A stretch of DNA of 64,000 nucleotides. It comes from Micrococcales bacterium. Lineage in GTDB: Bacteria > Actinomycetota > Actinomycetes > Actinomycetales > WQXJ01. The position numbers were made by a program, and so were the translations under genes. The notes beneath the pieces are model-generated. The model had not been told where the DNA came from. It ran no database searches and saw only the letters and a list, made by a program, of their open reading frames with translations. The stretch spans positions 17,602 through 81,601 of the forward strand of contig WQXJ01000003.1 in NCBI GenBank assembly GCA_009784895.1. Reading direction: 5' to 3'. The first letter of the stretch is position 1; each line of letters begins with the position of its first letter. Below, in pieces: positions 1 to 64,000 of the stretch.

Positions 1-1052
1 GCTTTGGTGTCCGCGCCTAGGACCGTGCCGGGCCTCAGATGCGTGAAAGGGCCAACGTTGGCGCGCGGGCCAATCACGGCCTGGTTGGCCACGGTCCGGT
101 CGACCTTGGCGCCAGCCCCGACCTGGCAGTCAGTCAAGGTGGTATATGGGCCGATGACGGCGCCGGCCTCGGCTTTGGTGTTGCCCCTCAGATCGGTGCC
201 CGGCTCGAGGGTGACATCCGGGGCTAGCTCGACCCCAGGTCCTATCTGGGTGCTGGCCGGGTCGACGATGGTGACACCATCCAGCATGGCGGCCTCAAGG
301 CGGCGGGCGTTGATTTCCTGGGCCGCTTGGGCCAGTTGTTGGCGGTCATTGACGCCCTGAATGACATGGGGGTCCTCGCAAATCAGGGCGCGCACTGGCA
401 TGCCCGCCTGGCGGGCAAGTTCAACGGTGTCAGTCAAATAGACCTCGCCTTGGTCGTTGTCGTTGTCTACATGATCCAGGGTCTGGTGCAGGGCGCGGGC
501 CTGGAAAACATAGGTGGCCGAGTTGATTTCGCAAATCTTGGCCTGTTCTTCGGTCGTATCGCGCTGCTCAACGATGGCCTCGACTTGGCCGTCGCCACCG
601 CGAACAATGCGGCCGTAGCCATAGGGGTCCTCGACCTCGGCGCTGAGGATGGTGATGGCGTTGGAATCCGCCTGATGCGCTTGAAGCAGGGCTTTGAGGG
701 TTTGCCCGTCTAACAGTGGTGTGTCGCTGGCCATCACCAACACTCCCCCAGCGGCCTTGACGCCGGCCGCGTCCATGGCGACCAGGGCGCATTGGACGGC
801 CCGTCCCGTACCGGGAATGTCGTCTTGGTCCGCCACCAGCACGTTGGGGTCCAATGCCAGTGCTTCCGCCGCCACCTCATCGCGGCCGTTGCGCACCACC
901 ACCACGATTCGTTCAGGGTCAAGCTCAGCGCCAGCGGCCATGGCGTAACCCAGCAGGCTCCGGCCGGCAGCTTGGTGCAGCACCTTTGGCTTGATCGACT
1001 TCATCCTGGTGCCCTGTCCAGCGGCAAGGACTAAAACGACGGGTTTGAGCAT
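1..1052 (-). CDS. glmU: GlmU (UDP-N-acetylglucosamine pyrophosphorylase / GlcN-1-P acetyltransferase); C-terminus runs off the window edge
   Basis: My own minus-strand translation from the ATG at 1052 gives MLKPVVLVLAAGQGTRMKSIKPKVLHQAAGRSLLGYAMAA..., which carries the LAAGxGTRM nucleotidyltransferase signature. The frame appears open to position 1, which explains its absence from the ORF track. glmU next to tRNA-Gln is a common actinobacterial arrangement. Confidence 0.85.
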   Translation of the reverse strand, partial: MLKPVVLVLAAGQGTRMKSIKPKVLHQAAGRSLLGYAMAAGAELDPERIVVVVRNGRDEVAAEALALDPNVLVADQDDIPGTGRAVQCALVAMDAAGVKAAGGVLVMASDTPLLDGQTLKALLQAHQADSNAITILSAEVEDPYGYGRIVRGGDGQVEAIVEQRDTTEEQAKICEINSATYVFQARALHQTLDHVDNDNDQGEVYLTDTVELARQAGMPVRALICEDPHVIQGVNDRQQLAQAAQEINARRLEAAMLDGVTIVDPASTQIGPGVELAPDVTLEPGTDLRGNTKAEAGAVIGPYTTLTDCQVGAGAKVDRTVANQAVIGPRANVGPFTHLRPGTVLGADTK

Positions 1053-1177
1053 GCAAAACTCCTGTTCGATTGGCGGCCAAGGAACGGGCGATGACGCTAT
1101 TTCCTTGAACCAGGCTGTGCTGTTGTGTCCCGTTGGCCCAGGCCATCACTTGGCATCTGCCTTGACCGACGCGGCCG

Positions 1178-1249
1178 CTCCGCCCCCAGGACTCGAACCT
1201 GGACTAAGGGCACCAAAAACCCCTGTGCTGCCTATTACACCAAGGCGGA
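1178..1249 (-). tRNA. tRNA-Gln (anticodon UUG)
   Basis: Hand-folded cloverleaf on the minus strand. Acceptor TCCGCCT/GGGCGGA, T-arm CCAGG-TTCGAGT-CCTGG, anticodon stem GGGGT/GCCCT with loop TTTTGGT, giving anticodon TTG. 72 nt, CCA not encoded. Confidence 0.88.
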
Positions 1250-1326
1250 ATGCGCCTACCTAGTTTGCCACGGATCGCCAAACAGACGAACCAGCCGGCA
1301 AGTCGCCGATCCGGCAGAATAGTGCC

Positions 1327-1962
1327 ATGCCCCGCGCCAAGACCCAGCGAGCCCGTATGTCCGGCCACGAACGACGCGAGCAGTTATTGCTGGTGGCACG
1401 GTCGTTGTTCGCCGAAAAGGGCTTCGACTCAACCTCAGTGGAGGAGATCGCGGCCAGGGCCGAGGTCTCCAAGCCGGTGGTTTACGAACACTTTGGCGGC
1501 AAAGAGGGCATCTACGCCGTGGTGGTTGATAGGGAGGTCAAGGAGCTTTCGGATCGGCTGCGGCGGTCGCTTAGCTCGGAGGGTCATCCCAAACGGGTGG
1601 TCGAGCGGACCGCGCTGGAGCTACTGGACTACATCGAGGATCACGAAGACGGTTTCAGGATCCTGGTACGCGACTCACCCATGGCCCAGGCCACCGGCCC
1701 GTTTAGCTCAATGCTGGGTGATGTGGCCGGTCAGGTCGGCGCGCTACTTAGGCAAGAATTTGCCGTTCACAAGCTCGAACCAGCTAACTCGACGATTTAC
1801 GCCCAAATGTTGGTCGGCATGATCGCCTTTACCGGCCAGTGGTGGCTGGAGGAACGTCAGCCGGATAAGACCCAAGTGGCGGCCCATTTGACTAACTTGG
1901 CCTGGAACGGCCTGCGCGGCATGGAGTCAAAGCCGCGGGTGGCCAACCCCAAAAACCAATAG
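1327..1962 (+). CDS. TetR family transcriptional regulator
   Basis: 211-aa ORF. The N-terminus RREQLLLVARSLFAEKGFDSTSVEEIAARAEVSKPVVYEHFGGKEGIY is a typical TetR HTH. Confidence 0.85.
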   Translation: MPRAKTQRARMSGHERREQLLLVARSLFAEKGFDSTSVEEIAARAEVSKPVVYEHFGGKEGIYAVVVDREVKELSDRLRRSLSSEGHPKRVVERTALELLDYIEDHEDGFRILVRDSPMAQATGPFSSMLGDVAGQVGALLRQEFAVHKLEPANSTIYAQMLVGMIAFTGQWWLEERQPDKTQVAAHLTNLAWNGLRGMESKPRVANPKNQ

Positions 1963-1977
1963 CCAGCTGCTTGTAGT

Positions 1978-2529
1978 GTGAAGTCCGTGTCCGCAGCTTC
2001 CGAGAGACGGTCTGACGCCACCGAGCGCGTGATCTCGGCCTGGCGCCGCGAGCGCCCGGATCTGGAAGTGGCGCCAATGGAAACTTGGAGCCGGATCACG
2101 CTTCTGGCCAAGTACCTGGACCAGGCTCGCCGCGAGGTTCTAAGCGGTCACGGCCTGCAAAGCTGGGAGTTCGACGTGCTGGCGGACCTGCGCCGGGCCG
2201 GAGCGCCCTACGAGCTGAGACCGGGCCAAATGACCGCTCAGATGATGGTCACCAGTGGCACCATGACCAACCGGATTGACCGCCTCGAGGCCAGCGGCCT
2301 GGTTGAACGCCGCTCTGACGCGGCCGACGGCCGGGTCACCCAGGTTCGCTTGACTGATGCCGGCCGCGACGCGGTGGACGGTGCCCTGGCCGATCTGCTC
2401 CAACGCGAAGCCCAGTTGATGGCACCGCTGGCCCAGAGCCAGGGCGGCGATCTGGCGGCCATGTTGGGCACCTTGCTGGCCCGTTTCGAGGCTGAGGGCT
2501 CAGCCGGCCCGGGCGGCCGCGCCAGCTGA
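1978..2529 (+). CDS. MarR family transcriptional regulator
   Basis: 183-aa ORF. Winged-helix region LRPGQMTAQMMVTSGTMTNRIDRLEASGLVERRSDAADGRVTQVRLTDAGR. Its stop overlaps the start of the next gene. Confidence 0.82.
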   Translation: MKSVSAASERRSDATERVISAWRRERPDLEVAPMETWSRITLLAKYLDQARREVLSGHGLQSWEFDVLADLRRAGAPYELRPGQMTAQMMVTSGTMTNRIDRLEASGLVERRSDAADGRVTQVRLTDAGRDAVDGALADLLQREAQLMAPLAQSQGGDLAAMLGTLLARFEAEGSAGPGGRAS

Positions 2530-4502
2530 TGGCTCATCTGCTTGGCGCCCAGTCGCTGTCGCTGACCTACCCCAATCGCGTGGTCTTGGACCAGGTCTCC
2601 CTGGGGCTGAGCGATGGCGACCGGGTCGGTGTAGTCGGTCGCAACGGCGACGGCAAGTCCTCCTTGCTGGGTCTGCTGGCTGGGCGTCTATTGCCCGATG
2701 CCGGCCGGGTCACCCACCCTGGTGATGTCACGATTGGCCTTTTGGAACAGACCGACCACTTGGACGCCCAGGCCACCGTCCGCCAAGTGGTGGTTGACGG
2801 CGCAGCTGACCACGTCTGGGCAGGGCAGGGCCAGGCCCGCGAGATCATGACTGCCCTGCTGGCCGATGTCCGGCTCGAGACGCCGGTAGGTGAGTTATCC
2901 GGCGGCCAGATGCGCCGAGCGGCCTTGGCCCGGATCCTATTGGGCAGCTGGGATGTGCTATGCCTAGACGAACCGACCAACCACCTAGACATGGTGGCCA
3001 TTACTTGGCTGGCCGGCCACCTGCGGCAGCGCTGGCCACCTGGGCGCGGCGCCCTGCTGGTAGTGACCCATGACCGCTGGTTCCTTGATCAGGTCTCGAA
3101 TGCAACCTGGGAGGTGCACAGTGGCCAGGTGACCGCCTTCGAAGGCGGTTACGCCGCCTACGTGCTGCGCCGAGTCGAACGCGACCAACAGGCAGCTGCC
3201 CAGGCTCAGCGCCGCCGGTCGTTGCTGCGCAAGGAGCTAGCCTGGCTGCGCCGCGGTGCTCCAGCCAGGACGTCAAAGCCAAAGTTCCGCCTGGACTTGG
3301 CCGAGGCCCTGATCGCCAATGAGCCGCCACCGCGCAACCAGGTCGAACTGGAACGTTTGGCCATGTGCCGCCTGGGCAAAGACGTGGCCGAGCTTGATGA
3401 CGTCACCGCCGGCTTCAATGGCCGGCCGGTACTAAGCCACGTCAATTGGCTGATTGGCCCCGGCGACCGGATTGGCCTGCTCGGCGCCAACGGCGCTGGC
3501 AAAACCACCTTGCTAAGCCTGGTCGCAGGGTTAATGAAACCCATGTCCGGACGGGTCAAACGCGGCAAAACTGTCCGCGCGGCGACCCTGCATCAAGACC
3601 TGCGTGAACTAGGTGAATGGGAGGATCAGCCGGTTCGCCAGGTCATGGCCCGGATGAAAGCCAGCTACCAATCAGGTGGCCGGGCGGCCGGAGCTTGGAC
3701 CGGTGGTGGCCGCCAGGCCACACCCGGTTGGAGCGCGGGCAGTCAAGAGATGACGCCTGGCGCCATTTTGGAGCGCCTTGGATTTGGCCCGGCCCATATG
3801 GCGACTTTGGTCCGGTCTTTGTCAGGCGGCCAGCGGCGGCGGCTGCAGTTGGCCATGGTGCTGATGGAAGAACCCAATGTTTTGATCCTGGATGAGCCGT
3901 CCAACGACCTAGACACCGACATGCTGGCCGCCATTGAGGACCTACTGGACTCCTGGCCAGGCACGCTGATCGTGGTGACACACGACCGCTACCTGATGGA
4001 ACGCACCACCGACAGTCAGTGGGCCATCCTTGACGGCCACCTGCGCCACCTGCCGGGCGGCGTTGACCAATTCATCGAGCTGTCCTCCACCAGCCCGCCT
4101 GCCACTGGCGAGGTTGAGCCTAGGCATAAAACCTCACCCAACCAGCCCTCTTCCCGCCAGAGCGAGGTTTGGCCCAAGCCCGGCACCGGCCAACCCCCGA
4201 CCCGCGAGACTGAGCCTTCGCATAAACCCAGCACCAGTCCTGGCCAAGATGACAGCGCCACCAAAGCCCCGGCATCGGACGCCAAAGCCATCCGGGCAGC
4301 CAAGAAACGATTGGCGGCGGTGGAACGACGCCTGGAGCGGCTGCGAGCCCAACGCGACCAAGTCAACGAGCAATTGATCCAGCACGACCCGACCGATTTC
4401 GCCGGCCTGGCTCCGCTGACCACCCGTCTAGCCGAACTGACTGAGGCCATCGCCGCAGAAGAAGACAGCTGGCTCGTCCTGGCCGACCAAGCCGGCCTGT
4501 AA
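2529..4502 (+). CDS. ABC-F family ATPase (two ABC cassettes, C-terminal coiled coil)
   Basis: 657 aa. Walker A motifs GRNGDGKSS and GANGAGKTT, signature motifs LSGGQMRR and LSGGQRRR, Walker B LCLDEPTNHLD and LILDEPSNDLD. The linker before the C-terminal helix carries repeat-derived sequence (see findings). Confidence 0.9.
   Translation: MAHLLGAQSLSLTYPNRVVLDQVSLGLSDGDRVGVVGRNGDGKSSLLGLLAGRLLPDAGRVTHPGDVTIGLLEQTDHLDAQATVRQVVVDGAADHVWAGQGQAREIMTALLADVRLETPVGELSGGQMRRAALARILLGSWDVLCLDEPTNHLDMVAITWLAGHLRQRWPPGRGALLVVTHDRWFLDQVSNATWEVHSGQVTAFEGGYAAYVLRRVERDQQAAAQAQRRRSLLRKELAWLRRGAPARTSKPKFRLDLAEALIANEPPPRNQVELERLAMCRLGKDVAELDDVTAGFNGRPVLSHVNWLIGPGDRIGLLGANGAGKTTLLSLVAGLMKPMSGRVKRGKTVRAATLHQDLRELGEWEDQPVRQVMARMKASYQSGGRAAGAWTGGGRQATPGWSAGSQEMTPGAILERLGFGPAHMATLVRSLSGGQRRRLQLAMVLMEEPNVLILDEPSNDLDTDMLAAIEDLLDSWPGTLIVVTHDRYLMERTTDSQWAILDGHLRHLPGGVDQFIELSSTSPPATGEVEPRHKTSPNQPSSRQSEVWPKPGTGQPPTRETEPSHKPSTSPGQDDSATKAPASDAKAIRAAKKRLAAVERRLERLRAQRDQVNEQLIQHDPTDFAGLAPLTTRLAELTEAIAAEEDSWLVLADQAGL
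4108..4224. repeat. Two copies of the dispersed repeat inside the ABC-F gene (degenerate copy 4108-4128; copy 4203-4224), GCGAGA-first orientation on the + strand
   Basis: GCGAGGTTGAGCCTAGGCATA and CGCGAGACTGAGCCTTCGCATA, translated as GEVEPRHK and RETEPSHK. Confidence 0.7.
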
Positions 4503-4599
4503 CCAGCCCAGTCCCGGCGGGAGGCAGGTTTGGCAGAATGTCCAACAGCACAGTCTCGCGGCAGCCAAGGATGCCGGTGCCGCGAGCCGAGGCAGGAGG

Positions 4600-5151
4600 T
4601 TGGACAAAGTGGCTGAGGCGAACCAGTCAGCATTCCGGGCCGAATACCACACCCTGGTGGTGGCCGCCTGCGAGTGGAGGGCCATGCAAGCCGACCCAGA
4701 GGTGCTGGCCGGGCGGGTCTTTGATCGCCTGGCCTGCCAGAACGCAGCGCCCGATCTGCACCAAGCCTTCCAGCTGGTCCAACAGGTCGTTGACGAGACT
4801 TATCGGGAAGACTCGGGCCGGCGCACAATCATGGAGGCGATCGCCGGCTCGCGCGGCGCTCCGCTGCCAAACGAACCGGCAGATAGTCAAGAGGCAGGCG
4901 CTTTGCGCCAGGCCCTGGCCCAGTTGGGCCGGCGGGAACGAGAGATCCTGCAACTGGCTTACTGGGATGAACTGGCGCGGCCGGAGATTGGCCTGGTGCT
5001 GGGACTCGAGGCCGTCGCGGTCGAGACCTGGCTCGAACGGGCCCAAGCCAGATTCGCCTTGCTGGCAGGGCGCCGGACCGGCATCGATGCGACCGGCGCC
5101 GATTCACCTGGCCTGCTGCGCTCGATCAAACCCGGTAACCGCAGCCGTTAG
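4600..5151 (+). CDS. Sigma-70 family (ECF-like) RNA polymerase sigma factor; divergent region 2
   Basis: 183 aa. Region-4-like HTH segment LGRREREILQLAYWDELARPEIGLVLGLEAVAVETWLERAQARF. TTG start. An alternative-frame ORF at 4538..5164 looks compositionally non-coding. Confidence 0.5.
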   Translation: MDKVAEANQSAFRAEYHTLVVAACEWRAMQADPEVLAGRVFDRLACQNAAPDLHQAFQLVQQVVDETYREDSGRRTIMEAIAGSRGAPLPNEPADSQEAGALRQALAQLGRREREILQLAYWDELARPEIGLVLGLEAVAVETWLERAQARFALLAGRRTGIDATGADSPGLLRSIKPGNRSR

Positions 5152-5179
5152 CAATAAGACTTGACCAGGCGCTGGGGTC

Positions 5180-6100
5180 CTAGCGGGCCAGCGGTCCAGG
5201 CGCCGGACCGGTGACAGTGTGGCAGCGCAATTCGGGGTTGGACTGGCCAATCACAGTGGCCAAATGCCTGGCGTGGGCCGGGCCGGCCGCCAGCACGGCC
5301 ACAGTTGGCCCCGAACCGGTGACGATGGCACCCAGCGCCCCAACTTCCTTGGCCAACGCGATGGTTTCGACCAGAGGCGGACAAGCTTCGGTGGCGGCTG
5401 GCTGCAAATCGTTGCGCAGCCATTGGCCGATGTCACCGGCCTCACCTTGGCCAAGAGCCTCGACCAGTTGGCGTGGCGGCTGAGTGGGCAGGCTACGTTC
5501 GGCCCCAGCCCTAGCGCTGTCAAGGCGATCGAAGATAGCCGGAGTCGATAGCCCACCCCCTGGCCGAGTGGCCAAAACCCAATGCAGGGCGGCCGGGCAA
5601 TCTAGGGTCTCGAGCTGTTCGCCGCGCCCCGATCCCAGAGCCGTGCCGCCATCGAGGCAAAAGTTGACATCCGAGCCCAGGCCGGCGGCCAGTTGGTGCA
5701 GTGCCGCCTTATCAAGTCCGGCCTGCCAATAACGGTTGGCCGCCACTAGGGCAGCGGCCGCGTCGGCGCTGCCTCCAGCCAGTCCTCCGGCCACCGGCAC
5801 AGACTTGGTGATGTCGATTTTGACCTCGGCTGGCACACCAGCCACTTGAGCCACCGCGCGGACGGCTCGAACCGCCAGGTTTTCCTCACTCATTGGCACC
5901 AGTGCGCTGTCCAGGCCGTTCACAACCACCTCGATTTTGGCGGCCACCGGCGGTCGCAGCGTCACCTCTTCGTACAAGTCAACCGCCTGGAAGACAGTCA
6001 GGAGCGGGTGGTAGCCATCTGGCCTGGGTGATCCCGCCAGCAACAGCAGGTTGATTTTGGCCGGGGCGGTCACGGTGACATCGGCTATTTGGGTCGTCAT
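5180..6100 (-). CDS. ispE: 4-diphosphocytidyl-2-C-methyl-D-erythritol kinase
   Basis: 306 aa. APAKINLLLLAGSPRPDGYHPLLTVFQAVDLYEEV plus the GHMP-kinase motif PVAGGLAGGSADAAAAL. ATGA start/stop overlap with rsmA. rsmA-ispE synteny. Confidence 0.92.
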   Translation of the reverse strand: MTTQIADVTVTAPAKINLLLLAGSPRPDGYHPLLTVFQAVDLYEEVTLRPPVAAKIEVVVNGLDSALVPMSEENLAVRAVRAVAQVAGVPAEVKIDITKSVPVAGGLAGGSADAAAALVAANRYWQAGLDKAALHQLAAGLGSDVNFCLDGGTALGSGRGEQLETLDCPAALHWVLATRPGGGLSTPAIFDRLDSARAGAERSLPTQPPRQLVEALGQGEAGDIGQWLRNDLQPAATEACPPLVETIALAKEVGALGAIVTGSGPTVAVLAAGPAHARHLATVIGQSNPELRCHTVTGPAPGPLAR

Positions 6101-7215
6101 GGCGCCTCCATCAGTCCAAGAGCCCCGGCAATTCTGGCGAAGTCGGGGGCAGCTAACTGCTCGCCACGCTGCGACGGTTCAACCTTGGCCTTGATTAGGG
6201 CAGCCTCGGCTGCCTCTTTCGAACCGGCCAGTCCCGACAGGGCCGAGCGCAAGGTCTTGCGCCGCTGGGCAAAGGCGGCGTCGATGACCCGGGCCACTGC
6301 CGGGTACTGGGCCGCCTTGAGATGCCCAAGCTCACTTAGGCTGCTGTGGGGTTCGTCAGTTGGGCCCCAACGTTGGAATAGGACAAGCGAACTGTCAACC
6401 CTTGGGACCGGGTAGAAGACGTTTCGGGGCACTTGGCCGGCCAGGCGGGCCGTGCCCCACCAGGCCAGTTTGGCGCTCGGTACGCCGTAGGTCCGCGAAC
6501 CGGGTTTGGCCACCAGGCGGGCGGCTACCTCGGCCTGGACCATGACCAGGGCTTTGGTGATGAAGTCGAAGCGCTCGAGATAGGTCAGCAGCAGCGGCAC
6601 AGCCACGTTGTAGGGCAGGTTGGCCACCAAGGCGGCCGGATTATGCCAAAGCTCGGTCTCGCGGGCTTGGGTGGGGGTATGCGAAAGCTCGGTCTCGCGG
6701 GAATTGGTTGGGCTGGAGGGGGTAGTGGTGGGGTTAGGGCTGGCCGGCAGCTCAGTCACATCCAAAGCGTTGGCCGTCACCACAGTTAGGCGATCGGCCA
6801 GGCCGGCCGCCCGCCCAGCCACTGTCAGGGGCAGTTGAGCCGCCAGGACAGGGTCAAGCTCGATAGCCGTGACATGGTGTCCGGCCGCCAACAGGGCCAA
6901 GGTCAGCGAACCCAAACCGGGGCCTACTTCAATGACGTGGGGGCCGGCATCGGCCAACTTGACAATCCGGCAGACCGTGCCCGGGTCTACTACAAAGTTC
7001 TGCCCTAGTGATTTGGACGGATGCAACTCCAGGCGCCGGCACAAGGACAGGACCTCGGAGGGGCCAAGCAGGCTGACGCCAACCGGCGCCGCATCATCGA
7101 AGCTCAGTACCAGCCCTTTTGCTGGAACGCGCCCCAGGCGCCGCAGGGTGTGGCGTAACGACCCTTGATGTAACCCAAGCCCCAGGCAATTTGTGTAGCC
7201 GGGTTGGTGCGCCAA
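6097..7215 (-). CDS. rsmA: 16S rRNA (adenine1518/1519-N6)-dimethyltransferase RsmA/KsgA, with a repeat-derived internal insertion
   Basis: LGQNFVVDPG, SAM motif VIEVGPGLGSLTLAL, and LVANLPYNVAVP. The only canonical start codon upstream of the conserved core is the ATG at 7215, which overlaps the upstream gene by 112 nt, so the start is uncertain. Confidence 0.88.
   Translation of the reverse strand: MAHQPGYTNCLGLGLHQGSLRHTLRRLGRVPAKGLVLSFDDAAPVGVSLLGPSEVLSLCRRLELHPSKSLGQNFVVDPGTVCRIVKLADAGPHVIEVGPGLGSLTLALLAAGHHVTAIELDPVLAAQLPLTVAGRAAGLADRLTVVTANALDVTELPASPNPTTTPSSPTNSRETELSHTPTQARETELWHNPAALVANLPYNVAVPLLLTYLERFDFITKALVMVQAEVAARLVAKPGSRTYGVPSAKLAWWGTARLAGQVPRNVFYPVPRVDSSLVLFQRWGPTDEPHSSLSELGHLKAAQYPAVARVIDAAFAQRRKTLRSALSGLAGSKEAAEAALIKAKVEPSQRGEQLAAPDFARIAGALGLMEAP
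6642..6699. repeat. Repeat doublet (6642-6663 TATGCCAAAGCTCGGTCTCGCG; 6678-6699 TATGCGAAAGCTCGGTCTCGCG) inside rsmA
   Basis: Two 22-mers differing at one base and starting 36 nt apart. In the gene sense they read RETELSH..RETELWH. Confidence 0.9.
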
Positions 7216-8354
7216 TCGGCTCCGGCCGAGGCCATCTTTGAGCCGGGCAAAGCTTGAGGAATGCCATAGGCGCCCGAGGACGGGTTGGAGGAGTTAACTC
7301 GCCAGCCTGATTCACGTTCCCACAAGGCCACCAGGCAGGCGAATTGGTCATCGCCCCAGCCGTACTGGTTGGCCATCATTTCCTTGGCGATGGCCTGGGC
7401 ACTGCCCGGAGAGACATTGATAGGCACATTGGGCACATTGGTGGGCTTTGGCGCCTCCTTGGTGCCAACCAAGGTGATCTCGTCAACCGGCGCCACCACA
7501 ATGGTGTCCATGACCACGGTGCGCTCAAGCTCAGTGTCACCGGCCATGGTGGCGACATAGGTCACCAGCCGCTGGCCGGCCTTGCCCTCTTGAACCACCT
7601 TGGTGGTGCCTTTGGCCATCGTGGCGTCTTTCTTGGTGACCTTTTCGAACGGCAGGACGATTGTCTGGGAGCCGTCAGTGATGAAGGCCCGCTCTACTGT
7701 GATGGTCTGGCCCGGCTTGGTCGGCTGGTCAAGTGCCGGGTTGACCTGGTCATCTGGCCCCAAAACTACGCCTAACGCAGTCAAGGCATCGGAGACGGTG
7801 GCGGCGTTGGTTTGCGCCTGCAACTTGGCCCCGTCGACCACCACCATCATCACCTTGGGCGTGGAGACAGTGACCACGCTGGTCTGCCGGTCAACCGCAG
7901 CCCCCCGGGCGACAGACAACTGGGATTCGGCGGCGCGCACGCCCAGGTCCGCCAAGGCCAGGTCAACTGTCTCGGCGGTGGTCCAGACCACCCGCTGGGC
8001 TCCGTCAATGTTCAAAGACAGCGGCTTGGCCAGCCGAACTACGATTTCGCCGCCACGCGGCACGGCCGCTCCAGGCGCCGGTGCCACCAGATCGCGTTCG
8101 CCGTAGGTGACGCCTTCCTGTGCCAGCACCGAGCCAACCGAACCGCCAAAAGTGGTTACCTGGGTCGACTCGCCGTCAACGGTTAAGGTGACGGTCTTGT
8201 GAGCGGTGGCAAAACCGGTCAGGGCACCGGCCGCCAGCACGGTCGCCGTGACCTTGGCGGTCCAGCCAAGTGCCCGCCGGCGGCCAGACGCGCGGCGCCC
8301 ATTGGCGCGATGCGTCCGGGATGCCGCACGGGATCCAGAACTCTTCAGAACCAA
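7104..8354 (-). CDS. RpfB-like secreted cell-wall hydrolase (DUF348 repeats + G5 domain + C-terminal transglycosylase-like domain)
   Basis: 416 aa with an N-terminal TM/signal segment. Repeated V.V.VDG..(x)..T.A.TV..aL modules. G5-like segment KGTTKVVQEGKAGQRLVTY. The C-terminus WERESGWRVNSSNPSSGAYGIPQALPGSKM...GWY is typical of lytic-transglycosylase-like domains. Conserved position upstream of rsmA-ispE. TTG start. Confidence 0.78.
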   Translation of the reverse strand: MVLKSSGSRAASRTHRANGRRASGRRRALGWTAKVTATVLAAGALTGFATAHKTVTLTVDGESTQVTTFGGSVGSVLAQEGVTYGERDLVAPAPGAAVPRGGEIVVRLAKPLSLNIDGAQRVVWTTAETVDLALADLGVRAAESQLSVARGAAVDRQTSVVTVSTPKVMMVVVDGAKLQAQTNAATVSDALTALGVVLGPDDQVNPALDQPTKPGQTITVERAFITDGSQTIVLPFEKVTKKDATMAKGTTKVVQEGKAGQRLVTYVATMAGDTELERTVVMDTIVVAPVDEITLVGTKEAPKPTNVPNVPINVSPGSAQAIAKEMMANQYGWGDDQFACLVALWERESGWRVNSSNPSSGAYGIPQALPGSKMASAGADWRTNPATQIAWGLGYIKGRYATPCGAWGAFQQKGWY

Positions 8355-8484
8355 ACTTCGATATCTCCCCGGGAGGGCTCGGGTTGTCTGCCAACATCGA
8401 CGCTAGCGGATTTTGGCTGATCAGGCCAATCCGATGGCCAGGTTTGTGGACGGCAACTAGGCGGTTTTGACCGCCTGGGCGGGT

Positions 8485-9384
8485 TCACCAGGTTCCGTAG
8501 ACCGCCTCAGAATTCGCGCTGACCTGGGCACATGCGGCCTCGAGTGGCATTGACATGGCGCTGGCCAGGCGCCGCATAGTCAGTGCCGCTAGGTATGGGG
8601 CATTGGCCCGGCCGCGGTACGGTTCGGCCGTCAGGTAGGGGGCGTCGGTTTCCAGAAGCACGCCCGATGCCGGCAGCTCGCCGACCGCCTCGACCAGGCC
8701 TTTGGCGTTGGCGAAGGTAATGGTTCCGGCAAAGGAGCAGTACCAGCCTCGCTCGGCGCAGATACTGGCGAGTTCGGCGCCGGCCGAGAAGCAGTGGAAA
8801 ACGGTGCGTTCCGGCGCGCCGACCGCCTCGAGGGTTTCGACCACCTCGCGGTGGGCGTCACGGTCGTGGATTTGAAGGGCCAGGCCCAACTCCTTGGCCA
8901 GGGCGATGTGGTCCTTAAAGGCTTCGATTTGGGTGTGGTGGTGTTCGGGGCCGGTGCGGTAGAAGTCCAAGCCGGTCTCGCCAATTGCTCTGACCCGCGG
9001 GTTGTCGATGGCCCATTGGCGGATCTGGTTGAGTCCGTCTTGGTAGGCGCCCTTGGCCTCAAGCCTGGGCGCTTCATTGGGGTGAATGGCAATGGCGCCA
9101 AGTACGGCGGGGTTCTTGACCGCTTCGGTGGCGGTCCAGTAGGCCGAGTCCAGGTCGCAGCCGCATTGGACTATCCGATCCACCCCCACGGCGCTAGCCT
9201 TTTCGACTTGACTATCCAAGCTCAGGGCCGGTCTGGGCCACTGGCCTGGCTCAATGTGGGTGTGGTTATCCACCACCGGCGCCGGCAGGGGTTCCGGCAG
9301 CGGCGGGTATGAACGGTCCTTGGCCAATTTGGCTGTCCCCCTGTCCGCCGCGCCCACCCCAACCGCGAGGTCGAGCTTTCGCAT
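8485..9384 (-). CDS. TatD family metal-dependent hydrolase
   Basis: 299 aa. The VVDNHTHI metal-binding start, GETGLDFYR, and other TatD-family histidines/aspartates (QIHDRDAH, FHCFS, LETDAPYL). Confidence 0.88.
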   Translation of the reverse strand: MRKLDLAVGVGAADRGTAKLAKDRSYPPLPEPLPAPVVDNHTHIEPGQWPRPALSLDSQVEKASAVGVDRIVQCGCDLDSAYWTATEAVKNPAVLGAIAIHPNEAPRLEAKGAYQDGLNQIRQWAIDNPRVRAIGETGLDFYRTGPEHHHTQIEAFKDHIALAKELGLALQIHDRDAHREVVETLEAVGAPERTVFHCFSAGAELASICAERGWYCSFAGTITFANAKGLVEAVGELPASGVLLETDAPYLTAEPYRGRANAPYLAALTMRRLASAMSMPLEAACAQVSANSEAVYGTW

Positions 9385-9462
9385 GACATCATGCCAGGCC
9401 TCAACCTCGCGGGTGTTGGTGCTGCTGAGCTCGCCGGTGGTGGGGCCGCCTGGCGCGGCCGG

Positions 9463-11298
9463 CTAGCCCTGGGAGCGCAGGCGGTCGAGTTCCTCTTCCA
9501 CCACCGAGTCATCTAGCTTGGCGAAAACCGGGCTGGGTTTGGGTACCACTTGGCCGGCCGGGATTGGCTCGCGTCGCCAGCGGGGCACAGCTTGGCCGTA
9601 GTCGCCGGTCAAAATCGGGTAAGACCTGGATGGATCATCCAAATCGGTGACCTGCTCGATCCGCACCTTGCCGCCAAAATCACGCACAAAGCCCAAGGCC
9701 TGGTCAACGGCCTGGGCAGCATGGGGCAAATAGGGCGCCAGCAGCGTATTGCAGTCGCTGACCGCCTGGGCTGCGGTGTGGAGGATGCTCGCCATACGCA
9801 AGCGAGCGGCATCGTCGCCCTTGGCCAGTTTCCAGGGCGCGGTCTCGGCCAGGTAGGCGTTGACCTGGGCAACCGCTTTCATGGCGGCGGTGATACCAGC
9901 CTTTTGCCGATGCCGCGCAATTAGGTCGCTAACCTCGGTGAAAGCCGCCTCGGTGGCGGCCAAGACGGCTCGGTCGGCCTGCTCCAGCGCTTCTGGCCCG
10001 TGCGCGGCCGGGATGGCGCCAAGGTTCTTGTGGATCAAATTTACCGTACGGTTAACCAGATTGCCCCAGGCGGCGACAAGCTCGTCGTTGTTGCGGCGTT
10101 TGAATTCAGCCCAGGTGAAATCCGAATCTTGGTTTTCAGGACCGGCCACGGCGATGAAATAGCGCAAAGCGTCTGGTTGGTAGCGTTCCAGCAGGTCACA
10201 GACGTAGATTACGACCCCACGGGAGGAACTAAACTGCTTGCCCTCCATTGTTAGGAACTCCGAAGAGACCACTTCTGTGGGCAGTTGCAGGCGGCCAAAT
10301 CTGCCCGGCTGACCGCCGTGCGAGCCCTCGCCGTCGTAGCCCAGCAGCTCAGCCGGCCAAATCTGGGAGTGGAAGGTGATGTTGTCCTTGCCCATGAAGT
10401 AGTAGGCCTGGGCCTCGGGGTTGTTCCACCACTGGCGCCACTCCTCGCTGTCACCTTGGCCGGCCAGTGCCCGCCGTCTGGCCCACTCGATCGAAGCGCT
10501 GAGGTAGCCCACCACCGCGTCGAACCAAACATAGATCCGCTTGGCGGACTGGTCTTCCCAGGTCGGCAGGGGCACCGGGATACCCCAGTCGATGTCGCGA
10601 GTCATGGCTCGGGGCTTAACTTCATCAAGCAGGTTGAGCGAAAACCTGAGCACATTGGGGCGCCAATTGCTGCGCGAGCCCAGCCAAGTCGCCAGGGCAT
10701 CGGTCAGAGCCGGCAGGTCCAGGAAGAGGTGCTCGGTTTCGATGAACTTGGGAGTCTCACCGTTAATACGGGAGCGGGGACTGATCAAATCGACCGGGTC
10801 GAGCTGATTGCCACAGTTGTCGCATTGGTCGCCGCGGGCCGAATCGTCGCCGCAAATGGGGCAGGTGCCTTCGATGAACCGATCCGGCAAAGTCCGGCCG
10901 GTTGAGGGTGAAACCGCGCCTTTGGTAGTGCGTTCGACCAGGTAGCCGTTCTTGTACACCTGACGAAACATCTCTTGTACCACTTGGTAGTGGTTGCGGG
11001 TGGTGGTACGGGTGAAGAGGTCATAGCTCAGCCCAAGCCTATGTAGATCCTCGACAATGACCCGGTTGTAGCGGTCGGCCAGAGCCTGCGGGCTAACGCC
11101 GTCTTGTTCGGCTTGGACCAGAATCGGTGTGCCATGCTCGTCGGTGCCACTAATCATCAGCACTTCGTGGCCGGCCATCCGGGCCGCCCGGGAGAAAACG
11201 TCTGAAGGCACACCAAACCCAGCAACGTGACCAATATGGCGCGGCCCGTTGGCATAAGGCCAAGCCACCGCGGAAAGCACCCGTGTCATGGCCCCCAA
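9463..11298 (-). CDS. metG: Methionyl-tRNA synthetase
   Basis: 611 aa. The HIGH-type motif [14 protein letters not shown], a zinc knuckle CPICG...CDNCG, and the KMSKS-equivalent region KQFSSSRG. Confidence 0.95.
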
Positions 11299-11479
11299 GC
11301 TTAGGGGATGGGCGGGCGACCTTTGCCGGCTGCGATCTGGGGCGTCTGCGCCTGGCAGCTGCGGCGGCAGCGCTTAGGCAGCACCGCCCAAAGAGGCGGG
11401 CCGCCGCCTGGCGATGCGGCACCGGCGGACCTCTAAGGCTGTCAACGCAGACGGAAATGCACCCCTCTAGGATTGGGCC

Positions 11480-12064
11480 ATGGCCCAAAACCACCGCGCT
11501 CTGATCATTGTTGACGTCCAGCCAACCTTTTGCGAAGGCGGCGAACTGCCGGTGGAGGGCGGCAATGCCACCGCCCAGGCCATCGCCGGTTTTGTGACCG
11601 CCCACCCGGATAACTACTGCCTGGTGGTGACAACTCAGGACTGGCACATCAAACCCGGCGACCACTTCGCTGACCAGCCAGATTATGTCGACTCCTGGCC
11701 ACCGCACGGCCTGGCTGGCAGCGCCAACGCCGAACTTCACCCGGCCCTGGCTGACCTCAGGGCCAATGTCTCGGTCAAAAAAGGACAATTCGCCGCCGCC
11801 TATTCCGGTTTTGAGGGCGTCGACGCTTTGGGTCTGCCCCTGGTTGAGCTGCTGAACCTGGCCGGAATCAAGGCCGTTGACGTAGTCGGCATTGCCGAAT
11901 CGCATTGCGTCATGGCCACCGCCCTTGACGCGGTCAAACACGGGCTGGATTGCCGGGTGCTGACCGACCTGACCGTGCCGGTCACCGAAGAGCTGGGCCA
12001 AGCTGCCCGCGAGCGCATGGCCGCAGCCGGTGTCAAACTCGAACCCACCACCGCCGTAGCCTGA
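11480..12064 (+). CDS. pncA: Isochorismatase-family hydrolase, nicotinamidase/pyrazinamidase-like
   Basis: 194 aa. ALIIVDVQPTFCEGGELPV, QDWH, WPPHGLAGS, and the catalytic-Cys context GIAESHCV. Confidence 0.78.
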   Translation: MAQNHRALIIVDVQPTFCEGGELPVEGGNATAQAIAGFVTAHPDNYCLVVTTQDWHIKPGDHFADQPDYVDSWPPHGLAGSANAELHPALADLRANVSVKKGQFAAAYSGFEGVDALGLPLVELLNLAGIKAVDVVGIAESHCVMATALDAVKHGLDCRVLTDLTVPVTEELGQAARERMAAAGVKLEPTTAVA

Positions 12065-12098
12065 CCTGCACTAATACCGCGAGACTGAGCTTTGGCAT
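12065..12098. repeat. 34-nt repeat copy immediately after the pncA stop (CCTGCACTAATACCGCGAGACTGAGCTTTGGCAT)
   Basis: 32/34 identical to 58868-58901. Contains the GCGAGACTGAG variant of the repeat core. Confidence 0.9.
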
Positions 12099-12154
12099 GG
12101 GGGCCGGTGCGGAGAACATGGGCCGGGGCGGAGGACATGGGCCGGTGCGGAGAA
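12096..12154. repeat. Three tandem 19-21-nt units (CATGGG(GG)CCGG(T/G)GCGGAG(A/G)A)
   Basis: Read directly: catgggggccggtgcggagaa / catgggccggggcggagga / catgggccggtgcggagaa. Confidence 0.85.
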
Positions 12155-12315
12155 AGCGGCGTCGTCTCGCGCCGTGACTTGGGGCGATGCGACGCATCGC
12201 CAAAGTCACATGCCCGGAGCCAAACCCTGACGACGCCCCTTACCCCGCCCCTCTTTTTTGGGCCCTTGGGTTTCGTGCAAAAGCTCAGTCCCGCAGTGGA
12301 GGAGGGGTCTGAGCT

Positions 12316-13245
12316 TTAGGTTTGGTGGCGGGCTGCTAGGACCGCTTGGTAAACGGCCCGGCGCGAATAACCGTGAGCGGCGGCCTCGGCGGCGGCTGCG
12401 TCTTTGAGGCTGTCGCCGGCCTCGACGCGGGCTTCTACCGCCACCACCACGGCCTGTGGGACGTCAGGGGTCTCCACCTCTTGGCCGCCTTCAAGGTTAA
12501 GGTCTGCCACTACCGCCTGCGGTCCCTGGGCTTGGGTGCCGCGCGCCTGGCTGGTTTGGGCGCCGGCGACTACCACTGTGACCTCGCCAAGTACGCCGTG
12601 GCTGGCCCAGTCGGCTAGCTCGGCCAGCGAACCGCGACGAACCTCCTGGTGAACCTTGGTCATTTCGCGGCAAACCGCTCCGGGCCGGTCTGGGCCAAGG
12701 TGGTCGCGCAGCTCGGCCAGGGTTTGGCCAAGGCGGCGCGGCGACTCGAAAAGAACGATGGTGCGCCGCTCGGTCGCCAATTCCTCCAGCCGGCCGCGCC
12801 GGCCTTTGGATCTAGGCAAGAAGCCTTCGAAAACGAAGCGTTCGGCCGGCAGGCCAGACAACAGCAGGGCCGTGGTGACGGCGCTTGGACCAGGTGCCAC
12901 GCCCACGTCTAGCCCGGCATCAATCGCCGCCCGAGTCAAAACAAAGCCGGGGTCTGAAACCAAGGGAGTACCGGCATCGGACACCAAGACCACCAGACCC
13001 GAACGCGCCGCCGCCAGCAGCTGCTCCACCCGGGAACGCTCATTATGGTCATGCAGCGAGACAATCCGCCCGCCAGGCTGGACTTTGAGGCGGCGAGCCA
13101 GATCGAGCAGTTTGCGGGTGTCTTCAGCGGCAATTACATCGGCCTGGACCAGCAGGCGGCACAGATGGGCTGAGGCGTCTTCGGCCCGGCCCAGCGGCGT
13201 AGCGGCGATGACCAAACCGGTTATTGTCCGGTCAGTTCGATCCAT
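12316..13245 (-). CDS. rsmI: 16S rRNA (cytidine1402-2'-O)-methyltransferase RsmI
   Basis: LVIAATPLGRAEDASAHLCRLLVQADVIAAEDTRK..VSDAGTPLVSDPG (tetrapyrrole-methylase fold). I placed the start at the internal ATG at 13245 (MDRTDRT...). The track ORF extends to 13380, but that extension has no family-like sequence. Confidence 0.86.
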   Translation of the reverse strand: MDRTDRTITGLVIAATPLGRAEDASAHLCRLLVQADVIAAEDTRKLLDLARRLKVQPGGRIVSLHDHNERSRVEQLLAAARSGLVVLVSDAGTPLVSDPGFVLTRAAIDAGLDVGVAPGPSAVTTALLLSGLPAERFVFEGFLPRSKGRRGRLEELATERRTIVLFESPRRLGQTLAELRDHLGPDRPGAVCREMTKVHQEVRRGSLAELADWASHGVLGEVTVVVAGAQTSQARGTQAQGPQAVVADLNLEGGQEVETPDVPQAVVVAVEARVEAGDSLKDAAAAEAAAHGYSRRAVYQAVLAARHQT

Positions 13246-13303
13246 GCCCGTACCATATAGGCCCGTGAGACCTGGGCTCGCCAGCCACCTCGGCAGGCTG
13301 CGC

Positions 13304-14818
13304 ATGACCGCGGCCCGCTTGCCCAATTGGTGGCCGATGCTGGCGGTGTTGGTCCTAGCTGCCCTAATGCGGTTCGTCAACTTGGGCTTCCCACAAAAGC
13401 TGATCTTTGACGAGACCTACTACGTCAAAGACGCCTATTCGCTGCTCAACCATGGCGTCGAGCTGAGCTGGGCGGAGGACGCCAACCCAGCATTCGAAGC
13501 CGGCGATTTCTCCTTCCTCCAGACCACCGGCCAGTACGTGGTCCACCCGCCCCTGGGCAAATGGCTGATCGCCTTCGGTATGTGGCTGTTTGGACCCGAA
13601 TCCGCCTTTGGCTGGCGCTTTTCCGCCGCCCTGGCCGGCACTTTGTGTGTGCTGCTGGTAATGCTGATTGCCCGGAGGCTCTTCAACTCACCTGTCTGGG
13701 CCGCCCTGGCCGGGCTGTTCATGGCGGTCGACGGGCAGTCGCTGGTGTTGGCGCGCACCGGCTTGCTTGATATTTTTTTGACGCTGTTCACGCTGCTGGC
13801 GCTGTGGTTAGTGCTAAAGGACCGCGCCGTGATGGATGCCCGCTTGGCGGCGCTGCGCCGGCGACCGGTGGGCCACGGGCGACTGGGCCAGCCGCTCTAT
13901 GACCGCAGCCGCCTGGGCCCAGGCCTGGGTATGCGCTGGTATCTGCTGGCGGCCGGGGTCTCACTGGGCCTGGCCTGTGGCGTGAAATGGTCCGGGCTGT
14001 ATTTCGTGGCCGTGCTGGGTCTATTGGTGGTGGTCTGGGATTGTTGGGCCCGGCGGCAAGCCGGCGTTCGCTGGTGGCCCCTGGCCGGGGTGTTGCGCGA
14101 CGGGATCAAAGCCTTTGCGCTGATGGTGCCAGTAGCCTTGGTGGTCTACCTGGGCTCTTGGACCGGCTGGTTGGTGACCAAATCCGGCTACATGCGTGGG
14201 TGGGCCGCCGCCAACCCGGGCCAAGGTCTGACTTGGCTGCCACCCGGTTTGCGCTCACTGGTGGCCTACCACCAGATGGCTTGGGGTTTTCACACCACGC
14301 TCGACAAACCGCACGACTACCAGTCCAAGCCCTGGGACTGGATGATCCAGTGGCGGCCAACTTCGATGTTTCTCGAGCACGAACCGACCTGCGGATCCGG
14401 TGCTTGCACCCAGGCCATCACCGCCCTTGGTAACCCGCTGATTTGGTGGTTTGGGCTGGTTGGCTTGGGCGCGGTGCTATGGGCGGCCGTGATCTGGGCT
14501 GACCGAAGGGCTTGGATTATCCTGGCCGGCTACATCGCCGGCTGGGTGCCGTGGCTGTTCTTTGCCGACCGCACCATCTTTAGTTTCTATTCAGTGGTCT
14601 TTGTGCCGTATGTGGCGCTGGCCTTGACCTTTGGGCTGGGTAAACTGCTTGGACCACCGGGCGCAACAACCTCTCGCGGCGAGGTTGGCCGGATTTTGGC
14701 CGGGTCGGCTGTGGTCCTAATCCTGGCCGCTGCGGCCTTGTTCTGGCCTATTTGGACCGGCGCTTCGATTGCGGATTGGTATTGGCAGTTCCACTACTGG
14801 CTACCGTCCTGGTACTAG
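13304..14818 (+). CDS. Dolichyl-phosphate-mannose protein O-mannosyltransferase (PMT family, GT39-like)
   Basis: Polytopic membrane protein. RFVNLGFPQKLIFDETYYVKDAYS carries the PMT DE motif. The track ORF starts at 12656, but its first ~215 aa are antisense to rsmI. Start taken at the in-frame ATG at 13304; the ATG at 13244 is also possible. Confidence 0.83.
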   Translation: MTAARLPNWWPMLAVLVLAALMRFVNLGFPQKLIFDETYYVKDAYSLLNHGVELSWAEDANPAFEAGDFSFLQTTGQYVVHPPLGKWLIAFGMWLFGPESAFGWRFSAALAGTLCVLLVMLIARRLFNSPVWAALAGLFMAVDGQSLVLARTGLLDIFLTLFTLLALWLVLKDRAVMDARLAALRRRPVGHGRLGQPLYDRSRLGPGLGMRWYLLAAGVSLGLACGVKWSGLYFVAVLGLLVVVWDCWARRQAGVRWWPLAGVLRDGIKAFALMVPVALVVYLGSWTGWLVTKSGYMRGWAAANPGQGLTWLPPGLRSLVAYHQMAWGFHTTLDKPHDYQSKPWDWMIQWRPTSMFLEHEPTCGSGACTQAITALGNPLIWWFGLVGLGAVLWAAVIWADRRAWIILAGYIAGWVPWLFFADRTIFSFYSVVFVPYVALALTFGLGKLLGPPGATTSRGEVGRILAGSAVVLILAAAALFWPIWTGASIADWYWQFHYWLPSWY

Positions 14819-14869
14819 CTAGCAATAGTGCTAGCATTGCTGCATGCAGCTTGAGCAAGGGGGTGCGGC

Positions 14870-15121
14870 TTGGAACGACGCACGCTAACGGTGAGGGCTC
14901 TACCGCCTGAAACCTACGAAGGGCTAAAGGAGATCGCTGCCCACCACGGCCGGTCAATGGAGGCTGAGGCGCGCCAGATCCTTCAAAGCAGCACCAACCG
15001 GCTGCTGCGTTGGACCCGGGATGCGGTCCTGGCCGACCTGTCAGGTCGCGCCGATCTGGCTGATCTGGCGACCCCATACGTGCGATCGGCTGATACCCCA
15101 CGGCCAGCTGACCTTAGATGA
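14870..15121 (+). CDS. FitA/VapB-type antitoxin (Arc/RHH-like)
   Basis: 83 aa. TLTVRALPPETYEGLKEIAAHHGRSMEAEARQIL. 4-nt overlap with the downstream PIN gene. Confidence 0.7.
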   Translation: MERRTLTVRALPPETYEGLKEIAAHHGRSMEAEARQILQSSTNRLLRWTRDAVLADLSGRADLADLATPYVRSADTPRPADLR

Positions 15122-15558
15122 AACTGGTCCTTGACACCATGGTCGCCTCCGAGCTTCGGCGAGCCAGGACCGGCCGGGCAAGCCCAGCGTTCGCGGCTTG
15201 GGCCGAAGCGGCTCCACTGGCGAAAGCTTTCATCTCGGTCATCACCCTGCACGAAATGGAGGTTGGCTGTCTGCTGACCGAGCGCCGGGACCCGACGCAG
15301 GGCCTGGTCTACCGGGACTGGCTAGAAATGTTGGTTGAGGCATTCGAAGGCCGGGTAGTCCCCGTCAGCCGGGAGGTTGCTTCGGCAGCGGCTGCCTTTC
15401 ATGTGCCTGATCCGGCGCCCTTCGCTGATGCTCTAATTGCGGCCACAGCGGTGGTGCTTGGCGCCTCGGTGGCAACACGGAACGTTGGTGACTTCGCCCG
15501 CTTTGAAGTGCCATTGGTCAACCCGTGGGATGGCCCTGAGGCTTGGACGGGCGGCTAA
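15118..15558 (+). CDS. PIN-domain toxin (VapC/FitB-type)
   Basis: 146 aa. N-terminal LVLDTMV acidic residue, ITLHEMEVG, FADALIAATAVVLGASVATRNVGDF. Confidence 0.8.
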   Translation: MKLVLDTMVASELRRARTGRASPAFAAWAEAAPLAKAFISVITLHEMEVGCLLTERRDPTQGLVYRDWLEMLVEAFEGRVVPVSREVASAAAAFHVPDPAPFADALIAATAVVLGASVATRNVGDFARFEVPLVNPWDGPEAWTGG

Positions 15559-15594
15559 GTGGCACATCCGCTTTTGTCTCGCGGATTGGGCCAG

Positions 15595-15774
15595 GTGCGG
15601 TACCTCGGTCTCGCTGCAAATGTGGGGTTGACCTGTACTTTTGTCGCGAAGTTGAGCATTGGCAGAGCATTGCCTGTTGCCCGATGCCGGCCCCCACCTC
15701 AGTGTCACGGGCTTGGCCGTGTGCGGTACCTCGGTCTCGCTGCAAATGTGGGGTTGAGCTGTGCTTTTGTCGTG
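15595..15774. repeat. Two 54-nt direct repeats (15595-15648 and 15721-15774; period 126) upstream of ilvD, each containing the CTCGGTCTCGC core
   Basis: GTGCGGTACCTCGGTCTCGCTGCAAATGTGGGGTTGA(C/G)CTGT(A/G)CTTTTGTCG(C/T)G is read twice. Confidence 0.9.
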
Positions 15775-15839
15775 TCACTGGGGCAGCTCGCATCCCAGCG
15801 TAGGCTTGGGGGACGCAACGAGCCAGAAAGACCCAAGTC

Positions 15840-17693
15840 ATGCCACAGCTGCCAAAACCCTCTGATCTGCTGACTCAGCCGCGCCATATGGCCGGCGCCC
15901 GCGCCCTACTGCGCGCCGCCGGGGTAGCCCGCGAAGACTTTGGCAAGCCGATTATCGCTGTGGCCAACTCTTTCACCGAGTTTGTGCCCGGCCACACCCC
16001 CCTAGCCCAGGCCGGCCGGATCGTCTCTGAGGCCATCAACCAAGCCGGGGGCATTGCCCGGGAGTTCAACACCATCGCCATCGATGATGGCATTGCCATG
16101 GGCCACGGCGGCATGCTCTACTCGCTGCCCAGCCGGGACCTGATTGCCGATTCGGTCGAATACATGGTCTCAGCCCACCGGGCCGATGCTCTAATCTGCG
16201 TCACCAATTGCGACAAGATCACCCCGGGCATGCTGATGGCAGCCATGAGGTTGAACCTGCCCACGATCATTGTCTCCGGCGGGCCAATGGAGGGCGGCAG
16301 CGCCACCTTGACCAACGGCCAAACCCGCCAGCGCCTTGACCTGGTCGACGTCATGAGTGAAAGCGCCAACCAGGCCACCACCGACGCAGACCTGCAGCGC
16401 ATCGAAGAGGCCGCCTGCCCCACCTGCGGTTCTTGTGCAGGGATGTTCACCGCCAACTCGATGAACTGCCTGTCCGAGGCCTTGGGCCTGGCCCTGCCGG
16501 GCAATGGCACGCTGGTGGCGACCCACACCGCCAGGCGGGAGCTATTCGAAAGGGCGGCCGCCGGCATAGTCCAACTGGCCAATCGCCACTACCAAGATGG
16601 CGACCAGAGCGTCCTGCCCAGAGCTATCGCCACCCAGGCGGCGCTCACCAACGCCATGACACTCGACATCGCTATGGGCGGGTCGACCAACACAATCCTG
16701 CACATTTTGGCGATCGCCCAACAGGCCGGGGTTGGCTTTGGCCTGGACCAGATCGAGCAATTGTCGCGGCGCGTGCCCTGTTTGGCGAAGATCTCTCCCA
16801 ATGGCAGCGCTTTGGTTCAAGACGTCCACCGAGCCGGCGGGATTCCAGCCATTCTGGGCGAGTTGCGCCGGGCTGGGCTGTTGGACGATTCGGTTAGCAC
16901 CGTTCACGCCAGCTCGCTGGCCGAGTGGCTCGACCAGTGGGATGTGCGCTCCGGCCAGGCTTCCGACGCGGCGCGGCGACTGTTTTTGGCGGCGCCGGGT
17001 GGGCGTTATTCGCCTGATGGCATGAGCCAGTCAGAGTATTTCGAGTCGCTTGACCTTGACGCGGCGGCGGGCGTGGTGCGTGATGCGGCGCACGCCCATT
17101 CAGCCGATGGCGGTTTGGCGGTCCTGCGCGGAAACCTGGCCTTGGACGGGGCGGTGGTTAAGACCGCCGGGGTGGACGAGTCGATTTGGCAGTTCGTAGG
17201 CCCGGCGGTGGTTTTCGAATCACAAGAGTCCGCTGTTGAAGGCATTTTGGGCGGCGCGGTCAAAGCCGGCGACGTGGTGGTGATCCGCTACGAAGGACCG
17301 GCAGGCGGGCCCGGCATGCAGGAAATGCTCTACCCGACGTCCTATCTCAAGGGCCGCGGCCTGGGCAGAGACTGCGCCTTGATAACTGATGGCCGGTTTT
17401 CCGGCGGCACCTCCGGGCTGTCGATTGGCCATATCTCGCCCGAGGCCGCGGCCGGAGGGTTGATCGCCCTAGTCGAAGACGGCGATCTGATCCGGATCGA
17501 CGTGCCGGGACGGGGTCTGGAGCTGGATGTGCCAGCGGATGAACTGGCCCGCCGCCGCGATCAAATGGAACGCGGTCCTGGTTACTTGCCCCTTGGCCGC
17601 GACCGGCCTGTCTCTCAGGCCTTGCAGGTCTATGCCGCCCTGGCTAGCTCAGCCGACAAAGGGGCGGTGCGCGACATCAGCCGCCTTGGTTGA
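15840..17693 (+). CDS. ilvD: Dihydroxy-acid dehydratase
   Basis: 617 aa. [29 protein letters not shown], and the Fe-S cysteine context [18 protein letters not shown]. Confidence 0.95.
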
Positions 17694-20039
17694 TGCGGGC
17701 AAGAGGCGGGCTCGCAGGTGGGCGGCTGGCCCGGCTGTCCGGGCCAAGGCCCGCAACAGGGCTCGGATTTGGCTCCGGCTGGGAAGCTGGCTTACCTCGC
17801 CCGGAGCCGGCAGGATGCCCTGGTCGACCAGGGCGGTTTGGTCGCCGTAGGCCAGGGTGGTGACCTGGTCGACCAAGGTCGCCAAAGTCTCCTGCTGGGC
17901 TGTTAGGTCGAGCCGGCCTGAACTGGCGGCCTCGTCTAGGCGGTTGGCCAGCCGCTGGCCAAATTGGACCACCGTCTCGCTTTGAGGTCCGGCCAAGCCC
18001 AGGTCAACCGCGCTGGCGACCAGCTCTCGCCAGGCGCCGGGCAGGCCGCGACGTAAGCGCCGGCATCGGACAAATGGACGCAGGGCGGCCGGAATAAAAC
18101 CCAGCCCCATCAGTAGCAACACCACCAAGCCGCCGTGCCACCAGTGGAATGGCGACCCAGAATCAGCATCTGGAGCCGGGCCGTGACTTGGGCTGGGGCT
18201 GGCGGCAGCAGTTGGCCTGGGCGACGGGCTGGGGCTGGGGCTAGCGGTGGGGCTGGGGCTGGCGGGAGTTGGGGTCTGGCCGGCGGCAGAAGGCGGGGTC
18301 GGTTCAAATGGCACCCAGCCAACCCCATCGATGAAGAGCTCGGGCCAGGCGTGGAGCTGATTGGCCCTAACGGTGAAGGTTGTCAGACCGTTGGGGCCGG
18401 GCGGACCGTCTGGTCGACCAGCCAGGTAGCCCGTGGCGATGCGGCTTGGTATTCCCAAGACCCGCGCCATCAGAGCCATGGCCACGGCGAAATGGATGCA
18501 ATAGCCAGATTTGACCTCCAAAAAGCGGGCCACTACTTCTGTCGAGTCACCGTCGTAGTCTTGTCGCAAAGGGGTGGTGGTTGAGTAGCTGTAGTCGCCG
18601 CTGCGGAAGTGGGCTTCAAGCGCCTGGGCCGCGTCTAAAGGTGATGTCAACCCGGCCCCGGCTTGCAGCGCGGTGGTCTCGACTATCTCCGGCAATGAAG
18701 GCAGCTCCAGGTAGGGCCAGAGCTGGCCCAGGCTGGCCAAGTACGGATTGGCCAAATCCGGGCTGGCCGCGGCGGTCAGATCCACCAGCGAAAAGGTGGC
18801 TCGATAGGTCATCTCCGGGGCCTCACCGCGCTCGTACTGAACGGTCAGGTCACTTGGGTCAAGCCAAGCCGGCGGTGTTAGACCCTCGATTCCGGTGGTG
18901 ACCCAAGGCAGCGGCAGGTAATCGCCACCCAGATCGATCAAGTCGATGTCGAGCAAGTGTTCGGTTGCCTCCAGAGTTGCGTTCGCCCTGATGGCCTGGT
19001 GCTGGTCTTCGAATGGGACAGCCAAAAGCTGCTCACTGGCGGCCCAGCCGCCGGCTTGCCAGTTGAGCGTGGTCAACCTGAGGTAGACGCCCTGCGGCAG
19101 GTCAGTGGCGTATTGGGCGACGGGCGCATTCGAATTTCGGCGCAGGTCGCGGCCCAAGTCCACCAAGGTCGACTCGGCGCCTGTGCCGCCTCCGCCCGCC
19201 CGTCCCCCGGGCTGGAACAAGGCTGAGGATTGCAGCCCCGGCGCCGCCTGGCTAACGAGCAGGGCCAAGGCGGTAGCCAAGGCGGTGATGACCAAACCGG
19301 CTGCCTTGACCCGCGGCCGGCCCGGGGCGCTGATCACCAGCAAAAGCAGGAAGGCGGCCAGGGGCACAGCCAGGCGCCAGCCCGCGATTGGCTGGCGCAC
19401 AAAAGCCACGGCCAGCGTCACCGGTAAGGCTGCCACCAAACCAGCCACGGCCGGCGCCTTGACCGTCCGGCCGTACCAGTCGACGATGGCGGCCAGCAAT
19501 CCCCCGCCCACCCCGGCAAGTACCAAAATGCCTGGGACGGAGGCGATTGGCGGCACACCTAAGTCGATGGTTCTAGCCGCTTGACCGCGTAAGGCGTCGA
19601 GGTGCAGCCAGCTTTCAGATCCGGGATACAGGCCAAACGGTCCAAACGGCGGGGCTGCCAAGAACAACGCCACCAGCGGCGCGGCCACCAGCTGGGCCAC
19701 GGTGACGAACCAGCGCCGCACCCCTCCGGCGGCAAAGATTTGTCCAATCAGCAGAACCCCGACGACCCCGGCCAGGTAGGCCGCTATCCAGGTGGTGCCG
19801 GCGACCAAACCGGATAAGGGCCACAGGATTGAGCCCAAAAAGACGGCTAGACCAACCGAGACCGCCCAATCCTGGTTCGTTCCACGTCCGGGTGGCTGCC
19901 ACAATTCGGTGCTCCACAACACCCCCCGTGACATGGCCGCCTTGATGTTAGGGTCGCGGCGGCCAGCCCGGTCACGCCCGTCACTGCGGTCGGATCGTTC
20001 CGCCCGGTCACGCTGCCCAAGAGCCTTTGACCCAGTCAC
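17649..20039 (-). CDS. Transglutaminase-domain membrane protein (TgpA-like)
   Basis: 796 aa with multiple N-terminal TM helices. Transglutaminase core [27 protein letters not shown]. Third gene of a MoxR-DUF58-TgpA operon. Its 3' end overlaps ilvD convergently by 45 nt. Confidence 0.85.
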
Positions 20040-21181
20040 GTGACATCCGCCCTAACCAGGTTGACCTGCCAACCATTGGCCGTCAAAGTGCCGGCTAATG
20101 CCGCCGCCGGACCGACCAACAAGGCCTGGGGTGGGCCGGTTAGGTTGGCCAACCGGTCAAGTGCCTGGGTCCGGGAGCCACCGGCATGGCCCAGTACCAC
20201 CAACACTGGCGTCTCGCCTTCGCGCAATGGCAGTTGATCCGCCAAGGCGGCGACCCAATTCGGTTCTGGCCCGGACCGGACCTGTAGGCGGGCAAAATCA
20301 GCTAGAGCCAGATCCTGGTCGCCCAGGCCGTAGGGACCCAGGACCTGGCCAAAAGTGGTCATTACCTGGACCGGGTGCCCCTTGGCCATTAGTCGGATCA
20401 AGGCGCTGGCGGCGGCGGAAATCGCCAGTTCAACCTGCCTGGCCGAACCGGCCTGCGTGGTATCAACCACCAGCCAGACAGTGGTGTTAGACCGGGGCCG
20501 GTCTTGACGAACCATCAATTCGGCCCGCCGCGCCGTTGAACGCCAATGCACCCTGGACCGCGGGTCGCCCACTTGATAGGGCCGCACCGAAATCGGGTCG
20601 AGTTCAAGCGGCCCGGCCCGGCCCAAAAGGGTTTCGCGTTCCTGACTCTCCGCCGGGAACGGGCTGAGCGGCACGTGGATCAGCCGGGGAGAGACCAACA
20701 CCTGACCGGGCGGGCAGACCACACGCCGCACACAGGCCACGCCCAGAGGGGACAGATGCTGGCTCAAAGCTGGCCCAATACGCCAGGCACCTCTGGCACC
20801 AAGGCCCAGCCAGTAGACCAAAGCTGGGCTGTGGCCGGCTACCTCCGCTCGGCCGGTTCGCATCACGCCAGTAGGCGTGACATCGACCACCGCCGGCCAG
20901 TCGCGCGCCCTAAGCCCCGGCCCAGGCGAATGGAAGACCACAGGTAGCCGCACACCGCAGGCCACCGGCGCCACTGGCAGCTGCCGCCTCAAGTCCAACC
21001 GGTTGCGACCAAAACGCCCAACTAGCCAGGATGCCGCCACCGAGATCACCAGCGCCAGCCCTACTAGCAGCAGGTCGCGCCGGTCAAACACCAGCGCCAG
21101 GGCCAAGCCGGCCAGCCCGGCACCGGTCAGGCACCAGCCACGCCCGGTCAGCCGAACGGCCACCTGGCCGCGCCGTCTCAT
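20036..21181 (-). CDS. DUF58-domain protein (MoxR-associated, vWA-like)
   Basis: 381 aa with two N-terminal TM helices. YQVGDPRSRVHWRSTARRAELMVRQ is the typical DUF58 motif. 4-nt overlaps with both neighbouring genes. Confidence 0.8.
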   Translation of the reverse strand: MRRRGQVAVRLTGRGWCLTGAGLAGLALALVFDRRDLLLVGLALVISVAASWLVGRFGRNRLDLRRQLPVAPVACGVRLPVVFHSPGPGLRARDWPAVVDVTPTGVMRTGRAEVAGHSPALVYWLGLGARGAWRIGPALSQHLSPLGVACVRRVVCPPGQVLVSPRLIHVPLSPFPAESQERETLLGRAGPLELDPISVRPYQVGDPRSRVHWRSTARRAELMVRQDRPRSNTTVWLVVDTTQAGSARQVELAISAAASALIRLMAKGHPVQVMTTFGQVLGPYGLGDQDLALADFARLQVRSGPEPNWVAALADQLPLREGETPVLVVLGHAGGSRTQALDRLANLTGPPQALLVGPAAALAGTLTANGWQVNLVRADVT

Positions 21182-22206
21182 TTGTCTGCGATGGGCACCG
21201 GCACCGGCACGGATTTGACCACCTCGGCCACCACGCCGATGGACTGGGCTGCGGCGTCGACGCCACGCACCGGCGCCCTGGTGACCAAACGGTGTGCCAG
21301 CACTGGCCCGGCCAAGGCCTGGACGTCATCGGGCAGGACATGCCCCCGGCCGGCCAAAGCGGCGTGGGCCCGCGCGGCCGCCAGCAGGTGAACTGCCGCC
21401 CGTGGTGAGGCTCCCAATCTCAAGCCTTGGTGCGACCTGGTGGCCCTGACCAGGTCGACCGCGTAGTCGGTGACCGCCTCGGCGGTGTGGATTTGGTGGC
21501 AGGCGGCGATCATCTGTTGAACCGCGGCCAAAGTCACGACCGGTCCAATTGAGCTGATTGGCTCAGCCAGCTGGCGGGCTTGGGCCATGTCACGCTCGGC
21601 CTCGCGGTCCGGGTAGCCAATGGCCAGACGGGCCATAAAGCGGTCGCGCTGGGCCTCTAGCAGGGCGTATGTGCCCTCCATGTCGATTGGGTTTTGCGTT
21701 GCCACCACGTGAAATGGCTGTTCCAGGGCGTAAGAGGTGCCGTCGACGGTGATATGGCCCTCCTCCATGCACTCCAGCAGGGCGCTTTGGGTGCGCGGGC
21801 TGGCCCGGTTGATCTCATCGCCAATCACAATGTTGGCGAACACCGGGCCGGGTTCAAACTCGAATGAACCGGCAGCTTGGTTGTAGACCGGGGCGCCTGT
21901 CACATCAGAAGGCAGCAGGTCGGGCGTGAACTGGATCCGGCGGACGGTGGCACCAACCGAGGCGGCCAAGGCCCGCGCCAGCATGGTTTTGCCGACGCCT
22001 GGTACGTCCTCGATTAGCAGGTGGCCGTCAGCCAAAAAGACGGTCACGGCCAACCTGATGACATTAGGCTTGCCGGAAATCACCCGGGCCATATTGGCCT
22101 CGATGGCGCCGGCCTGCCGTGCCACGGCCTGCCAGATCGCTGGGTCAGGGCGTGTTCTGGCAGTTGACCTGGGCGCGACTGACTCTGGCGACGGCCTTGG
22201 CAGCAT
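21178..22206 (-). CDS. MoxR-family AAA+ ATPase
   Basis: 342 aa. GHLLIEDVPGVGKTMLARALA (Walker A), PVFANIVIGDEINRASPRTQSALLE (Walker B/sensor), VVATQNP. Confidence 0.9.
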   Translation of the reverse strand: MLPRPSPESVAPRSTARTRPDPAIWQAVARQAGAIEANMARVISGKPNVIRLAVTVFLADGHLLIEDVPGVGKTMLARALAASVGATVRRIQFTPDLLPSDVTGAPVYNQAAGSFEFEPGPVFANIVIGDEINRASPRTQSALLECMEEGHITVDGTSYALEQPFHVVATQNPIDMEGTYALLEAQRDRFMARLAIGYPDREAERDMAQARQLAEPISSIGPVVTLAAVQQMIAACHQIHTAEAVTDYAVDLVRATRSHQGLRLGASPRAAVHLLAAARAHAALAGRGHVLPDDVQALAGPVLAHRLVTRAPVRGVDAAAQSIGVVAEVVKSVPVPVPIADK

Positions 22207-22285
22207 CTGAATCCTGGTTCACTCGGGTTGGGGTGGAGAAGCCATTGGCTCGACAGGCCAGTCTACCTGGACCCACTGCCGCCAC

Positions 22286-25200
22286 TTGGCCAGGGACAGG
22301 CGCGCCTCCCACCACTTGGAGACATGTCGGCTTAAGTTTGTGCCCGTGAGGCCTGCTTTCTTTGCCGGATTAAGGCGAGCTGCGACAAATCGGGCCGTCA
22401 CTGGGCCGCGCCCTGTGACGGCAGAAGACCTTAGGGCTGCCCAAATGGGCCGGGTTTTCGACGGCTGGAATGCCGAGTTATCGACCCTTGGCGGCACTAG
22501 CGCTATGCGCGATATTGCGGCTTTGGGCAACACGGTTCTGAACCTGACGACGGCCCACCCCAGCGGTATTGCCCAGCTGTATGCCGGCCGGCCCACACTC
22601 ATCTCCACGCTGGTCCGCGACAAAGCCGAGGCCCGGGCCGCCGGTTTCAAGGCCGCCCAAGTCAAAGCCCTAGCCGAGGCACATGCCGAACGCTACGGGC
22701 TGCCGCCAATTCAACTTGGATTGGGCATTGCCTTTTGGACCGTGGAAGACGTTGACGGCAGCGAAGTGCCAATGCGTGTGCCGGTGATGCTGCGTGGGAT
22801 TGATATTCGCAACACTAACCACGGCCTCGAATTGGAACTAGAGCCTTCGGTATCAATCAATCCGGAATTGGTCCGAGCTTTGACTGGGCGTGGTATTCCG
22901 GTTGATCCGGCGGCGTTAGCCCGTGACGCATTGTCCGGTTCAGCTTTCAATCCAACCCCGGTATTGCGGGCCGTCGAAGCGATGGGGCAAGCGGCCTACG
23001 GCGACTTCACAGTCAAAAACAAGTCAATTGTCGGTGTCTATGAACACCCTGGCCAGACCCTGATGCGGGATATCGACTACGGTCTGGAGCTGTTGCAGCG
23101 TCATCCGGTGATTGCAGCCTTGGCGGGCGACGAATCAGCCCAGATTCGCCTGCTCGGTACGGCCCTGGCGCCGCGCCTGGAAGGCGACCGCCCACCAGAC
23201 CACGAGCGTGGCGTGGGCGATTTGACTCCCAGCCAGTCCTACGTTGTCGACGTGGTGGCCGCTGGGGCATCAGTGCTGGTAGACACGCCACCAGGACCAG
23301 CTGGGCCGGCCACAGTGGCAGCCGTTATTGCCGACTCAATTGGTTCGGGACGTTCGGTGCTTTACGTTGGCGGCCAACGGCGTTCGGCTCAGGCGGTGGC
23401 GCGGACCTTGCAGGCACACGGCCTAGGCGAGGGGCTGCTGGATCTGAAACCGGCCCCGGGTTGGCCCAACCGCTCTGTTGCGCACCTGGTCAAGGGCATG
23501 TACGTGTCCAGCGCGCCGGTTGATGCGGCTGGCATTTTGCGCATCAGGTCTGCCCTGACTGAGCGGAGCGCGCAGATTTCGGCCTATATTGACGCGCTGC
23601 ACCAGCCGATGGGCCAATTGGATGTCTCGGCCTATGACGCCCTAGAGGCCATTGCTCGCATCACTGAGGACTATCCCTCTGCCCGCACCACCGTTCGTCT
23701 CAATCTACAAACCGCGGCGCGCCTGGATTCGCCAGCCAGGGACGAGGTCCGTAGCTGGCTAGAACAGGGCGCCCGCCTTGGGATGTTCCGGGTTTCAGCC
23801 GAGGCGACCGCGTGGTTCGGCGCAGCGGTCATGTCTGAGTCCGAGTCCGACCAAGCCTTGACCCTATTGGACCGCCTGCGGGTGGGATCGTTAGCCCAGG
23901 TCATTGACCAAATGAAGCAGGTCACCAGCGAGGCCGAGCTGGCCGAATCAACCACCATTGCCGGCTGGGGCGACCAACTGGACATGCTGGTGGGTGTGCG
24001 CCAAGCCCTCGACCAGTTCATTCCAGAAGTCTTTGAGCGGTCTCCTAGCGACATGGTGGCAGCTACGGCCACGGCCGAATGGCGTGCCGCTAACAAGGCT
24101 GAAATGTCGAACCGCACCCGGCGGCGGCTGATCAAGCAGGCCAAGGACCTGGTGCGTCCAGGGCTCAGAGTAGACAACCTGCACCAGGCCTTGGAACAGG
24201 TGGCCGAGCAGCGCCAGATCTGGCTCAGCTGGGCGCCGGACGTGCCCTGGCCCAGACTGCCTGCTGGCATGGCCCAGGTCGAGGCCGAATACGCCACCGT
24301 GCGCTCAGATCTCGACGCCCTAGACGCAATCTTGACCAAGTCCCAGGGCGAGTCACTGGTGACTTTGCCTTTCGACGGCCTGATCGCCAGACTCGATCGG
24401 CTCGACCAAGACCGGGGCTGGTTGGACACTTTGCCCAAGATGAACCAACTGGCCGTCAAACTCCACCAGGCTGGCCTTGGCGAGCTGCTGGGCGACCTAA
24501 CCTCACGCCGGGTCGGCCCAGTCGACCCTGAGCAGGTCGAAGCCGCGGCCGAGATCGCGGCCGTTGGCCGCGAAGCAGATTTGGCCTGGTGGTCGACCGC
24601 CCTGGCCACGGCACTGGAGGCCAATCCGGATTTGGCTGAATTTGGCGGCGACAAGCTGGGCAGCCTGGTTGAGTCGTATTGCGAACTCGACGTAGCCCAT
24701 ATCGCCACCAAACCAACTCCGATCAGGGCGGCCATCTGCGCCTGGCGCGATCAGGCGGCGGAGAACTATCCAGGCCAGGCCTTTAAGCTGGCCCACGCCC
24801 CGGCTGGCGCCACCTTGCGCCAGGTCATTGCCGACGCCCCCAACGTGGCGCTCAAAGCCCGGCCATGCATCATGGCGGGCCCGGTTATGGTGCCCGGAGC
24901 CATCCCACTGACCGAAACTGGCGGCCCGGTCTTCGATTTGGTGATCGTCGACGGCGCCGATGCAATGAGCACAGCCGTGGCCGTACCCACCCTGGGTCGC
25001 GGCCACCAGGTTGTGGTCTTCGGTGACACTGGCCGGGCGGCAGCTGGTTCGTTGACCCAGGCCGCAGCGCAGGTCATGCCCAAAGTTGAGCTACCAGCTG
25101 AAGGCCAAGAACGCGACCCGCGCCTGGCCAGGCTTCTCGAATCGGTCGGCTACGCCACGCTCGGTCCATTGCTACCAATGCCTTCCAGCGTCGAGGCCCT

Positions 25201-26092
25201 GAGCTGGCACTACGTTGACGGCGTGGGCCGCGTGGCGCGTGGCGGCAGTGGTATCGACGCGCCAGTGGAGGAAATTGACCTGGTTGGCGATCTGGTCCAC
25301 TCCTACCTTGAGCGTTGGCCCGGTGAGTCCCTGGCCGTAGTTGGCGCCGGTCCGGACCAGGCCGAACGCCTCTTGACTGCCCTAAACCGCCTAGTCAAAG
25401 CCGGCGACGAACTGATCGAAGCCGCCCTAGCCGAGCCAGCCCACGGCGGCCAGGCTCAGCTGATGGTTGCCGACGCCGTCGCCGCCTCTGGCCTGACCGC
25501 CAAGACGGTCGTCCTGGCCTGCGGTTTTGCCCGTTCACCGCGCGGCAATGTGCTTTACGACTTTGATCAGCTTGACGGCGACGAAGGCGCCGCCATTTTG
25601 GCCGGAGCTCTGGTAGGGGCCGAGCGCCGCCTGGCGGTGGTCTCCAGCCTGAAGTCCTCCGACCTAGACGATGACCGGCTACACGGGGCCGGGCCGGCGC
25701 TGTTCAAGCGGGTGCTTGATCTAGCGCAACACTCAAACATCACCATGAACGGCTCGGCCCGGCCAACTCAAGCCCTGTTCTCCGATTTGGCCCGGCGGAT
25801 CGAACGCCGGGGCCTAGGCGTCACAACCGGCTACGGCCGCTGTCAAACCAAGGTCATTCCCATGGTGGTTAGTGATCCCGCCACCGACAATCCCGACGTC
25901 GCTGTGCTCAGCGACGATGCCGCATTTGTGGCGGAACCATCGCTGCGGACCAAATTGCGCCATTGGCCTTGCCAACTCGAGTCCCTGGGCTGGAGCACCG
26001 TCCAAACCTGGAGCGCCCCGGTCTTCATGGACCCGGAGACCGAGGCCCGCACCGTGGTCCAGGCCGCCTGTTCTCCGGCGGCAGACGCCTAA
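22286..26092 (+). CDS. Large DUF4011 / SF1 (Upf1-like) helicase / C-terminal REase-like protein with degenerate catalytic motifs; start codon uncertain (alternatives 22346, 22415, 22445)
   Basis: 1268-aa ORF. Segments align by eye to helicase motifs I, II/III and VI and to a DUF3320/Vsr-like tail, but the key residues are replaced (see finding). Confidence 0.6.
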   Translation: MARDRRASHHLETCRLKFVPVRPAFFAGLRRAATNRAVTGPRPVTAEDLRAAQMGRVFDGWNAELSTLGGTSAMRDIAALGNTVLNLTTAHPSGIAQLYAGRPTLISTLVRDKAEARAAGFKAAQVKALAEAHAERYGLPPIQLGLGIAFWTVEDVDGSEVPMRVPVMLRGIDIRNTNHGLELELEPSVSINPELVRALTGRGIPVDPAALARDALSGSAFNPTPVLRAVEAMGQAAYGDFTVKNKSIVGVYEHPGQTLMRDIDYGLELLQRHPVIAALAGDESAQIRLLGTALAPRLEGDRPPDHERGVGDLTPSQSYVVDVVAAGASVLVDTPPGPAGPATVAAVIADSIGSGRSVLYVGGQRRSAQAVARTLQAHGLGEGLLDLKPAPGWPNRSVAHLVKGMYVSSAPVDAAGILRIRSALTERSAQISAYIDALHQPMGQLDVSAYDALEAIARITEDYPSARTTVRLNLQTAARLDSPARDEVRSWLEQGARLGMFRVSAEATAWFGAAVMSESESDQALTLLDRLRVGSLAQVIDQMKQVTSEAELAESTTIAGWGDQLDMLVGVRQALDQFIPEVFERSPSDMVAATATAEWRAANKAEMSNRTRRRLIKQAKDLVRPGLRVDNLHQALEQVAEQRQIWLSWAPDVPWPRLPAGMAQVEAEYATVRSDLDALDAILTKSQGESLVTLPFDGLIARLDRLDQDRGWLDTLPKMNQLAVKLHQAGLGELLGDLTSRRVGPVDPEQVEAAAEIAAVGREADLAWWSTALATALEANPDLAEFGGDKLGSLVESYCELDVAHIATKPTPIRAAICAWRDQAAENYPGQAFKLAHAPAGATLRQVIADAPNVALKARPCIMAGPVMVPGAIPLTETGGPVFDLVIVDGADAMSTAVAVPTLGRGHQVVVFGDTGRAAAGSLTQAAAQVMPKVELPAEGQERDPRLARLLESVGYATLGPLLPMPSSVEALSWHYVDGVGRVARGGSGIDAPVEEIDLVGDLVHSYLERWPGESLAVVGAGPDQAERLLTALNRLVKAGDELIEAALAEPAHGGQAQLMVADAVAASGLTAKTVVLACGFARSPRGNVLYDFDQLDGDEGAAILAGALVGAERRLAVVSSLKSSDLDDDRLHGAGPALFKRVLDLAQHSNITMNGSARPTQALFSDLARRIERRGLGVTTGYGRCQTKVIPMVVSDPATDNPDVAVLSDDAAFVAEPSLRTKLRHWPCQLESLGWSTVQTWSAPVFMDPETEARTVVQAACSPAADA

Positions 26093-26105
26093 CCAGCGTC
26101 TTGGC

Positions 26106-26996
26106 CTAGGCGTCTCGCAGTGAGAAACGCCAGGCGCCAAGGCCAAGACTGACCACCGCCCAGCCCACTAAGACAGCCAGACCGCCCCAGGGGCCAATAT
26201 CGGTCGACTTGTAAACATTGACAATGTCCATCGCCCCGATGGGAAAGAACTGGATAGCTTTGCCAATGCTCCTAATCATGATGGCCAGCAGCGGCAGGAT
26301 GATCAGCGGCACCACCACGCCTACACCGTATGCGCAGGCTAGCCCGCCCGCGCTGGACCGCAGCAAGGCGCCGAGCCCTAGGAAAATCAAGACGTAAAGA
26401 ACAGCCACCACCACGCCGCCCGCCAGGCAGCGCGCCGCCACCGGGGTCATCACCAGCGAGGCCACCCGGTTCAATGACACCAGCAGCGCCACCACCAAGC
26501 CAACTAGCTCGGCCAAGGCCGCCAATACCATCGTCAACACTGCGATTACCAACACTTTGGCCGCCAGTACCATTGAGCGCCCCGGCACGGCGGCAAAGCT
26601 GGAGCGAATCATGCCGGAGGAGTACTCGTTAGTGACACTCAGTACCCCCAGCACCGCCAGCACCATCAGGGCCATGACCGCCGTCATATTGCCTATGGCC
26701 GAAGCTAAGGACTCCGAAATCCTTTGGTTCATGCCGTCCCAGACCTCGGTGTCGCTGCCAACATCCATGTCCCAGAAGGTGCCATAGACCGCCAAGGTGT
26801 TGCCGCCAATGGTCAAGAACAGGTAGACCCCGGCCACCCACCAGGTCGAACGCAGCGTGCGGAGTTTGATCCATTCGGCTCGAACGACCCTGGGGAAGGT
26901 CACTCGGTGGCGTCCGGGCGCGCTGGGCTCAGTTGGCGGACGGGCAGGCGGCGGTCCGCTCGGCGCGAGGGGAGCGGCCGGCTGGGGCGCCGTCAT
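26106..26996 (-). CDS. ABC-2 type transporter permease
   Basis: 296 aa, about 6 TM helices. 4-nt overlap with the upstream ATPase gene. Confidence 0.72.
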   Translation of the reverse strand: MTAPQPAAPLAPSGPPPARPPTEPSAPGRHRVTFPRVVRAEWIKLRTLRSTWWVAGVYLFLTIGGNTLAVYGTFWDMDVGSDTEVWDGMNQRISESLASAIGNMTAVMALMVLAVLGVLSVTNEYSSGMIRSSFAAVPGRSMVLAAKVLVIAVLTMVLAALAELVGLVVALLVSLNRVASLVMTPVAARCLAGGVVVAVLYVLIFLGLGALLRSSAGGLACAYGVGVVVPLIILPLLAIMIRSIGKAIQFFPIGAMDIVNVYKSTDIGPWGGLAVLVGWAVVSLGLGAWRFSLRDA

Positions 26997-27916
26997 CGGG
27001 CACCACCGCCTGGCAAACCGGAGCGAAACTCGACCGCGCCGCGGGTGATCTCCATGTAGGCGGCCTCCAGGGTCGAGGTTTGAGAGGTCAGCTGATGCAG
27101 CGTCAGGCCTTCGGCTGCGGCCAGATCGCCGATGGCGGCAGTGGGCCAGCCGTCAACGATCAGCGTGCCTTCGGCCTGGGTTTTGACTTTGGCGCCTTGG
27201 CGGGTCAGAGCCTCGAACAGCTGGCTCGCCTGGGGGCTGCGGACCAAACTGGTTTGCCCCGAGGTGCGGGCGATCAGGTCTGCCACTGAGGTGTCGGCGA
27301 TCAGGCGACCGCGGCCAATGATGATGACCCGGTCGGCAGTTTGGGCCATTTCGCTCATTAGATGCGAACTGATCAGGACGGTCCGGCCCTGGGCGGCCAT
27401 GCCCCGGGCCAGTTGACGCACCCAGGCAACACCCTCCGGGTCGAGCCCGTTGACCGGTTCGTCCAGGATCAGTACGGCCGGGTCACCGAGCAGAGCGGCG
27501 GCAATGCCGAGGCGTTGGTGCATTCCGAGCGAGAATTTGCCCACCCGCCTGGAGGCCACGGAGCCCAGACCGGTTAGCTCAATCATCTCTTCGACTCGAC
27601 GCCGGCCAATACCTTGGGTGGCGGCCATTGCCCGCAGATGGGAGCGGGCGCTGCGACCAGGGTGGACGGCCTTGGCGTCCAATAGCACCCCGACCTGGGC
27701 CAACGGGTCTCGCAGTTTGCGGTAGGCCTGACCGTTGACCAGGGCACGTCCGGATGTGGCCCGGTCTAAGCCCACCATCAGGCGCATAGTGGTCGATTTG
27801 CCGGCACCGTTTGGCCCCAAGAATCCGGTCACCAGCCCCGGAAAAACCGTGACCGATAGGTGGTCGACCGCCACGTTCGAGCCGAACACCTTGGTCAGGG
27901 CTTCGGTCTGGATCAT
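26993..27916 (-). CDS. ABC transporter ATP-binding protein (DrrA/ABC-2 exporter type)
   Basis: 307 aa. GPNGAGKSTT, FSLGMHQRLGIA, LILDEPVNGLDP. Confidence 0.9.
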   Translation of the reverse strand: MIQTEALTKVFGSNVAVDHLSVTVFPGLVTGFLGPNGAGKSTTMRLMVGLDRATSGRALVNGQAYRKLRDPLAQVGVLLDAKAVHPGRSARSHLRAMAATQGIGRRRVEEMIELTGLGSVASRRVGKFSLGMHQRLGIAAALLGDPAVLILDEPVNGLDPEGVAWVRQLARGMAAQGRTVLISSHLMSEMAQTADRVIIIGRGRLIADTSVADLIARTSGQTSLVRSPQASQLFEALTRQGAKVKTQAEGTLIVDGWPTAAIGDLAAAEGLTLHQLTSQTSTLEAAYMEITRGAVEFRSGLPGGGAR

Positions 27917-27992
27917 GGGGTGACTCCCCCGGGCGTTGGACCTGGCATGGGAGACAAACTACCTGACCAGACCGCCAGCTATCATTAGCGAC

Positions 27993-28832
27993 ATGACTAA
28001 CCCGGTGTTCGCTCGCAACCAAGCCTTCAATCCCCGCCCTGTTGCGACCATGGGACGGCAGGCCAATCCGGCCGCCGCCCAACAGGCTCCGGCCGCAGCT
28101 CAAACCACTTTGGCGGCCGAGCAACTCCAGGCTATGTACACCGCGCCCGCCGCCGGTGCCGCCCAGACCGGGCGCATTACATATGACGATGTCATCGTCA
28201 AAACCGCTGGTCTACTGGCGGTTGTGGTCATCCTGGGGGCCGCCACTTGGATGGTCGCGCCGCAGCTGTGGCCTATTGGCGCCATCGCCGGGCTGGTTTT
28301 GGCCTTTGTCAACATTTTCAAACGCGAACCCAGCCCGGCGCTGATCCTGGCCTACGCCGCCTGCCAGGGTGTCTTTCTGGGCGGAATCTCAAAGTTCTAC
28401 GAGGAATACACCGCCGGCGTGGTAGTCCAGGCGCTGGCGGCCACCGGCGCGGTCTTCGGCGTCACTTTGGCGCTATTTGCCAGCGGCAAGGTTCGGGCCA
28501 GCGGCCGGGCGACCAAGATCTTCTTCATTGCCTTTGCTGGCTACATCGTCTTCGCGCTGATCAACCTGGTTTTGGTGCTAACGGGCGCAGTTGATGGCTT
28601 TGGCATGTACCAGTACAAGGTGGCCGGAATCCCCTTGGCGCTGGTCGTTGGCATTTTGGTGGTGCTGATTGGGGCCTACAGTTTTGTGCTCGACTTCGAG
28701 GCCGTCAAAGTCGCTGTCGAATCTGGTCAGCCGCGCAAGCTGGCCTGGACGGCCGCCTTCGCCATGATGGTGACCATAGTTTGGCTGTATTTGGAGTTGT
28801 TGCGGATCATCGCCATTCTGCGCAACAACTAG
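27993..28832 (+). CDS. Bax inhibitor-1/YccA family membrane protein
   Basis: Start set at MTNPVFARNQAFN (ATG at 27993). About 7 TM helices, with the typical C-terminal [15 protein letters not shown]. Confidence 0.72.
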   Translation: MTNPVFARNQAFNPRPVATMGRQANPAAAQQAPAAAQTTLAAEQLQAMYTAPAAGAAQTGRITYDDVIVKTAGLLAVVVILGAATWMVAPQLWPIGAIAGLVLAFVNIFKREPSPALILAYAACQGVFLGGISKFYEEYTAGVVVQALAATGAVFGVTLALFASGKVRASGRATKIFFIAFAGYIVFALINLVLVLTGAVDGFGMYQYKVAGIPLALVVGILVVLIGAYSFVLDFEAVKVAVESGQPRKLAWTAAFAMMVTIVWLYLELLRIIAILRNN

Positions 28833-29049
28833 CAGTTTTGCGCTGGCTACCGGCCCGGCGCGGCTGGGCCAGCGGGCGGTGGGCGCGGAAAGAGACGGCG
28901 GTTTTCCAGCTATTGGGCTGGCGCCAGCTGGTCGGTTGAGTTGCGGTCAGGGCGGCGCTGCTTGGCCTAAGGCTCAAAATCGAGGCCGTTAGGGCGGCCA
29001 GTTCCTCGGCCGTGACCTCGCCATTGACCACTTCAAAGGTGGGGGTCAT
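28807..29049 (-). CDS. Acyl-CoA carboxylase epsilon subunit
   Basis: 80 aa. [20 protein letters not shown] is typical of AccE. 4-nt overlap with the upstream carboxyltransferase gene. Confidence 0.6.
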
Positions 29050-30659
29050 AGTGGCTCGTTTCCGTGTTTTTTGGGTTGGGTGGCGACCCGTTTGGTGCGC
29101 AGCGCGCGCAGGGCGGCGCTGACTTGGACCCGGGTGTCCGATGGCGCAATCACCGCGTCGAGATAACCTCGCCCGGCGGCTTCATATGGGTTGATCAGGG
29201 CCTCGGTGTATTCCTCGATCAGGGTCTGGCGCTGGGCCGCGGCGTTGCCTTCTTCTTCGGCAGTCGCCAAGGCGCGGCGGTGCAGGATGTTGACCGCACC
29301 TTCCGCCCCCATGACCGCGATCTGGGCTGAGGGCCAGGCCAGGTTGATATCTGCGCCCAGCTGTTTTGAGCCCATGACAATGTAGGCACCGCCGTAGGCC
29401 TTGCGGGTGATGACTGTGACCAGCGGCACAGTGGCCTCGGCGTAGGCGTAGATCAATTTGGCGCCGCGGCGGATAATGCCATCCCATTCCTGGTCGGTGC
29501 CGGGCAGGAAACCAGGTACGTCCACCAATGTCAAAACTGGGATGTCGAAGGCATCGCAGGTCCGGACAAACCGGGCAGCCTTTTCCGAAGCAGCTATGTC
29601 AAGGGTGCCGGCCATGGCCAGCGGCTGGTTAGCAACTATGCCAACCGAGCGGCCTTCGACCCGGCCAAAAGCGGTGACGACATTTGGGGCATAGTCCACC
29701 TGGAGCTCAAGGAAGTCGCTTTCATCCAAGATGTGCTCCATGACCGTGCGCATGTCGTATGGGGCTTTGTCCTCATCCGGAATCAGGGTGTCCAAAGCCA
29801 GGTCGTCCGGCGAAGGGGTCAAGTCTGGGGCCACTTGGGCCGGGTAGGACGGTGCTTCGGTCAGGTTGTTCGAGGGCAGGTAGCTAAGCAAGGTCTTGGC
29901 AAAGTCGATGGCTTCTTCTTCATCCTGGCCGGCGAAATGGGCCACCCCAGATTTGGTGGTGTGGGTGGTGGCGCCGCCAAGCTCCTCGAAACCGACCTCT
30001 TCGCCGGTGACGGCCTTGATGACATCCGGGCCGGTGATGAACATGTGGCTGGTGCCTTTGGCCATGATGACAAAGTCGGTCAGCGCCGGGCTGTAAACCG
30101 CACCCCCGGCCGAGGGCCCCAGAATCAGGGAAATCTGTGGGATGACGCCGGAGGCGGCCACGTTACGGCGGAAGATCTCGGCGAATTGGGTCAAGGCGGC
30201 CACGCCTTCTTGAATCCGGGCGCCGCCGCCATCGGAGATACCAATAATCGGCAGACCCAGGCGCAGAGCCATATCTTGCACCTTGGTGATCTTGGCGCCG
30301 TGCGCCTCACCCAACGACCCGCCAAAAACGGTGAAGTCCTGGGAGAAGACACAGACTTGACGTCCGTCAACGCTGCCGTAGCCGGCGACCAAACCGTCGC
30401 CGTAGGGTCGGTTGCGCTCCAAGCCAAAGGCGGTGGCGCGGTGTTGGGCTAGGGCGTCGAGTTCGACAAAACTGCCGGGGTCGAGCAGGTGGTCGATCCG
30501 CTCGCGGGCCGAGAGTTTGCCTCTGGCGTGCTGTTTTTCCGCAGCCGTTTGGGCCGCTTGAGTGACGGCATGGTCGATCCGGTCAGAATGGTCAGCCAAT
30601 TGGGCCGCGGTGCGGCCCTTACTGGTTGGCTTCGAGGCTTGATCAGCAATCGAAGTCAT
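29046..30659 (-). CDS. Acyl-CoA carboxylase carboxyltransferase beta subunit (propionyl-CoA carboxylase beta / AccD5-like)
   Basis: 537 aa. [50 protein letters not shown], and [12 protein letters not shown]. Confidence 0.93.
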
Positions 30660-31037
30660 AGGGCTGGAATCCTCCTGGACACTTAGGGTCTTTAGTGGTT
30701 CAGCCTAGGTTGCAGGTCCAGCGGTGGACATCGCTGCAGGAGACATTGACCAAGTCTTGTAGGAACTCCACAACTGGGGCGGCAGGGTCTACCGCCTTCC
30801 CCCAACCCTGAGGCAAACCGCAGCGGTCGGTAGGGTGGTGCCGTGGACCAGACGAAATCGAAAAAACCGAGCCGGCCGCCTAAGCGACCTCCCAGTCAAG
30901 AATCAGTGCTGCCGACCGGCCCAGTCAGCGACAGCGCGATCACCTGGGGTGATGACCAGGATCCAGGCGAAAGCCGGCTACTGGCGAACAGGCCACCTCA
31001 TTGGGACGGGCGTTCAGGCATGAGCTAGCCTTCAACC

Positions 31038-31427
31038 ATGCAGGTCACACTGGGCGAACTGGACCAGAAACTGGGTCTCGAAGTACAAGAGCAATCGGTT
31101 GCGCGCGTGGTGGCGCGCATGCCAGTAGCCGGCAACCGTCAGGCCTTCGGTCGCCTCCACGGCGGTGCCTCCTTGGCGCTCGGAGAGTTCCTGGGCTCGT
31201 GGGCGGCTTGTTTGCACGCGGCTGAACTGGGCAAAGTAGCCGTCGGGGTCGATGTGAATGCCACCCACCACCGCCCGGCCCGCCAGGGTTCCGTCACTGG
31301 TGTGGCCACTCCGCTGCATTTGGGAGCCAGGACAACCAGTCACGAGATCGTCATCAGCGACGATTCAGGCCTAAGAGTCTCAACAGTCCGCGTCACAAAC
31401 CTGCTGATCGAACCCGAGCAACCCTAG
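31038..31427 (+). CDS. PaaI-family hotdog-fold thioesterase
   Basis: 129 aa. NRQAFGRLHGGASLALGE is the PaaI/4HBT motif. Confidence 0.75.
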   Translation: MQVTLGELDQKLGLEVQEQSVARVVARMPVAGNRQAFGRLHGGASLALGEFLGSWAACLHAAELGKVAVGVDVNATHHRPARQGSVTGVATPLHLGARTTSHEIVISDDSGLRVSTVRVTNLLIEPEQP

Positions 31428-31513
31428 GCGCCGCCAATCACCTGGCCAAAGCCAGTGAGGCCCAGGCCAAGGTCAGAGAGGCCTTAGCCAGGTTCACCCA
31501 GACTGGCCCCTGG

Positions 31514-32152
31514 TCAGCCAACCAAAACCGCACTGATGACGGCCCAGGAGGCCGCCCCGCTGAGTAGCTCAGCCTCTGTTGGTCTGACCGCCAGGAGCAC
31601 CAGACCCGGCGTGTCCAACTGCCCGGCCGCGGCCGGGCGGCCCACCACAACGGCACCCTGAGCCAGCCGCTGGGCCGGCTCAACCGCCCCGCTGGCGGTG
31701 GGCCCGGCCGACCCAAGCAGATCGATTTTGTCACCGCGTTGTATCACCTGAGCCACTTCGCCATCTGACAGCCGCACTGGCACTACCACCGTGCCTGGTG
31801 GGGCGTCCCTGACCGCACCTGGTTTGGCCAACAGAGGCGGAACCAGAGCCAAACCAGCCGGCAAAGCGGCGGTCAAACGTTGACCAATGACCTGGTCAAC
31901 GGAGCCAAAGGCACCATCCGGAACCAGGCCATTGGCCACCGGTGTCACCGTTACGTCAGCTGCGCGTAGCTCCTCGCCGGCCTCAACCTGGTGGGCAAGG
32001 ACGACCACCGGACTGGTTTGGCGAAAGGCCTGGACCACACCGGGCACCGCGATCCGCAGAGCCAGCGCCGCCAGCAGGACAACGCCAACCCACCGCCAGC
32101 GCCAGGCCGCCGCTCGCAACACTCTGGTCTCAATCCGAACAGCCATGGACAA
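31514..32152 (-). CDS. SAF-domain protein (CpaB/RcpC N-terminal-like)
   Basis: 212 aa with an N-terminal TM helix. VLAHQVEAGEELRAADVTVTPV is a SAF-like beta-clip. Confidence 0.6.
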   Translation of the reverse strand: MSMAVRIETRVLRAAAWRWRWVGVVLLAALALRIAVPGVVQAFRQTSPVVVLAHQVEAGEELRAADVTVTPVANGLVPDGAFGSVDQVIGQRLTAALPAGLALVPPLLAKPGAVRDAPPGTVVVPVRLSDGEVAQVIQRGDKIDLLGSAGPTASGAVEPAQRLAQGAVVVGRPAAAGQLDTPGLVLLAVRPTEAELLSGAASWAVISAVLVG

Positions 32153-32419
32153 AGGCTATGAGGCGGCACCGACAATGGCCGGCCAAACGGGGCTGAGCTG
32201 TGGACAACCCCCAACACGGTCGTTATCAACCGGCCGGATTAGGGCGCAGTGCCCGATGCCGCGTCCGGGCTTCGCCGTCAAAGTGAGCCAGGCCTTGGCC
32301 AGGCCAAGCGCCAGTCGCACCTGAGTTAGGGCGCGGCAGCCGGCCTGCTCTTGGATCCAGGTTTCGACCGGTCTGCAGGGCGGCCACGGCTGGCGGCGCT
32401 AGCCCAACCGGAAGCCGGT

Positions 32420-32794
32420 TCAGGTGGTGGCTGGCTGTTTGGACTTGGCCGCGCCGGCTCCACCGGAGCAATTTGTCGCACCGGTTTTGGTTTCGTTGGC
32501 AGCGCTTGTCTTGGCCTCACTGGCTGCACCGGTTTTGGCCTCACTGGCTGCGCCGGTTTTGGTCTCACTCGTGTCAGGCCGGCCAGAGGATCGAACCGAA
32601 CCAGATTTCGACCGGCCGGAGCGCGAATCAGTGCGGTAAAAGCCCGATCCCTTGAAGACCACTCCAACTGAACCGAACCGCTTACGCAGCAGGCCACTGC
32701 ACTCAGGGCAGTCCGTCAACGCCGGCTCCTGGAAGTCTTGACGCTGGTCAAAACCGTGATGGCACTGGGTGCAGGTGTAGGAGTAGGTAGGCAC
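32420..32794 (-). CDS. FmdB-family zinc-ribbon protein with a repetitive C-terminal tail
   Basis: GTG start at 32794, preceded by GGAGGAAG. VPTYSYTCTQCHHGFDQRQDFQEPALTDCPECSGLLRKRF has the CxxC...CxxC pattern. Confidence 0.8.
   Translation of the reverse strand: MPTYSYTCTQCHHGFDQRQDFQEPALTDCPECSGLLRKRFGSVGVVFKGSGFYRTDSRSGRSKSGSVRSSGRPDTSETKTGAASEAKTGAASEAKTSAANETKTGATNCSGGAGAAKSKQPATT
32513..32569. repeat. 24-nt tandem repeat (2 full units plus a partial) in the FmdB tail
   Basis: GGCCTCACTGGCTGC(A/G)CCGGTTTT occurs twice, then GGTCTCACT. It encodes repeats of the type EAKTGAAS. Confidence 0.85.
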
Positions 32795-32859
32795 CGGTCT
32801 TCCTCCACAGCGGCGAGCCGCCATTCTTGACGCAAACTGTCCGGCGTCATTCCTAGCAC

Positions 32860-33597
32860 TCAAGCGGGCCAAGTGCCAACTGTCTGTTCACCATCTGGGC
32901 AGTTGCCGTTGGCTCGATTCTGTTCAAACAGCTCCACGCCGCCAGCGGTCAGCACACCGTCTACGGACAAGTCGTGAGACTCTCGCGGCAGAGTACCGGC
33001 CGGGTGAACCTCGAATGGGTAAACCACAGCCAAGACCACGGACCCCGACCGGCGGTGGGCCAGCGCGCGGTCGTACCAGCCTCCGCCGCGACCCAGTCGG
33101 GTTCCAGACCGGTCGACCCCCAAGGCCGGCACCATCACCAAGGAACACTGGCTCAATGCCGTGGCCGGCAGATAGGGCGGCTGGGGACTGGGCAACTGTC
33201 CTGGTGGGGCAACTGGCAGGGCGCAGGTTGCGGCCGTGGCCCGCCCCCAGCGCAGCTCTCGGAGCGACGCGCCCGGCGCGGGCAGCAGCAGGCCAAGGCC
33301 TCGGGCGACCAAGTCGCAAAGCAGCTGTCTGGTTGGCGGTTCAGATCCGAACGACTGGTAACAGGCCACGGTCTCCCCCGCCGCCGGCATCAAACCAGCC
33401 AGGCCGAGGTTCCGCATATGCCAAAGCTCAACCTCACGGTCGAAGCGGGGGGTGGGCTGGGCAGTGTGCGAAAGCTCGGTCTCGCGGCAAAAGGCGAGCT
33501 CAGACCGGGGAAAGGTGGTGCACTCGTTGCGGGAGGCGGCATTAGCCAATTCTGACCGTCGCACCAAGGCCGCCTGACGCCACTGATGTTTGTCCAC
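32860..33597 (-). CDS. 5-formyltetrahydrofolate cyclo-ligase with a repeat-derived N-terminal insertion
   Basis: 245 aa. VPALGVDRSGTRLGRGGGWYDRAL is the family motif. Conserved position next to galU. Confidence 0.8.
   Translation of the reverse strand: MDKHQWRQAALVRRSELANAASRNECTTFPRSELAFCRETELSHTAQPTPRFDREVELWHMRNLGLAGLMPAAGETVACYQSFGSEPPTRQLLCDLVARGLGLLLPAPGASLRELRWGRATAATCALPVAPPGQLPSPQPPYLPATALSQCSLVMVPALGVDRSGTRLGRGGGWYDRALAHRRSGSVVLAVVYPFEVHPAGTLPRESHDLSVDGVLTAGGVELFEQNRANGNCPDGEQTVGTWPA
33417..33486. repeat. Repeat doublet inside the 5-FCL gene (degenerate copy 33417-33438; copy 33465-33486)
   Basis: TATGCCAAAGCTCAACCTCACG and TGTGCGAAAGCTCGGTCTCGCG. In the gene sense they read RETELSH..REVELWH. 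Confidence 0.85.
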
Positions 33598-33607
33598 GAA
33601 ATCAAGG

Positions 33608-33704
33608 CTAGGCCAGCCGCCGTGTTGTATGCGAAAGCTCGGTCTCGCGACGGAAGGTGAGACTAGGCCAGCCGCCAGGCCGTGTGCGAAAGCTCGGTCT
33701 CGCG
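33608..33704. repeat. Two tandem ~42-nt units (33608-33649, 33663-33704; period 55), each ending in TGCGAAAGCTCGGTCTCGCG
   Basis: CTAGGCCAGCCGCC...TGCGAAAGCTCGGTCTCGCG is read twice in the 5-FCL/galU divergent intergenic region. Confidence 0.9.
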
Positions 33705-33709
33705 AAAAA

Positions 33710-33781
33710 GGGGGGTGGGCGCGGGTGGAGGGGGCGGTTGTGGGTGGAAGGGCAGTGGCGGGTGGAGGGGGCGGTTGCGGG
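33710..33781 (+). other. G-rich tract with nine G3+ runs (putative G-quadruplex-forming), including a 20-nt direct repeat GCGGGTGGAGGGGGCGGTTG (33721-33740, 33758-33777)
   Basis: G runs counted by hand at 33710-15, 33717-19, 33723-25, 33730-34, 33742-44, 33750-52, 33760-62, 33767-71 and 33779-81. The tract ends 78 nt upstream of the galU start, on the sense strand. Confidence 0.6.
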
Positions 33782-33858
33782 CAAACGGCGTTAGGTGGAC
33801 CGGGCGTCCTGGCGCCGGTACCCCGCCAAAACGTCTATTCGCCAGTAGGCTGATTAGG

Positions 33859-34803
33859 GTGAAGACCACTAAGGCAGTGATACCAGTAGGCGGCCTGGGC
33901 ACACGCTTTTTGCCGGCCACCAAAGCAACACCAAAGGAGATGTTGCCGGTAGTAGACAGGCCGGCCATCGAGTACGTGGTGCGTGAAGCAGCGGCGGCCA
34001 ATCTCAGCGACGTGCTGCTGATCACCGGCCGATCCAAGTACTGCATCATGGACCATTTTGACCGGGCCTGGGACTTGGAACGTGCCCTTGAGGCCAAGGG
34101 CAAGACCGACATGCTGGCCGCCATACGCGAACCGGCCGAGCTGGCCACTATTCACACCATTCGCCAACACGCGCCGCGCGGTTTGGGCCACGCCGTCTTT
34201 TGCGCCCGCGAACATGTGGGCGATGAGCCGTTCGCTGTGCTGCTGGGCGATGACCTGATCGACGCCCGCGATCCTTTGTTGCCGGCCATGATTGCGGTCC
34301 AAGAGCGGTTGGGCGGGTCAGTTGTGGCCATAATGGAGTTCCCGCGCGAGCAGATCTCGCTGTACGGCTCGGCCACGGCCACGCCGGTCGACTCCCAGCT
34401 GCTGACCGGCTTGCACCTGGCCGCCAAGTCGGTTTTCCGCCTGACCGACTTGGTCGAAAAGCCGTCGCTGAATGAGGTGCCGTCCAACTACGCCATCGTT
34501 GGCCGCTACATTCTGAGTCCCAAGGTGTTCGACGTGTTGGAGAACCAACCGCCTGGTCAGGGCAACGAAATCCAGTTGACAGACGCTTTGGGCACACTTT
34601 CGGGGATGGACTTGGCCGATGGCGGCGGCGTCCACGGCGTGGTTTTCTCCGGCCGGCGTTACGACACTGGAGACAAACTCGACTACCTCAAAGCGGTGGT
34701 CCGCCTGGCCGGCGACCATCCTGATTTGGGGGCAGATTTCGCCGCCTGGTTGAGGCAGTACGTCGCTGAGGGCATGAACTCTCCTGGCAGTACCGGGTCT
34801 TAG
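33859..34803 (+). CDS. galU: UTP--glucose-1-phosphate uridylyltransferase
   Basis: Start set at the in-frame GTG at 33859 (VKTTKAVIPVGGLGTRFLPATKATPKEMLPVVDRPAIEY). The track ORF start at 33682 lies inside the repeat/G-rich region. Confidence 0.92.
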   Translation: MKTTKAVIPVGGLGTRFLPATKATPKEMLPVVDRPAIEYVVREAAAANLSDVLLITGRSKYCIMDHFDRAWDLERALEAKGKTDMLAAIREPAELATIHTIRQHAPRGLGHAVFCAREHVGDEPFAVLLGDDLIDARDPLLPAMIAVQERLGGSVVAIMEFPREQISLYGSATATPVDSQLLTGLHLAAKSVFRLTDLVEKPSLNEVPSNYAIVGRYILSPKVFDVLENQPPGQGNEIQLTDALGTLSGMDLADGGGVHGVVFSGRRYDTGDKLDYLKAVVRLAGDHPDLGADFAAWLRQYVAEGMNSPGSTGS

Positions 34804-34820
34804 GGTCCAGGCGAAGGCGC

Positions 34821-35432
34821 TTGTTGAACCTAGACCAACCACCCTGGCCGGCGGTTTTGACTGCCGGGCCGGTCAAGCTGCGGCCTATTCGCCGGCGCGA
34901 CGCCCGGGCCTGGGGTGCACTGAGATCACGCAACCAGGCCTGGCTTGAACCCTGGGACACCACCAGTCCACTAGGTGCCAGCGAAAGCGCCGTGAGCTCG
35001 TTTGCTGGCTACGCCGGGCTCCAGCTGCGCCTGGCCCGCCAGGGCCGGTCGCTGCCCTGGCTGATTGAATTCGAGGGCGAATTGGCTGGTCAACTGACCG
35101 GCAACGGCATTGAGCGGGGCGCATTGCAGCAGGTCTCTTTTGGCTACTGGGTCTCGCAGCACCTGGCCGGCCGCGGGATCGCACCCACCGCTTTGGCCTT
35201 GGCCTTTGACCACGCCATTGGAGTACTGGGTTTACACCGGGCCGAGGTGCCGATTAGGCCCACCAACGCCAATTCGCTGCGGGTGGTAGAGAAACTCGGC
35301 TTTCGCTGCGAGGGCGTTAGGCCGGCCTATCTTCATGTCGCTGGCGGCTGGGCCGACCACCTGATTTTTGCCCTGCATGCGGAGGACGTGCCCGGCGGTC
35401 TGCTGGCCCACTGGCAAGCGGCAGGCGGCTAG
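34821..35432 (+). CDS. GNAT family N-acetyltransferase (RimJ/RimL-like)
   Basis: 203 aa. VKLRPIRRRDARAW...FGYWVSQHLAGRGIAPTAL...HRAEVPIRPTNANSLRVVEKLGFRCEG. Conserved 5-FCL/galU/rimJ neighbourhood. Confidence 0.8.
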   Translation: MLNLDQPPWPAVLTAGPVKLRPIRRRDARAWGALRSRNQAWLEPWDTTSPLGASESAVSSFAGYAGLQLRLARQGRSLPWLIEFEGELAGQLTGNGIERGALQQVSFGYWVSQHLAGRGIAPTALALAFDHAIGVLGLHRAEVPIRPTNANSLRVVEKLGFRCEGVRPAYLHVAGGWADHLIFALHAEDVPGGLLAHWQAAGG

Positions 35433-35584
35433 CGGCGCGAGGCGAGGACGGCATCGGCCAAGGAGGCCTTCGCTCTTGGCTGAAAGGCAGCCCCAGATGG
35501 CCCGCCGGCGGGAATGCCCGGCGTCTGGGCCTGGTTGAACCAGATACCCCCCTAAACCCCAACCCCCGCCACGAGGATCACTAA

Positions 35585-38380
35585 ATGCGACCTTCGATAC
35601 CCATACCGCTGGGCCGGCGATCGGATCAGCTTGCTCGGCTGGTTGCGATGGCCGGCGTTTTGGTGATGGCGTTTGGCGGCATCGTTCTATGGCCAGACAG
35701 GGCCCAGGCGGCCGAAATCACCATCCTGGTCAACAGCGCCGATTTTGGCGGACCGGACACCGATCCAGGTGACGGCCTCTGCGATACCGGCACCACGGTC
35801 ACGCTAGAAGGCGACACTGTCCCGCGTTGCACACTTCGAGCGGCCCTTGAGGAAGCCAACGCTCTGGCAGATACCAACCAGGTCACCGTCACACTCGACC
35901 CCCGTTGGCCCGGCGGCGCAATTGTGCCCAATGCCACCGTGGCCAACCGGATGGTGCCCGCAGGGGCCACATCGAGCCTAGACACGGGCGCCTACTACCA
36001 CGTCACTGGCCCAATGACGATCGACCTCAACAACGCCCTTTCCCTGATCCCCCCAACCTGGGCGGTCACCACAGGGCTGCTGGTCAGCGGCTCGGATGTG
36101 ACACTGAAGAACTTCACTGACTGGTACACCCAGGGCAGCTCGATCACCGCCGGGGCGACGGCCGAAAACCTCACCATTGACGGCGGGTCCTCGGTCAACA
36201 CCGCCAGCTACTACCCGCGGCGCTTTTTGACCATTCGTGGCGGCGCCAAGAACGTCACGCTAACCAACTACACCGTTGGCGGCTTCTTCCCCGTTGGCAC
36301 CGCCTATGGCTTGATCACCTTTGACAATACTGCGGGAACCACGACCACCAACACAGTCATCGACAACGTCAACTTCCCCAACCCGATAGGTGGGACCTGC
36401 AACTCGTCATCGGGCACCGGCTGCTCCGCCACTGTCATCGCGTCCGCTCATACTGGCCTGTTGGACGGGGTCAAACTGATCAACTCTTCCGTCTCCAACC
36501 TCAACCGGGGCACCACCACCGTCAGCCGGATCATCACATTCGCCTCCGGTTTGGGCCCCATCAACGACTTGGTTGTTTCCGGCAACACCTTCACCGACAA
36601 CGTCATCTTGATCAACAACGCGGACGGCCTGATCGAACTGCCCTACCTGCAGCAATTGGGCGGGGCAAACCGGATAGACAACAACACTTTCACCACGACC
36701 ATTGCCAACCAAGGCATGGTCATTTACTGGTGGGGACCCTATTCAACGGCCGGCAACACCACGGCTTCGAACCTGTGGATCACTGACAACTATTTCGACG
36801 GCTACGGTTCGACCTTTGCCACCGCAGGAGTTGGCGCCACCATCCGCCTCCACAGGTCCGGGATCGTGACCGTGGCCCGCAACACCTTTGGTCCGGCCAC
36901 CAAAAGCCCGTCCACGACCACCACCGAGGAAACCGCCGGCGGCAACGGGTCGTCCACCACCGTCATGTTCAACAACTGGGACACTGCCGCCAACCAGAAA
37001 ATCAACCCCTGGTATCCCACCTCTGCCACGGTGCAAGGCTGCGCCGCGCACGTCGAGGTGGTCCCGCCCAGCGCGGCCTCACCAGGCAGCGTCCTGCCGC
37101 AAACACCAGTCACTTTGGATGCCTATTGGACGGTTGAGCGGACAGCCGAGGTCTTTCTTGGCTCCTACGCCAATGTGACGGATGCCACCGAGCTGAACGT
37201 GCCCTTGCCGGCGGAGGCTATCGCCACAGACGGCACGGTTTCCGGCTATCTCCGCTTCCAGACCCAAGGCGGCGGCAGGGCCCAGCCACAGTCTTCGCAA
37301 TACTCCAGGACCATTGCTTTGGCCGGTACCTGCCAGCCCGCCGCGCTGATTGAGCAGGCCGAAGCCTATGGCGACACCGAATTCCAGGCTGGTGAGACCA
37401 TGACCCGCCAGGTTCAGTTCCGCCTCAGCTTTGACGTCCAACTCGAATCCGGGCCAACCGCGGCGATGTTCTCCTTGGCTGGTTCGACCGCCCCCGGCGC
37501 CCAAGTTGTCTCAGTGGCCAAGCAGCAGGGCGGGCCCCTGAGCCCCAATGATGACTACTACCTGGTGACTTGCCAGGCCAATGATTCCGGCACAATCGAA
37601 CTGTCATTGCCCGCTGGGGTTGTCGCCATGGCCGGCACCGCCATTACCAATCAAGCTTCGACCACCGGCGCCACACCCGATACCGACAACATCATCACCT
37701 TTGCCAATCCACTGGAACCGGCCGACCCAGCCCAGGTCATGACTGATCTGACAATGGCCGGTTCTAGCGCCGGGGCCTACGTCTCAATCCTGAGGCTAAA
37801 AGACGGGGCGCCGCTGCCGGGTGCCAGCGTAACGATCGACATCGGCCTGCCCACCGAGCTAGAAGGTCTGGTCCTGGACCCGGGCCCGGCCTACACCATC
37901 ACGGCAGGCGAGAGTGAATCCGCCGCCGTCACGATCAGCGCCCCGGTGGTCCCAGCCAACCCGACTGACGAATTGGCGCTTACCGTGAGTTCTGCCGACC
38001 CGCAATACGACGGCCTGTTGTTGGCGGCTCAGCCGGTCACCGTGACCACGGTCGACTCCGTCATCTCCGTGGTTAAGCGGGCCTGGATCGATGTGCCGAA
38101 AGGCGCCACTTATGAAGACATCTTGGACGGCAGCGCTGGGGCGGTCGAGGTCGCTGACGGTTCCCGGTTGGCCATTGGCACTCCGCTGTGGTGGACCTAC
38201 ACAGTTACCTACACCGAGCTGGGCACCGCGTCTAGTCGGTTGACGACCCAAAACCTGGGCGTGGGCGACCTGGTGGTGGCCGATTCTGACCCCAAAGTTG
38301 AGGTGATTTGCCCCAGCCCAGCCCCGGTGCTGTTGCCAGGGCAGTCAATGGGCTGCCTGGGCCAGGCGGTGGCCCAATGA
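35585..38380 (+). CDS. Secreted CSLREA-domain, right-handed parallel beta-helix protein
   Basis: 931 aa. Signal/TM segment LVAMAGVLVMAFGGIVLWPDRAQAAE. N-terminal ILVNSADFGGPDTDPGDGLCDTG...PRCTLRAALEEANA resembles the CSLREA motif. It is followed by PbH1-like repeats (NLTIDGG, NVTLTNYTVGG, INSSVSNL, VSGNTFTDN, IDNNTFT, ITDNYFDG). Confidence 0.6.
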   Translation: MRPSIPIPLGRRSDQLARLVAMAGVLVMAFGGIVLWPDRAQAAEITILVNSADFGGPDTDPGDGLCDTGTTVTLEGDTVPRCTLRAALEEANALADTNQVTVTLDPRWPGGAIVPNATVANRMVPAGATSSLDTGAYYHVTGPMTIDLNNALSLIPPTWAVTTGLLVSGSDVTLKNFTDWYTQGSSITAGATAENLTIDGGSSVNTASYYPRRFLTIRGGAKNVTLTNYTVGGFFPVGTAYGLITFDNTAGTTTTNTVIDNVNFPNPIGGTCNSSSGTGCSATVIASAHTGLLDGVKLINSSVSNLNRGTTTVSRIITFASGLGPINDLVVSGNTFTDNVILINNADGLIELPYLQQLGGANRIDNNTFTTTIANQGMVIYWWGPYSTAGNTTASNLWITDNYFDGYGSTFATAGVGATIRLHRSGIVTVARNTFGPATKSPSTTTTEETAGGNGSSTTVMFNNWDTAANQKINPWYPTSATVQGCAAHVEVVPPSAASPGSVLPQTPVTLDAYWTVERTAEVFLGSYANVTDATELNVPLPAEAIATDGTVSGYLRFQTQGGGRAQPQSSQYSRTIALAGTCQPAALIEQAEAYGDTEFQAGETMTRQVQFRLSFDVQLESGPTAAMFSLAGSTAPGAQVVSVAKQQGGPLSPNDDYYLVTCQANDSGTIELSLPAGVVAMAGTAITNQASTTGATPDTDNIITFANPLEPADPAQVMTDLTMAGSSAGAYVSILRLKDGAPLPGASVTIDIGLPTELEGLVLDPGPAYTITAGESESAAVTISAPVVPANPTDELALTVSSADPQYDGLLLAAQPVTVTTVDSVISVVKRAWIDVPKGATYEDILDGSAGAVEVADGSRLAIGTPLWWTYTVTYTELGTASSRLTTQNLGVGDLVVADSDPKVEVICPSPAPVLLPGQSMGCLGQAVAQ

Positions 38381-39018
38381 GACAGTTAGTGCACCACCAG
38401 CCCAGCCGCCGGGCCGAGGCGCGCCGCTGGGGCCGCTCAGTCCTGGCCGCGATGCTGGCGTTGGCTTTGGCTTGTTTGTTGGGCGGTAGCGCTCGTGCCT
38501 GGTGGACCAACCAGGCCAGTCACGAAATCGTTATTACCGGCGGCAGCTTCAACCTGACTCTGGGGGAATTGTCCTGGACCAGCCCAACTGCTGGGCTGCA
38601 AGGCGCGGACCAGGAATCCTTGGCCCAATTCGTCGCCAGCCCGGGTGACATGCTGGTCATAACCCAGGCCTTCACCGGCACCTTCTCTGGCTCCAACTTG
38701 GCTGTTTGGATTGAGCTCGACTGGAGCGAATTGCCCGATGCCGTCGGCTCGACCTGGCATTTGGAAAGTGCCAGTGGGGTGGAGGTTGCCCCCGCTAGTG
38801 GCGAAGCCACTATGGGCCAGGCCCTGACCGTAGCTGATCTGGTCAACCCAGAACCGACCGAATGGCGGGTGGTTGTGACTGTGACGTTCCCTGAAGGCGA
38901 CCCGCTTTATCTTGACCCGACCAAACCCGGCGGCCTGACGCTTGCAACCAGCTTTGGCCAGTTGAAGCTGGCAGCCCACCAGACCCGGGAAGGGCAGGGG
39001 TTCATCGATGGACACTGA
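38377..39018 (+). CDS. Secreted protein with alternate-type (SipW/TasA-class) signal peptide
   Basis: Start at the ATG at 38377, in an ATGA overlap with the upstream stop. MRQLVHHQPSRRAEARRWGRSVLAAMLALALACLLGGSARAWWTNQAS, then a beta-rich body. Confidence 0.5.
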   Translation: MRQLVHHQPSRRAEARRWGRSVLAAMLALALACLLGGSARAWWTNQASHEIVITGGSFNLTLGELSWTSPTAGLQGADQESLAQFVASPGDMLVITQAFTGTFSGSNLAVWIELDWSELPDAVGSTWHLESASGVEVAPASGEATMGQALTVADLVNPEPTEWRVVVTVTFPEGDPLYLDPTKPGGLTLATSFGQLKLAAHQTREGQGFIDGH

Positions 39019-39796
39019 GATAGAGCCATCTGGGCGATCTGGTCCCGCCCACCGGGCCTCGGGTCGTCCACCTCACCCCGGCCGGGTTACCCGCTGGCAG
39101 CGCCGCCTCGCGGCTGGGCTGCTGGCTGTTTTGCTTGGCTGGTTTTCCCAATGGTCTTTGGCTCTGTGGTCGGCTCAGGGCACGGCCGCTGGTCTTGGTG
39201 TGACACCGGCCACGGTTGGTTTCGCCGTCACTTTTGATGGCCAGACGGACGTTGCCACCGGCTCTGACGGGACCGACGCGAGTGTCGGTTTCACCCTTGG
39301 CCCAGATGAGGCCACCGCCTTGATGGCCGCCCCTGATCAGGTCTTGGCTCTGCCCTTTGACGTTGACCTGGCCGTTTCGGGCAAATACGGCATGACATTC
39401 GACATGACCCTGCCGGTGGGCGGACCTGACACCGTGCTGGGCTTGGCGACTTGGACCGCCTTTCAGGTGGGGGCCGCCGGCTGCACCGTCGAGGCGGCCG
39501 AGGACCCGGCCACTCCGCCTGTCGACGCGGACGGCCAGATCATTGGGGTCGAAGCGTCAGCCGTGGCTAGGCCCGCAGGCACCACGGTCAACCAGCCCTG
39601 GTGCCTAGTTTTGGAATACTCGCCCTCGCCCTATCACAACACCGTGACCGTGACCGGCTCCAATGCCCTTGGCACCGAGCTTGATCCGGCCACCGGCAGC
39701 TGGACGGCCGGTTTCGATCCGGATCCGGCCGGCCAGCCGGTTTTGGCGGTCAAACTGACACACCAGCTAACTCAACCTGCGGAGGAAGTTGGCTAA
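39008..39796 (+). CDS. Second secreted protein with alternate-type (SipW/TasA-class) signal peptide
   Basis: 262 aa. RRLAAGLLAVLLGWFSQWSLALWSAQGTAAG has the (A)LWS(A/D) hallmark. 11-nt overlap with the upstream gene. Confidence 0.5.
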   Translation: MDTEIEPSGRSGPAHRASGRPPHPGRVTRWQRRLAAGLLAVLLGWFSQWSLALWSAQGTAAGLGVTPATVGFAVTFDGQTDVATGSDGTDASVGFTLGPDEATALMAAPDQVLALPFDVDLAVSGKYGMTFDMTLPVGGPDTVLGLATWTAFQVGAAGCTVEAAEDPATPPVDADGQIIGVEASAVARPAGTTVNQPWCLVLEYSPSPYHNTVTVTGSNALGTELDPATGSWTAGFDPDPAGQPVLAVKLTHQLTQPAEEVG

Positions 39797-39877
39797 ATCA
39801 CATCAGTGTGATTTGCAGTCCGACACTCCGGCCCGGGTCCGCCTTGGGGGCCATCTGGGCCTCTACCTTGGGGTCAC

Positions 39878-41149
39878 ATGGCCGAATCGATGCCCACAGC
39901 ACCCGCCGCTATTGCGGTTCTGCTGCTTTGCCTTGGCTACCTGATGCCCCATGTTGCCCGCCGGCGTCACCAGGCGTCGCAGGTGCCAACGGAGGACAGG
40001 TTTTCTGAGGCAGCCAGGCTAATCGAGCCGGTCCGGACGGACGAGCCGGCCAACAAGTCGTCGCGGGCTCTACTGTCACCACCTACCAGCGCCGAGACTT
40101 CAAGGAAAAGGGAAATGAACAGGCCGCCAACTCGCCAGGGCCTACCCGGTAGGCCACCTGTCCCCGGCAGGGAGCCGGTTGAGACACCGACCAGCACACC
40201 GCCGGTCGTCACGGCTCGCAAGCCGGCACTAAGCCCGGTCGCGCGCCAGGCCCGGGCGGCCCAGATTCGTGGCGTTATCGCTGCGACGATGACGGCGCTG
40301 ACCCTGGTGGGCGTGGTGCTGAGCTTCTTCTGGCTGCCCTGGTGGGCACCACTACTGACCGCCCTGGCGCTGGTGGGTGTGATGATTTCAGGACGCCGGG
40401 CGGCGGTGGCCGGAATTCGTTCGCCTGCCACTGCCATGGCTGGGCAGGCGGCTATTGCCGGGCCAGGTTCATCACCGGTCGCTGCCAGGGGGGCCAAGGC
40501 TGAAGCGGCCGCGCCAACCGAACTGGCCACTGAGGTAGAGCCCAAGGCGGCCGAGGCCGCCACAGCGGCAGCCTGGCAGGCATCGGAGCGAATGGTCGAG
40601 GCCCGGCCGGGCCGGCTGGGCAAACGCCGTCCTGGCGTCTCCGGCCGGATCACACCTGGTCAACACGATTTCGCCATGCCGGCGCCGCTGGTAATCACCG
40701 AGGTCGACCTGGGCATTGTGACGACCAAGGGCAATGACACTGACACCGAGGTGTTGCCGGCCGCCGCTGAGGTTGCCCCCAGCGTTGCTGCCCCAAAGGC
40801 CACCAAAGACCGGGCCAAGACCAAAGCCAAGGCCGACTTGCCGGCATCGGGCAAAAAGGCCAAGACTGCCGGCTCAAAGAGCTGGACGCCCACAGCCGTA
40901 CCGCCGCCTTCCTACACGCTGAGCGCACCGGCGGCCGGCTGGGAGCCCCGAGCCTTGACCGAGGACGATTTCGCCAAGGCCTCACAGGCGGCCATGCGAG
41001 CCACCGAGCAGGCCACGGCCGAGGCCCTGGCCGTTGGGGTCGAGGGCCCGGTTACCGCCACGCGCGGTCTGCCGGCCAGGCAGATCTTTGCTGATAAGGG
41101 CATCGATCTGGACCGGGCCCTGGAGAAGCGGCGCACCGCCAACGAGTAG
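39878..41149 (+). CDS. Ala/Pro-rich membrane protein of unknown function
   Basis: 423 aa. N-terminal TM helix (AAIAVLLLCLGYLMPHV) and a central double TM (MTALTLVGVVLSFFWLPWWAPLLTALALVGVMI). No recognisable domain. A long antisense ORF (39967..40653) makes the call less certain. Confidence 0.45.
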   Translation: MAESMPTAPAAIAVLLLCLGYLMPHVARRRHQASQVPTEDRFSEAARLIEPVRTDEPANKSSRALLSPPTSAETSRKREMNRPPTRQGLPGRPPVPGREPVETPTSTPPVVTARKPALSPVARQARAAQIRGVIAATMTALTLVGVVLSFFWLPWWAPLLTALALVGVMISGRRAAVAGIRSPATAMAGQAAIAGPGSSPVAARGAKAEAAAPTELATEVEPKAAEAATAAAWQASERMVEARPGRLGKRRPGVSGRITPGQHDFAMPAPLVITEVDLGIVTTKGNDTDTEVLPAAAEVAPSVAAPKATKDRAKTKAKADLPASGKKAKTAGSKSWTPTAVPPPSYTLSAPAAGWEPRALTEDDFAKASQAAMRATEQATAEALAVGVEGPVTATRGLPARQIFADKGIDLDRALEKRRTANE

Positions 41150-41165
41150 CTCCTCTGCCTGCGAC

Positions 41166-41207
41166 CGAGTAAACTCGTCGCCCGTGGCTCGCTCACTGCG
41201 GGGCTGT
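41166..41207 (+). repeat. 42-nt direct repeat, copy 1 (matches 41334-41375, which includes the first 8 nt of tRNA-Ala)
   Basis: CGAGTAAACTCGTCGC(C/G)CGTGGCTCGCTCACTGCGGGGCTGT; 41/42 identical between the copies. Confidence 0.9.
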
Positions 41208-41367
41208 GTAACCACAGTGAACGAGTGAGGTCAAGCGCTAGCCCGAAGGGGTTTGCGCTTGTGCCGAGCGAGGAGCTGTCGACGAGTCCGCAGGACGAGG
41301 AATACAGCTCCTTGATCGCTCGCTACGCACAATCGAGTAAACTCGTCGCGCGTGGCTCGCTCACTGC

Positions 41368-41440
41368 GGGGCTGTAGCGCAATTGGTAGCGCACCTCGGT
41401 CGCATCGAGGGGGTTGGGAGTTCGAGTCTCCTCAGCTCCA
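41368..41440 (+). tRNA. tRNA-Ala (anticodon CGC)
   Basis: Hand fold: acceptor GGGGCTG/CAGCTCC with the G3:U70 alanine identity pair, D-arm GCGC-AATTGGTA-GCGC, anticodon arm CCTCG-GTCGCAT-CGAGG, T-arm GGGAG-TTCGAGT-CTCCT. 73 nt, CCA not encoded. Confidence 0.92.
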
Positions 41441-41507
41441 CTATCGCCTTGGCATGACTTCTGGACATATTATCGATAGTAGGAAACGAAAAAGGAGAAA
41501 ACTGTAA

Positions 41508-42101
41508 ATGAGAAAGATAGCCTCGTCGCCATTGGTATTAGTTTTGTCTTTTGGCCTGGCCCTTGTAGCCGGATGCGGTAGTGGCACTGGTGACAATGAA
41601 GTCACCAGCGGTGGCGACAAAAGCAACGACAAGGAAAGTACGGATACAGCAGCAGAAACTCCACCGCAAAACCAGTTGATCTTGACCGAGCCGCTTGAGC
41701 CAGTAGAAGGCCCCGGCACCGTTGTTCAAGAAAGACTTGACGTGACCATAAACGTTGATGTACCTGCCGGCTGGACCGCCTATCTCGATTCGCAGGCAGA
41801 GGATCTCTACATCCTTGACGGCCCGAAACCAACTGATGATGCCAGGTACCAAGGTATTACCATAGGAATCAAGCTGAGCAGTACTGATGTCTTTTTCACG
41901 CCAAGTGATGCTACTCCTATCGACAGCCAAACCATTGGAGGCATTGAAATGGAAGGTCACTTCGTGGTTTTCGGGGACGACATAAACAACTACATTGGCC
42001 AGACAAGTGACGGGCTTTGGGTAAATGTTTTTGTCGCCAATTCGGATCTAAGCAACACCGAAGCTGCAGCTATTGTTGACAGCATTAAGTTCATTTACTA
42101 G
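41508..42101 (+). CDS. Lipoprotein of unknown function (low-GC gene)
   Basis: 197 aa. Lipobox in MRKIASSPLVLVLSFGLALVAGCGSG. AAGGAG RBS 8 nt upstream. About 50% GC in the five 60-nt lines I counted by hand, clearly below the flanking genes. Confidence 0.7.
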   Translation: MRKIASSPLVLVLSFGLALVAGCGSGTGDNEVTSGGDKSNDKESTDTAAETPPQNQLILTEPLEPVEGPGTVVQERLDVTINVDVPAGWTAYLDSQAEDLYILDGPKPTDDARYQGITIGIKLSSTDVFFTPSDATPIDSQTIGGIEMEGHFVVFGDDINNYIGQTSDGLWVNVFVANSDLSNTEAAAIVDSIKFIY

Positions 42102-42670
42102 CTGTGGCCACCCAATTGCCAGATCCAAGATCCAGTTTTTGGGCAAATGTGGTTCTAACGTGGATGGTAGCCCAAACGCCATCGCGCCGGGTGTTCGGTG
42201 TCCCAGGACACCGGTTGCCTACGTTGGAGGCATACCGAACTACAGCACCTTCTGCTCCGCCCCCGAAGGCCGCTAGCTAGATAGGCGCATTGGCCAGCCC
42301 GGAGCCAAGGCGGACACAGAGGCGAACAGCGCCGAACATCGCGCGTTCGAAGTTTCAGCCCTTTGCTGCCCTGTCGACGGGCCGGTACCTGTCCACGGCC
42401 GGCCAGGAGGAAGGCGACCTCGAATCGGCCACAGTTGGCCAGTCGCAAACAACCCAAGTGACCCTTCGGGTTCGACCTGGCTTTGTCCAAGGGCGCCCAG
42501 ATCAGGGCCGCCACTTCCTAGCCAACAACAATTAGTCCTGATAACGTCATGCAGGTAGAAAATGGGTAAGCGAATACCGCCAGCGCCGCCGGCAATACGA
42601 TCTCCTGAGTCAGCAGCGCCCGGGTTCGAGTTCCTGATCATTTGTAACCGCTCAGAGAGAGTCCGACCAC

Positions 42671-44602
42671 ATGAGTCAGCAACCAGGTCCGCCGACACCG
42701 CAAGACCCGCCGCCTGACGGACAGGCACCGCCGCAGCCTCAGCCGCCAGCGCAGCCGCAATACCAGCAGCCTCAGCCGCCAGCGCAGCAACCTCCAGCAC
42801 AGCCTCAGCCGCCAGCGCAACCGCCAGCGCAACCGCAGTATCAACAGCCTGAGGCGACGCAACCTCAGCCGCCGGCACAGCCGCAATACCAGCAGCCTCA
42901 GCCGCCAGCGCAGCAGCAGTATCAACCGCCTGAGGCGACGCAGCCTCAGCCGCCGGCACCGGGGTACCAACAGACCACTCCCCAGCCGACCCAGTATCCC
43001 CAGTCGATGCAGGTTCCGCCGGTGGGGCCACCGCCGGAGAAACCAAAGAGCAAAAAGACAATGATCATCGCGATCATCGTGGTGCTGGTCCTGGCCCTTG
43101 GTGGGGCCGGTGCCTTCTTCCTGCTAAAAGGTGGGGGCAAAGGCTCCGATGGCAAGGGAAGCGCAGCAGTGTCCTCATACGAGGACGCCAAGGAGGCCGT
43201 CGTCTACATCCGAGCAAAGGGCGCCATCCGCGATCCTGAAGTTGGAGATACCACCGTTTCAGGTTCTGGTAGCGGGTTTGTCATCAGCCCCGACGGCCTG
43301 GTTGTGACCAACAACCACGTCGTCACTGGTGCCGCGACGCTTGAAATATGGGTTGGAGGCGACTACGACAAGACCTGGAACGCCACGGTTCTCGGGGTGT
43401 CTGAATGCAACGACTTGGCTGTACTTCAACTTTCCGGGGCCTCGAACATGGCGTACCTCGACTTCTACAAAGGCGAAATCAAGGTCGGCATGGACATTTG
43501 GGTGGCCGGCTTCCCATTGGGTGACAAGGAATACTCGTTGACCAAAGGCATTGTCAACAAAGCCAATGCCGACGGTGACATCACCGGGACTTCGTCGATT
43601 GACCACACCATTGAGCACGACGCGACCAGCCAGCCGGGTAACTCCGGAGGTCCTTTGCTCAACGAGAACGGCCAGGTTGTCGGCATCCACTACGCAGGTT
43701 GGGAGACCAGCGCGGGTGAACGGCTGCACTATGCCATTGCGGCTGATCTGGCAGTGCCAGTTGTCGACACCCTCAAGGGTGGCGATTTCGAGTCGATTGG
43801 CGTCAACGGTTTCGCGATCGATGATGACGAAAGTGGCCTGGTTGGTATCTGGGTTTCTGGTGTAGCACCTGGTTCACCAGCGGCCAAGGTCGGCATTCTG
43901 GCTGGCGACATCATCACAACCATGAACGGCTTGCCTGTTGGCCAGAATCGGAATTTCAGTGGCTACTGCAATGTCATCCGCACGGCCGGTCAGGCCCCAA
44001 TCTCAGTCGAAGTGTTGCGGTTCGACACCTCGGAGATGCTCAGAGGAGAGATCAACGGCGACAAGGTGCTGGAGCAAACCGTTTCCTTCCGCCAGGAGAT
44101 TGAAGATCAGACCGGTGGCGGTGGCGTTGGTGGCGGTGGCGCCGACTACACCTACGAAATGGTGGTAGACGATACCGGCGTTCTCCAGGTTGAGGTCCCA
44201 GTGCAGTGGTCGTCACGCGACACCGCGCCAATCCAGGGTGACACACCGACGCCGGCCATCACTGCATCACCGAATATCAACAGCTATGACACCGGTTGGA
44301 ACACCCCTGGTGTGACGATCCTCCGGATACCTGAGATCCCCAGTAGCGATGATGTGCTGTCCGCCTTTGGCTCCACATTTGCCTCTGGGTGCACAGTCGG
44401 TGAGATTTCCGACTACGCCGATGGGATGTACACCGGTAGATTCCAGGTCTACAGCGACTGTGGCGGGACCGACACAGTCGGTGTGGTTTTGGTTACATCT
44501 GCAGACGCCGGCGGCCACGGGATAGTCCTGGTTGCCCAGGTACTGACCGAGGCAGACGTAGGCGCGCTCCAGCATGCGTTTGAAACGTTTATGGCCAAAT
44601 AG
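42671..44602 (+). CDS. Membrane-anchored trypsin-like serine protease (S1C/HtrA-like) with a PDZ domain and a Pro/Gln-rich repeat N-terminus
   Basis: 643 aa. PQ-rich repeats, then a TM helix ([21 protein letters not shown]), [19 protein letters not shown] (His), NDLAVLQL (Asp), [13 protein letters not shown] (Ser), and a PDZ-like segment [29 protein letters not shown]. Confidence 0.85.
42700..42960 (+). repeat. Imperfect tandem coding repeats ([12 protein letters not shown](EAT) units) in the protease N-terminus
   Basis: Recurrent CCTCAGCCGCCAGCGCAG and CCTGAGGCGACGCA(A/G)CCTCAGCCGCCGGCAC blocks read directly. Confidence 0.8.
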
Positions 44603-44616
44603 TCCAAATACGGTAG

Positions 44617-44659
44617 CCGGCCTCCGCCCAGATACTGGGTGGGGGCCGGTTCGTTTTTT
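44617..44659 (+). terminator. Rho-independent terminator after the protease gene
   Basis: 15-bp stem CCGGCCTCCGCCCAG / CTGGGTGGGGGCCGG (two G:U pairs), a 3-nt loop, then TTCGTTTTTT. It starts 15 nt after the stop codon. Confidence 0.8.
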
Positions 44660-44786
44660 GGCTGCTGGCGGCGGGCCCGGCCAGCAAAAGCTCTTCGGTC
44701 CTCTGGGCCACAACCAGGTGGTGGCCAACGGTGCCTTCGGGCCCCTGCCCAGGTTGTCCTCCTGCCAGGGCGTTACACTGGCGCTC

Positions 44787-47006
44787 ATGTCAGGCCCGTT
44801 TATTGTTTATACCCACACTGATGAGGCGCCGCTGCTGGCGACCTATTCGTTCCTCCCCATCATCCAGGCGTTTGCTGGCCAAGCCGGCACCCGCGTGGTG
44901 ACCCGCGACATTTCCTTAGCGGGGCGCATCCTCGCCCACTTCCCGGAGTACCTACCGGAGGACAAGCGCGTGCCTGACGCCTTGGCAGAACTTGGCGAAA
45001 TGACCCAGGCGGCTGACACAAACATCATCAAGCTCCCCAATATCTCCGCATCCGTGCCGCAACTCCTCGCCGCCATCTCAGAGCTGCAAAGCCAGGGGTT
45101 CGCTGTCCCTAACTACCCCGAGGCACCGGCATCGGCGGCAGAAGTATCCGTCCGGGAGCGATACGACCGGGTCAAAGGTTCGGCCGTGAACCCGGTTTTG
45201 CGGCGGGGGAATTCTGACCGTCGCCCGCCCGCGGCGGTCAAGGCCTACGCCAAGCGACATCCGCACCGGATGGGAGCGTGGTCGCCGGATTCGCGAACGC
45301 GGGTGGCGACGATGGACACGGGCGATTTCAGGCACAACGAGAAATCTGTCGTGATGGAGCGTGATGACAATTTGTCGATCCGCTTGCAGCCGGCGGCGGG
45401 CGGCGAGCCAGTCAGCCTAAAGGCCAGCCTGCCCGTTTTGGCCGGTGAGGTCATCGACGGCACCTTCATGTCGGTTGCGGCACTGAGGGCATTCCTAGCT
45501 GAGCAAATAGAGCAGGCCTCGACCGAAGGCAGCCTGTTTTCGGTCCACCTCAAATCAACCATGATGAAGGTGTCTGATCCAATCATCTTTGGGCATGTGG
45601 TTGAGGCTTATCTGCCGGAGGTGTTTACCACTTTCGCTGACACCTTTGCTGATGGAGGCATCTCAGCCAATGACGGCCTGGGCACCCTCTTGGCGAAGGC
45701 CCGCGACCTTGATCAAGGTGACGCCATTGTTGACGCGGTGGCGCGTGGCTTGGCCGCCCGGCCGCCATTGGCCATGGTCAACAGCGACAAAGGCATCACC
45801 AACTTGCATGTGCCCTCTGACGTGATTATCGACGCATCGATGGCTGCGATGATCCGTGGGGGCGGAAAAATGTGGGGCCCGGATGGCCTTGAAAACGACA
45901 CCCTCGCGGTCATCCCGGACTCGTCCTACGCCGCCGTCTACCAGGCGGTGATCGAAGACTGTATTGCTGGTGGTGCTTTCGACCCGGCGACGCTCGGTAC
46001 CGTCCAGAACGTCGGCCTGATGGCTCAAGCGGCTGAAGAATACGGCTCACACGACAAGACCTATTTGGCGCCGTGTGACGGCGTGGTCGAGGTTGTGGCT
46101 GCGGACGGGACGGTGCTGATCTCGCACAAGGTTGAGCGCGGCGATATTTGGCGCGCCTGCCAAACCAAGGCTGCGGTGATCAAAGACTGGGTCCACCTGG
46201 CCGTTGAGCGAGCCCGGATCTCTGGCATGCCGGCAGTGTTCTGGCTCGACCAGAACCGCCCTCACGACGCCATCCTCATCCCACTGGTCGAAGGACACCT
46301 GGCGACAGAAAACACCGACGGACTGGACCTCCGTGTCATGGCACCTGTGGCGGCCTGCGCCTATGCCTGCCAGCGGATGCGCTCTGGTCTGGACACCATT
46401 GCTGTGACCGGCAATGTGTTACGCGATTACCTGACTGACCTATTCCCCATCCTGGAGGTTGGTACTTCAGCCAAGATGCTGTCAATCGTGCCGTTGATGG
46501 CCGGGGGCGGGATGTTTGAGACTGGCGCCGGTGGGTCTGCACCCAAGCACGTGCAGCAACTGGTGGCGGAAAACTACCTGCGGTGGGATTCTCTTGGGGA
46601 GTTCTTTGCCTTGGCGGCGTCATTCGAGCATTTCGCCCGCGTTACCGGAAACCCGCGGGCGGCAGTCTTGGCCCAGACGCTCGACCAGGCGACAGGCAGA
46701 TTCCTTGAGGAGAACAAATCCCCTACTCGGAGTCTTGGCGGCATCGACAATCGCGGTTCGCACTTCTTTTTGGCGATGTATTGGGCCCAGGAACTGGCCG
46801 CCCAGACAGTCGACGAGGCACTGGCCGCCACCTTTGCGCCGGTAGCGGAGGCTCTCGTTTTGAACGAACCGACTATCATTGAGGACCTTATCGCCGTCCA
46901 AGGTTCACCTGCCGAGATAGGCGGCTATTACCGTCCAGATCCTGCCCAGGCCACGGCGGTAATGCGTCCGAGCGCGACCTTCAACCGCATTATCGACTCG
47001 ATTTAG
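44787..47006 (+). CDS. icd: Monomeric NADP-dependent isocitrate dehydrogenase
   Basis: Start at the ATG at 44787 ([26 protein letters not shown]...), about 739 aa, typical of the monomeric IDH family. The track ORF start at 44574 would read through the terminator hairpin. Confidence 0.92.
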
Positions 47007-47251
47007 TAGCTGCCGGCGTCATCGCGACCTGCCTGATCTGAACGATACGGCCGCCTGCGCTTGGCCGGCGCGCGGTTCGCTTGACCAGGTATCACAATGG
47101 ACGCCTGGTGGCCGATGGCGGCGGCCCGGGCCCTTTGCCAGCAGGGCCAATTACCACACCATTCAGCTGGTAGTCGAACTGGTCTTGAGCGCGAGGGCGG
47201 CGCGGGCCTAAAATGACAACCTGACGGCTTCCAGCCTGGAGCGAGGTTGAA

Positions 47252-47995
47252 TTGACACCAACAGATCACCGGTCAGTCCCTGACGGCACCACCGGCCGGG
47301 ACGCTCAGGGCGGGCGGCGTACTCACATTATCCAAATACTGCGCGACTCCCGTGAGCCCCTGTCCGTTCAGGAAGTCGCGGACAAGGTCTCCATCCACAT
47401 CAACACCGCCCGCTTCCACTTAGAGTCGCTGGTGGAGGCTGGTCTAGCTGATCGCCAGACCGAGGCCCGCTCAGTCCCCGGCCGGCCAAAGGTGGTCTAT
47501 TCGGGTACCCTGCCCAACCAAACTCACGAGCGGGCCATGGGCTACCGACTGTTGTCGGAGATGCTAACCACCGCCATCGCCAAGTCCTGGCCGGAGGCCG
47601 GAACCTGGCTCTACCAAGTGGGCCACGAGTGGGGGCGCTACCTGACCTCCCGGCCAGCGCCGTTTGAAGACATCAACGAGGCCGAAATCAGCGGCCGTCT
47701 GGTGGACAAACTGGACGCCTTGTGGTTTGCCCCAGAGGTGATGGACGAGCCGGGCGCGACTTCACTTCTGCTGCATAACTGCCCGTTCTACGACTCGGCC
47801 CGGCGCTTCCCGGACGTGGTCTGCCAACTGCACGCCGGCATGGTCAACGGCTCGCTGGAAGAAATGGGCTCTGGCCAGCGCCTGAATGAATTGACGCCAC
47901 AGACTGAGCACCACCGCTGCATCGGCACACTCGGACCGACGCCGGCCGGCCCGGAAACTTCGGTGACCCTGCACACTCAAACAGAGCCCGATTGA
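47252..47995 (+). CDS. Winged-helix (ArsR-like) transcriptional regulator with a Cys-containing C-terminal domain
   Basis: 247 aa. ILRDSREPLSVQEVADKVSIHINTARFHLESLVEAGL, with C-terminal NCPFYDSARRFPDVVCQLH. Located upstream of narK. Confidence 0.62.
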   Translation: MTPTDHRSVPDGTTGRDAQGGRRTHIIQILRDSREPLSVQEVADKVSIHINTARFHLESLVEAGLADRQTEARSVPGRPKVVYSGTLPNQTHERAMGYRLLSEMLTTAIAKSWPEAGTWLYQVGHEWGRYLTSRPAPFEDINEAEISGRLVDKLDALWFAPEVMDEPGATSLLLHNCPFYDSARRFPDVVCQLHAGMVNGSLEEMGSGQRLNELTPQTEHHRCIGTLGPTPAGPETSVTLHTQTEPD

Positions 47996-48141
47996 TTGCC
48001 GGCCCGTTTTTCATGAGACTCGTCCAAAGCCCCTCCAATTGGGTTTTGCTCCAGGTGGCCACTGGTCCAGCGCGGCCCTTGGCTACGTCCAAGACAGGGC
48101 GCAACCTGGATAACTGCGCCGCCAGAGAATAGGACCCACTG

Positions 48142-49608
48142 TTGGGCGCCCCCACCCCACCGCCCGCCCGTAGCGCCGGTCAGATTACCCATCTCAAGGG
48201 CCGCTGGATTGACGGTTGGGACCCCGAAGCTGGAGACCAATGGGAGGGTGGCGGCCAGCGAATTGCCCAGCGCAACCTAGGGTTTTCGATCTATGCCGAA
48301 TTCCTGGGGTTTGTTGTTTGGCAGTTGTGGAGCATCGTGGTGGTCTCTCTGGACGGCTGGAAGGGGTTTGCCTTTACTGACTCTCAGCAGTTTTGGCTGA
48401 TCTCCCTGCCGGCCCTTGTAGGCGCCACCTTGCGCTTCCCCTACACGCTGATGGTGTCAAAGGTCGGTGGGCGCAACTGGACCATTGTTTCGGCAGCCCT
48501 GCTGTTGTTGCCCACTACCGCCATGAGCTTCGCTATCGCCAACCACCCCGATGCCAACGGGCAGGGAGGCACATCCTACTCAGTGATGCTGCTGGTGGCG
48601 GCGCTGGCCGGCTTTGGTGGCGGCAACTTCGCCAGCTCCATGGCCAATATCACCTTCTTCTTCCCGCAACGCACCAAGGGCTGGGCCCTTGGGCTAAACG
48701 CCGCCGGGGGCAATATTGGTGCTGCTGTGGCGCAGTTCACCGTGCCGATTCTGGTGACGCTGACAGCTGCAGCAGTAACCGGGGGCGGCCCCAAGGTGCC
48801 CAACCTGCCCATCGCCGGCTGGTTTTGGATCCCGTTCATTGTCCTGGCAATGGTGTTGGCCTACTTTGGCATGAACAACTTGACAAGCGCCAAGGCCGAT
48901 ATGGCCGGCTACCGCGCCGCCTTGAAAGACCCACACCTGTGGCTGCTCAGTTTCCTCTACATTGGCACCTTCGGCTCTTTTATTGGCCTGGCCGGCGCCT
49001 TCCCGAAGCTAATTGCTGACCAATTCCCGGCCTTCAAGCTAATCAACCTTGGCGTGGTTGGTATTGGTCTGGCCTTCACCGGCCCGTTGGTAGGGTCTCT
49101 GGCCCGGCCGTTTGGTGGCAAGTTGGCTGACAAGGTGGGCGGCGCCTACATCACGGTGGCCTGTTTCACTGTGATGATTGCTGCCGCCTTTGCTGCGATC
49201 AGGGTGTTGGCTGGCCACAGCCCGTCCTTCTGGGCTTTCCTAGCTTGTTTCTTGGTGCTGTTCATTGCCACCGGTGTGGGTAACGGTTCAATGTACAAAA
49301 TGATCCCGACCATCTTCGCCTACCGCGGCGGCCAACAAGACGCCGCCAAGGCATCGGCCGGAATAGCCACCGAGCGGAAAACCTCCAGTGCCTTGGGGAT
49401 CATCTCGGCTTTTGGCGCCTACGGCGGGTTTTTGATGCCGCAGATGTTTTCCCTGGCCCTCAGGCAGCGCGCCGATGTGGGCCCCGACCACGTGGTTCAG
49501 GGCTACACCTTGGGGCTGTGGTGGCTGATTGTGGCCTACACCGTCTTCCTAGTGTGCACCGTGGCCTTCTATGTGGTGCCGTTCTTGGGGCGCAACACCC
49601 GGCTGTGA
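48142..49608 (+). CDS. narK: MFS nitrate/nitrite transporter (NarK/NasA type)
   Basis: 488 aa, 12 predicted TM helices. N-terminal W..G..IAQRNLGFSIYAEFLGFVVWQLWS, GFGGGNFASSMANI, and GLNAAGGNIG signature-like motifs. Confidence 0.82.
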   Translation: MGAPTPPPARSAGQITHLKGRWIDGWDPEAGDQWEGGGQRIAQRNLGFSIYAEFLGFVVWQLWSIVVVSLDGWKGFAFTDSQQFWLISLPALVGATLRFPYTLMVSKVGGRNWTIVSAALLLLPTTAMSFAIANHPDANGQGGTSYSVMLLVAALAGFGGGNFASSMANITFFFPQRTKGWALGLNAAGGNIGAAVAQFTVPILVTLTAAAVTGGGPKVPNLPIAGWFWIPFIVLAMVLAYFGMNNLTSAKADMAGYRAALKDPHLWLLSFLYIGTFGSFIGLAGAFPKLIADQFPAFKLINLGVVGIGLAFTGPLVGSLARPFGGKLADKVGGAYITVACFTVMIAAAFAAIRVLAGHSPSFWAFLACFLVLFIATGVGNGSMYKMIPTIFAYRGGQQDAAKASAGIATERKTSSALGIISAFGAYGGFLMPQMFSLALRQRADVGPDHVVQGYTLGLWWLIVAYTVFLVCTVAFYVVPFLGRNTRL

Positions 49609-49652
49609 CAAGGGCCCGGGCGGAGCTGGGAGTGGATTAGTAATTTGTTCCC

Positions 49653-49892
49653 ATGGAGATGACTGTTGACGCGGCAGGACGAATCATGATCCCAAAGTCG
49701 CTACGGACTGCTCTGAGTCTGGCGCCGGGGACGCGGGTCGACGTCTCCATTTACGGGTCTGGCCTTCAAATCACGCCCGGAGGGCGGTCTGCTCGTTTGG
49801 CTCGGGATCACGACGGGCGCCTGGTGGCCGATGGCGGAGGCTCGCTTGACGATGCAGCGCTGTTCGCTCTGATTGACGCGGGCCGCCGTTGA
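49653..49892 (+). CDS. AbrB/MazE/SpoVT-type antitoxin-like DNA-binding protein (no adjacent cognate toxin)
   Basis: 79 aa. VDAAGRIMIPKSLRTALSLAPGTRVDVSIYGSGLQITP is a swapped-hairpin barrel motif. Confidence 0.68.
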   Translation: MEMTVDAAGRIMIPKSLRTALSLAPGTRVDVSIYGSGLQITPGGRSARLARDHDGRLVADGGGSLDDAALFALIDAGRR

Positions 49893-49924
49893 GCTCCTGG
49901 CAGCTGGCAGTCCCTGTACCAGAA

Positions 49925-50350
49925 TCAGCGCAGGACGTACAGATACCGGCGGTCTTTGGGGCGCAGCGCCGCTTCGATCTTGCCGTCCAGCGTGACGAGG
50001 CGGGCGCCGTGTGAAACGGCGAGGGCCAGCAGGTGGAGGTCGGTGACCTGACCGTGGCCTGAAAGGGCGTAGGAGAAAACAGTGTCGGCGACGTTGCGCG
50101 TGTCGTCCGGCCAGAATGCCACTCCGGGTGTCGAAAGCAACGCCGATACGGCCTGCCGGGCCAAGACCGGATCTGGCCGCGCGCTGACGGTCGGGTTGAG
50201 CAGCATTCGCAGCAGGCCAGCCTGCGTCATCGGAGTCGTCGCGATGACACCCGCCTGGTCGAACCAGGCCCGCGCGATGCCACGGTGAGGGTGGCCGGTG
50301 AGGTGGAGCGCTGCCAGAACGTTAACATCAGGTAGGTCAGTCGTCTTCAA
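49925..50350 (-). CDS. PIN-domain VapC-family toxin
   Basis: 141 aa. LPDVNVLAALHLTGHPHRGIARAWF...QVTDLHLLALAVSHGARLVTLDGKI. Confidence 0.8.
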   Translation of the reverse strand: MKTTDLPDVNVLAALHLTGHPHRGIARAWFDQAGVIATTPMTQAGLLRMLLNPTVSARPDPVLARQAVSALLSTPGVAFWPDDTRNVADTVFSYALSGHGQVTDLHLLALAVSHGARLVTLDGKIEAALRPKDRRYLYVLR

Positions 50351-50561
50351 GTGCCGCCTCGATAATCTCGTCCGTCAACTCTCCGGGCGATTCGAAACTG
50401 ATGAGAAAGCTGCTTCGCGGGCGAGCCGCCACGGCCTCGCCTGCCAAGGCGACCAAGGTCGCGCTGGCAGGGCGCCCTGGCCATCTGGCTTGACCAGCGG
50501 CAATGATCTGGTCAACCTCGGGCGTCCGGGTGACCAGCACACGAGGGTGTTTGGTCGGCAT
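50337..50561 (-). CDS. Putative cognate antitoxin of the PIN toxin
   Basis: 74 aa. 14-nt overlap with the downstream PIN gene, acidic C-terminus. No domain recognised by eye. Confidence 0.55.
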   Translation of the reverse strand: MPTKHPRVLVTRTPEVDQIIAAGQARWPGRPASATLVALAGEAVAARPRSSFLISFESPGELTDEIIEAALEDD

Positions 50562-50904
50562 GCCGCCAGTGTATCACCACGGTATCGACAAGTGATTCAC
50601 CGCGACTGACTCCCCGGCAGGCGGCTAGGGCACCCATAGTCGTCCCGCCAGCGCGGACAAGTCAATTCATAGGGTTTCTTGCGACGCATGATGCGCGCAC
50701 AGTACGAGCTTGTTGGAACCGAAAACACCGGCGGACAATGGCTCGACCGTTGGGAAGTGCGGCTTGATGGGCCTGATGAAGGTATGGCGGCGATGTGTAT
50801 GGACTGCCGGCGTCTGGACGCACCGTTGTGCTCCACTCCGCCCCAAGATCCCTAACTAGCTTGGCGCCAATAACTGGCTGGCAAGATAGCCTCGTGGGTC
50901 GAGG

Positions 50905-51525
50905 ATGACACCCGCAGACGCGATAACAGATCCCATCGAGATCCAGGACGCGGTGGCAGGGTGGCAGCGGGATCTGCTGCACGCGCTCGCGGCCGATGAC
51001 GACGCCTGGCCAGAGACGCCTGACTTGCCGTACTGGACTGACAAGCCTGATTGGGATGGCTACGGTGGACTGGTACTGCTTGCGGCCTATGACGAACAAC
51101 CCGAGTCGAAACCCGGTGCTCGCAAGCGCTTCGGCTTTCGGAGTACGCCACCGGACCTGCCGCGTGCTTGGGAAGACTCGGCTGCTTTCCAAGAGGCGGC
51201 CAAGGCGCCCGTCCGTTATCCCACGCTGTTGTCAGGCGTCGAGTGGTGGCTGCCAATTTCAAGTGGGCCCAGCGTGTTCGAGGCTCCTCGATTGACTGGT
51301 CAACCAACCCGGATGAGCCAGGTTGACCTTCTTGTCGGTGAACTCCAAATGCTCGCGAGCCGGCTCGGCGTCAGCGATGAGACCGAGCTTGACCGCCTGC
51401 GGCAAGCGGGGCCGCCATCGAACGAGGCTGATGCCGGCACCGCCGGGCGCTTTGGCCTGGCCGTCTTTATGAAATTGGCGCTGACCGCCCAGCAAAACCG
51501 CTTGCCGTTACTACTCGACTACTAG
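50905..51525 (+). CDS. Hypothetical protein
   Basis: 206-aa ORF with plausible amino-acid composition (acidic, Trp-containing), preceded by in-frame stops. No family recognised. Overlapping minus-strand ORFs look like artefacts. Confidence 0.4.
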   Translation: MTPADAITDPIEIQDAVAGWQRDLLHALAADDDAWPETPDLPYWTDKPDWDGYGGLVLLAAYDEQPESKPGARKRFGFRSTPPDLPRAWEDSAAFQEAAKAPVRYPTLLSGVEWWLPISSGPSVFEAPRLTGQPTRMSQVDLLVGELQMLASRLGVSDETELDRLRQAGPPSNEADAGTAGRFGLAVFMKLALTAQQNRLPLLLDY

Positions 51526-51786
51526 CCCCGCCGGGCTCGTCGCTGTGGCGCTTGCCAATGCCTTGGGCCATTGGCCGCAGGTCAGAACTGTTCGAGTAAG
51601 CCCGGCAGAGGTCCACACTAAGCCGCTTGCTCGAAACTCGCCTATCTTGCGCCGGGAGCCAGGTGCAGGCTCCTCCTTCGGTCCCTGGTTCCAGTAGGTG
51701 ATGGTTGGACTCCGGTAGTTCATGTCCGACGCGAAATATCGGACTGTTGATGGCGTATACTGCTGATCCAGTAGTTCACGACAGGC

Positions 51787-52611
51787 ATGATCATCTGGAG
51801 CGATAATATGGCGAGTGGTGCGGGCATCAGCGGAGCGGGCCGAGCCCAACTGACTGCTATTCTCGCAAGCGGACGCCGGTTTGTTACACCTGATCAGGCA
51901 GCTCATGTCCTTGGCGTCGATGCTTGTGTCGCCGCAAAGAGGTTGGCGCGCTGGGCAGATAACGGGTGGCTCCGGCGTGTGCAGCGCGGGCTCTACTTGG
52001 CCGTCCCAGCCGATGCAGCAGACCCGGCCGCCTGGACTGAGAACCCGCTGATCGTCGCGGCGCAAGTCTGGCCTGGCTACTTCACCGGCTGGACGGCTGC
52101 GTCGTACTGGTCGCTGACAGACCAGTCGTCTCGTGTCACGGTGCTGAAGACGACCACACGGGTACGGGCCGCGGCGGTGCGCCTGCTCGACAACGATTAC
52201 CTGATATCCACGGCTGGCGACATGAGCTGGGGGCTCAAGACTCAGTGGTTCGACGAGTACCGCCTTCGATTCGCGGATCCCGCACGTGCCGTCGTCGAAA
52301 TCCTGGATTCCCCCCGCATTGCCGGAGGCATTCGTCATGGCGCAGATATCCTCGCCACCTACCTGACAGACCATGAAGCAGAGACCTTGTTGATCTATTC
52401 GGAACGCCTTGGCAATCGCAGCGTGTTCAAACGCCTCGGATTCTTGGTCGAGACACTGGGTTTGGCACTGCCCGATCTGGTCGAAACTTGCCTCCGACAT
52501 CTGTCAAAAGGCTTGTCGAAGCTTGATCCCGATGGGCCGGCCGGCGGTAGCACGAGCACTCGGTGGCGATTACGCGTGAACGTGCGCATCAGCCCCGAGG
52601 GGCCTTCATGA
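51787..52611 (+). CDS. AbiEi-family type IV antitoxin (N-terminal wHTH)
   Basis: 274 aa. RFVTPDQAAHVLGVDACVAAKRLARWADNGWLRRVQRGLYLAVP resembles AbiEi_4. ATGA overlap with the AbiEii gene. An alternative start exists at 51808. Confidence 0.75.
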   Translation: MIIWSDNMASGAGISGAGRAQLTAILASGRRFVTPDQAAHVLGVDACVAAKRLARWADNGWLRRVQRGLYLAVPADAADPAAWTENPLIVAAQVWPGYFTGWTAASYWSLTDQSSRVTVLKTTTRVRAAAVRLLDNDYLISTAGDMSWGLKTQWFDEYRLRFADPARAVVEILDSPRIAGGIRHGADILATYLTDHEAETLLIYSERLGNRSVFKRLGFLVETLGLALPDLVETCLRHLSKGLSKLDPDGPAGGSTSTRWRLRVNVRISPEGPS

Positions 52612-53789
52612 TCACACGCCGAGAACTCGACCAGTTGCGCGGCGAGTGGTCTCTCGCGGTCGATGTCCTTGAGAAAGACTACGCGCTAGGTTGGACGCTC
52701 GCCGGCATCGCGCAGCACCCGGATCTTGCGTCGATGTGGGTGTTCAAGGGCGGCACCTGTCTCCGCAAGTGCTTTTATGAGACCTACCGGTTTTCTGAGG
52801 ATCTGGATTTCACTGTCGTCGCTAATGGGCCGGAGGAACCGGCTGAGCTTCAGAGCATCTTTGCCGAGGTCGCCGATTGGGTTTACGACGAGTCCGGCAT
52901 TGAGCTGGTGGTCGATGACAGCACGTTCCGGCATGGGGAGAACCGGCGGGGAAAGCGGACAACCCAAGGACGCCTCGCCTACCGAGGACCCAACGCAAGC
53001 CGAAGGACACCGCCGAAGGTGAAACTGGACTTGACCTCGGACGAGGCCGTGGTGCTGGAGCCGGTGACTCGCCGAATCGTTCACCATTACAGCGATGGGC
53101 CGCTACCGGTCCGTGGTGTGCTTGCCTACCCGATCACTGAACTCTTTGCCGAGAAGCTGCGGGCTCTTTCCGAGCGCTGTCGTCCGCGGGACCTCTACGA
53201 TGTGATCTATCTGCATCGGCACCCTGACCTGTATGGAAAAGCCACCGAGGTCGAAGAGGTTCTGCGAGAGAAATGTGCTTTCGTCGGCATCGCGGTTCCA
53301 ACGCTCGAATCACTGCTGACCACGCCATACAGAGTCGAGATTGAGGGCGAGTGGGAGAGCATGCTCGGACACCAATTGCCCAAACCGCTGCCCCCGTTTT
53401 TGAGCCACTGGAACGCTCTCGGAGACGTGTTCGACTGGCTTGCCGGCCTGCGGCAGACGGTCGAGTTGCCGCGCGCTGAACAAGAGGGACTGGACCCTGA
53501 AGGGTTGTCTCCTGTCGCGATCCGGACCTGGGAGCGCGGATTTCCTCTGCAGCTTTTGCAGTATTCCGCAGCTAACCGGCTCTGTGTCGAGGTCAACTAT
53601 CACGCGAAGGACGGCAAGGTCGGTCCGAAAATCGTTGAGCCGTATTCGTTGCGTCGAACCCGTGAAGGCAACTATTTGCTCTTCGTTGTCAACGACCAGG
53701 GCCTTCTACGCAGCTTTCGCGTTGATCGGATCGCCGGCATGCGACCCACGACGCAGACATTTGATCCAAAGTATCGAGTCGAACTCTAA
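52608..53789 (+). CDS. AbiEii/AbiGii nucleotidyltransferase toxin fused to a C-terminal WYL-like domain
   Basis: 393 aa from the ATG at 52608. LEKDYALGW, FKGGTCLRKCFYETYRFSEDLDF (NTase motif). C-terminal VEVNYHAKDGKVGPKIVEPYSLRRTREGNYLLFVVNDQGLLRSFRVDRIAGM matches the WYL-domain pattern. Confidence 0.78.
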   Translation: MITRRELDQLRGEWSLAVDVLEKDYALGWTLAGIAQHPDLASMWVFKGGTCLRKCFYETYRFSEDLDFTVVANGPEEPAELQSIFAEVADWVYDESGIELVVDDSTFRHGENRRGKRTTQGRLAYRGPNASRRTPPKVKLDLTSDEAVVLEPVTRRIVHHYSDGPLPVRGVLAYPITELFAEKLRALSERCRPRDLYDVIYLHRHPDLYGKATEVEEVLREKCAFVGIAVPTLESLLTTPYRVEIEGEWESMLGHQLPKPLPPFLSHWNALGDVFDWLAGLRQTVELPRAEQEGLDPEGLSPVAIRTWERGFPLQLLQYSAANRLCVEVNYHAKDGKVGPKIVEPYSLRRTREGNYLLFVVNDQGLLRSFRVDRIAGMRPTTQTFDPKYRVEL

Positions 53790-53946
53790 CGATGATGCTC
53801 GATTCAAATCGTCGACTGAGGCTTTGATCTGGGCCGCGCAGAACCGCTATTCCTGCATGCGGGAAAGGGTGCGCCCGGGTCTAGGCACATGTGGAAGTCC
53901 AAGGTGCAGGAGCCAACGAAAGGTGGGCACGGATGCGGATTTGGTT

Positions 53947-54660
53947 TCAGTCTTGCAGTTCGTCGTATACCGCCAGATCGCATGACATCGCGTCGGTTCT
54001 CCCGTCACCAGGAAAGACCCCGCCGGCAGCCAGCGTGACGTGGCGGCACGAGCCAACCTTGGCAAAAACCAGGACAACGGTTTCAGCACCACAAGCATCT
54101 TTGCCAATCTCGCTACCGGTTGTCCCATCGCATGGTTCTGCGAAAAGCTCTGCCACGTGGAGTTCTCCTCCATCAACATCTAAATACCAGGAGTCTCCAT
54201 CTTCCATCACAAGGAGGCCATTTATCAGGTTTTGTGCCGCATCGGTCACGCCAATTCTGGTTTGTCTGGACCAGGTGTTGTCGGGGTCATAGACGCACTC
54301 AGCCGGGATCCAGCCATCCTCCATGCTCCAGACGCCGTTGTCGTCACCACAGCCAGAGGAGCTTAGGCGCACCTTACCGGTGTAGTACCGCCAGGGTGTC
54401 ATAGTGTCAGCCTGGCCATCTGGCCAGCTGTTCTGCTCGCCTCCCTTTTTGGAAGATGGATTATCAGCCTGATCTGTGGCATTGGCCGAGTCAGATTCCG
54501 TAACGCCATCGCCCTTCAAAATTCCGGCTTGGTCGTTTTGGTTGGCGCAGGCGCCAAATAAGCTGGACAACAAGAGGAACACCGCAACCAAGCCCATCGA
54601 GGCTGGTGGCCAAGGCAGACGCCGGCGGGTCTTTTTCAGTCCAGAACTCGCGGAAGTCAT
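53947..54660 (-). CDS. Lipoprotein of unknown function, Cys-rich
   Basis: Start set at the ATG at 54660 (MTSASSGLKKTRRRLPWPPASMGLVAVFLLLSSLFGACANQ, lipobox LFGAC). Lower-GC region. Confidence 0.55.
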   Translation of the reverse strand: MTSASSGLKKTRRRLPWPPASMGLVAVFLLLSSLFGACANQNDQAGILKGDGVTESDSANATDQADNPSSKKGGEQNSWPDGQADTMTPWRYYTGKVRLSSSGCGDDNGVWSMEDGWIPAECVYDPDNTWSRQTRIGVTDAAQNLINGLLVMEDGDSWYLDVDGGELHVAELFAEPCDGTTGSEIGKDACGAETVVLVFAKVGSCRHVTLAAGGVFPGDGRTDAMSCDLAVYDELQD

Positions 54661-55061
54661 GTGAAGAGCTGGCATTCGAATTCCCTCCAATGGAGGAATG
54701 GTACTCCCGGTCTGCAGCAATGACGAACGCGAACTACTGTCGGTTGTGGCTGCTCACCTATCCACCTTCGTGGGGAGAGACACAGACAAGTCCGTTGATA
54801 TGGCAGTTGCCAAGCAGTGGTTTCTGTTGCCTACCACCGAGACGGCTTTTCTTGACGCTCCGCCAAAAATCGGGGACACGGCCAGCGAAGCCAAACGGCG
54901 CCATTGTCTATGGCCATTTGTTAGGGCCCCGGATATTGGAGACTGGGCCGAAGCCATGGTTGCGCTCACTGAGCGCCAAGCCTTTCCACGCCCTGCGGCG
55001 CCGCAGAAACAAGTCCGAATACGCCGATATCATCCTTGGGCGCGTCGACTTTATGGAAGAG

Positions 55062-55090
55062 GTCAGGAGTTCGAATCTCCTTTGCTCCAA
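55062..55090 (+). other. tRNA 3'-half remnant (T-arm plus acceptor 3' strand), 24/29 identical to the 3' end of tRNA-Ala at 41412-41440
   Basis: GGTCAGGAGTTCGAATCTCCTTTGCTCCA versus GGTTGGGAGTTCGAGTCTCCTCAGCTCCA. I found no matching 5' acceptor strand or D/anticodon arms upstream. Confidence 0.5.
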
Positions 55091-55110
55091 CCGGAACGCC
55101 GGAGGCGACT

Positions 55111-56304
55111 TCAGCCTTGGCCTAGGGCCGCAGCTGTCGCATCCCAATTCAGGCGCTGCTTGATATCTGCCATCTCACCTGAGGTAGCCGGCTTGACCAG
55201 CCTGTCACTGTTGTTCGAACCAGAGACGTCAAAGGTGTAGGTCAGCTGCAACCGCGTCAACCCTTCTTGGCTGGCAGCCAGCGAACAGGCCTCAAAGTCA
55301 TGCTGGCATTGTTCGGCAATGGCTGACCAAGCCTCCAGGCCGGCCCCGTCATCAATCCGAGCCGTCACGTCAATTAGGGCAGACCGAGTTTTTTCCGGAC
55401 CGGCCTGCTGGTCAAAAATGAAATTGCCCATTGAGTAGACAATCAGCTTGCCCTGATAGGCCTCGGTTGACTGGATCCAATGGGCGTGGTTGCCAATGAC
55501 CATGTCGGCGCCGGCGTCGATCATGCCCCGGTACAGATTGGTTTTGATCTCGTCCGGTCCGGCCTGGTATTCGGCGCCGGAGTGAGGCCAAGCGATCGTT
55601 GGCAGCAGCTCAGAAAAGGCCGTGATCTCCGCCACTTCGTCAGCTGTTGGGGTTTTGAAAACACCGTCATAACCACAAAAGCCAAAGGGCAATGGGTATT
55701 CCCCGGTCGAACCATCGTCCAAGGTCCCGGTCACGGGCAAAACCACCACATCGCAGTTAGGGCCATTGGACGGATCAGGTGCCCCAAAGTATTGAATCGA
55801 GGCCGCGGCCAGGTTTTCTTGGGTAGTGGCAAAACCCTCCATGCCCTGGTTGTCGGTGTGGTTGTTGCCCAAATCGACCGCCGTGAACCACTTCGCCACG
55901 CTCGGCAGATAGGCCGGATCGCAGTTGAACTCCAAGGTCTGGTCCATCACGGCCGAGCTAATATCCAGGCCGCCCACCGCCGGGCACTCGAAGTTGGCCA
56001 CCCAGGCGTTGTAGTTCTCCGGAACCCATTCGCCCAGGCGCTGGAACGGGTAGTCGTACTGCAAGTCACTGGCCATGGACCAGTCGTTGATGTAGCGGCC
56101 AAAGAAAATGTCCCCAAAGAACAGGTAGTGACCTATGGCTTCGACCACGGCCGGTAGCTCCGGCGTCGGTTCTGGCGTTGGGCTAGGCGAGGCAGCCTCG
56201 GCCACCGGGGCTGCTGGCAACCTGTGAGCGGCCGGTGGATCACCGCAACCGGCAATCAACAAAGGTGCGGCTACGGCGATGACGAGCAGAAATCGGCGTC
56301 TCAT
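55111..56304 (-). CDS. CapA-family (PGA_cap metallophosphatase-like) lipoprotein
   Basis: Start set at the ATG at 56304 (MRRRFLLVIAVAAPLLIAGCG). VANFECP, DLGNNHTDNQG, HSGAEY, GADMVIGNHAHWIQ, YSMGNFIFDQ. Confidence 0.85.
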   Translation of the reverse strand: MRRRFLLVIAVAAPLLIAGCGDPPAAHRLPAAPVAEAASPSPTPEPTPELPAVVEAIGHYLFFGDIFFGRYINDWSMASDLQYDYPFQRLGEWVPENYNAWVANFECPAVGGLDISSAVMDQTLEFNCDPAYLPSVAKWFTAVDLGNNHTDNQGMEGFATTQENLAAASIQYFGAPDPSNGPNCDVVVLPVTGTLDDGSTGEYPLPFGFCGYDGVFKTPTADEVAEITAFSELLPTIAWPHSGAEYQAGPDEIKTNLYRGMIDAGADMVIGNHAHWIQSTEAYQGKLIVYSMGNFIFDQQAGPEKTRSALIDVTARIDDGAGLEAWSAIAEQCQHDFEACSLAASQEGLTRLQLTYTFDVSGSNNSDRLVKPATSGEMADIKQRLNWDATAAALGQG

Positions 56305-56607
56305 TTGGGACCTGCTATTCGTCCTGTCAACGTTCAAGGTTTTGAGGCAGTCTAGCGGACCCGAACCTGGCTGAACCCGAGCCCAAGCTCCCAGCTTAGC
56401 GGCCCGCGGCTGCGGCATCGGGCAAAGGCTTCCAGCGCTTCCAAGTGACAGATTGGGACCGGCTCGATAGGTTGGCTGGCATGAGCTTTGACCTGCCCGC
56501 AGCTGTGGTTGGGGCCCCTATGGCCGATGCCGGAAGGCTCGCCTTGCGCTGGGCCACTCGACTGCGCGGCTTGGCCAGAGCCAGGTCACAACCGCACCGG
56601 AGGAGCT

Positions 56608-57435
56608 ATGATCGAACTACCTGAAGCTCAAACCCTGGCCGGCCAGCTTCGCGCCACGCTCACCGGACGCCGGGTTGAAGAAGTGGTAGCCGGTGCCTCG
56701 CCGCATAAGTTCGCCTTCTTCAACGGCGATCCTGCCGCATACGGCCCGGCCCTGATGGGACGAACCTTCACCGACGCACAGAGCTACGGCGGGATGGTCG
56801 AGCTAATGGCCGGGGAGATGTCCTTGGTCTTCCACGACGGCATCAATCTGCGCTGGCTCGCACCCAGCGAAGTGCTGCCCGCCAAACACCAGCTGCTGGT
56901 GGGCCTAGATGACGGCAGCACCCTGCTGGCTTCGGTTCAGATGTATGGCGGGCTGTGGCTGGCCCAGACCGGCCAGCTCGATTCGCCCTACTACCAACTG
57001 GCCCGCTCACGCCCCTGCCCGCTGACCGAGGCCTTCGACCGGACCTGGTTTGATGGCATTGTCGCCGAGGCCAAACCGACGCTGTCCGCCAAAGCCCTGC
57101 TGGCCACCGAACAGCGCATTCCAGGCCTGGGCAACGGCGTGCTCCAGGACATCTTGTTCCGCGCCCGGGTCCATCCCCGCACCAAGATCAACACCCTCAG
57201 CGCCGCCGAGCGCGGCCGGTTGTTCAACTCAGTCAAAACCACCTTGGCCGCCATGGCTGAGGCCGGCGGTCGCAACACCGAAAAGGACTTGTTTTCCAGC
57301 CCTGGCGGCTACCAGACGTTGCTTTCGGCCAAGACCTACCACGCCCCTTGCCCTAGCTGTGGCGGCGGTATTGTGCGCGCGGCCTACCTTGGCGGAAACG
57401 TCTACTTCTGCCCCACCTGCCAACCCCAGCCCTGA
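56608..57435 (+). CDS. Fpg/Nei-family DNA glycosylase-like protein (H2TH + zinc finger) with Ile instead of Pro at position 2
   Basis: ATG at 56608 preceded by GGAGGAG. MIELPEAQTLAGQL, H2TH segment LLATEQRIPGLGNGVLQDILFRARVHP, zinc finger CPSCGGGIVRAAYLGGNVYFCPTCQ. Confidence 0.78.
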   Translation: MIELPEAQTLAGQLRATLTGRRVEEVVAGASPHKFAFFNGDPAAYGPALMGRTFTDAQSYGGMVELMAGEMSLVFHDGINLRWLAPSEVLPAKHQLLVGLDDGSTLLASVQMYGGLWLAQTGQLDSPYYQLARSRPCPLTEAFDRTWFDGIVAEAKPTLSAKALLATEQRIPGLGNGVLQDILFRARVHPRTKINTLSAAERGRLFNSVKTTLAAMAEAGGRNTEKDLFSSPGGYQTLLSAKTYHAPCPSCGGGIVRAAYLGGNVYFCPTCQPQP

Positions 57436-57501
57436 ATTCACGAGTCCGAGGTATCGCATGAGTCCAGGTCAGACCCTCTTCCCGCGAATTTGAGGTATGG
57501 C

Positions 57502-58785
57502 ATGACATTTCGCGGACCCCGACCCAGGCCAGGGCACTGGCTGATTGGAGCGACCTACCTGGGCACCGCGGCCTGTTGGACGTTTTCGACGCCAGTGTGG
57601 GACGTGAATTCCGGGGTTCTGGTCTCCCAACTGCTGGGGGCGCTGGCGCTGACCGGATTCGCCTGGGTGTTTTTCATCGCCACGCGCGCCCGGCCGCTCG
57701 ACGCGCTGTTTGACGGCCTGGACAAGGCCTATCTAACCCACAAGTGGCTTGGAATTGGCTCCGTCGCGCTGGTGGTGGCGCACCTTATCACCATGCATGC
57801 CGCCGATGACCGCCCGGCGGACGGATATGGCCGGCAGCACCCCGAGGGACTTGGCGCACTCGGCCTGCCCAGCCTGGCTTTGTTCGTGGTTCTGGTCCTG
57901 GTGACCCTACTGGCCGGCCGGACAAGCTACGAGAATTGGAAGGCCACACACCTAATCTTGGTCTTGTCCTATGCGCTGGGATTGGCACACTACTCCAACA
58001 CTTCTGCCTACGGGAACTTCAGCCTGTCGCCGTTTAGTCTTTGGCTGAACCTAGTCAACCTCTGCGGTGTCCTAGCGGCCACATACGTGCTTGTCTTCAA
58101 CCGCAAGTTCGCCTTCAGGTACAAATACGAAGTGGCGGCCGTGCGGTCGGTAGCCGTTGGCACTGTGGAACTAACCGGCACGCCAAAGGGCCGTGCCATG
58201 AGCCACCGGCCGGGTCAGTTCGCCTTCATGAAGTTGTCCGGCAGGCGGATTCGATTCCCGTCCCACCCATTTACGATCAGTTCCTCGCCCAAGGCCCAGC
58301 AGATCCAGTTCACCATCAAGTCGCTGGGTGACCACACCGCCCACTTGGGCGACGCCATCGAGGTCGGTGACGAATTCGCCTTGTCAGGGCCGCACGGACG
58401 GTTCGACTACACCAAGGCAAGCCGGCGCCAGCTCTGGATCGCCGGTGGGATTGGAATCACTCCGTTCAGGAGCTTCCTCGCATCAGCTGTCCCGGCAGAG
58501 TTCTCGGTCGACCTGTTCTATGCCTACCACGGCCATGCCCAGGCCGCTTATCTTGATGAGCTGACGGCCATGGCGACGGGCAACCTCCGCCTGCATCTGG
58601 TCGACGACACCGTCGACGGCTTTCTCACCGCCGCCCAGATCGAGCAGCAGATTGACGGTGGGACGCCGGTCGATGTCTTTTTCTGTGGCCCCGAGCCGTT
58701 GCGCCGGGCCATCAAAAGCGGACTGAGGCGCAGCCAAATCGAAGTGCTGAGCTTCCACGCCGAAGCATTCCGCTTTGGCCGCTGA
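57502..58785 (+). CDS. Ferric-reductase-like membrane protein with FAD/NAD(P)-binding domains
   Basis: About 427 aa. Six TM helices with conserved His residues (THKWLG, HLILVLSYALGLAHY), RPGQFAFMKL, HPFTISS (FAD), WIAGGIGITPF (NAD). Confidence 0.8.
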   Translation: MTFRGPRPRPGHWLIGATYLGTAACWTFSTPVWDVNSGVLVSQLLGALALTGFAWVFFIATRARPLDALFDGLDKAYLTHKWLGIGSVALVVAHLITMHAADDRPADGYGRQHPEGLGALGLPSLALFVVLVLVTLLAGRTSYENWKATHLILVLSYALGLAHYSNTSAYGNFSLSPFSLWLNLVNLCGVLAATYVLVFNRKFAFRYKYEVAAVRSVAVGTVELTGTPKGRAMSHRPGQFAFMKLSGRRIRFPSHPFTISSSPKAQQIQFTIKSLGDHTAHLGDAIEVGDEFALSGPHGRFDYTKASRRQLWIAGGIGITPFRSFLASAVPAEFSVDLFYAYHGHAQAAYLDELTAMATGNLRLHLVDDTVDGFLTAAQIEQQIDGGTPVDVFFCGPEPLRRAIKSGLRRSQIEVLSFHAEAFRFGR

Positions 58786-58795
58786 GCCAACACCT

Positions 58796-58902
58796 GTGCC
58801 AAACCTCGGTCTCGCCGCAGAAGGGTGAGTTTGCGAAACCTCGGTCTCGCTACAAAACGCGGGTCCACCTGCACCAACACCGCGAGACTGAGCTTTGGCA
58901 TA
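58796..58902. repeat. Cluster of three repeat copies after the reductase gene (58796-58816, 58830-58851, and inverted 58881-58902; the 34-nt form is 58868-58901)
   Basis: GTGCCAAACCTCGGTCTCGCC, TTTGCGAAACCTCGGTCTCGCT, CGCGAGACTGAGCTTTGGCATA. Confidence 0.9.
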
Positions 58903-58936
58903 CGCCAGGCTCAGCCCCGCCGCGCTGGGTTGGGTT

Positions 58937-59434
58937 CTACTTCTGCTTCTTTTGCTGCTTTTGCTGACGGGCTTGGTCGGCCCCCTCGTGGCCGCGCTGG
59001 ATGGCCTTGGCCATGACGCCTTCGATGCCACCGGCGCCGGCCTTGGCGCCACCACCCCCGGGAAGGCCCTGGAGTTGATGGGAATTGGCCCCCGGCAGGA
59101 TCGACTGAGTGGTGTTAGTGCGTCGCTCGACCAATTGGTCTTTCTGATCGAGGTGGTCGATCTTGATGTCGGTGTCAATCTCGTAGCGATGCCGCGCCGC
59201 CGGGTTGCGATAAAAGGCGTGAATCGCGCCGTAGACAACAGGACCCAAGACGAACAACGCCAGCGGCCCCCAATTGTCCTCTGAGCTGGAAGAAGACTCC
59301 GCCAAGACGGTGGTAAAGGTGGCTGCTTGAGCCGGCAGGGCCACCATCAAGCTGACCAGTCCGGCCAGCAATCCGGCTGCCATGCCGCGCCCTACTACTC
59401 GCAGGGCTTTTCTGAGGGACAATCGCCTAATCAT
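58937..59434 (-). CDS. Small membrane/secreted protein, last gene of the SPFH operon
   Basis: 165 aa with a signal/TM segment (GLLAGLVSLMVALPAQA) and a second TM. Its start lies 1 nt after the upstream stop. Lys/Gln-rich tail. Confidence 0.45.
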   Translation of the reverse strand: MIRRLSLRKALRVVGRGMAAGLLAGLVSLMVALPAQAATFTTVLAESSSSSEDNWGPLALFVLGPVVYGAIHAFYRNPAARHRYEIDTDIKIDHLDQKDQLVERRTNTTQSILPGANSHQLQGLPGGGGAKAGAGGIEGVMAKAIQRGHEGADQARQQKQQKKQK

Positions 59435-59435
59435 C

Positions 59436-60830
59436 TCAACCTCCCAGAATCAGCCAGATAACGCCGGCCACCATGCCAACCACTTGAGCCACGCCGGCCA
59501 CCACCAGCATGCGAGCCTTGCTCGTGGGCACTGAGCCGATTGTCTTGCCGTTGGTGCCATTGACCGCGATGTAGTGCAGCATTGGCCCCTTCGACCGGAC
59601 TTCCAAGTATGAATAGACCCAAACCGGGCACAGCAGCGTCACCCACCGCTCGCCTTGAACCTGGACGTCGTCATGCTGGTACATAACGCCATGGTCGTAG
59701 TAGGGCATGGTCTTGTTGGCTTGAACATGCGAGATGTCGACCAACTGCCCCCCAACCAGGCCACGTACTTCGCTGACATTGGAAGTACGGCGCTCGGCCC
59801 GGAACTCACCTTGGAGGTAGTGGGGGTCATAGGGCACGGTGGCGTGGGTGTCCCACGGCGCCACCGAGTTGATGATGTTGTGGGTGTTGAGCCGGGCATC
59901 TTGATTGGCAAACTCGGCGTTCGAAGGCACCAGCAGGTCGTTGACCAACAGGTCGAAGCGCCGCTCAAAGGAGTAGATGTCGTAGTCGTAGTAGGTGGTC
60001 GAGGAATCGCCTTGTTTCTTGGTGTGCTTGCGAACCAGGTGCGCGCCAAGTCCCCGGTGGTCGGCCTTGGCGTTGAGGTCGACCATGAAATAGGGGAAAT
60101 AGACCGGTTGGATGTTCTCCAAGGTGTATTGGGCCAAGAACTTGCGGTTGGCGAAGGCGCGTCGTTTCTTCAAGAACTCCTGCATCGATGCCTTGGCTTG
60201 TTCCCTGGTGACTGTGAAAGGCACAATGCCATCTGGCCGGGCACCGTTTGGGATGCGGTTAGCCGGACTCAGCTGGTTGCGGCACCAGTGGCATTTGACC
60301 CCGGCCAGATTCGCGGCCTGGACCACCATTTCCGCCCCGCAGCTGGGGCAGCGCAGCGTCATGACCTGGTCTTCCGATTCGGCCACGTCTTGGCTGGCGC
60401 CGACCGAGAACTCACTACCCCGCAGATTGGCAACGTCGTCGTTGACCAAGCTGGCCACCCCGGAAGCATCAAGCACAAAGGTCGAACGGCAGTCCTGGCA
60501 GCGCATTTGGCCCAGTTCGACCACCCAGGCCGTGTCAGCCCCGCCGCATTTGGGGCAGGACACACGTTCTGCGAAGTCCTGACCCGGCGGGGCCGGCGGG
60601 GCTGCGACTGGTGGCGGTTCCTGGGCTGGTTGCGCCGGTGGCGCTTCGGCCGATGCCGGTTCCTGGGCTGGTTGCAAAGGCGACGGTCCGCCCGCTGGTG
60701 GCGCCGGCGGCGCCTCGGCCGATGCCGGCGGTTCAGCTGGGGGACCAGCCACGGGTGGCGCTGGCGGCTGGCCGGGTGGAACCGATGCTTGCCCCGACTG
60801 GTTTGGGACTGGCGGCGGAGTCTGCGTCAC
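59436..60830 (-). CDS. Double zinc-ribbon protein with Pro-rich N-terminus and C-terminal TM helix (YdjG-like)
   Basis: 464 aa. CPKCGG...CQDCRS and CPSCGA...CHWCRN ribbons. C-terminal TM MLVVAGVAQVVGMVAGVIWLILGG. Confidence 0.65.
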   Translation of the reverse strand: MTQTPPPVPNQSGQASVPPGQPPAPPVAGPPAEPPASAEAPPAPPAGGPSPLQPAQEPASAEAPPAQPAQEPPPVAAPPAPPGQDFAERVSCPKCGGADTAWVVELGQMRCQDCRSTFVLDASGVASLVNDDVANLRGSEFSVGASQDVAESEDQVMTLRCPSCGAEMVVQAANLAGVKCHWCRNQLSPANRIPNGARPDGIVPFTVTREQAKASMQEFLKKRRAFANRKFLAQYTLENIQPVYFPYFMVDLNAKADHRGLGAHLVRKHTKKQGDSSTTYYDYDIYSFERRFDLLVNDLLVPSNAEFANQDARLNTHNIINSVAPWDTHATVPYDPHYLQGEFRAERRTSNVSEVRGLVGGQLVDISHVQANKTMPYYDHGVMYQHDDVQVQGERWVTLLCPVWVYSYLEVRSKGPMLHYIAVNGTNGKTIGSVPTSKARMLVVAGVAQVVGMVAGVIWLILGG

Positions 60831-60860
60831 GTCAATCGCTCCCCACTGGTGTCATCACAC

Positions 60861-62123
60861 TCACATGCGGCCCAGGATCTCTTGCTGTTTGGCCGCAAAC
60901 TGCTCTTGGGTGATGAGCCCTTGATCCGCCATGGCCTTGAGCTGCCCTAGCAGGGCCACTGGATCCTGGGCGCCGGCTGCGGCAGCAGGCTCTGGCGAGA
61001 CGGGCGGCGGAGGTGCCTGGCCGGCATCGGGCGCTGCGGGCTGAGCGGCAGGCGCGGCTGGTGGGGCTGCCGGTGCCGGCGCGGGCGCGGGCGGGGCAGC
61101 GGGCGGCGGGGCCACCGGCTGCTGCATGCCAGCCAGCGTGCCACCCATGTAACCAACCCCCATGCCAACGCCCATCATGCCGGCGCCGCCGCCGCTTTCA
61201 CCAGCGGCCAGGGCCGCATCGGCCAGCGTGGTCTGGGTGTAGGCATTGCCAATGCCGCCTTGCAGCATCATGCCCTGGTTGTACTTGTCCATCAGCTGGC
61301 GCGAGGCTTCGTCGTATTCGATGGCGCTGACGGCGCAGCTGACAACCTCAATGCCGAAGCGTTCCAGCCAAGAGCCCTCCGGGCCGGCCTCTTCGGTCAG
61401 AGCCTTGGCTAGTTCTGGGCCGTGGGTCGCCAGCGAGGCAATGTCGGTGGTCTTCGACATAGCCTGCAAGGCCGCCTCGAAGGCCGTGATGAACTCCTGG
61501 AACAGCTGGTCAGAGGCCTCTTCGTTGGCCAGCGTGTAAAGCTGGGTGTTGGCGGGGAGGAAGTTGCGGAAGAACAGTACTGGGTCGACAATCCGAATTG
61601 AGTACAGCCCGCGGGCCATCAGCCTGAGCACCGGGGCCTGGACCGAACCTGGTGGCACCAGGGAGAAGTCCTTGTAAGGCAGCGGCACGGGGGTGCCGAA
61701 GCGTTGGTTACGGATCTCGCGCAGGTTGATGTAGTAGGCCAGCTGCTGACCGCTGGGCTGGCCGCCGTACTTGAAACGCTCGAAGGATTGGCTGATCAGT
61801 GACTTGCGGAAACCGTCGCCGGCAAACAACGAGGGCTGGCCGTCGTTGGCGAAGGAGTAGTAACCCGGCTCGACGGAGACATCCTTGATACGGCCGCCGT
61901 CCGTCACTACCAAAGCGGTGTTTTCCGGGATCAACAGGCGCGAACCATCAGAAATGATGTTGGCCGAACCGCGTGTGTTCGATCCGCGGCCCTGGTTCTG
62001 GGCCTGGAACAGGCCTGGGGCCACCAGTAGTTGCTCGTCAAAAGCCGGTGCCGTGATGAACTCGAGCCACTGGTCGGCTAGCGAGCCTCCAACTGCCCCA
62101 ACTGCTGCTTTGATCAGACCCAT
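60861..62123 (-). CDS. SPFH (Band_7_1, YdjI-like) protein with a C-terminal SHOCT domain
   Basis: 420 aa. MGLIKAAVGAVGGSLADQWLEFI is a typical Band_7_1 N-terminus. A Pro/Ala linker follows, then DPVALLGQLKAMADQGLITQEQFAAKQQEILGRM (SHOCT). Confidence 0.78.
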   Translation of the reverse strand: MGLIKAAVGAVGGSLADQWLEFITAPAFDEQLLVAPGLFQAQNQGRGSNTRGSANIISDGSRLLIPENTALVVTDGGRIKDVSVEPGYYSFANDGQPSLFAGDGFRKSLISQSFERFKYGGQPSGQQLAYYINLREIRNQRFGTPVPLPYKDFSLVPPGSVQAPVLRLMARGLYSIRIVDPVLFFRNFLPANTQLYTLANEEASDQLFQEFITAFEAALQAMSKTTDIASLATHGPELAKALTEEAGPEGSWLERFGIEVVSCAVSAIEYDEASRQLMDKYNQGMMLQGGIGNAYTQTTLADAALAAGESGGGAGMMGVGMGVGYMGGTLAGMQQPVAPPPAAPPAPAPAPAAPPAAPAAQPAAPDAGQAPPPPVSPEPAAAAGAQDPVALLGQLKAMADQGLITQEQFAAKQQEILGRM

Positions 62124-62352
62124 TTGTCTCCCCTACCCGTTGTTGCGGTACGCCGGGTTAGCTCCCAAGCGAAAGGAGCCTCCTGGCGGGGCCCGGGCCA
62201 AATTGGCCGGTCCGCCGCTTACTTTATCCCAGCAAGCTGGAAGGGACTAGCCGATGGGCTGGTGAAAAACGAGATCCAGCGACCCGAAATGACGTGGTCA
62301 GCGCGGCACAAACTTGGTTGGCTCCGGGGTGCCAGGACCGAGGCCTTACCAA

Positions 62353-62817
62353 CTATTCGTCGCTGGCTTCATCCTCCGTCACCCACTGGCGTGGATCGAT
62401 CTGCGGGCGGGACCACTGGTAGTCGGATTCGAACAGCGGCGAGGAAATCATCAGGTCAGCCGTCGAGGCGTTACAGGCCGCAGGGGCGTTCCACAAAGCG
62501 GCCAGGCGCAACAACGCTTTGACATCCGGATCATGCGGCTGGGGCTCTAGCGGATCCCAGAAGAAGATCAGCACGTCGAGCCGGTTTTCCGCGATCATGG
62601 CGCCGATTTGTTGGTCGCCGCCCACCGGACCGGACAGCAGCCGGTTGACCGGCAGGCCCAGTTCGAATTCGATCATGGTGCCAGTGGTGCCGGTGGCCCA
62701 CAGGTCGTGGCCGGACAGGGTGTCGCGGTTGAACTCTGCCCACCTCAGTAGGTCAGTCTTTTTGTTGTCGTGGGCCACCAGGGCGATTCGCCGGCGGCCG
62801 GCAGTCGCGTTTGACAT
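62353..62817 (-). CDS. mgsA: Methylglyoxal synthase
   Basis: 154 aa. [58 protein letters not shown]. Confidence 0.92.
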
Positions 62818-63056
62818 AGTTCAATCAAAGCGCAAAACCGGCTCGCTATTCCCCAAGCTCGACGAGTGGCGCCGCCATCGGCCGCATTAAGCCAGGTAAG
62901 CGCCATTCTTGCGCCAAAAAAACTGACCGCATTTCTGCTGAGACCGGCGGCAGATCTAGGGCGAACTGAGCTCCCTGCGCAGGGTCAGATGGTCCCGCCT
63001 ACAAAGACCAACGCATCAGGTCCTAGTCCCGGGCGGAAGACCAAAACCCGGGGAGC

Positions 63057-63581
63057 TCATCCGGGTAAAGTGTCCCGCCCAATCTTCAGGTCGATAATCG
63101 CGCTGTTGCCAGCCCAGTCCCACCAGGCCCGGCGGGTGGCCTGGTTGGCGATAATCTGGAAGGCACCCACCACGACAGCAATGAAAAACAATGACCCAAT
63201 GCCGTAAATGACGCACCGCGCCAGGGTGCGACCGAAACCCGGAGCTCCACCGGTGTCCACCCTGACCATTCTCACGCGAACCGCCTTTTTGCCAATCGTT
63301 TGGCCCTTGAGGGCGTTCAGTACCCACTGGACCACTACCACCACCGCGCCAAAAACGAGCGGCACGCCGAATCCGCTCTCAGACGAACTACTGCTGCCCG
63401 AGGAACCCCCAAACGCGACCATAAGACCGACGAACACAATGATTGCCGCGATCGACGTATCGATGAAAAGTGCAACGAACCTCTTTCCCGGGTTCGCGGG
63501 TGTCGCCCCTTTCAGGGCCGGATACCAATCGCCAAGGTCGGCGTGACCTGGTGGAAGTTGTGAGGGGCACATTGCGACCAC
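63057..63581 (-). CDS. RDD-family membrane protein
   Basis: 174 aa. GKRFVALFIDTSIAAIIVFVG plus two further TM helices and a WD...IDL tail, typical of RDD domains. Confidence 0.68.
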   Translation of the reverse strand: MVAMCPSQLPPGHADLGDWYPALKGATPANPGKRFVALFIDTSIAAIIVFVGLMVAFGGSSGSSSSSESGFGVPLVFGAVVVVVQWVLNALKGQTIGKKAVRVRMVRVDTGGAPGFGRTLARCVIYGIGSLFFIAVVVGAFQIIANQATRRAWWDWAGNSAIIDLKIGRDTLPG

Positions 63582-63686
63582 TCTTTCTGTGAAGCCCCGC
63601 CTGGCGGGGCTAGTGAATTGGAGCCAGATAGATTATGCCAGATTTATCATGCTTTCACCCGAGGCGGCCGTCTCCACAGTTGATGT

Positions 63687-63998
63687 GTGATCCATCAGCT
63701 TCCACCAGCGGCCCGGGCATCAACCAAAGTAGGCGACGAGGCCTGGTCCGCCTATGCGCGGGCACTAGGCCTCAGGCTGTACCAGCTCCGAAGCGATAGG
63801 CGCCTGACTCAAGAGAAACTCGCTCACTTGGCGGGAATCACGCGGTTCCACTACCAGCAACTCGAAAAGGGGCGATCACAGCCCGGGACTCCGGCCAACC
63901 CGACTTTGAGAAACCTGATCGCCATAAGCCAAGCGTTGGAGGTGCCCCTGACTGGACTGCTTCCGCCTGGAATTCCGGACCTAACCGACGGCCGATAG
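63687..63998 (+). CDS. XRE-family HTH transcriptional regulator
   Basis: 103 aa. LRLYQLRSDRRLTQEKLAHLAGITRFHYQQLEKG. GTG start, uncertain. Confidence 0.72.
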   Translation: MIHQLPPAARASTKVGDEAWSAYARALGLRLYQLRSDRRLTQEKLAHLAGITRFHYQQLEKGRSQPGTPANPTLRNLIAISQALEVPLTGLLPPGIPDLTDGR

Positions 63999-64000
63999 CA

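What the first reader, a model, noticed from the sequence alone, without database searches (positions are those of the whole stretch)
4108..58902. Dispersed ~22-nt repeat family with invariant 11-mer core CTCGGTCTCGC (at least 16 copies in 64 kb)
The exact 11-mer CTCGGTCTCGC occurs nine times on the + strand, starting at 6652, 6688, 15604, 15730, 33475, 33638, 33693, 58805 and 58840. In the inverse orientation the variant GCGAGACTGAG occurs exactly three times (4204, 12079, 58882). At least four degenerate copies also exist (4108-4128, 12275-12294, 12307-12320, 33417-33438).

An 11-mer has about 4.2 million possible sequences, so fewer than one chance hit is expected in 2 x 64 kb.

The extended consensus is (T)(A/G)TGC(G/C)AAA(G/C)CTCGGTCTCGC(G). 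Copies often come as doublets with a fixed architecture: a GCCAAA-type copy is followed 34-48 nt later by a GCGAAA-type copy (6642/6678, 33417/33465, 58796/58830).

Locations include 3' ends of genes (pncA, the reductase gene), 5' regions (ilvD, galU) and coding sequence. I cannot assign the element to any repeat family I know. It behaves like a REP/MITE-type element or a very frequent protein or RNA recognition site.
Basis: seen in the sequence. Interest (0 to 1): 0.72.

Follow-up and report, generated by a model that had tools for sequence, protein, structure and literature searches.

The report
Short dispersed repeat invading actinobacterial genes
An uncultured actinobacterium carries about 22 copies in 64 kb of a lineage-specific 22-base repeat that sits mostly between genes but has also been inserted in-frame into housekeeping proteins; it is a real selfish-DNA-type repeat family of a broadly familiar kind whose way of spreading is unknown.

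Summary
CTCGGTCTCGC occurs 9 times (0.05 expected). A profile of the 22-nt unit TRTGCSAAASCTCGGTCTCGCG finds 21 clear units and 1 degenerate unit at 8 loci.

The window is a metagenome contig from an uncultured actinobacterium. Its nearest homologues are Micrococcales and Bifidobacteriaceae MAGs, at 50-80% protein identity.

- **Position.** Units are enriched between genes: 14 of 22 lie in the 15% of the window that is non-coding.
- **In-frame copies.** Three loci lie inside genes, always antisense and always read in one frame (RETELSH-like).
  - In KsgA they form a 30-aa insertion that 8 of 9 relatives lack. It is modelled as a disordered loop.
  - In 5-formyl-THF cyclo-ligase they form a 26-aa insertion that all 11 aligned relatives lack.
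- **Relatives.** Syntenic contigs of relatives carry no units.
- **Architecture.** The recurrent module is a direct doublet: a GCC-type unit, a G-rich spacer, then a GCG-type unit. Some inverted pairs also occur, and one forms a strong hairpin between convergent genes.
- **Family tests.** The unit is not palindromic, I found no convincing target-site duplications, and there is no Rfam, plasmid or phage match. It therefore meets neither the REP nor the MITE definition.

Best reading: a lineage-specific, non-autonomous repeat that behaves like Rickettsia RPEs. Its mechanism is unknown. Interest is moderate.

The parts
4105..4225 (-). Three units (4105-4129, 4152-4177, 4201-4225) with a 48-nt (16-codon) period. 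They lie inside the ABC-F ATPase gene (2529-4502, +), antisense to it, and are read as GEVEPRH / RQSEVWP / TRETEPSH.
   Evidence: nhmmer scores 14.6, 16.2 and 23.3 bits. The units lie in the hypervariable linker before the conserved C-terminal coiled coil, and the frame is kept through to the invariant E645/W648/L649.
6640..6729 (+). A 90-nt in-frame insertion in ksgA/rsmA (6097-7044, -). It consists of a GCC-type unit (6641-6665), a 14-nt G-rich spacer, a GCG-type unit (6678-6702) and a G-rich tail. It is read antisense as TTTPSSPTNSRETELSHTPTQARETELWHN.
   Evidence: The units score 26.1 and 26.0 bits. Eight of nine aligned KsgA homologues lack an insertion here, and the ninth (P0005) has a different one. 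In the AlphaFold model, residues 106-133 have pLDDT <50 while the rest of the fold is at 80-97.
9361..9414 (.). Head-to-head inverted pair: a GCG-type unit at 9361-9386 (-) and a GCC-type unit at 9389-9414 (+). It lies in the metG-tatD spacer. The unit's ATG (9384) was called as the tatD start.
   Evidence: Scores 23.2 and 16.4 bits. TatD of relative L133 starts at MPKDRSY, which aligns to window LAKDRSY (TTG at about 9330), so the units are probably intergenic.
12075..12099 (-). Single unit starting 11 nt after the pncA stop codon (12064).
   Evidence: 24.6 bits; sequence.
12273..12317 (+). A unit (12273-12297) plus a partial inverted copy (12307-12317). Together they form an AAAGCTCAG.CCC / GGG.CTGAGCTTT hairpin. 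It ends at the rsmI stop codon (12316), with which its last 2 nt overlap.
   Evidence: 17.1 bits. Unit-to-tail duplex z = -2.4 against shuffled tails; fold.
15595..15744 (+). Two GCG-type units (15595-18 and 15719-44) that sit in two copies of a 71-nt segment 126 nt apart (15576-15646 / 15702-15772). There is also a degenerate inverted copy (15643-15664, -). The locus lies between a PIN-domain gene and ilvD.
   Evidence: Scores 17.2, 19.0 and 6.8 bits. The 71-nt direct repeat is 87% identical (D9). Terminator-like stems followed by T-tracts are at 15605-15631 and 15730-15758.
33409..33486 (+). A 78-nt in-frame insertion in the 5-formyl-THF cyclo-ligase gene (32860-33597, -). It consists of a GCC-type unit (33416-33440), a 26-nt G-rich spacer and a GCG-type unit (33465-33489). 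It is read antisense as RETELSHTAQPTPRFDREVELWHMRN. The adjacent 'unit' at 33394-33419 (-) is partly native sequence (LGLAG).
   Evidence: Scores 17.7, 25.0 and 17.9 bits. The insertion is absent from all 11 aligned homologues.
33627..33706 (+). Two GCG-type units (33627-33650 and 33682-33706), 55 nt apart, each at the end of one copy of a 46-nt direct repeat. They lie in the divergent region upstream of galU and are followed by a G-rich tract with quadruplex-type motifs (33710-33771).
   Evidence: Scores 24.3 and 24.1 bits. The 46-nt direct repeat is 87% identical (D7).
57438..57505 (-). A doublet (GCC-type 57480-57505, GCG-type 57438-57461) that fills the whole 66-nt spacer between the fpg/nei-like gene (stop 57435) and the ferric-reductase-like gene. 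That gene's ATG (57502-57504) is made of the unit's CATG end.
   Evidence: Scores 17.2 and 17.9 bits. Gene calls are; sequence.
58781..58916 (+). A composite between convergent genes: a GCC-type unit (58795-58819, +), a GCG-type unit (58830-58853, +) and an inverted unit (58879-58903, -). The outer units pair, together with flanking bases, into a long hairpin.
   Evidence: Scores 21.1, 21.5 and 25.5 bits. RNA fold gives -69.7 kcal/mol, z = -5.06, and 0 of 200 shuffles fold as well.

Best explanation
This is a lineage-specific family of short, non-coding, non-autonomous interspersed repeats in the genome of an uncultured actinobacterium.

**Building block.** The unit is a 22-nt, non-palindromic sequence (TRTGCSAAASCTCGGTCTCGCG) followed by a G-rich tail.

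**Recurrent module.** What appears to have been inserted is a direct doublet of about 57-90 nt. It consists of a 'GCC-type' unit, a 13-26-nt G-rich spacer and a 'GCG-type' unit. Some loci also carry inverted copies.

**History (inferred).** Copies were added to the genome after this lineage split from its nearest sampled relatives. They survived where they do little harm:
- in intergenic spacers;
- in-frame and antisense to the gene, in disordered loops or linkers of proteins, where they add Pro/Thr-rich peptides containing RETELSH-like motifs.

**Secondary roles (inferred).** A few copies may have been co-opted. Candidates are the hairpin between convergent genes and the start codon and Shine-Dalgarno-like GAGG upstream of the reductase gene.

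**Shown versus inferred.** Shown: the family exists, it is enriched between genes, it is absent at orthologous sites, and it forms in-frame insertions. Inferred: that it spreads by copying, by transposition or recombination driven by an unidentified trans-acting enzyme that recognises the 22-nt unit.
For: - **Excess over chance.**
- **Independent assembly.** Two loci are identical in a separate assembly.
- **Position.** 14 of 22 units, and 6 of 9 sub-loci, lie in the 15% of the window that is non-coding (p = 4e-7 and 7e-4).
- **KsgA.** The units account for an insertion of about 30 aa that 8 of 9 homologues lack. The model places it in a pLDDT <50 loop on an otherwise confident fold.
- **5-formyl-THF cyclo-ligase.** The units account for a 26-aa insertion absent from 11 of 11 homologues.
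- **ABC-F.** The units lie in the hypervariable linker, and the downstream domain stays in frame.
- **Relatives.** Syntenic contigs have no unit at E<=1 and only sub-noise hits (<=3.2 bits) at E<=5. These are L133 (TatD 69% identical by the tool's first-sequence measure, 80% mean column identity), L135, L138 and L132. The pncA-rsmI spacer is 251 nt here and 72 nt in L133.
- **DNA-level, not peptide-level, conservation.** Coding copies carry many non-synonymous changes: RETELSH, RETELWH, REVELWH, RETEPSH, RQSEVWP and GEVEPRH.
- **Doublet order.** GCC-type before GCG-type is kept in four clear doublets. Each doublet shares its own variant (AAAG, AAAC or ATAC), as expected if doublets are copied as a whole.
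- **No known relatives.** There is no match in Rfam, plasmids or phages, and collection scans return only single hits per contig.
Against: - No transposase, RAYT or other candidate mobilising gene lies in the window (Pfam lists).
- No terminal inverted repeats bound most loci.
- I found no convincing target-site duplication. CCGGCC flanks the ksgA insertion, but part of it aligns to native codons.
- Flanks and spacers are poorly conserved while the 22-nt unit is nearly invariant. That pattern is also what selection on a recognition site would give.
- Only 64 kb (plus 5 kb) of this genome could be examined. Two stretches of about 18 and 24 kb have no copy, so genome-wide abundance is not shown.
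- No strain polymorphism could be tested.
Confidence: 0.6

Rival explanations
1. The 22-nt unit is a selected cis-acting recognition site rather than selfish DNA. It could be a binding site for a nucleoid-associated or regulatory protein, a DNA-uptake-type signal, or a transcript-end or processing signal. It would be kept nearly invariant by function while its surroundings drift.
For: The unit is far better conserved than its spacers and tails. Two unit types occur in a fixed order. Copies lie at gene ends and in 5' regions. One composite forms a very stable hairpin between convergent genes. Two copies upstream of ilvD look like stem + T-tract terminators. Neisseria uptake sequences likewise occur as inverted pairs behind genes and inside coding regions (my own knowledge).
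Against: - Seven units lie antisense inside three unrelated housekeeping genes, as insertions that relatives lack.
- Units are clustered, with 2-5 per locus and stretches of about 18 and 24 kb without any. That is unlike uptake signals or architectural sites.
- No unit occurs at the orthologous sites of relatives.
- There is no consensus RNA structure.
- Unit-to-tail pairing is no better than with shuffled G-rich tails on average (mean z = -0.5).
Confidence: 0.25
2. It is a protein-level module. The repeats would exist because the peptide they encode is useful: RETELSH-like in one orientation, or MRKLGLA-like N-termini in the other.
For: All three intragenic loci use the same frame. 20 of 21 units begin with ATG, GTG or TTG in the forward orientation. 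A gene caller used one unit as the tatD start.
Against: - 14 of 22 units are intergenic, in both orientations.
- Identity at the DNA level is much higher than at the peptide level, with many non-synonymous changes in coding copies.
- The tatD start supplied by the unit is probably spurious.
- No consistent Shine-Dalgarno sequence precedes forward units (sequences).
- A peptide search with concatenated units found nothing, although that tool's word index is insensitive for such queries.
- Three loci sharing one of three frames has a chance probability of about 1/9.
Confidence: 0.04
3. It is an assembly or contamination artefact: a chimeric metagenome contig, or adapter- or primer-derived sequence.
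For: The source is a metagenome assembly. One Logan contig ends 18 nt before a repeat locus.
Against: - Two repeat loci are base-identical in independently assembled Logan contigs of another run.
- Reading frames of conserved genes run through the copies without frameshift.
- Copies are diverged from one another, unlike technical sequence.
- GC content is uniform.
Confidence: 0.02

Closest known systems
Rickettsia palindromic elements (RPEs)
   Same: Both are lineage-specific small repeats found between genes and inserted in-frame into unrelated housekeeping genes. Both add a peptide compatible with the fold (PMC10969869, citing Ogata et al. 2000, 2002). Here, KsgA and 5-formyl-THF cyclo-ligase carry 30-aa and 26-aa insertions, and the KsgA insertion is in a disordered surface loop.
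   Different: RPEs are about 100-150 bp palindromic elements of an alphaproteobacterium. This family is built from a 22-nt non-palindromic unit arranged mostly as direct doublets, and its host is an actinobacterium. I ran no direct comparison with RPE sequences; none is expected to match on composition and host grounds, which is an inference. All intragenic copies here are antisense to the host gene.
REP / BIME (repetitive extragenic palindromes; REPIN-RAYT systems)
   Same: Both are short (21-65 bp), G+C-rich, high-copy units that occur singly or in mosaic clusters of two unit types with linkers. Both often lie between convergent genes and can form hairpins that affect transcripts (PMC3184786). 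The locus at 58781-58916 behaves this way.
   Different: A REP unit is itself an imperfect palindrome and is extragenic. This unit has no internal stem. Its two types are arranged in direct rather than inverted order. A third of the loci are intragenic. No RAYT gene is seen in the window.
MITEs (e.g. Correia, ERIC, Nezha)
   Same: Both are non-autonomous, small and dispersed, and both are occasionally fused in-frame to host ORFs (PMC10969869). Two loci have inverted 22-nt ends around a 27-29-nt core (15595-15664 and 58830-58903).
   Different: Most loci lack terminal inverted repeats. I found no convincing target-site duplication. No parental IS was found.
Mycobacterial interspersed repetitive units (MIRUs)
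   Same: Both are actinobacterial 40-100-bp direct repeats in spacers between co-oriented genes, with ends that overlap the neighbouring stop and start codons (PMC3184786). The doublet at 57438-57505 fills the spacer and supplies the downstream ATG.
   Different: MIRUs are tandem and oriented with the operon, with about 40-50 copies per genome (PMC3184786). To my knowledge they are not reported inside coding sequences. This family occurs in both orientations, at convergent and divergent junctions, and inside genes. I did not compare the sequences directly.
Neisseria REP2 and DNA uptake sequences
   Same: REP2 carries an RBS and an ATG and sits upstream of ORFs (PMC3184786). Uptake sequences are short invariant cores that often occur as inverted pairs behind genes (my own knowledge).
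   Different: There is no promoter or RBS consensus in front of the units. Copies are clustered rather than evenly spread. Nothing is known about competence in this organism.

Membership tests
REP / REPIN | The unit is an imperfect palindrome able to form a stem-loop on its own. | tested here: not met
   The variable position (S in GCSAAA) faces the invariant TCGC. Ungapped alignment of 21 units plus 34 nt gives 0 consensus pairs. Unit-to-tail duplex energies are on average no better than with shuffled tails (mean z = -0.5).
REP / REPIN | Extragenic location. | tested here: not met
   8 of 22 units lie inside three genes, although intergenic enrichment is strong.
REP / REPIN | An associated RAYT (IS200/IS605-like Y1 transposase) flanked by inverted units. 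| not testable with these tools
   The Pfam lists of the called genes of the window show none. The rest of the genome is not available.
MITE | Terminal inverted repeats bounding each copy. | tested here: not met
   Only 15595-15664 and 58830-58903 (or 58795-58903) have inverted ends. The other loci are direct doublets, triplets, head-to-head pairs or single units.
MITE | Target-site duplication flanking the insertion. | tested here: inconclusive
   CCGGCC flanks the ksgA insertion, but the left copy aligns to native codons of relatives. I saw no shared duplication at the MTHFS or the intergenic loci (sequences).
MITE | A related autonomous IS with the same ends. | tested here: inconclusive
   blastn finds no match in plasmids or phages and there is no transposase in the window. 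The genome-wide search could not be done.
Rickettsia palindromic elements (as a kind: in-frame inserting repeats) | Copies inserted in-frame in unrelated protein genes, absent from orthologues and compatible with the fold. | tested here: met
   KsgA and 5-formyl-THF cyclo-ligase. The ABC-F linker is consistent but not decisive.
Rickettsia palindromic elements (as a family) | A palindromic element of about 100-150 bp, homologous to RPE-1 to RPE-10. | tested here: not met
   The unit is 22 nt and non-palindromic. The inserted modules are 78-90 nt direct doublets. I made no direct sequence comparison with RPEs.
MIRU | Tandem 40-100-bp units in spacers of operons, co-oriented, with ORFs overlapping the flanking stop and start codons. 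| tested here: inconclusive
   One locus fits in position (57438-57505) but is antisense to the operon. The other loci do not fit.
CRISPR array | Many regularly spaced identical repeats with unique spacers at one locus, usually with cas genes. | tested here: not met
   There are 1-5 units per locus at 8 loci. Spacers are 13-33 nt and G-rich. There are no cas genes in the gene lists.
Known structured RNA (Rfam) | A match to a curated covariance model. | tested here: not met
   Only two tRNAs reach gathering score. No hit at E<=1 overlaps a unit.
DNA uptake signal sequences | An invariant short core spread fairly evenly over the genome at about 1 per kb, in a naturally competent host. | tested here: not met
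   Copies are clustered at 8 loci, with none in 15.8-33.4 kb or 33.7-57.4 kb. Competence cannot be assessed.

The most novel reading that the evidence does not exclude
The doublet is an actively mobile micro-element of a mechanistically new type. It would be two direct 22-nt recognition units of two fixed types with a G-rich spacer, with no terminal inverted repeats and no palindromic unit. An as yet unseen enzyme in an uncultured actinobacterial lineage would mobilise it. It would routinely remodel protein loops by in-frame antisense insertion. That would make it an RPE-like phenomenon in Actinomycetota, for which I know of no earlier description.
Probability: 0.2. Interest if true: 0.65.

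Novelty: new variant of a known kind. Interest (0 to 1): 0.45.

Why it matters
**If the reading is right.**
- In-frame colonisation of essential genes by small repeats would not be a peculiarity of Rickettsia. It would also occur in free-living or gut actinobacteria.
- The family is a clean, sequence-defined handle for looking for the enzyme that moves such elements. Its two unit types in a fixed direct order are not what REP or MITE mechanisms predict.

**Practical consequences.**
- The units generate spurious start codons. The tatD start was called on a unit.
- They may fragment short-read assemblies, though I could not show that here.
- They inflate apparent protein divergence in MAG annotation.

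**Caveat.** Lineage-specific small repeat families are common in bacteria. Without a mechanism or genome-wide data, this is an incremental addition.

Tried and rejected
1. **Scan of 185,579 species genomes with the 18-mer.** The 120 loci (0.88 Mb) held 92 hits at <=4 mismatches and none had more than one.
2. **JGI metagenome scan with a 20-mer.** Seven single hits, none with a second unit. The viral scan gave five single hits. The 86.5-kb JGI contig that carries an identical protein was evidently not in the scanned set and could not be fetched.
3. **Peptide search with concatenated RETELSH-type units.** One candidate, nothing scored. It is uninformative because the word index is insensitive here.
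4. **RNA hairpin between the unit and its G-rich tail.** Forward-strand folds are much more stable than reverse-strand folds. However, shuffled tails pair almost as well (mean z = -0.5; only 5 units at or below about -1.8), and there is no consensus structure. I rejected it as a general feature and kept it for 12273-12317 and 58781-58916.
5. **Folds of the ilvD-upstream and galU-upstream regions.** Neither is better than shuffles (z = -0.57 and -0.63).
6. **Target-site duplication at the ksgA insertion.** Inconclusive.
7. **IS or plasmid or phage origin.** No blastn match.
8. **Sample provenance.** The accession numbers appear in no paper in the library.
9. **Walking beyond the window.** Only 5 kb more of the same genome could be reached, and it holds no further units.

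Full report
**1. The observation**

The 11-mer CTCGGTCTCGC occurs nine times on the + strand at exactly the coordinates given. Shuffles give 0.05. GCGAGACTGAG occurs three times against 0.02 expected. The 18-mer GCSAAASCTCGGTCTCGC with up to 3 mismatches gives 18 hits against 0.37 expected.

I aligned the copies in register and built an nhmmer profile.
- It finds 21 units scoring 14.6-26.1 bits. The best hit in five shuffled windows scores 9.6 bits.
- One further degenerate inverted copy lies at 15643-15664.
- The unit consensus is (T/C)(A/G)TGC(G/C)AAA(G/C)CTCGGTCTCGCG. The 24 nt that follow are 48% G, against 32% for the window.
Its doublet rule is correct.

**2. Source and organism**

- The same sequence is on ENA metagenome contig ERZ27264051:k141_3534734 (65 kb). 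Parts of it are on Logan contigs of run SRR10512954, and they are identical through two of the repeat loci.
- The window starts 3.7 kb before the ENA contig. It was therefore cut from a longer record, probably the 86.5-kb JGI contig listed.
- The gene order metG-tatD-rpfB-ksgA-ispE, with PMT, rsmI, accE and monomeric IDH, is actinobacterial (my own knowledge, applied to the gene lists).
- The best KsgA and cyclo-ligase homologues are only 50-70% identical. Where named, they come from Micrococcales and Bifidobacteriaceae MAGs, Actinotalea, Cellulomonas and Bifidobacterium.
- The host is therefore an uncultured member of that part of the Actinomycetota, with no close relative in the collections.

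**3. Anatomy**

There are eight loci.

| Locus | Units | Context |
|---|---|---|
| (i) 4105-4225 | three on -, 48-nt period | inside an ABC-F gene on + |
| (ii) 6641-6702 | two on +, 36-nt period | inside ksgA on - |
| (iii) 9361-9414 | head-to-head pair | metG-tatD spacer |
| (iv) 12075-12099 (-) and 12273-12317 (+) | two, the second with a partial inverted copy | each just behind one of the convergent genes pncA and rsmI |
| (v) 15595-15744 | two on +, one degenerate on -, in two copies of a 71-nt segment 126 nt apart | between a PIN gene and ilvD |
| (vi) 33394-33706 | five | three in the 5' part of the 5-formyl-THF cyclo-ligase gene, two upstream of galU |
| (vii) 57438-57505 | two on - | fill the 66-nt spacer between an fpg/nei-like gene and a ferric-reductase-like gene |
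| (viii) 58795-58903 | +, +, - | between convergent genes |

- **Two unit types.** One has GCC at unit positions 4-6 and the other has GCG. In four clear doublets the GCC type comes first, with periods of 36, 48, 35 and 44 nt. The two units of a doublet share their own variant (AAAG, AAAC or ATAC).
- **No palindrome.** The unit has no internal palindrome.
- **No general hairpin.** Forward-strand RNA folds of unit plus tail look stable. However, the G-rich tails pair about as well when shuffled (mean z = -0.5). An alignment of 21 units plus 34 nt gives no consensus pair.
- **Real hairpins at two places.** They occur where an inverted copy follows: 12273-12317, and 58781-58916 (z = -5.06).

**4. 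Coding copies are in-frame insertions**

- **KsgA.** Aligned with nine homologues, KsgA has extra residues exactly where the two units lie. Eight homologues have nothing there. Codon-level comparison with relative L133 puts the insertion at about 6640-6729 (90 nt, 30 codons). An AlphaFold model gives pLDDT <50 for residues 106-133 and 80-97 for most of the fold, so the insertion is a disordered surface loop.
- **5-formyl-THF cyclo-ligase.** It has a 26-residue insertion (33409-33486) that all 11 aligned homologues lack. The neighbouring 'unit' at 33394-33419 is partly native sequence: LGLAG aligns with GLEGV of relatives.
- **ABC-F.** The three units lie in the hypervariable linker before the conserved C-terminal coiled coil. 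The frame is kept, but an insertion cannot be inferred cleanly.
- **Orientation and frame.** All seven clearly intragenic units are antisense to the host gene and are read in the same frame: RETELSH, RETELWH, REVELWH, RETEPSH, RQSEVWP and GEVEPRH. These peptides differ by many non-synonymous changes. What is conserved is therefore the DNA, not the peptide.
- **tatD.** The ATG of a unit was called as the tatD start. TatD of L133 starts 18 codons further in, at a position where the window has a TTG. Those units are probably intergenic.

**5. Distribution and relatives**

- With the gene map assembled, 84.6% of the window is coding. Even so, 14 of 22 units and 6 of 9 sub-loci are intergenic (p = 4e-7 and 7e-4).
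- Syntenic contigs of relatives from the same environment have no unit at E<=1 and only sub-noise hits (<=3.2 bits) at E<=5.
  - L133 covers PMT to ispE.
  - L135 covers rimJ-galU-MTHFS to the MTES gene.
  - L138 and L132 cover shorter stretches.
- The pncA-rsmI spacer is 251 nt here and 72 nt in L133.
- The five orthologous sites that could be checked are all unit-free in relatives: the ksgA loop, the MTHFS N-terminus, metG/tatD, pncA/rsmI and MTHFS/galU.
- Relative L132 has a different, sense-oriented G-rich insertion in the very same KsgA loop. That loop is evidently permissive.
- Scans of public genomes, JGI metagenomes and viral contigs returned only single hits per contig in unrelated taxa.
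- There is no Rfam, plasmid or phage match.

**6. Interpretation**

The best-supported reading is a lineage-specific, non-autonomous interspersed repeat, gained after divergence from the sampled relatives.
- It is kept where it is harmless: intergenic spacers, and in-frame in disordered protein segments.
- The direct doublet appears to be the module that is copied.
- Behaviourally it is closest to the Rickettsia palindromic elements, which insert in-frame in many unrelated genes (PMC10969869).
- It also shares with REP/BIME elements the short G+C-rich unit, the two unit types in mosaics, and hairpins between convergent genes (PMC3184786).
- It fails the defining tests of REP (palindromic unit, extragenic) and of MITEs (terminal inverted repeats at each copy; target duplication inconclusive). 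Only one locus resembles a MIRU in position.
- How it spreads is inferred, not shown. No mobilising gene is in the window, and no polymorphic empty site could be examined.

The main rival is a selected recognition site for a protein or RNA. It explains why the 22-nt unit is so much better conserved than its surroundings. It does not fit well with antisense in-frame insertions, clustering and absence in relatives. Readings as a peptide-level module or as an assembly artefact are poorly supported.

**7. Verdict**

The family is real, statistically robust and not assignable to a described family. Its architecture is unusual (a non-palindromic unit, and a direct doublet of two fixed types), and its in-frame insertions in housekeeping genes are notable. 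It is still one more lineage-specific small repeat family. It was seen in 64 kb of one uncultured genome, with no mechanism. I rate it as a new variant of a known kind, of moderate interest.

Noticed in passing
window, 17 sites, e.g. 2693, 8662, 15679, 40841, 61021; also L135 and L133: There is a second over-represented word, GCCCGATGCCGG. With up to 1 mismatch it gives 17 hits against 1.6 expected, on both strands and mostly inside genes (by inspection against the gene map). The related 11-mer occurs 5 times in the 13-kb relative contig L135, and overlapping 11-mers occur 3 times each in L133. It looks lineage-wide rather than specific to this genome.
   Followed up: partly
window 41166-41207 and 41334-41375, next to tRNA-Ala(CGC) 41368-41441: A 42-nt direct repeat (98% identical) has its second copy running into the 5' end of the tRNA gene. 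This resembles an att-type duplication left by an integrated element. The upstream genes (35585-41149) have no Pfam or PADLOC hits. They give only weak NCBIfam matches to a SipW-type signal-peptide domain and to SepX/GlpR.
   Followed up: partly
L132 1768-1850 (ksgA of a relative): The same KsgA loop that carries the repeat insertion in the window carries a different insertion in a relative. It is sense-oriented and G-rich (GAGVGAGAESGVGAGVEAELA). Part of its DNA resembles the G-rich tail after the window's unit at 4203.
   Followed up: partly
window 8485-9384 (-): The tatD start was called on the ATG of a repeat unit. Alignment with a relative points to a TTG start at about 9330, so the annotated protein probably carries a spurious 18-residue N-terminal extension.
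   Followed up: yes
window 12097-12212: Three tandem copies of about 21 nt (CATGGGSCCGGKGCGGAGRA) are followed by a 17-bp perfect-stem hairpin (gtgacttggggcgatgcg / cgcatcgccaaagtcac). They lie between the two repeat units of the pncA/rsmI spacer.
   Followed up: no
window 42696-42996: Tandem repeats with spacings of mostly 33 and 48 nt encode a Pro/Gln-rich stretch. They lie just upstream of, and in the same ORF as, the called start of the HtrA-like protease gene (43061-44602).
   Followed up: no
window 51808-53789: An AbiEi/AbiEii-type toxin-antitoxin (abortive infection) gene pair lies here. Two separate PIN-domain genes are also present, at 15118-15558 and beyond the window end.
   Followed up: no
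window 1-3690 versus ENA contig: The window begins 3,690 nt before the start of the ENA contig that otherwise matches it base for base. It must therefore come from a longer assembly of the same strain.
   Followed up: partly
P0241 (closest ABC-F homologue), alignment columns 101-178: This homologue has a Gly/Ala/Ser-rich low-complexity insertion of about 77 residues in the first ABC domain that all the others lack. Large low-complexity in-frame insertions may be common in this group of organisms.
   Followed up: no

Follow-up and report, generated by a model that had tools for sequence, protein, structure and literature searches.

Two 22-nucleotide repeats lie in frame within the rsmA (ksgA) gene of this Micrococcales genome, and each is probably one unit of a selfish, REP-like repeat that is specific to this lineage and whose in-gene copies have passed through a filter of selection. 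The window (the whole stretch of 64,000 nucleotides that was analysed) holds about 23 copies of the repeat at about nine loci (Table 1). Fourteen of the 23 are intergenic, although non-coding DNA makes up roughly 12% of the sequence, and copies are oriented both ways as single units, direct tandems or inverted pairs. Identical 21-nt cores are present at different loci in both coding and intergenic DNA (e.g., 6680-6700 is the same as 33467-33487). Because copies between genes occur in both orientations and some cores are identical across loci, the element is a dispersed DNA repeat family rather than a peptide motif. It is a new actinobacterial example of in-frame repeat insertion; the phenomenon itself is not new, since REPs and RPEs inserted in frame within genes have been described in other phyla.

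The consensus of the repeat is TGC[G/C]AAAGCTCGGTCTCGCGG, with a core of 21 nt; together with a C-rich tail this core forms a unit of about 36 nt. On the mRNA strand of the genes that carry it, each unit runs from a C-rich stretch of 10-15 nt through CCGCGAGACCGAGCTTTCGCA to T(A/G). With up to three mismatches allowed, a scan of the window for an 18-mer of the repeat finds 11 matches where 0.13 would be expected by chance, and none of 100 shuffles gave as many. Many of the copies are degenerate. Tandem copies are spaced at 36, 45, 48, and 48 nt in coding sequence, and intergenic copies at 35, ~40, 55, and 126 nt. Any palindrome within a single unit is weak at best, and its sole internal stem (GCGAGA/TTTCGC, 6 bp) is broken in the G-to-C (TGCC) variant.

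Table 1. Repeat copies and the features that carry them; positions are counted from the first nucleotide of the window.
Feature	Position	Strand	Description
ABC-F gene	2529..4502	+	
Copies in the ABC-F gene (three)	4108-4128, 4153-4176, 4201-4224 (span 4108..4224)	gene +, core -	read GEVEPRH, RQSEVWP, RETEPSH
rsmA/ksgA	6097..7050	-	315-324 aa by start call; intact, all motifs
RsmA open reading frame	6097..7215	-	called 315 aa; Pfam RrnaAD, E 5.8e-33
rsmA insert 2	6319..6354	-	12 aa, EPHSSLSELGHL; degenerate copy aTGCCCAAGCTCac...; same frame
rsmA repeat copy 1	6642..6664	core +, gene -	TATGCCAAAGCTCGGTCTCGCGG; read R-E-T-E-L-W-H; nhmmer E 5e-07
rsmA repeat copy 2	6678..6701	core +, gene -	TATGCGAAAGCTCGGTCTCGCGGG; read R-E-T-E-L-S-H; nhmmer E 2.8e-07
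rsmA insert 1, whole	6643..6735	-	~31 aa, NPTTTPSSPTNSRETELSHTPTQARETELWH; RsmA residues ~104-134
Inverted pair, hairpin	9362..9413	.	between metG and tatD; fold -35.2 kcal/mol, z = -5.4
Half element	12076..12098	-	begins ~11 nt 3' of the stop of an isochorismatase-family gene
Further copy	12274-12297	+	after convergent rsmI
Cluster upstream of ilvD	15576..15790	.	~126-nt composite unit, duplicated
5-FCL gene	32860..33597	-	
Copies in the 5-FCL gene (three)	33465-33489, 33417-33440, 33395-33418 (span 33395..33489)	gene -	nhmmer, translation; read RETELSH, REVELWH and (inverted copy, 33395-33418) MRNLGLAG
Direct pair	33628..33705	+	between divergent 5-FCL and galU-like genes
Two degenerate copies	57440..57504	-	fill the 66-nt spacer from the Fpg/Nei-like gene to the ferric-reductase-like gene
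Cluster between convergent genes	58795..58902	.	two direct and one inverted copy; long hairpin

The rsmA doublet was first noticed in a sequence-only reading, which placed both 22-mers in frame inside the gene and counted about 40 aa ahead of the conserved LVANLPYNV motif. Both points hold, as the open reading frame is continuous and the segment from ALDV to ALVANLPYN has 41 aa here versus ~10-11 aa in 13 of 14 relatives. The two copies are direct, 36 nt apart, and the second matches the 21-nt consensus perfectly; translation across them reads ...ANALDVTELPASPNPTTTPSSPTNSRETELSHTPTQARETELWHNPAALVANLPYNV.... The whole insert (~93 nt) consists of a C-rich stretch encoding proline, threonine and serine followed by the two 36-nt units, and is located between the beta-strand of residues 86-90 (ANALD) and that of residues 138-142 (LVANLPYN). 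A second insert, of 12 aa (residues 231-242), contains a degenerate third copy that reads SLSELGH. CCGGCC is found on both sides of the rsmA insert, possibly by chance. An example of a peptide expected from the translated insert is ETELSHTPTQAR.

Comparison with orthologs bears out the expectation of the same reading that the insertion would be lineage-specific, and a structural model is consistent with a surface loop. The ~30-aa segment of the first insert is absent from all 14 aligned RsmA relatives, which are the nearest available at no more than 61% identity, and the 12-aa insert is a gap in the same 14. An alignment to a solved structure gives 19 aa between the aligned blocks in Thermus thermophilus KsgA versus 57 here. 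The AlphaFold2 model keeps the KsgA fold (target-normalised TM-score 0.78-0.85 against solved KsgA structures), with a pLDDT of 52-62 and mostly coil in the first insert and a pLDDT of 48 in the second. The inserted ~30 amino acids are thus probably disordered, to judge from the model. A chimeric join or collapsed repeat within rsmA might be suspected, because repeats are well known for being misassembled and the source is a metagenome-assembled genome (MAG). The reading frame is nevertheless continuous, with the two halves of RsmA in the correct order, and the same protein appears in the ENA, NCBI, and JGI records. In addition, an independent Logan assembly of a second sample (SRR10512954, contig L029) is 100% identical over window positions 6600-9265, the whole doublet included. 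Given the identical doublet in this second sample, the insert is not an assembly artefact, an explanation to which we attach almost no probability.

Two further genes in the window carry the repeat. In the ABC-F gene, three copies are located between Pfam domains, in the linker that joins the second ABC domain to the C-terminal coiled-coil domain, and they recur in the independent sample SRR10512954 (contig L027). In the 5-FCL gene, two copies share the orientation seen in the other genes and a third is inverted, forming a hairpin with its neighbour at 33417-33440 (z = -3.6). The ~26-aa segment that contains them is absent from 13 of 13 5-FCL orthologs, and the extra N-terminal length is also apparent against Pfam and PDB. 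Three enzymes that are unrelated to one another share one heptapeptide, RETEL[S/W]H, located each time in an exposed segment, as would be expected of a selected docking or modification site to which DNA similarity is secondary. This reading is largely refuted and is very improbable: most copies are non-coding and are oriented both ways, synonymous positions are identical in some copies across genes and intergenic DNA, and degenerate copies within genes lose the peptide (GEVEPRH, RQSEVWP, SLSELGH). Among 1.84 billion representatives, a profile built from the doublet peptide matched only the RsmA and 5-FCL of the window itself.

The eight intragenic copies that share the common orientation are all read in a single frame: three in the ABC-F gene, two plus the degenerate third in rsmA, and two in the 5-FCL gene. 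This frame is that of the reverse complement of the core, CGC GAG ACC GAG CTT TCG CAT. The sequence-only reading had proposed one orientation and one frame for all three genes; the frame stands, whereas a single orientation everywhere is not strictly true because of the inverted 5-FCL copy. Tandem copies in one gene are not independent, and the agreement thus counts only four independent intragenic sites within ~69 kb, with a chance probability of ~0.005. Stop codons can be dismissed as the cause of the bias, as the core has none in any of its six frames and one alternative frame stops only if TAA or TGA follows the copy. The observed frame uses the commonest codons (geometric mean 17.7 per 1000 versus 10.6-15.8 in the other five frames), and one alternative frame includes the rare codons AGA and ATA. 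Differences in codon usage and hydropathy among frames are modest, however, and since stops are lacking as well, selection alone accounts only loosely for the strict single frame. The distribution of mismatches by codon position was uninformative, with too few copies and some of them out of register.

Two explanations place the origin of the frame in the act of insertion. In the first, units would be copied into core-like sites by microhomology, homology-guided recombination or template switching, and would inherit the codon phase of the site. Genes of the window do show such a phase: phase 0 accounts for 51 of 72 sense occurrences of GAGCT, 15 of 18 of CGCGAG, and 23 of 28 of ACCGAG. In three of three genes, the insert is closely preceded by a native E-L dipeptide encoded by GAGCT (V-T-E-L-P in rsmA, S-E-L-A-F in 5-FCL, and I-E-L-S in ABC-F). 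The right junction in 5-FCL, GGCCTGGCTGG, encodes G-L-A-G and matches 8 of 11 bases of the 3' part of the core, and G-L-x-G is kept in close orthologs that are free of the element. Yet these observations are post hoc and come from three genes, the E-L dipeptide is common, the native TEL of rsmA is ~17 codons from the first unit, and simple crossover models fail to reproduce the junctions; we regard this origin of the frame as improbable. The second explanation treats the unit of ~36 nt (12 codons) as a mobile "peptide cassette" whose integration would be phase-specific, through codon-phased microhomology (GAG-CTN) or another codon-aware mechanism. RETEL[S/W]H and PT-rich loops would then have been added repeatedly to essential enzymes in one frame, and the repeat, instead of being a set of random-insertion survivors, would represent a selfish intragenic element with a new mechanism. 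This, too, seems unlikely.

Intergenic copies are concentrated at gene ends, several of them immediately 3' of stop codons, and some fold well. Folds better than those of shuffled sequences were obtained for 9362-9413, 33395-33440, and 58795-58902 (the last at -49.1 kcal/mol, z = -5.1). In the cluster upstream of ilvD, which has cores at 15596 and 15722 and a degenerate inverted arm at 15644-15664, the inverted pair at 15596-15664 folds no better than shuffles. The rsmA doublet forms no hairpin on either strand (z = -0.9 for the mRNA strand, -0.6 for its complement). Copies at gene ends and inverted pairs between convergent genes or just past stops would also suit a functional genomic signal, whether a DNA-uptake-type sequence, a protein-binding site, or a terminator or mRNA-stabilising hairpin, with the intragenic frame being the one that does least harm. 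Such a least-harm frame pattern has been described for the uptake sequences of Haemophilus and Neisseria. A density of ~1 copy per 3 kb, the biased intragenic frame, and strong conservation of the core at several loci point in the same direction. Copies are nevertheless very clumped, with the window devoid of them from 16 to 33 kb and from 34 to 57 kb and none in an extra 5 kb past its end (from the ENA contig), and direct tandem arrays with variable spacers are atypical of uptake sequences. The intergenic hairpins have no T-tract, the repeat matches no Rfam family (at the gathering score the window gave only two tRNAs, and no meaningful hit came from two repeat clusters scanned at relaxed settings), and the numerous degenerate copies suggest decay rather than maintenance. 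A functional signal is thus an unlikely explanation, on a par with the cassette.

In the collections searched, the element is restricted to one lineage. No multi-copy occurrence was found in 185,579 species genomes (GTDB), JGI metagenomes, or IMG/VR viral contigs, where scans with 19-20-mers yielded either no match or single ones in unrelated taxa. One 1.6-kb contig of the same JGI metagenome (L015) is an exception, with one copy immediately 3' of a stop codon; three syntenic relatives from the same sample (L019, L020, and L023) lack the element. Among 5.8 billion indexed proteins, none shared three words with the in-frame peptides. No transposase, RAYT or integrase was detected in the window (~40 ORFs scanned) or in the gene calls of the next 5 kb. 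No clear target-site duplication, empty-site allele or copy-number polymorphism was found, and the second sample has an identical doublet. For MITEs, which are marked by terminal inverted repeats, a target-site duplication and a related autonomous IS, the relevant observations are that the arms of the full hairpin forms are inverted and that no IS is seen within the window plus 5 kb.

The reading favoured here, of a selfish repeat filtered by selection, can account for these features as follows. The repeat would have spread as selfish or neutral DNA; candidate routes are a RAYT/IS200-type enzyme from another part of the genome, or recombination and local tandem duplication. Occasional copies would have landed in coding sequence and survived only where three conditions held. 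The length of the insert would have to be a multiple of three. The site would have to be tolerant (in RsmA the loop that precedes the NLPY strand, in 5-FCL the N-terminal helices, and in ABC-F the inter-domain linker). The reading would have to be harmless, meaning a disordered, hydrophilic peptide rich in proline and threonine and encoded by common codons (...PT..RETEL[S/W]H). The insert would then be translated as an additional disordered surface loop, with RsmA presumably remaining functional. The mobility of the repeat, the selective filter, the translation of the insert, and its neutrality are all inferred.

Among known systems, the sequence-only reading had compared the element to Rickettsia palindromic elements (RPEs). 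As summarised in later papers, RPEs are palindromes of ~100-150 bp that encode a peptide of 30-50 aa and are inserted whole (Ogata et al. 2000, 2002, cited in PMC10969869, PMC3733652). The comparison is apt in that both are dispersed repeats found between genes and in frame within unrelated housekeeping genes, where they occupy insert-tolerant segments in a consistent frame, leave the host genes intact, and, in rsmA and 5-FCL, are absent from orthologs. It fails for the unit itself, which has a 21-nt core (~36 nt with its C-rich tail) and which in rsmA and ABC-F forms direct tandems without a hairpin. Nor is there sequence similarity, as the 20-mer is multi-copy in no other genome of the 185,579 species, and the host is a high-GC actinobacterium rather than an obligate intracellular alphaproteobacterium.

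A closer likeness is to REP, BIME, and REPIN sequences, whose units of 20-40 nt are single, grouped directly or paired as inverted dimers with larger hairpin folds, and lie mostly 3' of genes and between convergent genes, where a start or stop codon can come from the end of a unit. Some REPs, a minority, are inside known genes, and there the dimers encode 20-30 aa, often in enzymes that handle RNA or DNA. In contrast to REPs, the present repeat has no conserved GTAG/CGTC tag, and a single unit is only weakly palindromic. No RAYT gene was seen in the window plus 5 kb. Other bacteria have REPs and RPEs in frame within genes (PMC3733652, PMC10969869), and the suggestion that such a case would be new holds only at the level of the phylum: Di Nocera et al. 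(2013), who described intragenic GTAG- and CGTC-tagged REPs, list no Actinobacteria in their eight-phylum survey (PMC3733652). The element shows that short REP-like repeats can colonise core genes of translation and metabolism (rsmA, an ABC-F factor, and 5-FCL) in a high-GC Gram-positive lineage, thereby widening the range of a phenomenon whose documented cases come mainly from Rickettsia and a few Gram-negative phyla. If the strict single frame holds genome-wide, the repeat would provide a compact system in which to ask whether frame bias arises by selection or from the insertion mechanism.

DNA uptake sequences (USS/DUS) belong to the Pasteurellaceae and Neisseriaceae. They resemble the repeat as short conserved motifs with inverted pairs behind genes and frame-restricted intragenic copies in poorly conserved protein segments, but they are far more numerous, are evenly spread, and form no tandem arrays. 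Actinobacteria have short repeats at gene boundaries of their own, among them the MIRU and TRIT sequences of mycobacteria; the MIRUs are 46-101 bp long and intergenic within operons, and they overlap the flanking stop and start codons. Although the sequence of MIRUs is unrelated, this overlap has a counterpart here: the predicted ATG of tatD (9384) is inside one arm of the 9362-9413 hairpin, and that of the ferric-reductase-like gene (57502) is the end of one degenerate copy. To our knowledge, neither MIRU nor the TRIT hairpin motif has been described as an in-frame insertion within enzymes. Inserts of the present kind lengthen loops, create spurious start codons (as in tatD and the ferric-reductase-like gene), and introduce non-homologous columns into MAG marker alignments.

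The rsmA gene of the window holds two direct copies of a short dispersed DNA repeat, whose 21-nt core lies in a unit of about 36 nt. The gene product is RsmA/KsgA (Pfam RrnaAD; solved KsgA structures are the top structural matches), and its open reading frame runs unbroken across the doublet, translating as ...ANALDVTELPASPNPTTTPSSPTNSRETELSHTPTQARETELWHNPAALVANLPYNV.... With at most three mismatches allowed, the window (63% G+C) contains an 18-mer of the repeat 11 times, against 0.13 expected. The in-frame doublet described by the sequence-only reading is confirmed at its position, because both copies were located, the frame is uninterrupted, and no shuffle reached a count of 11.

A family census, combining fuzzy search with an nhmmer profile built from repeat copies, yields about 23 copies at about nine loci, 14 of them in the non-coding ~12% of the window.

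Copies of the repeat in the window and their genomic context
Feature	Position	Context
Three copies	4108-4224	within the ABC-F gene
Copies	6319-6354, 6642-6701	within rsmA
The doublet within the row above: two direct copies, TATGC[C/G]AAAGCTCGGTCTCGCGG, 36 nt apart	6642-6664, 6678-6701	inside minus-strand ORF 6097..7215 (rsmA)
Inverted pair	9362-9413	between metG and tatD
Copies	12076-12098, 12274-12297	behind two convergent genes (isochorismatase-family, rsmI)
Cluster	15576-15790	upstream of ilvD
Three copies	33395-33489	within 5-FCL
Copies	33628-33705	between divergent 5-FCL and galU-like gene
Copies	57440-57504	between Fpg/Nei-like and ferric-reductase-like genes
Cluster	58795-58902	between convergent genes

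Read in one orientation, the unit (~36 nt in total) has 10-15 nt of C-rich sequence followed by CCGCGAGACCGAGCTTTCGCA and T(A/G). Units occur singly, in direct tandem, or as inverted pairs. Relative to shuffled controls, the inverted pairs at 58790-58905 (-49 kcal/mol, z = -5.1), 9355-9415 (-35 kcal/mol, z = -5.4), and 33390-33445 (z = -3.6) fold far more stably, and the rsmA doublet has no significant fold (z = -0.9). The repeat has no match in Rfam, and no gene for a transposase or a RAYT (an IS200/IS605-like tyrosine transposase) was found in the window or the adjoining 5 kb. Between the half elements behind the convergent isochorismatase-family gene and rsmI lie three tandem units of ~20 nt (CATGGGCCGGNGCGGAGRA; 12096-12156), followed by a separate hairpin (GTGACTTGGGGCGATGCG..CATCGCCAAAGTCAC; ~12160-12215).

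The sole exact match to the RsmA protein is the same genome (ENA ERZ27264051 contig k141_3534734 and NCBI “MAG: Micrococcales bacterium” MCL2802525.1); no other relative exceeds 61% identity. The doublet lies in an insert of about 30 residues (NPTTTPSSPTNSRETELSHTPTQARETELWH) that is missing in all 14 aligned relatives. About 40 residues had been proposed ahead of LVANLPYNV; the alignment gives 41 from ALxV to ALVANLPYN, versus ~10-11 in 13 of the 14 relatives. A second insert of 12 residues (EPHSSLSELGHL) is likewise missing in 14 of 14, and its DNA (aTGCCCAAGCTCac..., ~6322-6342) is a decayed repeat copy in the same frame as the doublet. The KsgA proteins of T. thermophilus and B. subtilis align as two blocks flanking the first insert, with a gap at the second. 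The AlphaFold2 model of RsmA (mean pLDDT 82) retains the KsgA fold, with TM-scores of 0.78-0.85 to solved KsgA structures; the first insert is predicted, at low confidence, as mostly coil (pLDDT 52-62), and the second has a pLDDT of 48. In a relative whose RsmA is 59% identical (P0004; Ga0123356_10140373, 1768-1832 on contig L019), the same loop carries an unlike Gly/Ala/Val-rich insert of ~20 residues (GAGVGAGAESGVGAGVEAELA), made of repeats of the GGGGCTGGGGT type that recur every 12-36 nt. This suggests a loop tolerant of added residues, and the loop seems to be a recurrent site of extra sequence.

The 5-FCL protein has the N-terminal K..WR...RR motif, and its Pfam match begins only at residue 73 (profile position 40). 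The window reads ...ELAFC[RETELSHTAQPTPRFDREVELWHMRN]LGLAGLMP... versus ...LAxAP-GLxGxLP... in 13 orthologs, syntenic ones from the same sample included; the ~26-residue insertion contains a pair of commonly oriented units together with a portion of an inverted one. The ABC-F copies read GEVEPRH, RQSEVWP, and RETEPSH and, as placed by domain limits, lie between the second ABC domain, which stops near residue 500, and the coiled-coil domain at the C-terminus (590-652). Elsewhere in this protein (gene 2529-4502), a repeat-free Gly/Ala/Trp-rich segment (QSGGRAAGAWTGGGRQATPGWSAGSQ..., residues ~357-403) is ~20 residues longer than in EttA structures.

Every one of the eight intragenic copies with the common orientation is read as CGC GAG ACC GAG CTT TCG CAT. 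They represent four independent sites (ABC-F, two in rsmA, and 5-FCL), and the probability that another three sites agree by chance with the first, in frame as well as orientation, is ~(1/6)^3 = 0.005. Tandem spacings are 36, 45, 48, and 48 nt within genes and 35, ~40, 55, and 126 nt between them. Of the earlier proposal that the three genes share one frame and one orientation, the frame holds for these eight copies; the single orientation is not strictly true, because 5-FCL has an inverted copy at 33395-33418 (reading MRNLGLAG, with the same codon boundaries) and the starts of tatD (9384) and the ferric-reductase-like gene (57502) predicted by the ENA gene caller fall within the terminal CATG of copies. 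This CATG gives an ATG in either orientation (cATGCGAAAG... at tatD, ...GGCATG at the other gene); the true starts may lie downstream, or the repeat may supply them. Chromosomal orientations are nearly equal (13 vs 10), so repeat orientation tracks the gene rather than the replication strand.

Stop codons are ruled out as the cause of the single frame, since none of the six frames of the core contains one. Codons in the observed frame are the commonest (geometric mean 17.7 per 1000 vs 10.6-15.8 for other frames, one of which has the rare codons AGA and ATA), and this frame encodes a charged, hydrophilic heptapeptide after Pro/Thr/Ser. Codon usage and peptide character point to a probable but loose selective filter on reading frame. 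Alternatively, there are hints of a mechanistic origin through microhomology-guided insertion: sub-words of the core lie mostly in this same phase in ordinary genes, a native E-L stands just upstream of every insert, and the right junction in 5-FCL is core-like, although these points were noticed after the fact. The repeat would gain interest if single-frame use proved genome-wide and mechanistic.

In none of 185,579 species genomes, nor in JGI metagenome contigs or IMG/VR, does a 20-mer of the repeat occur in multiple copies. Just one further copy is convincing, on contig L015 (1.6 kb) of JGI metagenome 3300010049, also the source of the nearest relatives. L020 and L023, syntenic relatives in the same sample, lack the repeat. 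They carry instead a number of local duplications lying 116-253 nt apart (50-120 nt long, at 80-95% identity; L023 2507-2747, 4048-4313, 4950-5253, 6123-6297, 7557-7725; L020 4069-4285, 5097-5430), at least some of which copy gene starts or ends (e.g., the 5-FCL 5' end with its ATG, the rsmA end/ispE start junction). Misassembly is excluded, because an independent Logan assembly of a second sample, SRR10512954, reproduces both 6600-9265 with the doublet (100% identity) and 1203-6624 with the ABC-F copies (99.98%).

The repeat is thus real, lineage-specific, and REP-like, with in-frame intragenic copies. The literature on intragenic REPs and Rickettsia palindromic elements (RPEs) describes short dispersed repeats, mostly behind genes and sometimes in frame inside known enzymes, whose dimers encode 20-30 residues and whose ends may supply start or stop codons (PMC10969869, PMC3733652; Ogata et al., Di Nocera et al.). 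A 2013 survey reports tagged REPs in eight phyla, Actinobacteria not among them (PMC3733652). In function the repeat resembles these REPs and RPEs, the latter being the likeness drawn in the sequence-only reading. It falls outside the RPE families, differing in size, palindromy, sequence, and host. Nor does it belong to the GTAG/CGTC REP super-families, as it has no tag, a weakly palindromic unit, and no RAYT seen. In-frame intragenic repeats are already known as a kind, of which this is a new variant. We infer that the repeat is mobile and that the inserts are translated and neutral for RsmA function.

Elsewhere in the window, coding tandem repeats that keep the frame but have no relation to the 21-mer lie in an HtrA-like protease, at its N-terminus (42699-42938; 81-nt unit x3, Q/P-rich), in a Zn-ribbon protein (32478-32569; 24-nt unit x4, TKTGAASEA), and in a 464-aa ORF (59436..60830; P/A-rich, 60610-60728). 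Repeat copies are not associated with the defence/toxin-antitoxin genes (AbiEi/AbiEii(+WYL) and two PIN-domain proteins; 49925-53789 and L021 2347-2787) or with a 1293-aa protein (22211-26092) that has a weak, sub-threshold match to a C-terminal REase_MTES_1575 domain. A 42-nt segment, made up of sequence just upstream of tRNA-Ala(CGC) and the first eight bases of the tRNA, has a second copy 168 nt further upstream (98% identical; 41166-41207/41334-41375), possibly a relic of an integration or duplication event there.
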